In this document: piece by piece, positions 1-64,000 of the stretch | How positions within the stretch are numbered: the first letter of the stretch is position 1 | Layout: every line of letters starts with the position of its first letter | Origin: Trichoplax sp. H2 | Lineage: Eukaryota | NCBI GenBank assembly: GCA_003344405.1 | Contig: NOWV01000127.1 | Coordinates: forward strand, 1 to 64,000 | DNA: 64,000 nt | Direction: 5' to 3' | Made by a program: the position numbers and the translations under genes | The notes under the pieces: generated by a model | What the model saw: the letters and a program-made list of their open reading frames with translations, nothing else | What the model was told of the DNA's origin: nothing | Database searches by the model: none

Positions 1-1446
1 TGTAGAATGGTCATTTGGATGTTTCCCATTGCCATTGAATGTTGCAGAGTTGACGCGTATTTCTGCGCGTGTACTTGGTATACTGTATGTCATACTGTAC
101 CAGTTGTATTTGAATCATGGCCGATTGGCGCCAGGCTAGAGTACCGGTGTGATTGACAACATGCATTTTATTATTGGGGAGTTTACTTCAATTTGTTTTT
201 ATCGTGTAGAATTTTTGCCTCATGTCACCTTGTCTATTTTGGATATTTGTGCAGCTGCATCAACCTGACAATATGTAGTCTTGTTCAGCGAGTGATTCTA
301 CTGTGTACTCGTATATGATCCATTGGTTGAGGTCCGTTCTGACTTCTGAGAAAGCGTTTGAATCATTTCATGCCTTTATTCGATTAATGTGAGGAAATTG
401 CGAGTCAAAACCCAACACTCCACTACTGGATACGATCCTCTTGCTACTAAATTGTGCACTGAGCGTCCGTTATTAATTGATTGGAAAGTATGAACAATTG
501 AACTCAATTTGATCGTTATTGAATCTAAACTATGATACACTTACAGTATCTAGATATACAGTATACAGTAGTACAACACCCATGATAATAGTGGGTGGAC
601 TGGTAGGAGGACTCTGCGATCGCAACCGTTGTCCGCGGTTGCGATCGATGCTAACAATAAATTCTCTTTTCCATTACAATCATTCAAAAGATTTTGGAAA
701 GTTAGGTCAGCCAATGGTGAGCTCGGACACTAGACGTCACGCTGATCTCCAACTGAATGGATCCATTTCATTGGCTTGTGGTCTCCATCACGTGTTGGCC
801 AAATGATTCAATCGACCGATTTTTTCCAAATCATCCTCCGCCCACGTACGGTGTTATAGGATGCGTGTTGTGGGTCAAGCGAATCTCCGCCTTCGACCAC
901 AATGTTCAAGTGTCCACTGTAATTATATTATTTATTATTCATTATTGATTGAAGTGACGATAGCGTGTTTCTTCTTCTCTCTGCCGGGCTGTCCATGCAT
1001 TATTATTGTAATAGTATTTATTTCTATAGCGTAGCCACCAGTGAGAAGACAGTTTATTGGAAAAAAAGGGAAGGCCTTATTTGATATGGCGCTTCTATCA
1101 TAATAACCATTGATGGGCAGGTCATGGGCAGGTGCACGTTGTACAGTAGGAAACGATGCTCCAACAGATGACGATGCTGTACTGATAGCGTACAGTATTA
1201 TGATAAGACGAGTCCACTACCCGTTGTACTGTACACTGTACAGTACAAACACGGAAGCATACGCTAAAGTACTAGCCTATCTTGTTTTGGACGAGTTCAC
1301 GCGCTGTTTTACCTTTGCACACTCAATCATATATCATTCATGATGGTCAATCGTCTCAGCTTGGGACAAGCGGATGATGAATCATGATATCATCCACTTA
1401 GATCATAAACCATCTGTAAAACGACAAGAGGAAATATTACTGTACC

Positions 1447-1620
1447 TACAGTACAGTACAGTACAGTACAGTACTGTCGAGATATTGTTGGGATCGGATG
1501 ATGTACTGTACACTGTACTGTACAGTATGCACTGTCCATTGTCCAATGGAGTGGTGTTACTGTACATCTACAAGACGTAGTACTGTGCCCTGTACAGTAG
1601 ATTGGACTGTAGGCTACAAT
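1447..1620. repeat. (CAGTA/CTGTA)n-rich low-complexity tract
   Basis: TACAGTACAGTACAGTACAGTACAGTACTGT at 1447-1477, with dense TACTGTA/TACAGTA units continuing to ~1620. Confidence 0.85.
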
Positions 1621-2423
1621 GCCGTACTCAGTTTGCTACAGAGAATGGAGGCGTTGAAGCGTAGTATTTTTAGCCTTGATGGCGTACGCAGTGTATTGCA
1701 AGTAATCCTCGCTACTGTATCATCACCGCGATTGTCCAGAGTTCAATGGACACAAGAACAGGTCGCGGCGGCAGCCGGTCTACTGCGTATATTACCATAG
1801 TACGCCTCAAGGTGGGGTTGCAGTCTTGGCAAATCCCTTAGCCGGTAGCAGATCATTTCGTCTGAGCATCAAGGCGTTTGCGATCCATTTTTGAAGGAAA
1901 AAAACATCGAGCGAGGTAAGCCGGCAATCATTGTATTTGATTTTGTAAAGAATGAGCCAAGCAAGTGCCATGGAAATAGAATAGAGATGGCCTCAGTCCA
2001 TGTCCATTGCATTTTAGCATGGACAAGACGTTTACATAGTTTATTTCGCCGTTGATAAACGGTTCCAATCAAGGTGAAGGATTGGACTGCTTGGTACGCA
2101 CTGTTTTGACTGGAGAATAAGTGCGCTCGGCTTGGTTTTTGTTTCCTACTGATGCTTGTACCAGTCGCGTTGTACGGTACAGTGCGTTTCCTGGCCCAAC
2201 CAACTGTTCATTTTTTTTTCCAATCTAAACTCGGCAAACTTTTTTTTTCCTCAAGGTTCTCATTTGTCGCCATCGTGTCTTGACAATTTCTATTGCAACT
2301 GACTTGATGTTCAATACATGCCTACTTTGCACTCGCTAATTGTGATGAAAAAAATAAAATTGAACTTCAACTGAAGCCTATCTTTTTTTTTTTTAATTTT
2401 GACCTTATCCAACAGTAAGAAAC

Positions 2424-5400
2424 ATGGCAGATAACGAAGGCAAACCTCGCAGCGTCGCTGAAGTCATCAAATCATCCGTCAAGGTACCTATTACTGGATT
2501 TGTAATTTTCTTTTCCATCTTTGCAACCATTGGTGGTTTCCTCTTTGGCTATGATATCGGGTAAGTGGAATTAAAAAAAAAAAAATAAACCACATCTTAT
2601 CCATGGCGAAAGGCCAAAACTGGAGGGTGGGGTGTAGGCCTTGGCCAGCACAAGATGTCATATGACGACGCTATATTGTCCACTTTCCTCCACTGTACAA
2701 TACAATACAGTACAGTAGTGTTGTCTCAATACTCTACTTTGCTGCTGTAAAGTTGTCATCTGTTCTGTTTACGCATTGCACACCATTTTAGATCAACGTG
2801 TTAAGTAAACTGATCCTTTGAAAAGTCAGTTGGTCAGTTTATCCGGTTTTTTTTCTTCGGTTATCCTCTCGCTGCCCATTGTATAGGCAAGCCAAGTTAT
2901 TAATATCTTTTCCCATTGACTGTATACCTAGTTATACTGTCGACTTGGATATTGGAAAGTTGACACTTACTGCAAAAATTGCTCTTGTACCAGTATATTG
3001 CGCCATCATTTTGCAACCTTTCCACCCCCCTTATTGTCCACTAGTGTAAAACAGATGAGCTGATCCAATCTCCAAGGAATGATAAAAACTGCAATCATCA
3101 TGATTGTTGAAAACTGAGACGATGCTGCTTTGACACCATGACCAAGCTCCCATTTGAAAAATCTTTATCATCACTCATGATAGGCGCAATCTTGCGCGAA
3201 TATCGACGGTCTTTCTTATTACTGTCATTGATTTTACACTCCAAGACAGTATACCGGAAGGAAAAAAATGAACCTATAGCGAACTCATGAATTCAATTTT
3301 TATCGTCATCATTTTGTATCTCGGAAACGCTTATCGGATTAATGTTAACGTACGTATAGAAACGCATTTGCGCCGTCTATCCCATATGACCCACCAATTT
3401 TTCGGGGGCTTTTATGCTGTTGATCCAACTTGTAGACTTGCGCTGTTTGACATTCACTTTAGTAGATTGGATCAAAGTTTGCATGGACGTACTTGAATAA
3501 TTTTTATCACTTTAAGAGACCAGCCGCTTGCTATTATCGCCTATTTCAAAAACTTGATTGTAATTTATTAGTTTACTTCAAAGTTTATATTGAACTGTCC
3601 AGTAGTAGCAGTCAGTAGACCACGGATAGCGTTACCGGCGGCGATATTACAAATGTATCTTGTGTGTGAATCTACGATTGCAAAGTAGTTGAATTCGCAA
3701 TTTCCAAATTAGAGTGAAGGATAACAACTGATTCTAACTTATGTCAGCTATGCCATATCATGAATTGAAACTAATCTTGCAAACACCGAGTGTAATTCGC
3801 ACATTCAACACGGAGCCTGACGGTTGTACAGGAAAACGTACAACTGATCCTTTGCTTGCGTGATTGATTGAACAAAAAATTAATCTGGTTAGCAACATCT
3901 TGGATGATTTCAATTCCTCTCGTCGATATTGAAAGAAATGAAGGTGATGCGTAGACGATATCCTTGGATGATTGAATTATGCATGTATAGAGAGATGACT
4001 ACAGTACCTTTGAAGTTCATCTTAATTGAATTAAAAATTAAAATAGGCAACTTTATACAAGTGTAGTACTCTGTACATGCAAAAATGCTGCCTATTCAGG
4101 CCCGCCCGCTCCAACTATTGCTTCCAATTGCTATCGACTAACGTCCCTTTCAAAGCATTTTCATCAGTCCAGCACTTGTAACGACTTCATTACTAACAGC
4201 AGCCTCTCCAGCCATTTTGGACGGGGAGGGGGGAAATTTTTCCATGGTTGTCTCCAGCTTTGAAGATGTGTACTTTTGTCTATTTTGTCCCTTTCAAAGC
4301 ATTTTCTTCAGTCCAGCACTTGTAACGATTTCATTACCAACAGCAGCCTCTCCAACCATTTTTGATAGGGAGGGGGAAACTTTTCCATGGCTGTCTCCAG
4401 CTTTGAAGATGTGTACTTTTGTCCCTTTCAAAGCATTTTCTTCAGTCCAGCACTTGTAACGACTTCATTACCAACAGCAGCCTCTCCAACCATTTTTGAT
4501 AGGGAGGGGGAAATTTTTCCATGGTTGTCTCCAGCTTTGAAGATGTGTACTTTTGTCTATTTTGTCCCTTTCAAAGCATTTTCTTCAGTCCAGCACTTGT
4601 AACGACTTCATTACCAACAGCAGCCTCTCCAACCATTTTTGATAGGGAGGGGGAAATTTTTCCATGGCCGTCTCCAGCTTTGAAGATGTGTACTTTTGTC
4701 TATTGTTTGCATTATTTATTTATTTTGCAGTTGTTTTGTTGGACTGCAATTGTGACAATTGTTCCAGCGGTCCAACGTAGTAGGCCAGCGATACAAAGGT
4801 TTTGCGCTGACTACGTGCTGGTACAATCAGTACGGACTGCATCCAGTCACACGCTACACCAGGTGATGCACTTGGACACCAATTGACAACGACGTTACAA
4901 TGTTGCCGTTGGTCGCGCCCTTCCCTTGCCTTATTGGAATGACACCAATATGGAGTCTAGGCTATATCGCGTGCATAGGACAGTATTGCGGTACAAGGTG
5001 GAAAGGTCACGTACTTTCTTTTGCTACCGTTGACATCAGCCCAGGCTAATAATATCCGACACCGTCTTGACACTCGGAAACTCTTTGCTACAGTATTGTG
5101 TAGTCATAATGGATGGATGATTGTGGCTGTCCCATGAAGGATTACTTACTGTACAGACTAGAATTAACCCTCAAGCACGCCCTACCGGAGCCGAGAAAAG
5201 CATTTCCCTTTTCTCAGCATCAAACAGCCACTCCAGTACTGTAAGACGACATGGATAGCATGATGAGAAGGATTGTTGTCGCAGTGTTGCCCACAGTCAA
5301 CTACTTGTGTACGGCCGTTTTGACTGCGATCGTCCAGGGCCGAGAAAAGCATTTCCTTTTTCTCAGCATCAAACAGCCACTCCAGTTACTGTAAGACGAC

Positions 5401-8400
5401 ATGGATAGAATGATGAGAAGGATTGTCGTCGCAGTGTTGCCCACAGTCAACTACTTGTGCTCCTGTACGGCCGTTGTGACTGCGATCGTCCAGGGCCGAG
5501 AAAAGCATTTCCTTTTTCTCAGCATCAAACAGCCACTCCAGTTACTGTAAGACGACATGGATAGAATGATGAGAAAGATTGTTGTCGCAGTGTTACCCAC
5601 AGTCAACTACTGGTGTACGGCCGTTTTGAACTACGATCGTCTCGACATGACGCAACAAACGATCGTACCATTTCCTGATGGCCATGTTGATCCACCTTAT
5701 TCAATGTCTACAGCAACCTTGCCTACTTTGATCCATTTTGAATTCAATTGATACATCATCAATTCAGTTCTTGAAATGTCTACTCATCAATGAATGCTAT
5801 CTCGAAGTCATGGACTATAGCTTGGAAGAAAAACCAACTGCGTCCAAGTAAACTCCATCTCTCACTTTCAACCAATGTCAAATGATTGAACCCATTCAGC
5901 CACGTCAGTCAAAAATCACTTTTCAACGTCAATATTTCCACTATCAATGACCCCGGCCAAAAGCCAACATATCGACAAAACAAATGGGGATTCTATCAAT
6001 GAGAAAAATAATAAAAAAAAAACCCTGAAAACTAGATCAATACCAACCCCCAAAGTCATTTCCAAGCCATCATTTGCCCTGTCTACATAAGTGGAGAGTA
6101 GCATTCCCTTCTGATTGGCCAATGGTGTCCTGAATAAAGGATAGGTTGATCGACTTCATCCAATTGAAGCAGTTGAATACATCGACATCTGCTAGACTCG
6201 ACTTGTTTCTATCTTACTCCAAAAAGTAGCTGAGTAAGGACAATTCTTGCCAGTAATCCAAACATGGATTACAATAAAACTACTTCCATTCTTGTCATGA
6301 ATTAATTAATCGGCAAAGTTGGTAGACACACCTTCCCAAATAATACTATAATTTACTGTAGACTCTTCAACGATTCCGATCGAGTCTTATCACCATGATG
6401 GTAACATCTCGATCGAATACTATCCTACCCCTAATAGCGTACGGTGGCTGATATACAAGCTACCCAAGAGTATTTTTGCATCATGTATTTCTATTAATCA
6501 TTTCTTATCCTTTCCATCAGCATGGATAATGCCCAAAAATAAATACATGGATTAATCTCCATTGAAAGGACAAAGAATTGAGTCAACTTATTAATACTAA
6601 CATTGACGTGAAAGAAGTCGACAATCACGTAATCAGTTACGCTTCGGTAGTCATACATTCTAGCCAATGTATCCTCTTCTTAGTCTCGATCTTTCTATAG
6701 CGACGATCCTATTTGGGTGATACTATACAGTCTTACCTTGACAACTTATTGTACAATGCAGACATCAACTAATGGACGATAATTGATATAATCCGGGACA
6801 TCTGACAAGGGTGTTGAAGTGTATCGAATATGCAATAAAGTCAGACGCATAAACTCTGTAGATGGGCATCAACGGAATAGCTACAATGGATCACAGCTTC
6901 TCAATAAAATTACATACTGTAATACTCGCCGTACAATTGTATAGTAGTGAGTAGATATTTGTTGAAGAAAACCACTACTTGTATGTGGAAAAGAATGATG
7001 AATTGCAACTCTCCCCAACTGATATACATAGGATACTGTCAAGTCGACAGTCTAGTCAGTTTATAGATGATGGTTCACCATGATTTGAAACTTCAAAATG
7101 AAACATGACAACGTGAATAATTACTGTACTGTATTCAAAAGAAACCAAATACTTCGCTGCTGACTTTGAAAATTCATTCGAAAAGCCTTTTAGTCCACTA
7201 AATACTAATATTCTTTGCTAATCTCACTCTTGTATCGCTAATGCAAAAAGACTTATAGAAATTTCTATTTGAAACTTGTAGCATTTACTCACTTTTACTA
7301 CTTCCGATCGATACCGCCTTGTGTCGCTCCCTCTTGTCTTACTATCGATATATTATATATATTATGATATGATTATAATTTGCCTGTCAATGCAATTATA
7401 GATGAAAAGAAAATTAAATTGTTTGTACTCTGTTCTCGAAAATGAATATCACTACACTTACAGTGGTAGTTACTAATATGACGTTGATCATCTTTTCCAT
7501 TATAGTATCATCGGTGGTGTCACAAATATGCGACCATTCAGAATTAGCATGGGCTTACCTCCCAACAGTACTGAAGGAGAAGGTGAAGATCTTGCCAGTG
7601 CAATTGTAAGTGTTGTATACGGACAGCATTTCTCATTACCATGCCATTTTGGGGGTTTTTCCCTACTGCACAAAGACACAAAGTGCTATGTGCCTGTCCT
7701 GTAATTGAATCATCGTCGCAGTTATTCATTGAAAATTCTGTCGAAATTAATCCTACATACAGTACCTTTCATGATGACGAGAAATATTGAAAGCACTCAA
7801 TTGTCCAATTTGATATCCGATACACAAATGGCTATAACCTACCTTGTACTATAATGTACAGTACAGTGCAGTTATCCAGCCTCTTAATTTCCGTCTTGCA
7901 CTGATCTTATTTAGAGTGATTGTACGTCATAAAATGTAGTACATAATAATCAGTAGAGGTAAGGTCTACTGAAAAAGGACAGTAATTTATTTTAAAAGTA
8001 ACTCCTGACGGTAAACATACCAAATGTTAATAAATAAGAACATAATCGCTATTCTAAAAGCAGCTTAGCTTACTACAGTTATTCGTGCATTCAGTACGAT
8101 GAGAAGTTTTTACTACACAACATACACGCAACTTTTGATAACGAACATGTTGTCAATTTGATTCCTATAATAAAAATAACGTTAATTTAGCGCTTAGCCA
8201 AATGTTATACAACCACAAATACAACGATTTCATTGGTTAATTGCCGAAGGAACAAAATGATTTGCAGTAATTAACACGTACTCGTATATCAATCTATTAA
8301 CTGTTTAGGGAATTATTGTCTCATCTTTCTCTCTTGGCTGTATGGTTGGTGCATTAAGTGCCGGATGTAAGTGCAGTAATTATATACTGCAAAAGTTTTT

Positions 8401-10875
8401 CTACAGTAGCAAAGTCATAGTTTTCTCACAGTATATAAAATACCTTGTTGACACACGCGTATTTATTATAATTATTATGAATTACCACTTAGCAAACTAA
8501 CACCTACAATTAAATGGATATAGGGTTGTCCGATGTGTTTGGAAGAAAAATGACTGTTCTTGTGGGATCTACCATCTTTACCATCGGCGGTGTCTTCCAA
8601 GGTGCTGCAATCTATTTGTGGTACGTACACGAATAATAAGACTGATTGAATTGTTATTAATTGCCGTTCGACGCTTTTTGCCAAATAATAAATGGACATC
8701 GAAAATTTAAAAATTTTATTACCATTAGGATGATGATCGTCGGCCGTGTTGCAGCTGGTCTAGGTGTCGGTATCATGAGTATGGTTGTGCCATTATTTAA
8801 CGCTGAAATTTCACCGAAAGAACTTCGTGGTCGTTTAGTATCTTTACAACAACTCAGTATCACCTTTGGAATTATGGTAATTATAAAATCCATTTTTATA
8901 TTCACATTGTCATATAGACTGCGTGGATGTTTACTCAGTTGCAAATAATTTTGGTCAATTAGATCAGCTTCTTGGTTAATTTAGCTGTAGAAGGTGTCGA
9001 GATTGGATGGCGTATCTCTCTTGGTTTACAATCTGTTTTCTCAATCATTCTTGTTATTGGTATGCTCATGTTGCCTGAAAGCCCTAGGTAAGGGATAGAA
9101 TATCCTTCAAGAGTCATGTTTACTTGAATGTATACCGTACCCAATCGATAATTGGAAATTAGAAAAGTAGAAATTATACAAGATCGTTCAGTATGTGTTT
9201 GCATACATTTATATGATTCGTTAGCATGTAGCCATAAGAAAATAAGAATAAAATAGTTACCGTCGATAACTGCTATTTAAATCCAATTCTACTTTTGCTA
9301 GATGGCTAGTAAAGAATGGTGAAACTGGCAAAGCGCTAAGTGTATTGCAGCGTTTGCGAGCTGGTGCTCATGGCCAAAATGCCAATGTCGCACAGGAGGA
9401 ACTTGACGAAATTGTCGATAGCATCGAGGCCGAAAGAGCTATTGGTGAAGGTACTTGGAATGAAGTATTCTGCGCTCCAGATTCAGCTAAGAGGTAATAA
9501 AATTTGAGTCATATTATACCTTAAAATTGATACTGATTTTTTTATGCTATTTATTTATATAGAGTTGTCATCGGTTGCGGTTGTCAATTCTTTCAACAAT
9601 TTAGCGGTATTAATGTTGTAATGTAAGTCCTATTACATATTAAGTTAATTAACATTTGCAACAACGAAATGTTTTTATGCTGTAAAAAAATATTATTACA
9701 AAATTATGTAATATGTGACAAATTGGATGTGCAGGTACTATTCACCAATCATTTTCGATCATGTTGGTGTACCTCCTCTTATTTCGACCGCAGTCGTTGG
9801 TGTTATTAACTTTTTGAGCACATTTATTGCTATTTATATCATCGACAAGGTAAGTCAGATATTTGCCTACTGCAGTGAAAGACTATCCTGCTAAGTAGTC
9901 TTCCATAACCCAGATAAAGCATAGATGCTGCAATCTGGAATTCTTATCGCATTCATACTGATATATATTAAATACTGTAACAGGTTGGTCGAAAATTCTT
10001 AATGTTAATTGGCGCTATTGGCATGGTTATTTCCCTATTCTTTGCTGGTGCTTTAATTTACGCCGTCGATGTTAGTCAAAATGTTGGTGTTGGTATCGTT
10101 ATTGTCGTCTTGGTCTGCTTATATGTTAACAGCTTTGCCTATTCCTGGGGGTGAGTTTTCAGCCTATTAATCGTGAAAGTATTGATGTAGATAGTGTTTT
10201 CTTATATCTTGCATTTACACTTGCGTAATAATATTCGATTTATTTACAGACCTTGTGCATGGGTTATTACTAGTGAAATCTTCCCACTTCGTCTACGTGG
10301 TAAGTACTTGGCTGTCTCGTATACTATCATAGAGTATAATGCTGAGTTTAGTTACTACTATCGTGTAATATTTTGAAATTGTAATTCCAGGCAAAGCTGT
10401 CAGTATTACAACTCTTACCAACTGGATCGGAGTTTTTGTCGTTGCACAAATTACGCCATTGCTTTTGCAGCCGAATATTCTTAACGTTCAAGGAATGTTT
10501 ATCTTGATGGGAGTATTCTGTACTGCTGCCTTCTTCTTCACATGGTTGCTTGTTCCAGAAACTAAGGTCATTAGCATTAAGCAAACAGATTGAGATATCT
10601 CAATAAAATTAATTCTGTTTTTATTTGTTGTATTGAAATGTAGAGTATATTAACATATATATCTATGTGATAACATTGTTGGATTGCCTGATTAATAGGG
10701 TGTTTCTTTGGAAGCCATGGGCCAACTGTTTAAGCGTTCAAGTTGGTTCGAAATCACCAGACCAATGGCGTACATGCGTGAAGAATTTGCAGCATATCTT
10801 TGCTGTCGTACACCACAAAGACCTGTCTCAATCCACAAACCAGCTCGTCCTGAGCAAGCTACCGCAGCAGTATAA
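2424..10875 (+). CDS. MFS sugar porter (hexose/H+ symporter-like), 13 exons, ~533 aa
   Basis: Phase-consistent GT-AG exons: 2424-2560, 7506-7605, 8309-8366, 8524-8620, 8729-8876, 8963-9087, 9302-9493, 9563-9622, 9735-9849, 9984-10150, 10250-10299, 10391-10566, 10699-10875. Translation has sugar-porter motifs GGFLFGYDIG, SDVFGRK, GRVAAGLGVG, AEISPKELRG, PESPRW, QQFSGIN, IDKVGRK, SEIFPLRLR and PETKG, ending in TAA. Confidence 0.93.
4143..4703. repeat. Minisatellite, 4 copies of ~134-144 bp, in transporter intron 1
   Basis: Unit GTCCCTTTCAAAGCATTTTC...GAAGATGTGTACTTTTGTC starts at 4143, 4287, 4421 and 4564. Copies are near-identical. Confidence 0.95.
5190..5640. repeat. Minisatellite, 3 copies of ~149-156 bp, in transporter intron 1
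   Basis: Unit CCGAGAAAAGCATTTCC...TGCGATCGT starts at ~5191, 5340 and 5496. Confidence 0.95.
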
Positions 10876-13800
10876 AATCCACCACTGACTCTTGAAACAT
10901 ATTATAATTATTAATGGATATTATAGTCATCATGCATCAATACTCGATGTATTGAAGCTTTTTATATAGGTCAACACTTGTAATAGAAAATCTACGACAG
11001 CAAAATACTGCATTTCTATCTTTGAAATAATCTACCATGACTATCGGAGCATGTTGTTAAGGAGTGTTAAAAAGTACGACAGGGAAATCCAGTTACTTTA
11101 TCCAAGTCTTAAGCTGTTAAATATCATTAGCTAGATAGCAATACTAATCAAATGATAAGTTACTTTTGTCGTTGCTATTGTAATCTTCATTTAGTTTTTA
11201 AATGTTAGCATCAAACTATTGTAATTGTTTTGAAATGAATTGACAAAGTAGGTAAAAGGATAAATTGTTGAACTTTGGTAGTTATTTCATTATTTGCTGC
11301 TATACCATTTAGTTATACGTTCAATGATAGCACTGACTCTTTGTCGTCGATTATAGCTTTAACGTAATGTCAGCTTTTTTTTTTGTTTTTTATAATTTTA
11401 ATGACTAAGTTTAGGCGATAATTTGTTTTAATTGATGTTTAAGTTATCAACATTATCTGTGTTTTGCCATCTTATTTGTGTATTTTTATTGAACGTTTTA
11501 ACTGCTCTAAATACCACGTTTAGCCATGATGGCTCCAGCCAGCTTACTAGTTTAACAATACAGTCATCTACATTAAGATATTTGTCTTGTCGGTGGAGGT
11601 ATATTAATTACTTATTTGTAAGAGCTGCAGGATTTGCTTTTATTAAGTGATCTACTTTGAAGGGTACTATAAAATGATGCGTCGATCCAATGCAAAATTA
11701 CAAAATGCGTTCACTTTAATATTGATATTCAAAGAGATTTTGGTCTTGAGATGACAGCAAAACAGTGTAGAAATAGGATATGCAACCAAATATGGATATT
11801 TTTAATACAGTGATACTTATAAGTAAATTGATATGATGGTGATATTTGCGTAATCGATCCTCTCTGTTTCTTCAGCCCAGTCAATTATGTCTATTATTAA
11901 TGCAGTAGTAACAAACAAAATGGAAATTCGATGTTAAGAATGCACATTGTGCTCGATCAAAATACTCGAAATCTTTCTTTAGTTGCAGGTCATGAATTCT
12001 TGAATTATTCTAGAACTATTTTAGTATACGACTCGTACTAGAAAAAAATTGATTCCATGAATTATATTTCACTTTGCGATATTCAATTTCGACACTGCCA
12101 TGGAGCAATAGCAGAACAATGAAATTGTAATTTTATTTAGACTTTGTATAATCTTATCAATTTGGCAACGGCTGATACATTTATTTCCTGTGCTATGATG
12201 AATTTAATATACTAGATACTCAACTGGCTGCAGTCTATTATTATGAAATTGGTCGCAGATATTCAATTCTTCACAGAGAATCATATCCAACTACACTAGT
12301 CTGTAAATATTGCAAATTAAGATTTGAAAACAAGATTTCACCTACTTATTATTTAACTTTTAGTTTCACATATTCGTACTAGACAGTAAATAGCACTTGT
12401 TATTTGGAATAAACAAAGGAATGGCCTACTACATCGAAAACAAGGAAATGAATTTAAAATGAATTAAATGCACGTTGACCTATACGAATAGTATTGCATA
12501 AGACAGTAAGATATATAGCATATTATCTTATGATACACTATGTGTAGACCATAAAAAGAGTTGGCGAATGCCATTTGTAATTAAATTACAGAGGTAGTCA
12601 GATCTACAATACCGCTTCGGCAGTAATAAAGATCTCAACTGTACGTTACAAAGAGTGTTGTATTTTCCTATGAGGACCACTAACCTCCCTTGATATCCGA
12701 TGATCGTAACATGCGCCATCGTTGAATCTAACTTAACTTGACTAGAATAATCCAAATTGTACCCACTTTACTCCAACAACTGTAGATGAGTACACTGACT
12801 TTGGCTGTCCTATTTCACGACGTTTAGGCCTGCGTCAAAGTTGAGTCTCTTTGAGGAAATAATACCTAAAACTATATCTAAAGTTTTTAACGGTTGTATA
12901 TTCTAGATTATTAGGGATCATTATTAGGAATTTATATGTTCTCTGAGTAGAATCGTCACACCTGTTTCTTTGCTTAGGCTGTCCCTCATTTAAACGCAAT
13001 ATTAATTAATAAATCGAAGACTATATCAGTATGCATTGCTTTTAGTAATATGCAAGTAGCGAGGGTATTTAACTGATATTATTGCCTATATCTTTAAAAG
13101 CCATATACTGTACAGGCTACACATATTTTCATGCATTTCATATTACTTTGTTTTACGAAGCGATTATTTTATTTATTTCGATTATTCTTTTAATCGACTT
13201 TGATTTATTATGTATGAATCTACAATTCTACATTATTATTGTATTTCTTTTCCTAGTTTACTTACCTAATTTAATTATTAAACCATTCATAAGCTCTTTT
13301 AATCCCTCTCAATGATGTATTCATTAATAAAATGTGCAATTATATCTTATGGTACTACTATTCTATCTGATACTATTTCATAGACTAATATCTAGGCAGT
13401 TTGATTCATTAATGGGATAGAGATGATCAAGAAACAGCTGTGAATAAGTTTATGCATTGGTTGTGTATTTATAGGATTCGAAAGCTACTGATTCGTATTG
13501 GCTGTATTCCTACAGCGCCAATTGTCTTTTCGTAATATTCTCATCTTTTATTTATGATATGCAATCCATGATAGATATTATTTGTAGTTAATTATGCAAA
13601 TTAATCCATCTTGTAATGGTATATCACCAGAATTATACAAACTACGCGGTCGCTAAAAGGAAATGAATAGCAATTGGCATGGAGAGCTACTTATACGTAC
13701 GCAGAATATGGATAGAAAAGGTTGACAGGAAGGTGGAAAAGAAAGTTGTTGCAATCATCGTTCATTGCAATTGCAATTGACCGGAATAGTTGAAATCCTG

Positions 13801-16800
13801 CCCATTTTAAGTCTACTTCAACTACTGTGCTATAGATGAGAGCACAGTATTGAGTGATACTGTATCTATCTATTTTGATTTACATAAATCCATTATGGAT
13901 CATCTTGCATCAAAGTCAGTAACCTAGACGACACCAAAAACTTAAAAGGAGGTGAGAATGGTGAGAATGCGAAGAATAAGCGCAATTACGATTTGGCACT
14001 ATCGCATTGGACACGAACTGTAGAGCGAATTAAATCGATGCCTAATGGCGATGATGATGTCGAATGGATTTACAAGCTTTCGATAAATATTTTAATGCTA
14101 TAATGTCAGATTTTCCATATACTCACTCGATAATAGCAGTCCACAGAGTGTCCAGTAAGAGCAGATTTTACCTCGATTTTCATTATCAGCCTACCTTGAA
14201 ATATCTAAAGAATTGATTCTTTATACTTTAATTTTGGATGCAAGCGCTAACAGTTCTAGTAACTTCTTAAATGATTGAAATGCTTGTCAAGATACAATGA
14301 TGGACATAGGTTAAACAAAGTTAATCTTTAAATCTCAGCTGTAAGCGTTTTTAGCCTAGTATATTAGTTTTCACTGCTATAGAATGAAGCATAATGTGGC
14401 ATTACATACTAGCATGTATACAGCATTACTACCGTAGTATCAAAAGGCATACATAAATCGATCAAGTTTGCTAATTTCTGTAATAACTACACTAAGGATA
14501 GAGCTGTTAGGGAATAATTATAAACGGTACTATATCTTTATATTCATATTGCTAAAGCATCGGCTCTATTTTATCTGTGAATGAATCAAGTTTGTTCTTT
14601 TTCGGAAAGATCGCACAGAGGATAGACCTGTCAAGATATGATTATAATCCGCAAAAATTCTATCCGTTTAATAATGTCGCTGCCTTGATCTTTTATTAAC
14701 TCTCCTTTTGTTAATTTTAGGCTAACCGAAAAAAAGCAATTTGGAAGTTCTATTTTTTAACACTCAGAGCAAGCAAGTTATTAACAGTGAAGTAATATTT
14801 GCTCCCAGCAAATTATCTGGCTCAAAGAGCATGATATTTCTTATTCTATGATTCACGCAGATATTAGTGATCGAAATGATCATAGAAACTGATATTTGAT
14901 CAGTATTGAGGTTTATTTCTCAGCCAGGCATAAGTTATGATGGCAAGAAATAAGCATCTGCCGTACTGACGAAGATAAAATCTTAAAAAGCTAGTAAATA
15001 ACTGTCTATTCGATTTTGTATGCATTGATAATAGATAGCATTACAATCCTTGTGACAGAATTAATTAATCAAGATGAAAAGGCAGCGTAAAATTAAAGAT
15101 TATATTTTGAGAGCAAAAATAACAACAGTTGAAATTGAGATATCAGCTATGTCCATAAAGTTTTTCTTTCTAATTTGCTCTTTTTACTGTTTGGATCTAT
15201 TTTGTTTATTAATCGACTTAAATAGTGCTTAAAGTTTTAAATACTGTAGGTCTTACTTCACTGATTAGTTAACGCTAATTGAAGTTCATATCTTTTCTAT
15301 GTAGAATCATCACAGCTATATCTTTACTGCGCCAGTCTTTCATTCAAATCCAATATTTGTCAAACAAAGATTAAATGAATATAAACTATCTTTAATGGTA
15401 TAGGAATAGAAAGAGTGTCTTGTTGATGGGAATTATCACAATAGTTACTCAATTTAATCACCATGCTCATATTCAGGGCTTGTTACTGTGATTATGCATT
15501 TTGGAACGGGTAAGCAACAAGTGTTGAACGAAGTATTGATAAGTCAAGCAATGAATATGATACAAACGCTGCTTCAAAATGGCCACCAGTGATGAATTCT
15601 GAACGTTTTGGTTATCGTGATTATAGTTAGTACCGATATGCGTGTGCTTATCGCTATATTGTGGCCAACAGTGGCAGTTTAGAGCGATACTGCTATATTG
15701 GATTATGAGCATATACCTTTGAGTGCTGCATAAACTACTCGAGAGTTATTAGGATCAGTCGCCTCGAGGAAGGCGCATTGCTAGTTTCGATTTACAAATG
15801 TAAAGTACTAATAATTAATGAATCTTTCTAGATTTAAATGCGATCGAGTGTCAGTAGTTAGTATTCGCGAGCAAAGAACCGTAGCTGGAGTACCTCTAGC
15901 AGAACGGCTAGATAGCGAGCCTCTACAGATTGTAACAACCAGCAAATTGCAACTTTGCTCAGGTTTATTGCCGTTATTTCAAATTTTAGCAAAACTATAG
16001 ATATATTTACTGCACTACGGAAAATAGAATCTATTGGCTAACTAATTAGATTTTGTAATTATTCGAGGCTAAGCAGAAATACATATAGCCTATACATCTG
16101 GTCTTTAGCATGATATAACGAAACGATATAACGATCCGATGTAATATTCCTGAAAGTGTCCATTTTACTGTTAATCTTTAATGCAACTAGGGTTTTGAAT
16201 TACATAAGCGCAGTCTATCGAAATATAGAAATAGAATATTTATAGAATGATTCGTTTAGTGAGACCTATCTTAGTATAGTAAAGTCGTAGGTAAAGTAAA
16301 TGAATAGGACTGATAATAGGATACTAGATTGATCGATTTGTCGTGCTTCTTCTTCGGTTAGATACTTGAATCATGTTTACATTGATATTCGTATTGTAGA
16401 GACAGACATTTGTTATCATTTATTTATTATTCAACTGCAAGATACTTTGCAATAAATAACGTAATACAACAAGCGGCAATAGTATAATCGCTGCAATACA
16501 TGGGAATTAGAACATTCAACATTAATATTGCAAAATTATGGCATTATCTCTTTGTTTTGTTTTAGCGTTAGCGTTATTATATTTTCTGCGAAGAGTATTA
16601 CTAAGATACATGTTATGAGTTAGAAATCACTTAGATTATGATTATGTATTAAATATGATATCAACTATGGTTGCAAGAAATCTCATTCGTACGGCATAGT
16701 GTGGGAGGTTAGAGAGTTATTAATACAGTATAATACAAATATTTTAATTAATTATAAATTATGCACGTTATGTCAATGTCGCATTCACATCGTGAATATT

Positions 16801-19800
16801 GTATAATTGTATATCTTCTTATTCTTCGAAGCTATCACTAAATAATAAAGAGCTAGCGATATAACGCCCTTCCTCCAGGTTTTCTATATAATAGTGATTA
16901 TCACTCTCCAATCATCATAATAATAGGAATGATACTAGTCAGATTGGGATTACTATGTTATGATAAAGTGATCTTCTTATTAATAATAAAACAAACTTCG
17001 GTTTCTAGTAAATTCACTTTATTACATAGATTAGTTTCGCCTTACAACTACCAAGAACTTTCTAGCTTCAATAGGACTATATGAATTACAGTGAAAGCTT
17101 GCGGTTTATATACCCTTTGTTACAGAATGAATTTTACGCATCGCTGTGCGACTCTCGTAGTATGCGATCCTTAGACACATTATCATGATTGGTATAGAAT
17201 TGACCATAGTACTAAGGACATTGTACCGCACTGTCGATATCTTATAGTACCTGCTAATCTTAACTTGGTATGTCCATCACCGTACATTAGTTATCATCAT
17301 GTGCTTTGGACCATTAACTAATCTTAATATAGCATTTCATCCGTGAATGCATTATTGAAAAGTAGTATTCTGGAAGCATAGCTGTGAATATAGTAGTGCC
17401 TGGCTATTACCGGGATATAAATAATGTCGAATGGTAATACTATCTGTTAATTATTAACAAATAAGTACATCTGACAGGTCTATCAAATGGTAATACTATC
17501 TGTTAAATGAGCACATTATCGTAAACCGTCAGCAAAGCGACGGGAGTTTGCACTAGTACAATCTAATATACGAGCACTACTACTCTCGTACAGTCTTACA
17601 ATCACAATCCAAGCTATATTTGGAGCTGCACTGCTGTACATAGTGTAATCCTATTTCCAACAATGCTTTAAACACCAATCATGAACTAGATCGCGTAATA
17701 CATATGCCATTTTTGCGATCTTTTCTTGTGTTAAAACATTTATGTGAAGTAACCTGAAGAGATAGACAAGAACTATTGTTTTGTAACTAAACACATGTAC
17801 TTTATATGTATGCATATTTCATATTGGTCAAATTAGACTAATACATTGTATACCGTAGTACCTAACAAAAATTTAAGCTAACTAACGCATATGATTCATA
17901 TTCTAGTTAGACATCTTCAGTTACTAGTTTATAATATCAATTTTACTGCATCAATAAATTGCATTAGCCATGGTTATAGACATTGATATTATCGATAGAG
18001 TTCTTACTTTATGTACGGTCATTACAATAGTCTGGACGTCAAACTGCTACTTTTATATTATATAGAATAGAGAAAAAATCATCGATCCTTCTATTGTCTT
18101 TAGTTATTTGTTTTAACATCATTCACTTAAATTTACTGCTGTCTCGAAGGAATATAAGGAATAAACGCTGTAATTGGATTATGGATTTAGGATAATAAAA
18201 GGACATGCTACGCAAAGAAAACTGTCGACGTTAGCCTAATGATATGTGTGGAAGCTAACTTGAAAGAGGATAAATCTAAAAGCAAGGACAAAATAGTCCA
18301 TTTCTTTACATGTTAATGGAATCAGTTATGAACTTTATCAATTACAAATTTTGGTAAGGTCAAAGTTCAGTACAGAATGCTATGAACAACGACAATTGTA
18401 ACCACTACTATGGGTGTATTTTTATTCCATCTTATTATTGAAACTATCAAGTTGCCAATAACCTATCAGAATTTCCTAAATTGTAGAATGGAGCCTACTG
18501 TAACAGATGAACATTGATTAATTATTAAATTAGAGTAATGTCCTGCCTTACTAGCGGTATTCTAACGATCAAACAATAAATCCTATCTCATTAATTATAG
18601 CGACCTTCTAGAAAATTTTAAGCTCAGTATATTTTAAAGCATAAAATATTTCATTAATACACTCGCCCCATTTGTTATTTGTGCCAATGAACTGCAAATA
18701 TCTTAAGCACACACAGACTGTATCATGCAGATACTAATAGGACGTCCATCAAACAGACTTTCTAGGAAAGATGTTGTAATTACCTGAATAGCAACAATTA
18801 CAATGATTGAAAGCGTAAAACAGCACGACTACGAGAATTGTCTAGTCACTTGGTGATTCTAGAAATCATCTCACTGCTTCTAATCCATCGCTAATAATTA
18901 CAATTGATTTACAAATACACAGACAGAGTCAGTAACTACTCAGAAAAATCCCCCTCTGTGATCCACCTATATGAATTATTAGTATTTTATATAAGAGGAT
19001 AACATAGAGAAAAGAATTCTTAAATAATTCCTGACAGAGCACATAACTGAAAAATTCGATTTCAACAATCTTTGCTAACAAATTAAACACGGTAAGAAAA
19101 TGATTTAGTTCGCCATAAGTACAACATAAGTATTAATCGAAATGATTTATTTGGCTAATTTGAATTAAAGCAGTATATTATACTTCTCGCATAATGTACT
19201 GCAACTACCTGTATCAGTCTCAATTTAAATCATAAACATTATATTAAAATTATAAAGTGTTGCTTTTCTAAGCTCGATTTTCCTTCAGTTACGGACTATC
19301 CTTGCTATTTGACTACGTGAATCGTCATTATTCCTACTCTTAATGTGAATGCTAACGTACTACGTCACTGATATATTTGCCGATATTTAATTAATAACTG
19401 TTTTCGCTATAAATTATGTAGCGTACAAAACTACTGTAATTAGCTGAAATCACTACACTATGCTAAGGATTATATTGTGCACTAACATATATGTTTTACT
19501 TAATTAACACTAGTCCAATCTACTTCATTCGAAGAAAAAATAAGTCCTCATTAAAATTCGGAACAATTTCATTGCAGTCATTTGCCCGTACTAGTTACGA
19601 AAATGTCACGTCTCCCTCTTGATACAAAGCCATATTGATTCGTTTCTATCTCTAACTAAGAACTGTAATTGTAAAAGCTTGCATAGCTGCAATCGCCTAC
19701 TTTAATTGCTGTTTCTCAACTGAAAAATACTTAAAATATAATCCACACATTACAAACTAAACTTATATTAGCTTCAATAAATTGGACAGTGAGTAATCAT

Positions 19801-20932
19801 ATGTGTATTAAATATACAGTAACTTGAATCCGAATTTCGGGTTTAAAATTATTTTTCTAGTCACAACTTTTAGTTGACTCTTGGCCGTGATCTCGCCAGC
19901 TCTCAGAATTAGCTAGTATGCCATTATTAAAAGTTATACAACGACTGCACATGTACGTGTATTCACTCTCAGTACAAATCGCAGCTAAATCTCAGGATTA
20001 AAATCACTTAAATAGTTGTTACTGTAGTTGATTTTTGACTATGCCTCGCTTATGAAAAAAATGTTGACACGCCCTTTCAAGAACTTCTGTATTCTCACTC
20101 AACAAGAATTAAATCTAAAGTTTCTTAAATTGCAGTTATTTGGATCGAAATCTACGATTCTTGATTCTTTCATTTTTTGGCCCATTATAGGCCACTTTAG
20201 CTTCTTAACGCTATCAAAAATCTACCGCCATAATTTATTATAACCATGGAAAGGGCCAGTTTGATAACAGAATAGATCATATTTATTTATTCGTTATGGC
20301 AATGCTAGAGGAAATACTGTAGATTGTTACGGTGCTATTGCTATAGTGCGGCATTTGCGTCAATATGAATTATTCCTTCATCCCCTCCAGTTAATTAAGC
20401 GAAGTAATTCTCAAATGCTCTTGTTCAATTGCTTTATATATTGTATTGAAAGTATTGCTGGCATACTAAATGATCTCATACAGAAATGAACTCAAATTAT
20501 CATCATCTAACCGTTCCTTTATCCTTGTGAATAACGAAAAGAATAGTCTCATTAAAAATCATTAGTTTAATTAATAGCAGGTTTATTGGTAGCATCATAG
20601 AATAATAGAATAATAGGGCTGACAGTATTTAGTAATATGTAATTAATGGCTTTGCTTCTAAATTACAGTAACAACTACTACAATGTGCAAAGACTAAATA
20701 TTAAAATGAGTTGAAGTTGTTGATCAGCAAAAACATGACAAAGCAGTGCCGTACCGTCGCTAATATTTTGTCAAACCGTGGATGTTATTTTAATGATGAA
20801 GCGAATTGCCTTCTATCTTTCATAAAACAGCACTCGTTGATAATATCATTATTAATAATAAATCATAATCTATTGTAGATCGTCAAAGAAATTGGTAGCT
20901 GACGATTGAAGGAAGATACCAGCAGTCCAGCT

Positions 20933-23900
20933 ATGAAAATAATCAAGTTGTTATCACTGGTCATCATTTCTATCCACTGTATTTTTACAGTTCAAGCGCA
21001 AAGTAAAATATTATGATCAATTAAACCCTTTAAGAAATTAAAGTAGTGACTTAAATCGTCGGTAGATAAATAGATATTGAAGGGAAATAAGTGGAACTTG
21101 TATTTTCTAAAGTTAATAGTAGAATGCTGCCTAGCAAAATTTTGCTTTATGTATATTTTTCCAGTATGGTATGAATAGCATCTTATTTCTTAGTTCTATA
21201 CGCAAAGCACTCGTACTGTGAACTAGGTATGTTAATTAATCGGTCTATTCGATTAATAAGGCTATTGAACATCAGTTCAGCATCTATACTGTCTATTAAC
21301 TAGGCTAGGCTTTATTACGATACTAGGAAATAGGGAAATCACTAGGTCTAGAGTTCACTACATGGATAATTCTATAAAATGTGATGTTGAAAAATGATCA
21401 CAGTTACCGATGGGAATAGAAGAGTAAAGAATTAGTTATGAAATTGACTGCGTTATTCTAACATGTTATGATCACGCATATTGTACAGAGAACAGCACTG
21501 ATAGGATATGTAATAATAATTATTAACAACTAAATCAGGTAGTTATCGAAATTCTATGCTAGGATACGCTACTGTACTTGTTTGTCTTGATAAAATGAAA
21601 TTTCGGTTATACTGTTTATTCGTAAATCAGATAGCTATCGATTTTGGATTCCAGTCGCACCTAAATTATATCTACTAACACTGAGTTATCATGATTATTA
21701 AAGTTTAAAATAATTACCGGTACAGTATACCCTACTACACGATTCCATTGCAAGCAAACCAGATAGCGTAGTCGTCGATTTTGATAACTTTGAAATTAGA
21801 TTCGTCTGATTCGATATTGTTATTGAAGTTGATAATTATACCCGTATGCTAGCATTCCCTTATTACATGATGTACTAAAGGACGTATTTACTGACAACCT
21901 TACTGATGTTTATTGATCGCTTTTATAGTATCGCGGCAAGGTGATGTTCACGAATCTAGCCGTGGCAGAGAATTTAACGTCGTCATCATGTATGATGCCC
22001 CACTGTTCAATAGGATACATATAACCTCCTTCGATCATCCATGTGAAGTCATTGTAACTACTAAAGTCGATAATAAGGCTACATCTTATTCGATACCCGC
22101 ATGGGAAACTTTGACTATAACCCCGAGTATAAGCACTACACTTCAAACTATCGGAGTTTCCAGCAGAATTATAAACATCTTTGCCGATCAAGATGTTTCT
22201 GTAGGAGTATACCAATCCAGGTCGACGAAACAAGATGCATATCGTGCATTACCAGTCAGAACATATGGCAAAGAGTATGTTATAGGGCTATACAATAGCA
22301 CAATGGGAAATTCGCGATTTAGTATTGTAGCAACCGAAGACAACACTGCCATTAGTATACGTACTTCAGCTACGTTAACATTCAATTCACAAACTGCATC
22401 CTTAACTGATCCGGTCAATATCACCTTAAATAAACATCAAGTCTTCTATTATAGTGCTTTCACAGATTTTACCGGTACACAAGTCTCAGCTAATAAACCA
22501 ATAGCCGTATTTGGTAACAATATGTGTGCAGCGTTATTGGAAGGGCAATCTACATGTAATTACTTAATTGCTCAATATCCATCCGTGGAACGTTTAGGGA
22601 GAATTTATGTCCTCATTATTAATAATCAAAGAGTCGCTGATGTATACCGCGTTATTGGAGCATATGATAACACTGTTATCACAGCAACACAGCTCAGCTT
22701 GTCTACTACTATCAATAAAGGGAATTATTACGAATTTACTCTCACAATTCCAAGAGCTACAGTATTACAATGCAGTGAACGTTGCTTACTCATGCATTAC
22801 GATCGAGGCGTAAAAAGTGCTGGTTCTCCAAGTCAACCATCCATGAACATTGTGCCTGCAGTCGATCAATTCATGACTAACTACTTCATGTACATTAAAA
22901 GAACATCTCCGCTCTATACTGCATATCCATTTATAACTATTATTATTCTAACTAGTTATAAAGATGGAATTCGTCTAAATAATCAACCACTCAGTTCCCA
23001 TGGCGTAATATGGTATGAACGAGCAGCAGCAGGTGCTACTTATGCTATCACATCCACCACCGTTTCTTCGAGTGGTAATGGTTATTTTATCAAGCATATC
23101 ACGCCCAATGTGAGATTTGGATTAATAGAACACAGTGAATCAACTAGTAGGTCATTAACTAGCCTATCTGGTGGTTTCCAATTTCCCGCAACCTATCGCT
23201 GTAAGCTTATTAATAATACAGTAATTACTATTTTAAAACAGTGTTGCTTATGGATACTAGCGTGATTAAATTACAATTATGAAACTGCGTTCTAATGGTA
23301 GCATCAGTAAATATTATGGTAGTGCAATTAATTATTGATGTCTTATTTTGATTTTAGCATTTATTACTGTGGTTGAAAATCCAATAGCACAAATAGTACA
23401 TGAAAATCAAGGATTTAACTTAACCTGCAGTGCAATCGGTTATCCATCATTATCCGTTGTTTGGTATAAAGATAATATACTGATCACCGCGAATGTGCAA
23501 AGAGCTCCATATTCTGGCAATTCAACATTAACTGTTACCTCAAGTTCTTCTAGTAATGCTGGATCATATTATTGCCAGTTCTGCACTAGTATTGGCTTAC
23601 TAAATAGTGCATCAGCTCAAATTATTGTCTACAGTAAGTGTTACATTTATCATTAGTAATTTTATCATCTCTATAATCCGTGCCAATAATTCTGCTTACT
23701 CTTTATAATAGCCAAACCTGTTGTCAAATCAATTATTGGTAACATTTCTCCAATAGCTGGACATAATTTGGTCTTAACTTGTGACTATACCTCTAACAAT
23801 AATGCTACTGTTACATGGTTGAAAGATAATATCGTAATCGCTAGAGATACTTATTTTAATCTAACTACACTTCGAATACAAAACGTATCCTTGGCCGATG

Positions 23901-26900
23901 CAGCTAATTATACTTGCTCCGTCGAAAATTTGATTGGAACACACAATTTTACCGCAATAGTAACAGTCAGAAGTAAGTTAAATTAACGATATTTTATCTA
24001 GATTCGTTATTAGTAATTGTATTTGTAGCAATGAAGACAATGGCTCTTACTGACATGTTAAAATAATAACTTTAGCGAATTGTGATTATGGCCCGAATCA
24101 CTTAATAATTTTATCTTGAATATTACATACAAGAATACACTCGTGCTGTAGTCACTAGTTATTAGATAGAATGACATCATACAGACTGTCTTAACCTCCC
24201 ATAAAACTGAAATGAGATTAGCAGCTATGCTTTGACCTGAATTCTCTCTTCATTTTTCTTCCGAACAATTACACTGCAGCGTTTTATATCTTCATTCTTA
24301 TTTACATCAAAATCTCCAAACACTGTTATATAGTATTCTTATATATGTATTTTATAGTAATAGAACTAGTACAGTATGTAATATACTCGTAGAGTATTAG
24401 ATATTATAAGATACTCTATTGAGAGTAAGCAGAACACTACAGGATGTAAGGACTCAACAAGATAGATGAATAAAGTTACAAGAAATCAGCTCAGTTATAT
24501 AGGATTATGATAACTTGTTTACACATAACATACACGAAGTAAATAGATGGTAAATAGATTTAGTCTATGATAATGTCCTATAAGAGATAAATTTACTGGT
24601 ATTTGTTAATATTACCATCTCATAGGAAGACTTACGATTAATCTCACATTTACATAGAATCAATATCATTAGAATAACGATAATATGTCTATATTCGTAT
24701 AATAATATCAATAGCAAATAACTATTACAATGCCAAACAGTAAACATGTTGATCATAACATCATAGTAAATAGCCAGTATGTTACACCGTATACGATACA
24801 GTAGTCTCCCGACAAAGTTATAGTGCAGCCTACGAGTATATAGATACAAAGAGTTATACAACGAGATAATTATAGGAGGCAATTGTAATCCGTAACATAT
24901 TGCTATCGCTAACTGTAAATTAAAGTTATAAATACAACTTAGATCTTAGTACACTATGTAACTGCTACGTATGATTCACTCATGGCTAGATAACTTGGGA
25001 TATAATCGAGAGAGGCGATCTGTATTAGAATTATAAGGCCACTTTGAAATTTAGTTTCATACATAAATGTTAATATAATAATTAGAAACAATCAGCGACC
25101 ATCTAAGAAAGATGTTTATTAGGGTTGTATACAATGTAAGCCAAGCTAGAAGCTTCTGATCAGTATATAGCTCAGTTTTAATACTTTCAGGTAAATATTT
25201 TAACATTCATAATTAAGCACCAAATTATGGCTAAGCACACTTTTTCTATAGGGCTATATTCAAGTTCATGCTTTAACAATGTGTGAGATATGTAGGCAAT
25301 CGGCCTCTCTTCATTATTAGAATTCTTTTCTGCCGATTGAGTACCGATAACAATGTCGGAAATATCGATTTAGAATATGTACAGGCGGCGTAGATTAGCT
25401 ATCTCAGAACAGAGATCTCAGTCAATGTTGTCTTGAAGATTTCGTATGCTTGATCGCTCTTGACTGAACATTCCACCCTTTCATCCTTTGCCTTCTACAA
25501 AATACTTGTTAGTAAAGCGAATATCGTGACGAATTGCGAGGCTGTCATGCAGTCGATGCCGATACATAGAATCATACAATAAGATAATAAGAAGCGCTAG
25601 TAATCTGTAATAAAAGTAATAGGACATTATCGTAATTATCAAATTAATAAAACTATCGCTTAGTGACGATATTAAATCATCGGGCTACGATAACAAAAAA
25701 TTTCACAGTAAAAGATCATTTTCAAATAAATGTGGTTAAGACACCATCGCAATATATTTAGATTTAACCCAGAACTAACATCGCTCGTTAATACTATCTG
25801 TAGTATTTACTTATATCGTCTTTCTTGTGTACAATGAATCTATTTTAGTATTGAAGAATCAGAATCGTCATTCTATTACAGAATTATGTTCAAAAGTAAC
25901 ACCAAATATTATATTTTCATCGGTGATGACTACATCTTAAAGCATTGTAGAAATAACTTGAGTTCATAATCATAGAATTATTGCGATAATCTAATTTTAT
26001 GCATATAGTACCAGACCTAGATTACAAGTATTAGCAGTAAAGATGTAACAGAATTCAGATTGTAACCATCTTGAATCAGAAATACTATTGATGATCACAT
26101 AGCATTGTGCGCATCTGTAATAAGATCATAAATTTTATTAATATGATGTAATTTATCGAAAATCAGCTTGTCAGTACCATTTTAATACGCTTAATTTAAA
26201 CATTAACGATAGAACTAATTATGCTGAATCAAATCAGGTCTTCTCTTTATTATAAAAAAAGAACTGTTAACTGCACGAGTATACAGAAACAACTAGTGGG
26301 CTTATAATTTGACACTGTATTAGATACGGTATCGAGTGTCATCAAATAATTAGCAGTTTGGTACTCTTTCCTAACATAATCACAAAAATCCACCTTAGTA
26401 AAATATAATTTCGATCATGATTTAATATTTTAATATGATTAAACTCAGTCTTATAGATTTGTAGTACTGTAAGACCTAATTTCATAGAATTGAATTCTAA
26501 TAACAGCATAAAATTCTAATATTCCACATCATTCTTTATTAATACTACATAATCTACGGATAGTCACTAGTCACTAGTCACTGGAATAGACTAAGTGTTT
26601 CCTAGTATCTAAATAAAGTTGGATAGCACCATAGGAAAACAAAGTGTAGTCTAGAATAATATCCATTTTATATCAGAATTCTTCATGTATTAGTATTTAT
26701 TATTATCGTAATATTTGACATATTTCATAACATAGAGAGCAGAAAGAATATTTTAATATCGAACGTAATTCGGCATTGAATTACGAAAGAATTCCTTTGT
26801 GAATTTTTTTAATAAAATATTTCATATTCAATTTTTGCTACGAAACAGTTATAGCTATCTTTAGTTACTTCTAACCAAATTCTATATCAATCTTATCTGC

Positions 26901-29900
26901 TAAATTTACTTTAGTTAGTCCATTTATTGTCCAAAATCCATTGAATGTTACCATCGACTCTGGTGATACATTTAAACTAGTATGTCAAATACAAGGCGAA
27001 CCTAGTCCTACTATTTCTTGGCTTAAAGATAACAAAAAATTACTGGACTCCTCTTATTCCACTGAGCCGAGCGGGTTGTCTACTCTACTTATAAATAATA
27101 CGTCAATTTCGGACAGTGGCAGTTATAAATGTAGAGGACAAAATTCTGCTGGCGCGAGTACGACAATGGATGCAATTGTGATTGTTTATTGTAAGTCTGC
27201 CAGAATATTGATATTTACTGCGTAATTGATAAAGACTTACAAAATAGCCAATAGAAGATGTTACTATATTCCAACACTAATCAATAATTATATGATCTTA
27301 ATATAATAGTCATTTATCTAATGTAGTTAATATCATATGCACCAATTTTTGTAATTATGACGTTCTTCTAATAACCTGTGAAATCATCACATTAGATGCT
27401 CCAAAAATACTCCTTAATCCTAGCAATACTACTATTGTCGAAGGCGATAGAATCGAACTGCAATGTACAGGAACTAGTTTACCGATCTTTAGCGTAACAT
27501 GGCTCAAAAACAATCAGCCAACGACTTCTGATTTCACTACCTATACTAATGCAAGTAGTACCAATCGTACGGCGACACTCGTTATCTTCTCAGCTAATAT
27601 TGGCGATGACGGATTTTACCAGTGCAAATTAACTAACAGACTTGGAAATATTACTAGTATGGCTAGCCGGGTTGAAGTTCAATGTAAGTGAATCAGACAA
27701 GTACCCGTAATTATCACTTGAAATTGATTTACTATTATATGAAACACGCCATGGAGAATAATTTGATTGACTGCGAGAAAACTTAGTCTAACTAAATGTT
27801 TGCCAGATAAATTGTACGCTATCTATATTAAAATAACTTTTCATAACTATTCTATTTTGTAAGTATAATTGTTACTCATTTTAAAAAAATTCAATTTATC
27901 CGAAACATATAGACATATTTTAATTTAAGTATCAGTTATATCAGCTGAAACACATATAATCAACTGCATCGCGTCGATTTACTGCGATGAATGCACAAAA
28001 ACCTTTTATGAAACAATAACTTTAATGCTCAAAATCTGATATATATCATTGACAGTTAGATTTTAAACAATTACTAATATGGACATCTATATTCTTTCTA
28101 CTACATATTATTGAAAATACGTGAATGATGTACCCGATTCTACAGTTGCACCTCGTATTATAACAGCACTTACATCCTCTAGCCAATCAGTTATAGAAAA
28201 TAGCGCAATAATATTAAATTGCCAAGCAAACGCAAATCCTGTACCCACTTTTACATGGTATAAAGATGGTATCGAAATTAATAGAACAACTTACTTATCG
28301 ATATCGTATAACCAAAGCCAAATATTGTTAACCAACGTAACTGAGATGGACGCTGGAAGCTATAACTGTACCAGTACCAACCTTATTGGTAGTGCTAGCA
28401 GTAATATGGACATTACTGTGTACAGTAAGTCGATCAGTATTATAGACTAATAAGCCCAAATGACCTGTGTTCTCTTAAGCTGTGTGCTTAGGCAACATCA
28501 TAAGGTATTATAAATCAAAATTTGCATTGATTATTAATGAAATATAAAATATTTTGTGATCATTTTTAATGGTGTAGCAAAACCCTTCGTGATCGCTTCG
28601 CCACAAAGTGCTAATATCTACGTAGGTACATCTATATCCTTGAACTGTAGCAGCGATGGCTATCCACAGCCGAATATTACTTGGACACGAAATGGTGCTG
28701 TCATTACATCATCAAATGATCAAGAAATACTATCGCTTATTAATGTTACAACCGAACAGTCCGGAAAATACCAATGTTTATTTCGAAATGCTGCTGGAAA
28801 TATATCAAGCAATGTTGCTACCATTATCGTCTATAGTAAGTTCAAGTAATACCAGACATTGTAAATTTATGTTACTACTTACCTACTAGCATACTAGTCT
28901 ATAGCATGTCTAACTTTTCGATCCAAGTAAGAAGTAGCTTAGGTCTGTTATTGGTATGACAATATCTCGTAAAGTAGCAAATGGCTAACTTACTATCGGT
29001 AGCAAAATGTCAAATAAATTTTCAGTATATTTACAATTTTATTGCCGAGATACATGGTTAAGAATTGGCGTGATCTTAGTGATTTCTCTGTGGATGTCAA
29101 ATTTGTTCATTTTGACTGGACTTTAGAAAGTGACTTCTTGCTTGAAGTATAATCGCTCATTTAAACATTCTAACTGCTTAGCCAGTCTAGTAGTATAAAT
29201 TGTAAATGGCAAACAATCAAATTGTCTTCTTTTCTTATACAATGTTTAGTTTAAATGTCATGTATTGAACTGGAGTTTCTAACTTTAATTAATTATAGCT
29301 GCATTGGTTGTAACCTCACCGAACACAATAGTAGATGCTCCTATCGACCAAAAATTCAGCTTGATCTGTAGTTGTTCAGGCATACCTCTTGCTACTACAG
29401 CTACTTGGAAAAGAAATGGCACTGTCTTAAATAACCTTAATTATTCTATCTCTATTAACAAAATCGCTTCATCATCGGTTATGACCACGTTAACTATTGA
29501 TGCATCAACCCACGAAGACGCTGGCAATTATAGCTGTGCTATGTCAAATAATTATACAAGCAGTAATACTGAACTTATTTCACTTACAATATTAGGTAAG
29601 CAATCAAGACCCACTATTACAATTATTTCAGTCATGAAACCTTAGCAGAGCCTATATTATCACCATACTATATCTTACACCTAAAGATTGTCACGTCAAA
29701 AATTTAGTCTACTATTTTAATACGATACGGGTAGTCAAGTTTTAGTTTACTGTAATATTAAAAGACTCCGTTAATGATTAGTTTTATATATTATACTGTA
29801 GATGGAATACAGCTTGATCCCATAGTATATAAAACAATTTAGATAGACGTATAAAATCAGTGAAATATTCACCTCAGTATATTTCAACAGTACAATTAAA

Positions 29901-32900
29901 TAATGAATTATCACTATTATCGTTTAAATCCTCATTACCTCGACTTTTTTTTATTATATTAGCTCATTAGAAATAATTATCACGATATAATGTTATTTAG
30001 ATTATTATTTTTGTTATAGCATGTTTAATACGGTGCGTTGGCAAACAAATCTTTATTTGTTGTAATACTTTAGTTGTAATGAATTAACCTGAGGATTTAT
30101 TGCGACTCCCTTGCTATTATTATTACTGAAGAAAGACGGAGATATAAAATTGTATTTATTCTACTAAGCTATAGCGTGATTTAAACGTTAAACTTCTTTT
30201 TGGGGGTTATGATTAAAATGCTAGAACCACCGTGGTCTGTACAAAGTGTGCAAATATCAAATATCATGCCACGATCCTTGACAATATCCTGGGATCTTCC
30301 TATATTTACTGGAAATACGCCGTTAACTAACTATTCTGTAACCATTACTAATGTCGATAATCGAACAATTGCAATTAACTGTTCATCAAGCATCGTCACT
30401 AACGCCTGTGTCGTGCCTCCAACGATAACATCAGTCAATTTTAGCGGATTAAAACCTAACACCTTCTATTATATTTTGGTCTGGGCAAGTAATGCTGTTG
30501 GTAATAGCGGAATAATATCCACTTCGTCCACAACTAATGAAACAAGTACAAAATAGTCAATACAAAAAAATTATTCCTATTTTAAATTAGTATAAATCAG
30601 CGTATTCATATGACTGATGATATCATCACTTCTAAACTGCAAGTAAACCCGATATGTACTGTTACTGTTTTAGAAGTAACTCATCTTATCCGATTATCTT
30701 TATGTAATTATTACAGATCCTGAAGATACTGTCAATAATCTATATGCATTGGGATATAATTCTACCACTATTCGAATAAAATGGACACCACCTAAGCTAC
30801 CGAACGGTCAAATCAACTACCGATTGTACCAGTGGAAAGCTACTTACCCTTATAATGTCACTGATATACAATCAGCAGTTTTGTATGATGGAGGAAGTAC
30901 TAGTTTTGATTCTACCAATTTAGAAGAAAATCAAGTTTATTTTTACCAGGTCATTCCATATAATATTAAGTATGGCCTGATAGGTCCAATGGGAATGATT
31001 ATAAATGGCACAACTCATGAAGACGGTAAGTAAATTCGTAAATAAAAATAATTGTGTTGTATTAATTAGGATATCTTCACGATTACGTACATTATAGATT
31101 TTAAATGTGCTATCTTCTAGTAGTACCGTCTGAATGAGCCAGTATTTTTGCACGATTACTTTTGAATACTGAGATTTCGAATTACAGTAATACCTAGTGT
31201 AATATTCGAAAATGTTAATTTCTACCAGTTATAATCCTCTTTTGCATGTTGTATCATAGTTCCTAGTGCACCTCCAACAAATATTAGCGTTATATCCACA
31301 ACTCCGTGGTCAATTTCTGTTACGTGGTTGCCGCCACCACTATCCCATCGAAACGGTGTTATTATGAATTATAACATTTCCTATTACTCAACAAAATGGA
31401 GACATGGCGGAAGCACACAAGTTAGTGACGGTAAAACAGTATCAGTTCTTGGAGGGTTAATACCATATACTGCTTACAACATTACAATTAAAGCAGCGAC
31501 TATCATTGGATATGGGCCCAGTAGTGACGATATAATATCTGTAACAGAACAAACTGGTAAGAATTACGTGCTATAACATATTCTGTTATTAAATAGTACC
31601 TACTATCATCAAGATCTACTTTAATTTTCATGGTGTAGACGTCGTGTGATTCAAACATTGTAAAAACTTGATACATAACAGATAACTTTGTAAAACGTTA
31701 TACACAGAATATCTGATGATACTAATTTTGACTTGTTACGATCTATTCTACATCCTCTATTATAGTTCCTAGTGCTTCTCCAGTTAACGTTAGCGCTACA
31801 ACAGTATCGGCTTGGTCAATAGTTGTTACCTGGCTACCACTACCGATATCTTATCAACATGGCGTTATAATTAATTATCATATTTCATATTATTCTAGCG
31901 AATGGCAACATGGTAATACTATACAAACCACTGGAAGTGCTATATCATTAGTACTTAACAGATTAATACCATATACAGATTATAACGTAACAGTTAAAGC
32001 TGCCACTATCATCGGATTCGGACCTGAAAGTAACGGTATAGTAACAAGAACCTTCCAAGCTGGTAAGCTTATTACATGCTATAATAAGTTAAACTATAAT
32101 ATGATTTTAAGCATTAGCAGCTACGGATATCAATATGGTTATGTAACGGTAGCAAAATGCATACAATATTTTATTGAACGAGATTAATTCTTATTATGAT
32201 TACTTTTATTTTGCCCTTATTATTATAGCTCCTGGTGCTCCTCCAGCTAATATTAGCACCACATCAATATCGGCTTGGTCAATCTCTATTAACTGGCTAC
32301 CACCACCATTAATCGATCAAAATGGAATTATAATTAATTATAATGTTACTTACTATTCTAGTAAATGGAAAGATACCGGTACTATACAAGTCGATAACAA
32401 TAATACATCATTAGTGCTTGACGGATTAAGGCCATATACAGATTATAATGTAACAATTAAAGCGGCTACAGTCATTGGATTCGGACCTGACAGTATGGGT
32501 ATAATAACAAGAACATTACAAACCTGTGAGTATTACGTGCTGTGAATAATCACGTCTTCGTTTATGACTATTGACTATATTATTATCATTTTAGCGTAAT
32601 TTATCTACAGCAAGATATGAATATATATACAACACAGTACGATAAATTAGACAATATCTTCTGATTTACCTTGAATTTACCTTTATTCTAATAGTTCCTA
32701 CTGCTCCTCCAAGCAACGTTAGTACGATACCAATTTCCGGTCGGTTAATCTCTGTTGCTTGGCTACCGCCACCGATATCTGATCAAAATGGTGTTATAGT
32801 CAATTATAACATTTCTTACTATTCTAATGAATGGAAGCATGGTGATACTATACAAGTTAGCGGTAATACAACATCCTTGCTTCTTGAAGAATTAATACCG

Positions 32901-35900
32901 CACACAAATTATAGTATCACTGTTAAAGCAGCTACTATTATTGGATTTGGACCAGCCAGTATCGGTATAGTTACAAGGACACCACAAATTGGTAAATATC
33001 GTATGCTATGATTATAATTAGTCTTGTCACGAAGCAGGCATACAAATCATCTTACTTTAATGATATGGATATGAAAATACCCATATTATATACAGGAAAA
33101 TTTGGTAATATTTAACTGCTATTCATTTTTATTTGTTATTCGTTATTTGTCGATAGTACCTAGCAGTCCTCCAGTTAACGTAAACGCTACAGCAATATCG
33201 GCTTGGTCAATCTCCGTTACTTGGCTACCTCTGCCGATATCAAATCAACATGGCGTTATAATTAATTATAATATTTCTTATTATTCTAATAAATGGCAGC
33301 AAGGTAGTACTATACAAACTAGCGGAAATATCACAACGTTGGTTCTTGTTGGATTAATACCATATACAGATTATAACATAACAGTTAAAGCAGCCAATAT
33401 CATCGGATTCGGACCGGACAGTATTGGTATATTAACAAGAACATTTCAAGCCGGTAAAACATGTCAAATACTACGACTAAAAATTTAAAACCTTATTAGT
33501 AGCTAGTAATATCATCTTGATTTAATATAACTGTAGTACTGTGCACTCTCTATAGCCAAATTTAATGTAACTAACCTTGCTTTTGCATTTATCACTAAAG
33601 TTCCTGGTGCTCCGCCATCTAATATCAGCGCTATGTCGTTAACCGCTTCGTCAATTTCTGTTAGTTGGCTGCCGCCACCGTTATTGGATCAAAATGGAAT
33701 CATTATCAATTATAGTATTTCTTATTATTCTAATATACGGATGCATGGTAGTACTATACAAGTTAGCGGCAATACGTCATCGCAGATTCTTCGCAGATTA
33801 TTTCCATATACATATTATAATATTACGATTAAAGCAGCAACCACCGTTGGATTTGGATCCAGTAGCACCAATATATTAACAAATACACTACAAACTGGTA
33901 AGCACATCTGATGCTATGATTAACGATGTTAGGCCCATTATAATTAGTAATTGCAACATGCACAGAACTTTCGACAGTCTTAATTTCTATATGTCGTATT
34001 TAATATTTCTTTACTCCTAGTTCCTTCTGCTGCTCCAGCTAATGTTAGAGCTACAATAATATCTGCTCGATCAATTTCTGTTACCTGGCTACCGCCACCG
34101 AAATCAGATCAAAATGGTGTTATAACCAATTATAATATTGCTTACTATTCCAGTAAATGGAGCCATGGTGGTGAAATACAAGTTAGCGGCAATATCACAA
34201 TGCTGGTTATTGATAAATTAATAGCTTACTCAGATTACAATGTAACAGTTAAAGCAAGTACCATTATTGGATTTGGACCTAAGAGTATCGGTATAATAAC
34301 GAGAACATTACAAGCTGGTAAGTTTCCTTTGTTAATTATATCGCCTTTCTACAGCTTCTGCAAGTACTGACTGGTATTATGTTGATCTAATTTAATGATA
34401 GTATGAGTAGAATACGCGTGCACTATGTACAGGAACTTCTCGTACGCGATATTATTTGTTTCTTATTATATTTTCCATTTACCGTTATATTTTAGTTCCT
34501 AGTTCTCCTCCAACTAACGTTAGCATTATTCCGATATCTGCTCGGTCTATCTCAGTGAGTTGGCAGCCACCACCGATATCTGATCAAAACGGCATTATAA
34601 CCAATTACAGTATCTCCTACTACTCCACTAAACGGAGTCATGGCGGTGAAATGCAAGTTAGCAGTGAAACTGCATCGTTTGTTATTCGTCAATTAATACC
34701 TTACACAGATTACAATATAACAGTTAAAGCAAGCACTATTATCGGGTTTGGACCTTACAGTATGGGTATATTAACAAGAACATTACAAGCTGGTAAGTAT
34801 AGTACGCTAGTTACATCGCTTTCTTACGCCTTCTGCACTTACTAATACGGTATTATGCAGGTCTAATTTAATTATTATACGACTGTAGTATGTACAAGAA
34901 CTTCTCGTACGCGATATTACTTATTTCCTATTATACGTATATTTCATTTACGGTTATATTTTAGTTCCTAGTGCTCCTCCAACCAATGTTAGCATTATTC
35001 CGATATCCGCTCGTTCTATCTCAGTGAGTTGGTTGCCACCACCGATATCTGATCAAAACGGCATTATAACCAATTATAGTATCTCCTACTATTCCAGTCA
35101 ACGGAGTCATGGCGGTGAAATACAAGTTAGCGGCAATATCACATTGTTGGTTATTCGTCAATTAATACCTTACACAGATTACAATATAACAGTTAAAGCA
35201 AGTACTATTATCGGATTTGGACCTTACAGTATCGACATATTAACAAGAACATTACAAGCTGGTAAGTATAGTACACTAATTGCATCGCTTTCCTACAGCT
35301 TCTGCAACTATCAATATCATGCAGATCTAACTTAATCGTACTACGAGTATAGCATTGACAAGAATTTCTTGTACTATATTACTTGTTACTTATTATATTG
35401 TTAATTTACCATTATATTTTAGTTCCTAGCGCTCCTCCAACTAATGTTAGCGCTATAGCGATATCCGCTGAGTCTATCTCAGTCAGTTGGCTGCCACCGC
35501 CGATATTCGATCAAAATGGTATAATAATCAGTTATAACATCTCCTGCTATTCTAGTAAATGGAGTCATGAGAGTGAAATGCAAGTTAGCGGGAATACCAC
35601 ATCGTTAGTTGTTCATAAATTAATACCTTACACAGATTACAATATAACAGTTAAAGCAAGCACTATTATTGGGTTTGGACCTGGCAGTATTGGTACATTG
35701 ACAAAAACGTTTCAAGCTGGTAAGCTTGCCATTCATTTAATTGATCATAAAGTTTAGCAACTACTAACATCATCTTGATATAATTTTCATTCAATTTGTT
35801 ATTATAGCACCTGCTAGCCCTGTAATACAGAACGTTTCCCTTATAAATAATAATAATACTGTCCGAGTTGGCTGGCAAGTAAGCTGAATGATTTTACTGA

Positions 35901-38900
35901 TTTCAATAGTTATTACCGTTTGAATTAAATACAGCATCTGATGATTTTTTCTGGCGTCTATCAGTTACCGTTATAGTAATAGCATAGTAATACAAAAAGT
36001 ATCGTAGGTAAAAGAACCTCCCAAAAAATGATTGATGAAGTAATTGTGTTAGATTTCTATACAGACGTTACTTTCATCTACAGTATTCCTATCTATTAAT
36101 TGAAACTATAGTTCGTGATAATTTTCTAATACCAGTTAAACATATATTTGCCCGCGTAGTATTTAACTCTTAATGTAAACTGTTAACAGAGCGCCAAATA
36201 TTATTGACCATGTCCTTAATAATACTATATTAGGCTTTATGATGTACCTAGATCTATGTTCGGCCATAATAAATTATATTGCCACCCAAGTAAATATGAC
36301 TGCTGGTAATTCCAGCAGAAAGTAGTATTAGCAATTATTTGCTATATATTCGAAAAGATCAAAATATAACAACTTGTAAATTTGTCTATGCGATTGTAAA
36401 CTAGAAGGGTAGTTGCTAGCCAATACTAAATAGTAGTTTTGTAGATGCAATTCAGAAGCGTAATAAAATTTACTTTATCCTCAGGAATATAAAAAGATAG
36501 TATCATGATGTTATTCTCAATGCATTTCATTTTATTTTACTATTATATAAACTAGTTGATACCAGAAAGACAACGTAATGGTATCGTTCTTGGATATTAT
36601 ATCGTCTTCCGTAATACCAAGTTTGGCTTTTTCGATAATCGTACTATTTACGTTAACCAAACAACGACCAACGTCAACACTAGATATTATAGTGCTGCTA
36701 ACCTAAAGTATTATTCAACCTATCTAATATTCTTATACGCTTTTACTGCTGCGGGCACAAGTCCAAAAAGCTTACAGAAATCGATTGAAACATTAGAATC
36801 AGGTCAGTATCCATGAAACTTTTAGTAAACTATCTTAATTTATTGCGTAAACAGTATTTTCAGGTAACGAAAAATTTATTTTACACCAGCTGCATGGATA
36901 TTTTTACAAAAATTGGGCGCCATTACGCAATAAAATATTATACCAATTCGTTATAGGCTTATTAATACTATAAAGTTTAAGTATACCTGTAAACCTATCT
37001 ACTGAACAAAGATATAATGTATAATAAGCGTACATATTGTTACTGAACATTCACTGTGTTTATATTCACTCGCAGTCCCTTCGGCATCTCCGATCAATGT
37101 AATGACTACATCTGGAACTTTAGCTGCTACATCAATCGTTATTAGTTGGAGTCCACCTCTGCTAGTCAATCAAAACGGAATTATCACAAAATACAAAGTA
37201 TCATATTCCCTGCAAAATAAAAATAGTTTGTCTGATAGCACTATTATTACGCTCGGAAATGTTAATCAGCACTCCATATACAATTTGCTGCCATCTACTA
37301 ATTATTCCATACTAGTAGCGGCAGCAACTTCGGTTGGCTTCGGACCATATCATTCACCCGTTACTCATTTAACTTATCCAGCAGGTAATCGACTAAATTT
37401 AAAGATTAAAATCATTTCACACTACTAATACAGTCTTTGATATTATTTGTAACCAAATGAAATAGTGGCTCCAAATGTAACCCAACAGCCTCGGAACAGA
37501 ACTGTTGCAGCTGGAACAGATATAACCCTAGAGTGTAGAGCAACCGGTGATCCAGTACCTACTGTGCAATGGTTGTCCAATGGCCAATTAGCATCATCCA
37601 TATACAGCGTTGTTACTAAAGCTGGTTATGGAAGTTTATTCATAAAGAATAGTAATACAGCAGATAATGGAACTTATCAATGCCAATTTACAAATAGTAA
37701 AGGATCAGTAATGTCGAACTCTGCCTATATATACGTTAATGGTAATCAAACTACTCCATTGAGTAGAAGTTTAAATATATTTTTAAGTCAACAGCAGCCC
37801 GATATTGCTTTTCATTTAAAAGTCATATACTAGCGCTAATAATTTCTAACGTATAGAAAAGCAATCGTTAGAATATACCTTGAAAGAAATTTATATTGAT
37901 ATCCTATTTCTTTTTTTGTGATTATATGGCATATCAGATGGCAACATTACAGGGTTTTGTCTTGGTGAAATTACAAGTGATATGAAATGGTCTAAAACAT
38001 ATAACGGTTATACTGCGATAGCAAAATGCCCTGTATCTGCTAAAGGTAAAAATCTCTATTTTGATTTACATGTTAATTTTATCGCTTGCAGAATTGATTT
38101 CTAACACCCAATATACCTGTTATAAATAGTTTAATTTTGCAATTAAAGTTGTCTTCTATAAATTAAATATGATTCTATGATCAGGTAATGCTACTCGTTC
38201 ATGTAAGCTTAATACCAATGGCAATTCCGTATGGGATGATATCGATACGACTAATTGTGAAACTCCATCATTTGATGTTCTATCGGTCTTGGTAAATATG
38301 GAAGCCACAGTAGCATTTAGTCTTTTATCATATTCTTACCTAACTAGCATACGTAAAAAGCTCATCTATAATGTTTAAAATTAGATTTATTGATAATAGT
38401 TATAACAATATTATTATTTTCACAGCATGTTCTAACAACGAATATACATGATAGTGATAGAATATATTCTCTTTAAGTTAATACGTGTGTGCATATTATG
38501 AAGATTGGAAAGCTTATATTGTACCGTACTCATCAATCTTAATTACACACTTTTCATAATTTGTAAATTGAAAATTGCACCTACAATTTCACGAATTACT
38601 ACAATCACAATAATAACTGTCGATTGTAATTGCCGAACTTGTATTACTAAGTACACGTAAAAATGATTTGAAAGCTGTATATGTTATGCTACATATTTGG
38701 ATAAAATCCTAATATAATTATTGACGGATATTTAACAGACTCAACAACTTAATACAGTGGGTACCAATTTTTCTGAAACCATTATCGATGGTTTAGTTAG
38801 AACGACAACAGGCAGAAAGTTATATGGCGGAGATATTGTCATATCCGCCTCTATATTATCAAAATTGAATGAAGTCATGCCCTCTGTTTCTGAATCAGAA

Positions 38901-41900
38901 TTAAATGTAAGCAAAAGCAAATTTATTTTTCTTATAATAAACTGTACTGAGGTCTAGATTTGCTGATCTTCCCAGAAATTGGTCACAATTCAAAGTAATC
39001 TATTCAATACTCAAAATAAAGAAGGGTGGAAATTTTCCCAAAAGGTTCGAGAAAATAATTCATCCAATCTATCTGATACCTATATATCAAGTTTCAAATT
39101 CTTTATAGTATAGTGATAAGGATAATTATTTTGGACGTATAAGTAGTTTATATTTTTGAAATTAAGAAATTATCTTACATTAGCTAGTGAAGTACAAGAA
39201 TTTTTGTAAATTGGAAATTGCTGTACATTTCTTTGCAGTTTTGCCGAAGCAGTAGTAACAACCAATCAATTTTAAGGAACTTGGAAGAATTTGCTAATAA
39301 GGCGACTATTCTATCAGCAACCAATAAGACAACAGTAAATGCCAATAATTTAGGTAGGCGATAATTAACAGAGACTATTCGTGATATCCATTAATGTAAA
39401 ATTATATTGTATATAAATCCATTTGGTAGTAATCATTGTTAATCTAAGCGTCACATAAAATGGAAATGGGTTCTAACGTACAAATTTTTGCTATACATTT
39501 ATTAATTAAATCATATTCATGCAATAGTACGTGTATTATTTTGTTAGCATATTCTGTGGAATTTCTACGAGATTTGCTAGCATAAATAAATACGAGAAAG
39601 TAATTCGCGCACAGAATTTTCCATTGATTAGTGTGCTAAGTCTTTTCTTGCTGAAAAAGATTCATTCAGCTATACTTTAATAAGTATCAATTGCAACGAT
39701 TATACAAGTGTAATTGCTGATGGTTAAATTTCTATCCATGTTTTTATTATTGAATCGCAGTGATAATGCATTCACAAAAGATATACAGTACATGCAACGA
39801 TGAACTACTAGTAGAAATATATATTAAGAACTAGACTGCATATCCTAAGCAATTATAATTCTGTACCGCTATTTTATCCTCAGAAACACTCATTTGAGCC
39901 TTTTAATTGCATTAAAGAGTCAGATAAACTACTTATGTATAACACTTACAAACAGACTATGAATGTATAAATTAAGATAAACTATTCTTTATTGGGTAAA
40001 ATGCGATTTTCGAGCTTATGCATATGTCATAAGCTAGCTTCGTGACAAGGATAACGTAAAGTAAATTTCTAATTTACTAAAGTCTCCGGGATTCAGTATC
40101 CCTTAACTATCTCACAAGAATTTAGACGTCGTTGTTTCTACGTTAAACGACTAGAGAAGTCCGATTTTATTCAGCTATCTACTGAGCTTAAATACCTTTC
40201 GGCAGCAGCTAGTATGAATGAGTCATCATAAGATTATGAAATTTAATTCATACTAGATAAGTAAATTAATACAGAAATATTTATAATCGTAGACATGTAC
40301 TGAATGATTCTTGATAATTAGACTACAGTATGTCCATTCACAGAATTATTCATGGCATCGTCTATAATTGAATATCTTCAGGATATTAATCACAAGCGTC
40401 ACAAGACATAGCACTATAATAAATTAACATCTGTTACTATATAAGAACTCTTACTACAACTGTGCAGCATAATTTACTGTAAGAAATAATAACTATTGTG
40501 GTTCTTACTGTAAGCCATTAATAATTGCCATCATATATAAATGTTAATTTACTAAATTTAGTCATTTAACTCTTCGTGGTAGTTCGTACCATAACAGTAT
40601 AGTAATAGATTAATAATTATACAAATTGTCTGAAAATATTCTGTAACTTGAAGCTGTCGCAATCTATGACCTTGATGGTGTATCTGCAAGTTCTGATTTT
40701 CACGTTACCGATGGTACAAATATGGCAACCGGAATACGAATTTCACTGCCTAAGGCTACAATCCAAAATAATCAACGTATGTACTCTTGTGTACTGTTTA
40801 TTTGATACTTGCTTCTACTATCAATGGAATTATCCAAGTTATTTTAATAGCGTAATATTAAATCTAAAGTAGTATTTTACTATAATATTATTGTACAACT
40901 GCACCAATAGAAATACGAATTGTAGTACGTAGCTAAACTAATCGAGATCGTCCAGAATATTTTTTAGTTTCAATACTTAAACAGGATTTATTTTTCTCAA
41001 TAATTGGCATAGTTATCAAAGCTGTTGTCATCACTTATAAAACCCTTAAGGAAATGATACCTTCTTCATCAGCTAACTCAAGGTATCTCAAACTACTAGA
41101 TATAAAATTTAATTTTTTGAGAACATTATTTAATGATGTTATAGTCACTTTTATGATAGTATTTTGAAATGGAATAAATATATTATTAAAGCAGGAATCT
41201 TTAGAAAAGATTATTACTTCTATAAATTATAACTCCGCCTGAACTATAGTACAGAAAGTAATTAATACTGAAAATGTGCTACTATTTGGGTATAAAATAT
41301 ATTTCTTTGTTAATACGAATAAGTTACTAAGTAATAGGTAGCTATAATCAAATTATAATTAGTAGAGATTTTGACTCGACTTTCAATTTCATATTAATGC
41401 TTGAAACTATCGTTGCCATAATTTTTGGATGTATTTATTTTTCTCTTTTCAATGAAAGCGTTGCTGGCAAAGATGATATTAATTTCGGTTGATAATATCA
41501 TTTTGAACTTATAAATTAAAAACTACTTAGTATCTTTAACACATTTTCAATGGTTCTAATAGAACTTATCCTTTCAATAAATCTAAGATCATCGATACAC
41601 GTACAAAGCAGAGTACTATAATATCATTTTCTAATCTACTACACCATTATAATATACGTTTTCCTACATTTTTGTAGCAACATTAATCCAGCTGGTAGTA
41701 CTATTCAAATTAATTCTCAAATTATTTCCATATCATTCTATCCTGATCGATATGGAAATCTCTCTCATCCTGTTCGAATAATATTTGAAAATACAAATGT
41801 TAGTTAAGTATATCATTACTTAAAAATACTTAATAAGGCAATGATCAATTAATTTCCTTAAAACAGTTTGTTATGATATATCGACTTTATCATATTATCG

Positions 41901-44900
41901 TATTTAATCTAGACAATTGAAAATAAGAATACAGCGAAAGAAAACGTCTGCGCATTTTGGGCTTCGGCACCAAGGTAAGTAAAAACTATTACAATTATTG
42001 TACACCGACAATTCAATAACCTTCATAGCATTTGCTAAAGTAAACAGAAAATCTTAATTCATTACACTGATTCAGTAGACCTGTCTTATACGTCATCATG
42101 AGTTTTCCTCCAACGATATCATAAGATTTCTATCTGATGATGTAGCACAATTTTTTAATGTAAAACATATGTGTATGTACTAATACCAATTTGAAGCTCC
42201 TTATCATCATGTCGATTTAAGACCTAGACGTGATAGTAAACTTAATCTTAGAAAACTATTATTGCATACTGTAGCCTTATCTTAATAGAATTAACCGATG
42301 AGATCTTCTGTTGCAAAGTACCTTATTACGGCTTAGCAACATCAAGTTAATCGAATCGTTGTAGGCAATTTTAATACATATTACAATTATAATTAACAGC
42401 ACACTATTTGGTTTCATTTGAATTTTGAATTGATAAATAGTCAATGCGGATGGGATTCAACAGGTTGCCGGACTGGATCTGAATCAAATTCAACACATAC
42501 AGTCTGTTACTGTAGCCATACTACTACATTTTCCGTTATAACAAGGGATAAGTTGGTACGAGTCTGTAATCATCATTTTTATTACTTTTATGTAATTGCG
42601 CCCAATTATTAATTATATAGGAATACCGTACTCATGCTATTTTAAAAACTGTTACATGTGTCTATATAGAATTCTGCAAGTATTATTTCTTATCAATTAA
42701 TTATCAATCTCACATAGGTTCAGAGTCTTCAAATTGAAGTTATCACCTATATCTGTTGTGGAATAGCCATCGCAGTCTTGGCCCTGACCATTGCTATTTT
42801 TGTTATGCATTGGAAGTTAGTATCGGCTAAGTATTAATATACCTATAATATAAGTCAGGTTACTGGTCTATACATTCCTGAGTAAATATTGTGAAGAAAT
42901 GCTATAGATTGAATAAACAATACCCTTTCGTATACCAATCCAAGATATTACTCACCTTTTTATAATAAAACCATAGCAGAAGTTTATTATTGATTTTAAT
43001 CACTTTCTAATAGGATTGCATTAAGTTTCTAATAAGTACCGCAGTTCATAGTTCTTGTAAAGTCCCCAAAAAAGAGAAAATTTAGACTAATGTCATTGAT
43101 AATAAAATTCAATCCTTCTATAGCACGAATATTTAATACTTTTTACTGTTACTGTTAGGGACGTCAAGAGCATCGTAAATGTCATGAATATCAATATATT
43201 TTTATGCCTCCTGATGATTAACATTTTGGTGATATCTGGATTAACAGCGATTTATTGGAAGGTGAATCAAATCTTTTCTACATTTTTATCATATTTAAAT
43301 GGAAAAGTAAACCTTTCTTTTAATTGAAATGTTGTGTAATCTTAATTTACAGCCTCTGTGTGTTGCGATTTCCATTTTCTTGCATTACATCTTTTTGGCT
43401 GCCTATTCTTGGTTATTAAGATGTGCTATTTGCATGCATTATCTATTTGCCAAAAATAAATTGGCACCTGGTAGCATTATGGGAAATTTTTTGACATGCT
43501 GTAGTAAGTAGAAACTAATACTTTACGATAAATCATAGAACGCTATATTGTATATAGATATGGTTGCTTTTGACGGAACAAAAATTTTAATATATTCTTA
43601 ACATTTTCAAATTGATTGCAGTTTTACCTGCAATCATTCCAATCCTAGTTGGGATAATACAAGTGTCCCGATATGGATTTGATGGATATCTAAGCCATTA
43701 CGCGTAAGTTTCATAGACTTAGGATAAGAGTATAGAACAAAAATTTTATGTTTTACTCGTAATTGAACGATCTACTTAGTTAAGATGATTTAATCATTTC
43801 TATCATTCATGAAAGCTAAAATTTATCTTAACTACATAGGTGTTGGTTAAGTACTACTCCACCTGTGGTTGTGACTTTTATCATTCCTATGATTTTACTA
43901 GCTTTGGTATGGCATGCATGGCAGTCACCTCAAAATTACAGATCAAACTGAATCCTATTTTTTTCTAACTACGGTACTATAAATCTGTCAAAACAAAATA
44001 TAATTACATATTATCTGAAACTTTTAGGCAGCACTCATCTACAATGTATTAACTACAACAAGAGCTAGCAGTAATGCTAGAGTTGTTTATGATTATAATG
44101 ATGAAGAGCTCGAGATAAATAGGTAAAAAATCTATATATTAGACTTATTTTATATATATGAAGTTAGCGACATTAAGTTCTTTTGTATTGCTGTAAAACC
44201 TGATTTAAGCCTAGTTGCATCGGAACATTAATATTAACAAGGCTCATTATTTTTTGTAATTGATTTCTGTTCAGAAAACATTTTCGCCAATCCTTCGTAG
44301 TCTTAGTGACTTTCATTATGACTAGTATATTGTTTGTGGCATTTATATCAACCAAAGATATCGTCTGCCAATATATCTTTGCCATTATCAGTCTGATTCA
44401 AGTAAGTCTTCAATTAATCATTCTTACCCGTAACTCATGTAAGTCAAGTTCACATCTGCAGTAGTTATGTATTTACTGGTCTAATATACTGCGTATCTTT
44501 ATAGTAAGTATAAAGTGTTTTTCTCGTATGTTAATTATAAAATTCTTGTACCAGATCGCTAGCGTAAGACTAATGAAAAATTAAAAAATCTCATTGATGC
44601 ATGATTCTTTAAATATAATATGAAATGCTATACATGATAACGGACGTTACTTCTCAATAATTAATCTTTCGTTATTGAATAATATCATATGCTATACAAT
44701 TTTAGAAAGGATTTTTGATCAAAATTGATCAATTTATACTAATTTTTATACTATTGGGAGTAGATATGGGTACTGGGTGGAATATAATAGTGTTCAAAAG
44801 CTAAATGTAAACATTCTGCCTGATATTATTTAACTTACAGTACTTCTCTGATTAACTTGAGTCAAGCAATAAATGAATTGCCAAAATACTATATTATTAT

Positions 44901-45634
44901 AAATACAATAACTAATGCTAACTTATTAACCGATTTCTTATTATAGAGCATTTACATCTTACTTTTTTATGCCCTTAAGAACAAAGAAGTATGTAGCATG
45001 GCATAGGATAAAGTCTTGAACTTATTAATTATTGTGTTCTTAGATTATAGATTGCATGTTATATATCACAAAATGATAACGCTATAAATCGTAGATGATA
45101 ATATACTCATTTATTAAGGATCGATCAACTTGAAAATTTATTATTGCTATAATTGGCGTCCATAAGACTATAACTAACTGCTATAATATAATTGAATGAT
45201 ATAGATTCAATGCTACTAATTCATTCAGAGAATAATTTAACTAACTCTCTGTATTGACATAGATACAAATGGATTGTAAATCGAAGGCAAAAAATCATAC
45301 AGCGTATGAATTAAAGCCAACTAAGGGCAAATCTTCGTAAGTTGATGATTGATTCAAGGAATACACCGCCTTGAGTAATTGAGACAATTGTATACGTACA
45401 ATAGCTGATATTTCAATCTTAACAAAATATATCATACACTCGCATTTATATAACGTATATTTCACTTTATACCGTAGATCACACTTAACGCCAGCGAATT
45501 ATAACAATTATGAAGATGTAGGTGAAGACGCAATTTATCAGGTAAAAAATTTTTTACTGTCAAACAAGTGCTATAAAACAACTGATACAAAGTAATGTAT
45601 TCATTCTTTATGATAAAAATAGGAGGTGGATTAA
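20933..45634 (+). CDS. Giant adhesion GPCR: SP-IgGFcBD-Ig(7)-FN3(14)-Ig-HormR-GAIN/GPS-7TM, ~46 exons, ~3250 aa
   Basis: Continuous phase-compatible GT-AG exon chain from signal-peptide exon 20933-21002 (MKIIKLLSLVIISIHCIFTVQAQ) to final mini-exon 45623-45634 (EVD*). Domain motifs are given in the sub-features. Joining all exons into one transcript is inferred from splice phases. Confidence 0.85.
21929..23200 (+). CDS. Adhesion GPCR exon: IgGFc-binding protein (FCGBP) N-terminal domain
   Basis: 1272-nt phase 1-1 exon. Motifs SRGREF, DAYRALPVRTYGKEY, IVATEDNT, DFTGTQVSANKPIAVFGNNMCA, CNYLIAQYPSVERLGRIY and PSMNIVPAVDQFMTNY match the IgGFc_binding family pattern. Confidence 0.85.
23358..29595 (+). 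CDS. Adhesion GPCR exons: seven I-set-like Ig domains, one per exon
   Basis: Phase 1-1 exons 23358-23633, 23712-23972, 26915-27190, 27396-27683 (absent from the ORF track), 28146-28424, 28578-28835, 29299-29595. Each has the LxC...W(x)K/R...L...(D)xGxYxC pattern. Confidence 0.92.
30225..37384 (+). CDS. Adhesion GPCR exons: fourteen fibronectin type III domains
   Basis: Exons 30225-30545, 30717-31025, ten 297-nt exons (31260-35719), a split domain at 35808-35878 + 36556-36802, and 37076-37384. Typical motifs PxxPPxNV...SIxVxWxPP...NGxIxxY...LxPYTxYxITVKA...GFGP. Confidence 0.93.
31260..35719 (+). repeat. Tandem array of ten 297-nt FN3 exons with partly homologous introns
   Basis: Exon starts 31260, 31766, 32229, 32695, 33157, 33601, 34021, 34496, 34965 and 35423. 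Each is exactly 297 nt between AG and GT. Introns after copies 7-9 share recognisable sequence. Confidence 0.95.
37466..38291 (+). CDS. Adhesion GPCR exons: membrane-proximal Ig domain plus hormone-receptor (HormR/HRM) domain
   Basis: Ig exon 37466-37741. Exons 37938-38045 and 38185-38291 give FCLGEITSDMKWSKTYNGYTAIAKCPVSAKGNATRSC...VWDDIDTTNC, the C-W-CP-G-A-R-C-W-C HormR pattern. Confidence 0.88.
38739..42555 (+). CDS. Adhesion GPCR exons: GAIN domain with GPS motif
   Basis: Exons 38739-38906, 38976-39044, 39239-39353, 40654-40776, 41013-41082, 41678-41798, 41913-41974, 42441-42555. Motifs ISLPK, YKTL, INSQIISIS, LSHPVRIIF and CAFW...WDSTGC...TVCYCSHTTTFSVI. Confidence 0.92.
42718..45634 (+). 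CDS. Adhesion GPCR exons: class B2-like 7TM and cytoplasmic tail
   Basis: 7TM exons 42718-42815 (VITYICCGIAI), 43159-43261, 43353-43503 (LCVAISIFLHYIFLAAYSW), 43622-43703, 43840-43906 (CWLS), 44028-44122, 44275-44401 (QYIFAII), 44947-44988 (IYILLFYALKNKE). Tail exons 45263-45336, 45478-45541, 45623-45634. Confidence 0.85.
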
Positions 45635-46149
45635 AGACTTCAATAAAAACAGTAAAATGTTCGAATGGCTTATGCTATATTTAGTTGCCCAGTTTTACAA
45701 ATTATTCAACTAAATTTTGAATATAAATAAGTACATATATATAAGTATTATCAGGAATTGAACTTAATTAGAACAGTTTCATCTGTTCATTGATATCGTT
45801 TATGATTGGCATTTATCAAGACTATTTTCTTAATATCAACATTTACAAACGAAAACTGAACAATACAATTAATTATTACTACGTGGATAATTTAAAATAG
45901 CAATTACATCACAGCATGACCGATTAAGCGTTTTATGCTACGTATTCATAAAGTGAATTTCTTGTATTGATTTAAAAATTTTAATATGTTAGCTTATGTT
46001 TACTGTGATTCTTGCCCACCGGTAAGTGTATAGTATAAGTAACTTGTCTAACGTGGAGTTTTAGTTCTATTTTCAATTCAGATGTTTGTATACGGGTATT
46101 GATTAGGCAACATTAATAAAAGGTATTGCATAAGCAAATGGTATAATAG

Positions 46150-48583
46150 AATTTAGAAGTATGCCACAATACTTACATGATATAGATAAGATCACAAATT
46201 ATGAGAAGAAAAAGCTAGATGGGATGATTGTAATCAATCTTGACCGGCTACTTAAAATATTTCACTTATTTTTAAAATTGGTGATGAGCAATATAAAATA
46301 CTAGGAATAGAGGATTGCTTTGAAAAGGCATATAAGTCTGGCAAAATGCCAGAATTATGTTTCAATTACTCCATAAGAGGATTTAAACTAGTTAAGGATA
46401 AGAAAGAATTTATAATACAGTTAATGAAAGTTATCATATCATTTGCAAGATTGAAAGTGAAAACTGTGATCAAAACGACGGGTATGGTCGTCAATATTTT
46501 GTGCCTTATTGGCTGCATTCTTCGACTGAGTTACGGCTTACTGATTATTTCTAGTCTGTTTGGCTATCTATTGGATACGAAATTGCGTCGTATATTCCGG
46601 ATGGAATATTTATTGCCATTTATCAGCATCTTTAAAAGTGAGCAAGAATCCACAAGTAGAAGTCTATCATCGATTTATAAAATAGTATATACCGGATTAT
46701 TAGAGTGAGATTATTATCAAGAAAGAGGACTGTTATATAGGCTTAAATTACTGCTACAAGAATGTCTTGTAAAGAACTAATGGTATACGTTGAGGAACGT
46801 ATTAAAAGTTTAGTTAATATGATCAAACCCCATAATATGATAAAGAATAAGTTAAAAGAAGTAATTAATGACCAAATGCCAAAGTTTAAATCTGCACAAT
46901 ATGAATTTTACGTAAAATACTCTACATACAAAGGACTAACAAAAGCAATTAATGGTCTAACTGGCAAGAAAGATATAATCTGGTGTTTGCTGTGTGTAAG
47001 GTCTTATTTCAATCGATAACAATTCGTAAATAGCAACTTTTTACGGAAAATTAATTGGTATGATAAAGCAAAGAGTTGAGTGTTGAAATTTTATAGTGTG
47101 CTTTTTGCATTCTTGATTTTTGAATTTTTAACATAATATGCCACGAATCTCCATTTTTATAAACTGTAAAAAAGTAGACTTTTATTTTAAGTTAGTTTGA
47201 CCTAACTTGTTTTATCACGAGGTCACTGAATAGAGTTAATTTGTAGTTAGTCTTGTAGCAATCAATTATGAGTATTAAAGAAATAAATCTGATAAAAAGT
47301 ATCTATTATTTAGATCAACCGCAACAAGTTGAAGATGAATATAAGACGCCAGTAATATCCAGCAGTCATGGTAATTTATTTACTGGTGAAATTTTATAGA
47401 AAAATTGACTTATCTTTTGTTTCATTGCCAATCATTTTTCTTAAGCTGTTATAATTTCCTTGAAAAAGTAATACTCTTACTCGCACTTTATAATTCATTA
47501 ACACAAAATATTAAAACATAATATTAAACTTAAACAATAGAAATCAAAGTTTTTTACCTTTAATATTAATTTGTTCATTTACAATTACAGATCTTTACCA
47601 GGAAGAAAATTCATCGCAAATTAGTGACGGTAAATTATATTACCTAGCCTACAATGTCGATTCAGTCAATACAGTATCTAGCTAAGACGATGGTAATTCT
47701 TCGATGTTGCACAAAAAAAAACCATTGTCGTAAAGTTATAGTTGTCATTATCAAATAACACTGTTTAAGTAACTTTATTACAACTGAAAAATAGACGATA
47801 TGAATACAGCTATAGCTCGCTTTAGTCGCATCTTTATTACACTATTTTTAAACAGAACTAGCTACTCATTTTCCATAGTCACATCATCATAGCTAAAACG
47901 GTTCAATAAATGGATAGTCATAAATTGAAATAATTTTTACTGGTAGATGTAGGAAATAGCTAGCGTAGTGACAACAGTGATATTAACGCCATAAACTTGC
48001 AACATACAGAAGTCGAAGCCATAAAAAAATTCATGGGTGAGTTTCCAGCATAAACGTTTTGATACTGATATGAGTGGATTTATTTTTATCCATGCTTTCT
48101 TCCTAGAGACAATTGAAAATAGTCGAAGCAATCTGTCAATAGAAAATGACTTTGTAACGAAATTGATTTCAGTTTATTCAATGTAAATAACTATAAAAAT
48201 TAACAAATCAATCAGGCTCTAATCAAATTAATAAATACTATTGTATATTAATTCACTTATAATAGAGAAATGTTATTCCAGTATCATAAGTAGAATTGGA
48301 GATCGACGGGTTTAATTAGCAAAGCATTTATACCTTTCCGATAACAATGTTGATAATCTTAATCGACAATACGAAACTTTAAGTCAACATTCATATTTAC
48401 CGAAATCGGACAAAATGTTAAATTATTGGCAAGAGAAGAATCCTTCAAAATATCATTTACTGACATTAGTAGACATTCTATACGATCGCCAACAACACGA
48501 AATAGCAGATTCTCTTAACGATATGTTGTTGCGAAATCAATCACATCCTTTAGTATCTAAATATATCTTAACCATTTTACATG
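46150..48583 (+). pseudogene. Decayed Roco-like COR region plus death-domain exon (copy 1)
   Basis: 46150-47057 is collinear with the COR ORF at 49230-50135 but is frameshifted. Small exons at ~47314-47370 and 47591-47629. Death-domain-like exon 48266-48583 (IISRIGDR...LAKHLYLS...MLNYWQEK...LVDILYDRQQHEIADSL) has an in-frame TAA at 48313. Confidence 0.75.
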
Positions 48584-49139
48584 GTAAATATTCTAATTGT
48601 GGTCAATTTCAGCAAGATATCTGTTACGATGCGTAAGCATGTCCTAATTACGTGTGGCGACTGTATATAAGCCCGAGTAGAAAATATATCGCTCAGTTGA
48701 TACTTCTCTAGTGTACGATAAGGTACTATACTTTCGTTGTATGAAGTAAAAACTCATAAAACTAATCTTACAACAAGCCGCTTATTATACTTGTGAGGAA
48801 GTTGTTAGTCTTACAGTATCTCTCCGTAGTTAGTTGGAGTGACTAAGTAGCTCGTAAGTTAGTTGATTACTCACATTAGAAGGAGTAGGTAGTGCGGTGT
48901 GAGTGACACCTATGAATATGTTAATCAATTGAAATAGCTAAATTAAAGTAGGTGCTGAATATCCTGAAATGAAATATTGCTAATGTAGTTGCAAAACTGT
49001 GAGCTACAGTAACTACTGCATCATTAGTAGCTAATAGTACGTTAATTAACTACCCATGCTTGCTCTATAATATACTGTACTGTACATAAGTGTACAATAA
49101 ATTAATCAATTTATGCATCCTAATGTTAGTGATTAATAG

Positions 49140-51864
49140 CATACGTAATATTATGACATTGGATGAAATTAAACAGTTAGCCAAAGATTGCGGATTGTAC
49201 GAAGATGACGAAACATTTCAAAGTACAGTATGCTACAATACTTACATGATATAGGTGAAATCGAATATTGTAAGAAGAAAGAGCTCGATGGCGTGATTGT
49301 AATCAATCTTGACTGGCTATTCAGAATATTTCGGTTATTTATTAGAATTGATGGTGATAAACACGTTTACAGATATGCAGGAGTAGATGATTGCTTTGAA
49401 ACGGCTTATAAGACAAATATAATGTCAGGATTGCGTTTCGAGCACGCCATAGCGAAGTTTAAGTTAGATAAGAAAGAGAGAGAGCTTATTTTACAGTTAA
49501 TGGAAAGTTATCATATCGTTTGCAAGATTGACAATGAAAACAGCGATCATGACGGTCGCTATAGTGGGCAATATTTTGTGCCATGTTTACTGCGTTCTTC
49601 TACGGAGTTACGGCTTACTAATTATTTTCAATCAGCTTGGTTATATATTGGATACGAAAGAGCATCGTATAGTCCGGATGGAATATTTTATTGCCATTTA
49701 TCAGCGTGTTTAAAAATGTGGAAGAATCCACAAGTAGAAGTCTATCGTCGATGCGTAAAATATTATATACAGGATTATCAATGTGAGATTATTATCAAGA
49801 AAGAGGACGGTTACATAGGCTTACAATACTACTATACGATGCCTTCTAAAGATCTAATAGCGGACGCTGAGGAGTGTATTAAATAGGTAATTAATGTGAT
49901 TAAACCTCATAACATGATAAAGGAGAAGTTAAAAGAAGTAGTGACTGATAGAATGCCAAAGTATGAGTCTACAAAATAGGAATTTTATGTAGAATGCTCT
50001 GAATGTAATGAGCTAACCAAGTGGTTAGTCACTTAACCGGTAAGAAAAATATAATCCATTACTTGGAGTGTAAGGAATTTTTTCAATCGAAACCACTTCG
50101 TGAATGGCAAATGCTTGAGAAAGAGAAATTAGCAGGTATGATACAGCATCAAGTTGAGAATGGAAATTTTATTATTTGTTTTATGTATTGTTAATTTCTG
50201 GATTGTTTACCTGGCTAGGTGTACATGCAATGTAAAAAGTGCGCAGGTGGAAGTAGTACCGAATATTAATAGAGGGCATAAATTTTTACTATGATACATT
50301 TTACGCTTTGAATGATGGAAATTGCAATAGTGCAAACTTATATTCAATAGCATATACAGTATATTCAAAATGCAAGTGACTTTTAAACATAAACGCTCCC
50401 TTCTTGATTTTACTTTACTAGCCATTTTAATTGTTATATATTGTAGTAGAGGGGAATTATATGAGGGTTAGGCGAATTAGTTAGGTTTGCACAAGAAATT
50501 TTATTAATTAGGAACTATAATAACCATAATCGTTTATCACATAAATAAATGATAGTTGCGTTTATCAAACCAACACTTTATCGTGTACCGTATTTGCTAA
50601 TAGAAAATTGCAATTATCAGTATTGAAGAATTTGATTGAATGGTCCCGTTGATTAATTATTTAGATCAACCACAACGATTCCAACAGGAATATGAGATAC
50701 CAATAACATCTGGTAAACTATGTAATTTTATTTGTGTATGAAATCTTATAGTAAAATTGGTATGATCTATAATTCATCTTTGATCCCTTTTAACGAATGT
50801 TACTATATTCTTAGAAAAAGTACTATCTTGCATTTCACTTATCAAATACATATAAAGCCATATACCAAATTCTTTCCAGATTTCTGCAATTTGTGACCTC
50901 AAAATGCATGATAATGTGAAATAAAAACAAATTTGAAGTATCTAAACAGACTATCGTAATGATACTACATAATTTTTGTAAATGCCATCGTAATTAGTCG
51001 AGTAGTGATAAGAGTTTAAACATAAATCTCATTTATGCACTTAGAATAGTGCTATGATAGGCCAAAGTTGCTTAAATTGGACAAGTTGATAGAATTTGTC
51101 AAATTGATCCAATCTGTACCATTCTATTCTGTTATATTGACAAGATATTAAGTGTAGAGTTCCTTTATTGATAGATCTTAAACCTATTGTACAAGAACCT
51201 GCTATTTTTCGACAAGGAGGAATGCAAACTCAATGGGCTATAGATCCATTACAAGATGGTAAATTAATGATAATAGCCTATTTGTCACAGTTATTTTCCA
51301 AAGAACACAACAGCTTGAAATGCGACTTAGTACGGACAATAAGAACAAGATCTCAGAGGCAATACCATCTTGAAATTTAGAGCATGCATGTGTGCCTAGG
51401 ATAAATTTTGACATAATCATAATATTACGATAGGAAATCTACCAGGTAAAATAGCTAATGTGGTGTTTAGCTATTTCAGTAAAATAGTACTTTATGGTCT
51501 TACACTATTACGCTCAATTAATTAAATCTATCATATTTGCATTTCAGATAGTAAGAGAAATCAACGCTTTATCATTATTGCCGATAATATGGACGGAAAG
51601 AGATTGAAAGAATTTGGTTTGAAGTTAGGCTTGTCTTCTATTGATGTTGGAGATATTGTCGATAACAGTGACGAAAGATTTGCAAAGTGCATGAACATAT
51701 TAGGAACATGGTATTCTAAATTTGCTCCAAAAGTCAATTGGAATAATCTATTGGAAGCCTCACATACTTGTAAATTGGCAAATATTAGTGAAAAATTGGT
51801 AAAGACATTTACTGCTGATAGTAAATTCCATCTAAAATTATATACAAGACTGAATCAAACATGA
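49140..51864 (+). pseudogene. Decayed Roco-like COR region plus death-domain exon (copy 2)
   Basis: COR motifs MTLDEIKQLA...MLQYLHDIGEIEY...VIVINLDWL...LMESYHIVC...YFVPCLL. A 5-bp insertion at 49224-49230 and two in-frame TAG codons (49884 and ~49977) disrupt it. Linker exons at ~50664-50712 and 51175-51258. Terminal death-domain exon 51549-51864 (LKEFGLKLGLSSIDVGDI...CMNILGTW...WNNLLEA). No Roc GTPase exon was seen upstream. Confidence 0.78.
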
Positions 51865-52159
51865 AAGAAGAGTTGGTGTAGCAAGGCTTACTCGAAACCT
51901 TAGCTTACACCGAATCGAACTTTAAGGAAGGATAGGAGCAGCTAGTCGAATAGAACACTGAATCAGATTTTAAGGACGAATAGGTCTAATAAGGGAAACT
52001 TTAGAGTAATCAATTCAATCTAATCGAATATAAGACTGAATTTAGCTTGAGGCAATAATACGGCTTATTCGAAATTTCTGATTGAATACTGAATCAACGT
52101 TGAAGGAAGGATAGGTGTTACCAGGCCTATTGGAAATAGTTTAAGGTGATGGAAATAAA

Positions 52160-52420
52160 GTTGTAATCCGGCAGAATAGCAATTAGCGCCGTACGGTATT
52201 TATTGACAGATACGATCATGCCTTATTGATGACAGTTCCATCATTTCACACCCATATGGACTTCAACAGAATAATAACTTAACTGACGATTGAAACTATG
52301 ATCCAAATGAAGTTCTAATCCGGCGGACTAGCCATGAACACCGTCAGGTATTTATTGACAGAAAAGATTGCGCTTTGTAAACGGAAGTTCAATCTTTTTA
52401 CACCCATATGGACGTCAATT
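52160..52420. repeat. Diverged two-copy ~152-bp duplication
   Basis: TAATCCGGC...GGTATTTATTGACAGA...CACCCATATGGAC occurs twice; TATTGACAGA lies at 52201 and ~52353. Confidence 0.75.
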
Positions 52421-53065
52421 GTCTGAGAAATGTCATTAGCCCATCCATAGATTGCTGCCTACAGCTTCAATCAATCTTTTATTTGTATCCTTTGAGATGG
52501 ACAGCGAGCGCTTTCCAAATTGCACACTCGCATTCGTCATGATTGTCAATGCTTGTATCGACTATTTTACTTTCAAAAGATATCATTACTTATCGTAGGG
52601 GCTGAAATCATTTAAAGGTTATTTACATTATTGTCGGTTTGGTCATATTCTATCTTTCTGTATGAAATATTTGGGTTGTAGTTATTGGATAGTCTAGTAT
52701 ATCAAGGACTGAGATGCCTGTAGACTAACAACCAAGTCTACTAGCTATATTCAATTAAAGCAAGCATACTACTAGGTATTACTGTTCTTTACATATTACC
52801 CAATGAACAAGTAAAATTGCTATCGTGCTCATTCCTTGCTAATATTCATCTTCTTATCAACAAGGAGCTCGGTCATAGCTTATGATAGTTCAATCGCTAC
52901 TAATCAGATTCTACCTTGAGTAGTATACCTAGAGTAATTCTATTCAATGAATGCGAGTAGCAACTCGAGATTACTCATCTTCATCGATTCAAAATTACCT
53001 GATGAAGGACCATTAGTATCGTTACTCATTGCTTGCTCATATCCCTATAATGAACAAGTAGGAGC

Positions 53066-53402
53066 TTTACTCATGATATTTAAATCACTACTGTACAACG
53101 CTATTTGGGCATGATCGGGTTCTACCTGAATAGTATACTTACTTTATTTTACTCATGATATTTAAATCACTACTATACAGTGCAACGCTATTTCGATATG
53201 ATCCAATTCTACCTGAATAGTATACTTACTGTATTTTACTCATGATATTTAAATCACTACTGTACAGTGCAACGCTATTTCGGCATGATCCGATTCTACC
53301 TGAATAGTATGTTTACTCTATTTTACTAATAATAATATTTAAATCACCACTATACCACGTTATTTCGGCATGATTGGATTCCACTGAATAGTATATTTAC
53401 TC
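53066..53402. repeat. Minisatellite, 4 copies of ~82-90 bp
   Basis: Unit TTTACTCATGATATTTAAATCACTACT...TTCTACCTGAATAGTATACTTACT is repeated four times. Confidence 0.9.
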
Positions 53403-54514
53403 TCTTCTACCAAATGTAACTCGTAACTATCATTATCTAATAGTAGCTTATTTAATGGTCATTACTAATGACATTGAAATCACTGCAAGGTCATTTACTT
53501 TAGACAAGATCAGATTGTACCTTGGTAGTATACGAATGAATGCAAAGGAGCAACTACTTTAGGTACCACATTACTGTATTTACATATTGCTCAATGAGGC
53601 ACCATTTGCTCTGCTACCATTCAATTCTTGCTGGTTCTTTCTATTATCCAATAAGAGTTTGGTGATAGCAATTGGCAAATGATATTGAAAGCATCATCCT
53701 GGCAGACCGGATAATAAACTGTTCTAGAGTGTCGCTATCTGAGATCACTCCGCTTTGCTACAAGACAGGTATCACCTTGAAAGCGGAGTATTTTAGCGCA
53801 TTGACTTGCTGTCGTAATATCGCCTGTCCTGCAAACTACTGCTTGTTACCTTGTAGGGTACGCGCCATAGAACGTGGGGAATCCTCGATATCGTACAATA
53901 CTATTTACGGCGATCAAATGCTACAAATGTTCACGTGGATTAGGATGTGGTATTAAAGTTATGTTCGTACTAGGGCTGATTTATTGTCACAGTTCTAATG
54001 TCTGGTTAACGTGTATATGATATCGCGCTTGGCTTGGGCTTCTAAATAAAGTAGACTAAAGGATAGTAAAGCTCAAAATCTCAGATTCTTGATCTCGTTC
54101 CACTTGCAAACAGTTCTCGATACTAATACCTACCCATATGACCTATAAGCAAAATGGAATATTTGCATCTCTGCAACTTGAGTAATGAAAGTGCGGTAAA
54201 ACCGCCAAAGTGTATCCATCTTGTACCGTACAGATATCCATTGCAAACTATTCTAGTCTGAAAATGGAGCACAACAAGGACATCGGTACAGCAGATCCAC
54301 ATTGGCTATAGAGAATTGTAATCCAATTATACGAGCATACGCGTCTTTAATTTTTGAATGACAGTATATATCTATACAACATTGATTCATTATCATTATT
54401 ATTGAGCACCATTAGTGGACTAGCCCATTTTTATCCCGTCTGTTTTCTCGATTGAAAATATCCAACCCATGCCAGGCAGTTTGCAGTCTATCGGCCACCT
54501 GCTGCTAATAATAT

Positions 54515-54760
54515 CATCGAGCAGTACAGGCTAGTTCAGAAAGAAAAGATGAACAAGAAATTGTCTCCAAATTGTCAGCCCAGCATGCTGCTCGCTACAC
54601 AATCATCGGTTGCTACGTACACCATGATGTTGACTCAAATCGAGCAGTATAGTACAGGCTAGTTCAGAAAGAAAAGATGAGCAAGAAATTGTCTCTAAAT
54701 TGTCAGCCAGCTTGCTACCCGCTACGCAATCATCGGTTGCCTCGATACGCCATGATGTTT
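54515..54760. repeat. Two-copy ~125-bp tandem duplication
   Basis: ATCGAGCAGTA...CAGGCTAGTTCAGAAAGAAAAGATGA...CAATCATCGGTTGC...CCATGATGTT occurs twice. Confidence 0.9.
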
Positions 54761-57366
54761 TCCCAAATAGCAACTTGTGTGTCAGTACTTCAGTACTTTC
54801 TATGCACTATACACTGTACAGAGAATGGCTGCGTACTGTAGAATTTGCCCTTTAGCACCTGTTGTGGATTTTGCATGGAGTTTCTTTACAGTACATTGTA
54901 CTGGGTCCTCCAGGCAGGTACTGTACTCTCGGACAAGAAATTGCCTGAGGGGATTTTCTGAAAGGAGATCAGAATGAACAAGCAAGGGGGAAAAAATGGC
55001 CGCAAAATAACCAGGTTAACACCTAGCGCCCTTCTAACTGCAGGGCTAGCAGACCTAGTTCAAAAATTGGAAGAAATGAAGTGGATCGTAATGATGATGA
55101 TGGGAGTGGAATGCCACGCCAAACGGTAGTCCAGCATCAACAGATACAGTAGGCAGAACCATGACTGAGCATTGCATGCCTTGATTCTTAGCAGATACTG
55201 TATAGTGTATATCCTTGTTAATACATGGATAATCTCAATATCCCACTAAAGTAGAACAACAATCACTTACTGATGTCTTTAGCATGGTCTAGTAGTCAAG
55301 TAGACTCAAGACGCCACTGATAGTCGAAAGTAGTGACTGAGGTAGTAATCACGGAAGGATTCAGCTGTCAGCACTATATAAACAACGGCTGCGAGAAGAC
55401 GATTAATTCGATTATGTCATGGATCATATTCCAATGTTCATTTCTTCTTTTTACTCGCATCTGACAGCGCCTTGGAAGAGCGTCGACGAAAACAGCTTAC
55501 GGTTTGCTATACAGTCGACTATTTTCTGACACATGCTGTTCAAGACGAGTTGAAAGCTCTAGCCAATCGATCCCTAAACTATCAACAATATACGAACAAG
55601 GCGCAATATTGCTAGGATCAATCAGAATGTTTTTCAATCTTCTGACACAGCCTTTTTTTTACTTCAAAGTTGCATTTTAATATGGGGTTCAATGTCCAAC
55701 ATGGACCACTACAAAACAATCAAATCAGACCAAACTATCCTTTTATCCAACATTTTATTGCCATTGATATCAAAATTACACTACATAGAAAATGATACAG
55801 TAATGTTTTGCATACAAGTAGTAAAACCAAGAGTGTGAGCAGTACCTAATTCCATTCTAATTATCAACATCAGGCAAAGGACGACAATTCCAACAGGATA
55901 GCTATTTGCACTTTGTGTCGTCCTTGTGCCAGTTACAATACAAAGAAACAGTATCAATTTATTGTACATTCATGTTGAGGTAACATTCAATAGCTATTCG
56001 TTTATCTCATGGATATGAATGCGCATTGAAACATTCTTTTCCATGAGTACTTGCTATACCGTGTAGAATTAAAATTGGCATGCTTGTAGCCTTTATTAGA
56101 AAGGAGAAAAAATTCCATGTCGTGGACATCCACTATCGTTGTAGCGCACAATCATCAACTATTCTAGCTTCGAGGACAAACAAGACGATCTATTCAATCT
56201 ATCGCCTTTTACGTACTATCTTTGCAATAGAATTGACAATATTCTCCATTGCAAGCCGGCAAGGAGTTGTTACAACAAATTAGAATAGTATAAATAAAAT
56301 GCCAATGTCATTACAAAGTATGATACAGTGTAGGAATAAAAGTACAACTTGGGTAGGCGCTTTACAGCTCATCCATAACATGAATTCAATTGGACAAGCA
56401 CCTTGCTGTCCATCAACATTGCAATGAAAATAGAAAAATGAAACAGGAATTCAACAGTCTAATTGGAAATAGCCTACCATTACAATTGAATAGACTGTAT
56501 ATACAGGACCGACAAGACCGCCAAGTGATGGCGTATTAATACTTTATAACGGTTAATACACATTAATTCCGTTAGAATGCAAATTGAATCTTAGTCAATA
56601 AGACAGTTTTGAAATTAATTATCAGTCGATAGCGGAAAGTATTGATTGAACAAGATCAAGCGTCGTTGTAATACAATACTGTAACAGTTATGGGCAGAAT
56701 TGAATGGGATGATTGTAATTTTGGACTATCAGATAGTCGCTATCATCATCACAGAAAATTGGATGATAGATCATTACGAATAACAATGCAACGTTCCACG
56801 GCGAGTCAACATGAATTCAAATCTCACTGTGATGATGCATGACCATGGTGTAGGCCTAATTTGGCACTAATTTTGGAACACTTTCATTTGCAGCTCCATT
56901 GGTGGTAGTAATATGGACATGATAGATTCATTTCTACCGTACGCGTATCACGAGCTTGAATAAAGTAGTACTATTTCTATTTTATGACAAGAAAAAAGCA
57001 AAAGGACAAATACTGGAAACTTGTTTAGGCTAACATTTAGATCAGAGTATAAAAGAGTTCATCTATATATATTAAATATATCGATTTGTTGACTATATAG
57101 GGTATCATTTTGAAGTTGTCTGTTGATTTACAATTGGATGATTGTTCTTCAAACTGTTGTAAAACATGAATCCAACTAGACATACTTGCATGTGTTGTGT
57201 TGAATGTGATCATCATGTAGAATGACAACGATTGATCACTGGCATTTGCATGTTGACCAACATGGGGTAAAAATCCTACTGGTATCACTAGTGCAGTCCA
57301 TCGATCACTTACTGGTCATGCCTACGTATGGAGTCTACCATCGATTGATTTCATGACAACATTGAA

Positions 57367-57981
57367 TTAAAATCGGGTTTTAGGCTTACTTTGTTCCCAT
57401 TTGGCAATATTGGGCAAGCTTGAGACTTTATGATAAAGATCACGTAGTTTAGGATGACTACACCTTAAATAGCGTTTACATAGATTGATCATACGATAAA
57501 ATGCTAAATCGGCATAAGTTAGTTGGTCACCAAGTAAGAAATCACCACCATCTCGAATATAGAATCGTTCTAAACGATCTAAGAAATCGGGCATAATACA
57601 ATCGCGAAATTCACACTCCAAGCGTGTTTTCTTTTCTTCATTGCGCTCAAAGAAAGCAATCCGGTAAAATTTTTCAAGAATATCATTGCAAAAGGCGTCG
57701 GCTAACATATCCGCTTTGGCTTGCTCTAAACTATCTTTACCGGCTAATCCAGCCATTCTAGCGACATAGCGTACAATGGCAGAACTTTGGGCAATTTGGA
57801 CACCATCGACTTCCAGTATGGGTACTTGGCCGAATAAGAAATCATTTTGTTCTTTGATGCGTGGCCAATCTTCTTTCTCAAATCGCACATCTTCAAATTC
57901 AATCTCGCCGTGGGCTAAAATAAGCCTGATTAATTCAGCGCGTAATTCAACATTAAAATAAATCAATCTTATATGTGTCAT
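57367..57981 (-). CDS. Glutathione S-transferase, sigma-class / hematopoietic prostaglandin D synthase-like, intronless, 204 aa
   Basis: From ATG at 57981: MTHIRLIYFN (catalytic Tyr), RAELIRLILA, FEDVRF, FGQVPILEVDG, IAQSSAIVRY, GLAGK, FLLGDQLTYADL. The ORF track's upstream TTG extension is unlikely to be coding. Confidence 0.93.
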   Translation of the reverse strand: MTHIRLIYFNVELRAELIRLILAHGEIEFEDVRFEKEDWPRIKEQNDFLFGQVPILEVDGVQIAQSSAIVRYVARMAGLAGKDSLEQAKADMLADAFCNDILEKFYRIAFFERNEEKKTRLECEFRDCIMPDFLDRLERFYIRDGGDFLLGDQLTYADLAFYRMINLCKRYLRCSHPKLRDLYHKVSSLPNIAKWEQSKPKTRF

Positions 57982-58724
57982 TTTATGCTTGGATTCGGTG
58001 TTGATCAACGTTGATGTTGCTGCACATAGACTTGTAGCAATGATAAAATGTTGAAAAAAAAGCAATCTACCATCAACAATACGCCCAACAGCGTTGACTT
58101 TGGACAGTAATAGTGTAGGACTGGGTTGGATTTCCTGAATCGCACACGACCAGTACTACGACTACTACTACTATCAATTTTAGATACTAATAATGACTAG
58201 AGCTATTGTCGATAATGACTCTGATGATGGATCGGTTTTGCCTTTCCTTCCCTTGAAGAATGATATCCAATTGGATTCTACTCTCGTCAATATTGCTTGT
58301 GTAGGCAAGACTAGGATCGTTGTGTGGAAAATTCTTTCTTGGCAGTGGCGATGAAACACTAGCGTATGCTATTGGTTTGACTATGCGATTGATGATGACT
58401 TGCTTGGCAACAAGGCGAAAAAAAAAATGGGCACAATTCCACCCAAGATCAAGTTCAGTGTCAATGATAGACAAGTGAGCTAAAAGAAAGACAAGTTGAA
58501 CCTTGGTAATTTTGCTGTCAATCGGTTGGATTTTACACCAGTTAACTGACTACAAGAGAAAGATTGGAATGGCACCGAGCGTAATTGCTGACTAATATCC
58601 GCCTCGCCATTTTCTACCTGGTGTAGACGATGAACGTTCGTTAGTACTGATGACGTTAGGCGATGGGTTGGCCCAATATATAAGGTATTGTATGATTTTG
58701 GATGGGGCCACTTTTCACCCCGAT

Positions 58725-59490
58725 AGTACAGTACATTGTACTCAAGGCAAGGCAAGTCATCCCGTCCACTTGGGTTCAGTATAATAGGATCAGAGGCAGG
58801 TTGTTTGTATACTCAGTATGGACTGGATGGTACTGTATGGGACGGTACGGTGGAGCGACGAAAGCAACAGAATCGCCTTAAAACAATGCGACTGGATAGG
58901 ACGTACTGTAGACTGTACACTGTAGAGTACAGTACATTGTACCCAGCTCAAAGCAAGTCATTCTGTAGGCTTTGGTTCAGTACTGTTGGTTTGAGGCAGC
59001 TTGCTTGTACTGTATACTCAGTATGGACAGGATGGTACTGTATGGGACGGTACGATGGAGTGACGAAGGCAACAGAATACTGTAGCATTAAAACAATGCG
59101 ACTGGACAGGACGTACAGTACAGTACTGTAGACTGTACACTGTAGAGTACAGTACATTGTACCCAGCTCAAAGCAAGTCATTCTGTAGGCTTTGGTTCAG
59201 TGCTGTTTGGTATGAGGCAGCTTGCTTGTATACTCAGTATAGACTGGATGGTACTGTATGGGACGGTATATTGGAGCGACGAAGGCAAAAGAAAAGCGTT
59301 CAAACAATGCGGACTGGACAGGCCGTACTGTAGACTGTACACTGTGGAGTACAGTACATTGTACCCAGCTCAATGCAAGTCATCCTGTAGGCATTGGTCC
59401 AGTACTGTTGGGTATGAGGCAGCTTACTTCTATTCTCTGTATGGACTGGATGGTACTGTATGGGATGGTAGCGTAGAGCGACGAAGGCAT
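58725..59490. repeat. Minisatellite, ~3.7 copies of ~200-220 bp, CAGTA/CTGTA-rich
   Basis: AGTACAGTACATTGTAC anchors at ~58725, 58926, 59146 and 59348. Confidence 0.93.
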
Positions 59491-59499
59491 CAAAACAAC

Positions 59500-60045
59500 A
59501 CTACAGTACAGTACACTGATCCTGGTGGTTACAGTGTACAATACCTACTGTACAGTACGGACTGTAAGTCTGGTATTGTACGAAGTGCTGCGTAATGCTT
59601 ATGCAGGGAGTCCCGGAACGGATCATTTTTGCAACGTCATTCAACGTCATGATTACAGCACAAACAGTCGATAGCACTCATTCACTCGACCAGGTGTTTC
59701 ACGGTGGCACACTTCAGTCTCGCACTGGACGTCGTTGCGTCTGTCCTGTCCAGTACGAGATTTTCGACAGTAACATCAATCCATGGATGAATGAATGACA
59801 TGCCATAACGTCATTCTACCCATTGATAGCCAGTACAGTACTGTACTGTCCGTTAGAAGTACAGTCTTGCGTCTTCTATGTACCTACAGTACTGTCCTTG
59901 ACACAACTCTCATCAAGCTCATCCGGACCGAGACGGGACATACAGTACAGTACTATACAGTGTACAGTGTACAGTACTGTACTGTATCCTTCTGACTACT
60001 GTAGAAAACCCTTTCCTCTTACAGTATACTGTACAGTACTGTTCA
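59500..60045. repeat. (CAGTA/CTGTA)n-rich low-complexity tract
   Basis: For example TACAGTACAGTACTATACAGTGTACAGTGTACAGTACTGTACTGTA at 59941-59986. Confidence 0.8.
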
Positions 60046-60409
60046 GCGTGTTTAACTTCGTTTTAGAATTTCGAGGTAAAAAATCGACTTCCTTTATTGC
60101 AATTAAAATGACTTAATATCATATGTACTGGTAGATGAAGGTTCAGTAAATATTACTATATTGTATAATAATAAATCAATAAAATCAAGGGAAAATGAAC
60201 GATATGCCCCTATATTTTAAAATCAATCAATCCAAAATCAAAACAGTCCCTGCCAATCATATTTCCTACTGTACTCGTACACTACAATAAATTCATCCAT
60301 TCAATGCTCGACTACGGTAGGATGGTGTTTCATTTAGACTGGATCGGAAGAGTGAACGGTTGACCAGTCCACCTCAATAAACCAGCAAAATAGTCAGCAT
60401 CTCCATCGA

Positions 60410-61008
60410 TGACAATCACTGGCCTCTCTTTCATCCAAATGCCCAAGGAGTCAGCATGCTGTCCAGTGTAATAAGGCAACCCAATAACGCTTCTACACTA
60501 CCAGTATAGCATGTACAGCATTTCCTTCCACGGCTGCCGCTCATCTACATGTTTTCAACTCTTCCACCAATAGTATCCGATCATGCTTCCACTGTTGAAG
60601 GACCTTTCGCTGCCATTGCAGTCATGACAACCACTGGCCTCTCTTTCATCCAGTGTTTAACGCTTCTACACTTACACTACTAGTATAGCATGTACAGCAT
60701 TTCCTTCCACAGCTGCTGCTCATCTACATGTTTTCAACTCTTCCACCAATAGTATCCGATCATGCTTCCACTGTTGATGGACCTTTCGCTGCCATTGCAG
60801 CCATGACACCCACCATCCTTCGATGACAACCACCGGCCTCTCTTTCATCCAGTGTTTAACGCTTCTACACTACCAGTATAGCATGTACAGCGTTTCCTTC
60901 CACAGCTGCCGCTCATCTACATGTTTTCTTCTCTTCCACCAATAGTATCCGATCATGCTTCCACTGTTGATGGACCTTTCGCTGCCATTGCAGCCATGAC
61001 ACCCACCT
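60410..61008. repeat. Minisatellite, 3 copies of ~200-215 bp
   Basis: GACAA(T/C)CAC(T/C)GGCCTCTCTTTCATCCA...GGACCTTTCGCTGCCATTGCAG starts at ~60411, 60626 and 60825. Confidence 0.93.
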
Positions 61009-62136
61009 CAACTTTTGTTCTACTCGACTACGTCAACTGAAGCGTGATCTGGTCTGACAATACTGACAGTCAGCTGGGGATGTGACTAGACCTGAGATTG
61101 GTCCGGTTCGGACCGGTTCCATTTCGGTTCAATAGGGGGAATTATTGAGTACCAAGTGTACCCAGTACAGTCCCGCTGCCAGACCGGTAAGGGCGTGGCG
61201 AGCTCCAGGTCGGGTAACCTTAGCAACAACACTCACTTCTGCCGCATTCATGGATGCAAGGTATCGATCACCATCGCAAGCATCCAGTTCTAAGCATAGG
61301 CATTACTTTCCAACGAGAATGAACCAGTCATTTAGTGTAAAATGATTGAAACTTACTACTATGATGTGTGATTGTATATGAGATCGGTAGACGTTATCCC
61401 TTTGACTGATATAAGCAAGTTGTCAAGCCTTTCAGATACGATACGGTAGCCCAAGTTGATTAATTATTCGATGGACGATCAGTATCAAGCAGTTTGTTCA
61501 TATGATGACCGTAAGTGATTATCGTTCAACATCAACGCCAAACGATATTGCCTAGGGCTATTTTTACAAGCCATGGATAATGACAGTGGATTACACAACT
61601 ATCCTAGTCTACACTTCTCTACGGTATAGAATAAACGCATACAGTATTAAAGACGACGTTATTTCTATACTACTCCACAACTTACTCGACGTCCATTCTC
61701 AAATCCTACCCTTTGCTGATTTTCCATAACTGCTTACCTTTAAAAGACTGAGTAGAGAGTGTCAATAGGCGCAATTTGGCCAGAATTAATTTCTCCTCCA
61801 ATAAAATAAAATAGTCCATTATTGCAATAGACGCTCTCCAACGCGTACAAGAAGATCATTATCACTAGGCATCATCATTGCGCCAACTTGTTTATCCAAT
61901 CATTGCATTAGCTGGACACAAGGCTAAGCCTCGTCAATTTGACAACAAAATAATCATAACCATTCAATCCACCTTTGCTAGAATGACTGTTGACTAGCAC
62001 ACAGTGATGTCATAAAATAGCGATACAATCCATAATAAGTGTATTGACCAACTTAGCAATTCATCCCATTAAAAAGTCCATCGTAAACAAGTCAATGGAC
62101 ATACTAGTATACGCGTAATTTTCCCATAGCATATAC

Positions 62137-63609
62137 ATGCAAATTGATTTTCAGCAAAAACAACTATTCCTATCCACTCAAAAGATGAATGGTGACGATG
62201 ACACTACAGTCGATCTGCAATCATCCACTAAACTTGGTTATCAACAGCAGCAAGAATGGGATAAATTATTCATCTTAAAACATTCTATTGCAGCTAAAGA
62301 AGAAAAACTTCGTCTATTAACCGATGAGCTAGCAAGATCCAATCGCCAACGAGATGCTTGGAAATCCAAAGTCGAGCAAATTACAGACGAGAAAGTTCAA
62401 TTGCATGGTGAAATGATCCAATTTTCTACTTATCAACATAAAATACTATCACCTATTGCTGACTTGATTCAACAAATAGAAACTGCATTGTATTTAACCA
62501 ATGAACCTGCTGCAACATCGGATAACCATCAAGACAATATTTACGCTCTACCCCGCCGATTAGAAACTTGCTATCATGCTTTAAAAGTGCGACTTTATCA
62601 ACCAATGCATGACATCAATCAAACAAATCAGACATACATAGGAGATTATCGCTATAACACAAATAGTCATCATGACTATACTGTATCCGCTGCTGCAATT
62701 AGTCAGAAAAAGACCTTAATGCATAAAGCGGTACAAACAATTCAGGAGCAAAATACAAGTGCCAATCCATTTCTTACAAGACCAAATATGAAACAGACTC
62801 TCGTGACTAAAGCAACCACCGATAGATATGATAGCCCCAATGACATTCGAGATAGCGATAGGATAACACAGACAACAGCACACAATCACAATTTAATTGA
62901 AAATGATCCAAATACAATCAATCAAACCAATACCAAAGCAGATAATATTACTTTAAATGCTCATTACTCTGCTATATCTAGTCACAGCTCCAGTAATATT
63001 CAGGATATAAAAATGAATAACATGGACGAATTGAAAAAGCAATTGCAAGAAAAAATAGAACAAATCAATTACCTAGAGCAACATAGCCATCAACAAGACC
63101 AAAAATTAAACACTTGCAAAGTATTACAAGGTACGATGGGTGTTGAAATAGCAAAATATACCACAGATATTGCTAAATTACAACGGCAAGTTCAAGATCT
63201 TCAATCTCAATTAACCGTTAAAACGAATAAGATTACTTCGCTGCAACAACAGCAACAACTACTAGAGGAATGTCGTCAAGAAATACAAACATTACTAGCA
63301 GAAAGAAATAATTTATTCAAGATGATCGGTAAATTACAAGATTCCCTTGGAATAAATCCATTACATCATTTTGATCATGCTACGATAACTCAACAGTATA
63401 AATCTTGGGCTACTCAGCCTTTACAAACTGGTCAAAAGTATCAGAAAAATAAAACAATCATTGATAATAGTATAAAAACAAGTGGTCATCAACCACACCA
63501 AAATCAACAAGCCAAGCAAACATCTGATTTAAGTGTCGTTATGGAACGATTTAAAGGTTCTTACTATCTTTATTACAACATGATTGAAACTTGTACTATA
63601 TTTTGTTGA
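62137..63609 (+). CDS. Uncharacterised coiled-coil protein (long ORF or large exon; true ends uncertain)
   Basis: 490-codon ORF in AT-rich DNA with two heptad-rich Q/E/K/L segments (KEEKLRLLTDELARSNRQRDAWKSKVEQI; DELKKQLQEKIEQINYLEQ...LQRQVQDLQSQL) separated by a T/N/D-rich linker. Confidence 0.7.
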   Translation: MQIDFQQKQLFLSTQKMNGDDDTTVDLQSSTKLGYQQQQEWDKLFILKHSIAAKEEKLRLLTDELARSNRQRDAWKSKVEQITDEKVQLHGEMIQFSTYQHKILSPIADLIQQIETALYLTNEPAATSDNHQDNIYALPRRLETCYHALKVRLYQPMHDINQTNQTYIGDYRYNTNSHHDYTVSAAAISQKKTLMHKAVQTIQEQNTSANPFLTRPNMKQTLVTKATTDRYDSPNDIRDSDRITQTTAHNHNLIENDPNTINQTNTKADNITLNAHYSAISSHSSSNIQDIKMNNMDELKKQLQEKIEQINYLEQHSHQQDQKLNTCKVLQGTMGVEIAKYTTDIAKLQRQVQDLQSQLTVKTNKITSLQQQQQLLEECRQEIQTLLAERNNLFKMIGKLQDSLGINPLHHFDHATITQQYKSWATQPLQTGQKYQKNKTIIDNSIKTSGHQPHQNQQAKQTSDLSVVMERFKGSYYLYYNMIETCTIFC

Positions 63610-64000
63610 TAGTACTTGTTTAGAAGTGAGATACTTCACTGTACTTCGAACTTATCTACCGCTACACTCTAACAAACAAGGAACTTGCCACTATGATAAA
63701 GTAAATCCATTTCAATTTCTTTTATTAGCGTATCAGAAAGACTTGGATGTAGCTCATCGAGATTTGATATCCAAAGGACAAACGCATAATGATAGTAAGA
63801 GACGGACATTTGCAATGAAATGAAATTTTCAGTTCACACCTTCACACTATTTTAGCTAAAAAATAGTTCAATAGCTAAATCAGGCGAAATAGACTATCCT
63901 GTAGATTCGTTTTTAATCATACTTGTCGACGCCTGTAGCATCGCAGGTTTTTATGTTAAAAATTTTTCTCCGTCTTAGTATGCAAAGCAGCCTTCAAAAT

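Follow-up and report, generated by a model that had tools for sequence, protein, structure and literature searches.

Some secretin/adhesion GPCRs of placozoans bear a C-type lectin head and have been proposed as pattern receptors (Kamm et al. 2019, PMC6321704), and that paper assigns 28 of the 36 C-type lectin domain (CTLD) receptors of Trichoplax sp. H2 to the secretin/adhesion GPCRs. In sponge adhesion GPCRs, Ig, fn3 and HRM domains precede the GPS and 7tm_2 (Krishnan et al. 2014, PMC4302439). The FCGBP_N (IgGFc_binding) domain is usually N-terminal and extracellular, its function is not known, and its other described occurrences are in secreted proteins associated with mucus and in surface proteins of bacteria; vertebrate FCGBP, the IgGFc-binding protein of gut mucus, has it at the N-terminus and is secreted, with as many as 13 VWD-C8-TIL units (Lang et al. 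2016, PMC4948705).

Analysis of a 64,000-nucleotide window of Trichoplax sp. H2 DNA (contig NOWV01000127.1) revealed one expressed placozoan gene for a cell-surface receptor of more than 3,200 residues, an atypical member of a receptor class already known. The best explanation, at a probability of roughly 0.7, is a giant class B2 adhesion GPCR with an FCGBP_N head on an Ig/FN3 stalk, encoded by a single expressed gene. Vertebrate ADGRG6 (GPR126; PDB 6v55) has the same Cys/Trp framework as the GPS exon of the giant gene, whereas its cut site is H-L-T and that of the giant gene is H-T-T; its ectodomain is CUB-PTX-SEA-HormR, and it has neither an FCGBP_N head nor an Ig/FN3 array. The CTLD GPCRs come from the same phylum and follow the same logic (a recognition ectodomain on a class B 7TM), but their head is a C-type lectin rather than FCGBP_N, the passages that describe them mention no Ig/FN3 stalk, and 'IgG' is absent from the main text (PMC6321704). 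The sponge receptors likewise have Ig, fn3 and HRM before the GPS in an early-branching animal, but the domains given for them include no FCGBP_N head and 'iggfc' has no occurrence in the available text (PMC4302439). The giant protein resembles FCGBP in its extracellular, N-terminal FCGBP_N but would be membrane-bound via seven helices instead of secreted, and no VWD, C8 or TIL domain was found by Pfam in any scanned exon.

The sequence-only reading of this DNA had found the combination in none of the vertebrate aGPCR families considered and had suggested that the receptor may be an undescribed, lineage-specific one. Its Ig/fn3/HRM parts were already in print for sponge adhesion GPCRs (PMC4302439), as were recognition-headed receptors in the form of placozoan lectin-headed adhesion/secretin GPCRs (PMC6321704). 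The head and aGPCR combination was itself already in the database as RDD39919.1 (P0079), a stalkless protein of 1,133 residues from Trichoplax sp. H2 deposited as 'Adhesion G-protein coupled receptor D1' ("ADGRD1"), which has the head, GAIN and 7tm_2. No published description of an FCGBP head joined to an aGPCR was found.

Gene model and RNA evidence

The gene region was AT-rich (approximately 28-36% GC), and its + strand had the exon pattern of a eukaryotic gene. The model consisted of 42 exons between 20933 and 44438 (+ strand); all 41 introns were GT..AG and the reading frame ran without a stop for 3,199 residues to the end of TM7 (Table 1). It ended at the TM6-TM7 exon, with the donor at 44438 or 44401. 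The ATG of exon 1 was the first after an in-frame stop and preceded a hydrophobic segment at residues 3-21; hydropathy indicated this signal peptide and seven helices 3′ of the GPS. Pfam profiles, run on single exons, supported every domain type, HRM and GAIN being sub-threshold in this exon-by-exon scan. The domain order was signal peptide, IgGFc_binding, seven Ig, 14 FN3, one Ig, HRM-like, GAIN/GPS and seven TM helices. The sequence-only reading had given the same domain count, the same start at 20933 and a single phase-compatible exon chain; its observation is confirmed, and its interpretation is partly supported.

Table 1. Exons and features of the giant gene, in window positions.
Feature	Position	Strand	Evidence
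Exon 1: start codon and signal peptide, phase-1 donor	20933..21002	+	Predicted only; GT donor
Exon 2: IgGFc_binding (FCGBP_N) head, ~424 residues	21929..23200	+	Pfam PF17517
Ig1, phase 1-1	23358..23633	+	Ig_3 E 9.6e-13; depth fit
Ig2, phase 1-1	23712..23972	+	Ig_3 E 2.4e-12; depth fit
Ig3, 3′ of 2,942-base intron	26915..27190	+	I-set E 1.5e-19
Ig4	27396..27683	+	I-set E 3.5e-15; X6 contig piece 27396-27683
Ig5	28146..28424	+	I-set E 7.4e-17; depth fit
Ig6	28578..28835	+	Ig_2 E 1.8e-16; X4 joint 28835>29302, 3 letters between
Ig7	29299..29595	+	Ig_3 E 8.9e-13; depth fit
FN3-1	30225..30545	+	fn3 E 2.8e-13; X10 record 1 contig pieces
FN3-2	30717..31025	+	fn3 E 2.1e-5, 25.1 bits vs cut-off 25; contig pieces
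FN3-3, first of ten tandem 297-base FN3 exons	31260..31556	+	fn3 E 8e-14
FN3-4	31766..32062	+	fn3 E 5.7e-13; X10 and X4 contig pieces
FN3-5	32229..32525	+	fn3 E 8.5e-17; X4, X6, X10 contig pieces
FN3-6	32695..32991	+	fn3 E 2.4e-15; X6 record 12 piece
FN3-7	33157..33453	+	fn3 E 1e-13; joint 33452>33600 in 3/4 runs
FN3-8	33601..33897	+	fn3 E 3.6e-15; joint 33896>34020 in 4/4 runs
FN3-9	34021..34317	+	fn3 E 4.8e-15; joint 34316>34495 in 3/4 runs
FN3-10	34496..34792	+	fn3 E 6.1e-19; 91% nucleotide identity with FN3-11
FN3-11	34965..35261	+	fn3 E 1.3e-17; X4 joint 35261>35425, 2 letters between
FN3-12	35423..35719	+	fn3 E 2.4e-17; last 47 bases match 3′ contig depth
Mini-exon, first third of FN3-13, phase 1 in / 0 out	35808..35878	+	Frame reading
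FN3-13 remainder	36556..36802	+	fn3 E 5.9e-4, sub-threshold; joint 36799>37073 in 4/4 runs
FN3-14	37076..37384	+	fn3 E 6.3e-14; joints either side in 4/4 runs
Ig8	37466..37741	+	I-set E 2e-19; joints in 4/4 runs
HRM-like exon a	37938..38045	+	HRM E 0.033, 15 bits, below cut-off 26.2; joints in 4/4 runs
HRM-like exon b	38185..38291	+	Cys/Trp pattern carries on; joints in 4/4 runs
GAIN exon 1	38739..38906	+	GAIN E 0.027, sub-threshold; aligns to P0079 GAIN; joints in 4/4 runs
GAIN exon 2	38976..39044	+	Joints in 4/4 runs; colinear with P0079
GAIN exon 3	39239..39353	+	Joints in 4/4 runs; colinear with P0079
GAIN exon 4, 3′ of 1,300-base intron	40654..40776	+	Joint 39351>40652 in 4/4 runs
GAIN exon 5	41013..41082	+	Joints in 4/4 runs
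GAIN exon 6	41678..41798	+	Joints in 4/4 runs
GAIN exon 7	41913..41974	+	Joints in 4/4 runs
GPS exon	42441..42555	+	Pfam GPS E 5.6e-10; 5′ joint in 4/4 runs; 3′ donor predicted, depth fit
Putative autoproteolysis triad H-T-T	42517..42525	+	Aligned to H-L-T of ADGRG6, ADGRL3
TM1 exon	42718..42815	+	Hydropathy; depth fit
TM2 exon	43159..43261	+	Loose-end letters from 4 runs map here; donor predicted
TM3 exon	43353..43503	+	Pfam 7tm_2, profile positions 76-117; splice sites predicted
TM4 exon	43622..43703	+	Predicted; colinear with P0079
TM5 exon	43840..43906	+	tblastn with P0079: 12/23 residues identical; splice sites predicted
TM5 end and third intracellular loop	44028..44122	+	Predicted; colinear with P0079
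TM6-TM7 exon	44275..44438	+	Predicted; hydropathy; colinear with P0079 to its residue 1080

Four RNA runs from four studies were compared with the model (X4, RNA on record; X5, X6 and X10, labelled 'RNA?', a guess). Of 38 splice joints, 15 were listed, every one of them GT..AG and at the exact sites of the model, and the 12 joints from 36799 to 42439 were each present in all four runs. Joints 34792>34965 and 35878>36556 were absent among these 15 of 38, the latter being supported only by depth arithmetic. X10 depth divided by exon fraction was 49.6-51.4 in all ten exon-bearing bins between 23000 and 31670, and 60.1-62.9 in all ten between 35673 and 42999. As the exon model and per-bin depth agreed to approximately 1%, depth provides a check on exon boundaries outside the listed joints: the bin 26335-27001 matched 87 exon bases for Ig3, and the bin 35673-36339 matched 118 exon bases with the mini-exon in both X10 (61.6) and X4 (18.4). 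Read evidence for the model began at 23000, within the head exon, and ended at 43189; exon 1 and the exons after TM2 were predicted only. Single-letter differences were seen between the runs, many of them in Ig/FN3 exons.

Spliced contigs from the four runs connected the head with the stalk and linked the stalk in turn with GAIN and TM1-TM2. This favours the earlier claim of one gene rather than several, with the qualification that no contig of the four runs covered the whole gene. A 3,900-base X10 contig at depth 50 stretched between the head exon and FN3-4. It had 2,673 bases upstream of 30222, the exact sum of 1,935 for Ig1-7 and 738 from the head exon. Within X10 record 1, the piece 30222-30545 adjoined the piece 30717-31023, and 298 contig bases lay between the pieces flanking FN3-3. 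A second X10 contig, of 3,348 bases, extended from FN3-12 through Ig8, HRM, GAIN and TM1 and continued for another 1,212 bases.

The locus could instead give two or more products, an IgGFc-Ig-FN3 protein (secreted or separately anchored) and a shorter aGPCR of Ig8-HRM-GAIN-7TM, from adjacent transcription units whose apparent continuity would be an assembly overlap of repeats. The ten 297-base FN3 exons were spanned by no single contig, X5 depth was absent before 33005, and two similar placozoan proteins (P0057 and P0015) were deposited without GAIN or 7TM, although the depositor marked P0057 as 'partial'. Depth per exon fraction also differed between the 5′ and 3′ parts (50 vs 62 in X10; 32.9 vs 18.4 in X4), but depth is a mean per contig and is unfit for ranking parts of one gene. 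Against separate products, X4 record 5 and X6 record 12 bridged FN3-4 to FN3-10, X4 contained the joint 35261>35425, and the phase-compatible chain had no stop codons. Contigs of X10, X4 and X6 each joined FN3-12, FN3-13/14, Ig8, GAIN and the TM region, so the stalk and receptor are joined, and we consider separate products very improbable. Contigs are blind to transcript starts and ends, so a shorter secreted isoform of the single gene is possible.

Head and stalk

The head exon matched PF17517 with E 5.8e-52 (177 bits against a cut-off of 25.6), and its AF2 model was all-beta with a mean pLDDT of 90.4. RNA contigs lay over the 3′ 201 bases of this exon at a uniform depth. No protein in the top 150 of 4,667 matches to the head exceeded 41% identity.

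All eight Ig exons matched Ig families (E 9.6e-13 to 1.5e-19), and 13 of the 14 FN3 domains were above the fn3 cut-off (E 2.1e-5 to 6.1e-19); the remaining one, FN3-13, spans two exons, the larger of which scored 20.4 bits against the 25-bit cut-off. The 21 single-exon Ig/FN3 domains were all phase 1-1. An Ig or FN3 domain is usually 3.5-4.5 nm long, and the stalk would therefore measure approximately 80-90 nm if extended. The ectodomain contained 88 sequons compared to 52.9 ± 5.9 in shuffled sequences, at a density of 3.2-4.2 per 100 residues in the Ig/FN3 part and with only two in the 424 residues of the head. These predicted sites agree with the heavily N-glycosylated rod that had been proposed.

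An ectodomain of this kind, likened to Dscam and Sidekick, might mediate contacts among the animal's own cells (adhesion, homophilic or heterophilic, or the recognition of self and non-self) rather than mucus or microbe sensing. Wiring and adhesion receptors, a group reported in placozoans, usually have their Ig domains N-terminal to FN3 (PMC10084454), most of the known ligands of adhesion GPCRs are membrane proteins (PMC4302439), and the between-run differences in the Ig/FN3 exons fit the same function. The most distal element is nevertheless an FCGBP_N head and not an Ig domain, and the proteins on which FCGBP_N is otherwise described are mucus-associated or bacterial (PMC4948705). The sequon-dense stalk and near-bare head suggest that binding takes place at the head. 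Own-cell contact is a tentative alternative and rather unlikely, though the strongest of those considered here.

GAIN domain, GPS and seven-helix region

HRM-like exon b alone gave no Pfam match. Comparison of the GPS exon with PDB sequences revealed that all 15 matched sequences were adhesion GPCRs, the best being ADGRG6 (E 3.9e-8). In the H-T-T triad the scissile bond would fall between the two Thr codons. The residue before the bond in GPS sites is described as aliphatic, usually Leu, and lying in a hydrophobic pocket (PMC3321182). With Thr at this position instead of the usual H-L-T arrangement, self-cleavage of the GAIN domain may be weak or absent.

The TM3 exon was the only one of seven TM-bearing exons to reach the 7tm_2 threshold alone (E 1.1e-4; 22.0 bits against a cut-off of 20.6). 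In all four runs, the loose contig end after 42816 read letters found at 43160.

These features bear on the possibility that the one gene encodes mainly a long adhesion molecule or spacer, in which GAIN stays uncleaved and the 7TM serves mostly to hold the protein in the membrane or signals with no release of a tethered agonist. The absence of an aliphatic residue before the cut, the absence of both the triad His and Thr from the aligned site of P0079, and a divergent 7TM, of which only the TM3 exon reaches 7tm_2, are all in line with it, as is the report that uncleaved BAI3 can still get to the cell surface (PMC3321182). However, the catalytic His and nucleophile Thr are retained, as are the four GPS cysteines and Trp found in ADGRG6; the post-site strand keeps the consensus Phe at +3 and hydrophobic residues at +5/+6, and all seven helices are present and colinear with a 7tm_2 protein. 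A spacer of this type is unlikely.

For a giant adhesion GPCR, we infer ligand or force sensing via a tethered agonist. The head would bind an extracellular partner (a glycan, mucus, a surface or a microbe), and the pull or binding would be transmitted along the stalk to the GAIN domain. The tethered-agonist strand, starting at the second Thr of H-T-T, would then become exposed and could activate the 7TM, leading to G-protein or arrestin signalling. Recognition of mucus or microbes, mechanosensing and an immune role, as proposed in the sequence-only reading, are hypothetical functions of this receptor.

Placozoan relatives and origin of the stalk

The nearest relatives found were placozoan. 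P0079 and the giant gene have in common a signal peptide, an IgGFc_binding head, GAIN, a GPS-like region and 7tm_2 (Pfam for P0079: IgGFc_binding 2.9e-42, GAIN 1.3e-7, 7tm_2 4.3e-16), but in P0079 the head adjoins the GAIN directly, with no Ig/FN3 stalk. The heads were approximately 29% identical. An alignment of the C-terminal 609 residues of the giant gene with residues 445-1080 of P0079 was colinear (24% identity, 174 bits), and 16 of 28 residues were identical in the stretch before the GPS cysteines. P0079 is a paralogue and not the same gene. This alignment began immediately after the head domain of P0079, which makes residues 448-2592 of the giant gene an insertion relative to P0079. The giant form looks like the P0079 design with 22 phase-1 Ig/FN3 domains (23 exons) inserted, and would have originated by insertion and tandem duplication of phase-1 Ig/FN3 exons between head and GAIN. 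The ten 297-base FN3 exons shared 66-91% identity with one another, and the introns after FN3-9, -10 and -11 shared 76-80% compared to approximately 50% in other intron pairs.

P0057 (RDD38184.1, 'Hemicentin-2, partial', Trichoplax sp. H2, 2,140 residues) and P0015 (TRIADDRAFT_61038, Trichoplax adhaerens, 1,135 residues) have one or more IgGFc_binding heads followed by Ig and then fn3, as does the giant gene. The giant gene belongs to a small placozoan family of FCGBP_N-headed proteins that includes at least one short aGPCR, P0079. Fourteen Ig stretches were counted in P0057 and two heads in P0015; their identity to the giant gene was 32% in the Ig region and 38-42% in the FN3 region.

Gene structure and class of the receptor

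Between ~20.9 kb and 45 kb the + strand presents one short open frame after another; the window is AT-rich, with 28–36% GC across the receptor gene. Frame-keeping GT/AG pairs were enumerated and the resulting exon model was then corrected by RNA joints, i.e. the positions at which an RNA contig jumps from one window position to another. The final model consisted of 42 exons (20933–44438) with GT..AG borders at all 41 introns and zero stop codons, and it encoded 3,199 residues to the end of TM7. Exon 1 and the exons beyond ~43190, including those of TM4–TM7, are predicted. Candidates for the 3′-end were the donors 44401 or 44438 and the acceptors 44465, 44505, 44706, 44949 and later; zero Pfam matches were found in the candidate C-terminal exon frames 44465–44581, 44930–45016 and 45383–45592. 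For annotation purposes, this is a gene of 42 or more exons over about 24 kb.

Hydropathy analysis identified a signal peptide and, after the GPS, seven hydrophobic segments (residues 2955–3196), with TM1 starting ~30 residues past the putative GPS cleavage site. The head, which adjoins the signal peptide on its C-terminal side, matched Pfam IgGFc_binding (PF17517) over profile positions 1–279 of 297 (E 5.8e-52; 177.2 bits against a cut-off of 25.6). Single-exon Pfam scans showed an Ig match in 8/8 Ig exons (E 9.6e-13 to 1.5e-19) and placed 13 of the 14 FN3 domains over the fn3 cut-off; the remaining FN3 domain, composed of a 71-base mini-exon (35808–35878) located by frame reading and a larger exon, scored 20.4 bits. 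The GPS exon matched Pfam GPS (E 5.6e-10; 40 bits against a cut-off of 22.5), and the TM3 exon, the only one of ten short TM-region frames scanned to match 7tm_2, did so at profile positions 76–117 (22.0 bits against a cut-off of 20.6). The HRM-like region (HRM, E 0.033) and the putative GAIN domain (E 0.027 on a 73-residue exon frame) were sub-threshold, each on a single short exon. The sequence-only reading had proposed the chain signal peptide, IgGFc-binding head, seven Ig, 14 FN3, Ig, HormR, GAIN and 7TM, starting at 20933. The exon model, the single-exon Pfam scans and hydropathy agree with this chain and its start, and we consider both correct.

Adhesion GPCRs are the second-largest class of animal GPCRs, and what they do depends largely on what the ectodomain carries. 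The receptor is an adhesion GPCR by its GPS, its 7tm_2 match and its colinearity with P0079, a GAIN-containing placozoan relative. All 15 matches of the GPS exon among PDB sequences were adhesion GPCRs (best match ADGRG6, E 3.9e-8), and the exon keeps the Cys/Trp framework of the class. At the aligned cleavage site (42517–42525) the receptor reads H-T-T, whereas ADGRG6 and ADGRL3 read H-L-T. The His and the nucleophile Thr are therefore kept, and the middle residue is a Thr rather than the aliphatic residue of the canonical triad (His, aliphatic, then Thr/Ser/Cys). As many accepted adhesion GPCRs are likewise uncleaved, H-T-T does not exclude membership of the class. That the gene encodes one giant adhesion GPCR which functions roughly in the way set out here has, in our view, a probability of about 0.7; what doubt is left falls mostly on the mechanism, on self-cleavage and on the 3′-end rather than on whether the gene exists.

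Three other assignments were considered and rejected. The mucus protein FCGBP follows its head with repeated VWD-C8-TIL units, whereas Ig domains follow the head here; zero VWD, C8 or TIL matches were found by Pfam in the exon frames scanned, and an FCGBP orthologue was rejected on this basis. Single-pass adhesion molecules of the Dscam, Sidekick or receptor PTP type place Ig before FN3 domains, as the receptor gene does, and then cross the membrane once, ending in a cytoplasmic tail or phosphatase; they were rejected because the chain here goes on into GAIN/GPS and seven helices. In secretin-type class B1 receptors the HRM directly precedes 7tm_2 without GAIN/GPS. This class was rejected because of the GPS and the ~300 GAIN-aligned residues between the HRM-like region and TM1.

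RNA contigs along the gene

A run search with 36500–43500 returned eight runs containing 0.22–0.23 of the sampled words, which is near the exon share, and three others containing ~0.8, which look like DNA. Four of the eight, from four studies, were compared with window positions 23000–42999; X4 is RNA on record, and X5, X6 and X10 are labelled 'RNA?'. Of 38 joints, 15 were listed, and all 15 were GT..AG and coincided with splice sites of the model after the stated offsets. Twelve joints between 36799 and 42439 were each present in 4/4 runs. The joint 35261>35425 was present in X4; 34792>34965 was absent among the 15 listed joints.

An X10 contig of 3,900 bases, in which window position 30222 corresponds to contig position 2674, continued to FN3-4; its preceding 2,673 bases are accounted for by Ig1–7 (1,935 bases) together with 738 bases from the head exon. 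FN3-4 to FN3-10 were bridged by X4 record 5 and X6 record 12. X10 record 3 (3,348 bases) began 395 bases before 37073, which corresponds to 247 + 71 + 77 bases, namely FN3-13 (two exons) and the end of FN3-12, and it crossed Ig8, HRM, GAIN and TM1 before running on for 1,212 bases more. In 4/4 runs the loose contig end past 42816 matched the letters at 43160, in the TM2 exon. None of the contigs from X4, X5, X6 and X10 crossed all ten near-identical FN3 exons.

As an independent check, the observed depth per bin was divided by the exon fraction predicted by the model. For X10 this ratio was 49.6–51.4 in 10/10 exon-bearing bins between 23000 and 31670 and 60.1–62.9 in 10/10 exon-bearing bins between 35673 and 42999. 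For X4 it was 32.9–33.0 in five exon-bearing bins between 23000 and 28335 and 17.8–19.7 over the 3′ part. Depth in the intron bins 24334–26334 was at most 0.85. An additional, shorter isoform besides the full-length receptor is possible, as contigs do not mark transcript ends.

Over 23000–42999 the RNA contigs differed from the window at 52 or more single letters (40 listed), and several of these differences were common to runs of different studies, which is consistent with strain or allele variation. Separately, the stretch 39675–40341, inside the 1,300-base intron 39354–40653, showed an RNA contig depth of 51.4 in X5, 16.1 in X6, 26.9 in X10 and 0 in X4. Two small frames in it had no Pfam match, Rfam gave no match either, and the window contains no other copy of it; the signal may come from a nested transcript, from an alternative exon or from a repeat that is transcribed elsewhere.

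Placozoan relatives and probable growth of the stalk

Searched with HMMER against 1.84 billion representatives, the head exon matched 4,667 proteins at E ≤ 1e-3. The top-scoring matches were multi-head proteins from vertebrates, an annelid and a mollusc, and the top identity among the best 150 of the 4,667 was 41%. When limited to proteins of 792–2,260 residues, a range that leaves 3,200-residue proteins outside, the search returned 13 bacterial-type proteins (24–32% identity). The head region of P0057 (RDD38184.1), a second placozoan relative, searched against proteins of 1,177–3,745 residues, returned P0057 itself and one bacterial protein. Because no close head match occurred among the best 150 and repeats break short-read assemblies, these searches suggest that the receptor gene is missing or fragmented in the deposited protein sets.

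A hydropathy screen of 163 proteins identified four with at least four hydrophobic segments, and a C-terminal helix cluster in P0079 only. P0079 is the publicly deposited Trichoplax sp. H2 protein RDD39919.1, named 'Adhesion G-protein coupled receptor D1' by its source, with Pfam matches to IgGFc_binding (2.9e-42), GAIN (1.3e-7; 31.6 bits against 26.5) and 7tm_2 (4.3e-16). The C-terminal 609 residues of the receptor were colinear with P0079 residues 445–1080 (24% identity, 174 bits). This alignment starts directly after the P0079 head and spans the HRM-like region, GAIN, GPS and TM1–TM7, so that it provides the main support for the predicted TM4–TM7 exons. P0057 ('Hemicentin-2, partial', Trichoplax sp. 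H2) and P0015 (TRIADDRAFT_61038) both run from head to Ig to fn3 in deposited models without a 7TM. A tblastn search with six placozoan relatives found no further copy within the window. Atlas searches added only confirmation of the IgGFc_binding and adhesion-GPCR families; among the clusters of at least 50 members listed for P0079 none carried both, and the scores (all ≤ 0.80) serve as leads only.

The gene and its architecture, as first read from sequence, held up against the exon model and the RNA contigs; uniqueness was overstated, as P0079 already combines this head with an adhesion GPCR. Adhesion GPCRs that contain Ig, fn3 and HRM domains have already been published from sponges (PMC4302439). 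Of the 36 C-type-lectin receptors of Trichoplax sp. H2, 28 are described as secretin/adhesion GPCRs, and a role in coupling pattern recognition to GPCR signalling has been proposed for these lectin-headed receptors (PMC6321704). We found no paper on FCGBP_N/IgGFc combined with an adhesion GPCR: 'GPCR' was absent from the main text of PMC4948705, and 'iggfc' from a 2025 survey of GPCR diversity (PMC12716839). The supplements of PMC4948705 (figure S5) and PMC6321704 may already show such architectures. The receptor is real and unusually large, with an undescribed type of head, and its phylum was known before for unusual ectodomains on adhesion GPCRs; it adds FCGBP_N, which we met in no paper found on adhesion GPCRs, to the types of head.

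Relative to P0079, receptor residues 448–2592 form an insertion between the head and GAIN. All 21 single-exon Ig and FN3 domains were in phase 1-1. Ten FN3 exons were 297 bases each and shared 66–91% nucleotide identity, the closest pair being FN3-10 and FN3-11 (91%), and the introns after FN3-9, -10 and -11 were 76–80% mutually identical compared with ~50% for other intron pairs. From these patterns we infer that a short ancestor of head-GAIN-7TM layout took up symmetric exons in a phase-1 intron, and that these were then duplicated in tandem as exon-intron units, with the latest duplications probably near FN3-9 to FN3-12. The length difference may also have arisen by the reverse route, in which P0079 lost the stalk. 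If the stalk was gained by insertion and duplication, intron phases and duplicated exon-intron units would record how it was built, and the short and giant forms of one design within one phylum would offer a clean case of receptor growth by exon shuffling.

Head, proposed mechanism and other features of the window

The ectodomain contained 88 N-x-S/T sequons, compared with 52.9 ± 5.9 in composition-matched shuffles. Their distribution was uneven: the head (21929–23200) had 2 in 424 residues, whereas the Ig/FN3 stalk (23358–37741) had 78 in ~2,150 residues (3.2–4.2 per 100). Because the head is poor and the stalk rich in sequons, the head is likely an exposed binding surface. Its AF2 model was all-beta with a mean pLDDT of 90.4. 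Foldseek found no global structural match to the model in the PDB (TM-score ≤ 0.17), and phmmer returned 0 matches to PDB sequences at E ≤ 1. At the level of a sub-domain only, head residues 6–110 resembled Thermotoga TM1070 (Z 10.4) and the Anabaena sensory rhodopsin transducer (Z 8.4) by VIA-align, from which no function was drawn. A complex prediction for two copies of the head scored 0.00, which counts neither way.

From the size of Ig and FN3 domains, the glycosylated rod would hold the bare head ~80–90 nm off the membrane, where it would bind an external partner. Binding or pull would then act on the GAIN domain, and the strand starting at the second Thr of H-T-T would activate the 7TM domain as its tethered agonist. 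Because a Thr precedes the cut, it is uncertain that the receptor cleaves itself: in the published description the cut falls after an aliphatic residue, usually a Leu whose side chain occupies a conserved hydrophobic pocket, and before Thr/Ser/Cys (PMC3321182).

According to PMC4948705, FCGBP_N has no established function, although IgG binding was suggested for human FCGBP; its bacterial carriers are mostly gliding bacteria, and it usually sits at the N-terminus of secreted proteins, a terminal position that the head of the receptor shares. Its presence on a 7TM domain offers a route to testing what it binds. A wider proposal, which we regard as rather unlikely, is that FCGBP_N-headed adhesion GPCRs are a distinct, undescribed placozoan class in which the head would be a ligand sensor wired to G-protein signalling, the giant form lifting this sensor ~80–90 nm, past the cell coat, and detecting food biofilm, mucus or microbes. 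If true, this would be the first setting where a signalling assay could read out the binding partner and function of FCGBP_N.

Other features of the window
Feature	Position	Strand	Remarks
GC-richer stretches (42–44% GC)	1393–1797 and 58483–60113	both	open in several frames
Sugar (MFS) transporter exon	8661–8945	+	Sugar_tr E 4.4e-18, profile positions 100–154
ROCO/death-domain type frames	46134–51861	+	just downstream of the receptor gene
Death domain	48316–48633	+	27.4 bits
COR-A	49209–49883	+	E 8.3e-7, under the curated cut-off (Pfam)
Death domain	51526–51861	+	21.2 bits, slightly under the cut-off
Sigma-class-like glutathione S-transferase, single exon	57370–57981	-	GST_N + GST_C_3 (Pfam)
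Open frame, 496 residues, Gln/Asn/Thr/His-rich, coiled-coil-like stretches	62119–63606	+	

Within the ROCO/death-domain type frames, the frame 46256–46705 resembled the COR-like frame by eye and may be a duplicated fragment. The glutathione S-transferase was identical to a protein recorded for this very DNA and showed 90% identity to a 189-residue unnamed ENA protein; its nearest named relative was the 'hematopoietic prostaglandin D synthase' of Trichoplax sp. H2 (53%). The 496-residue frame matched zero Pfam families at E ≤ 0.01, and Rfam gave 0 matches on the whole window. In the two GC-richer stretches peptide words like 'YSTV/CTVQ' recur, and these stretches look like tandem or dispersed repeat DNA, not genes.
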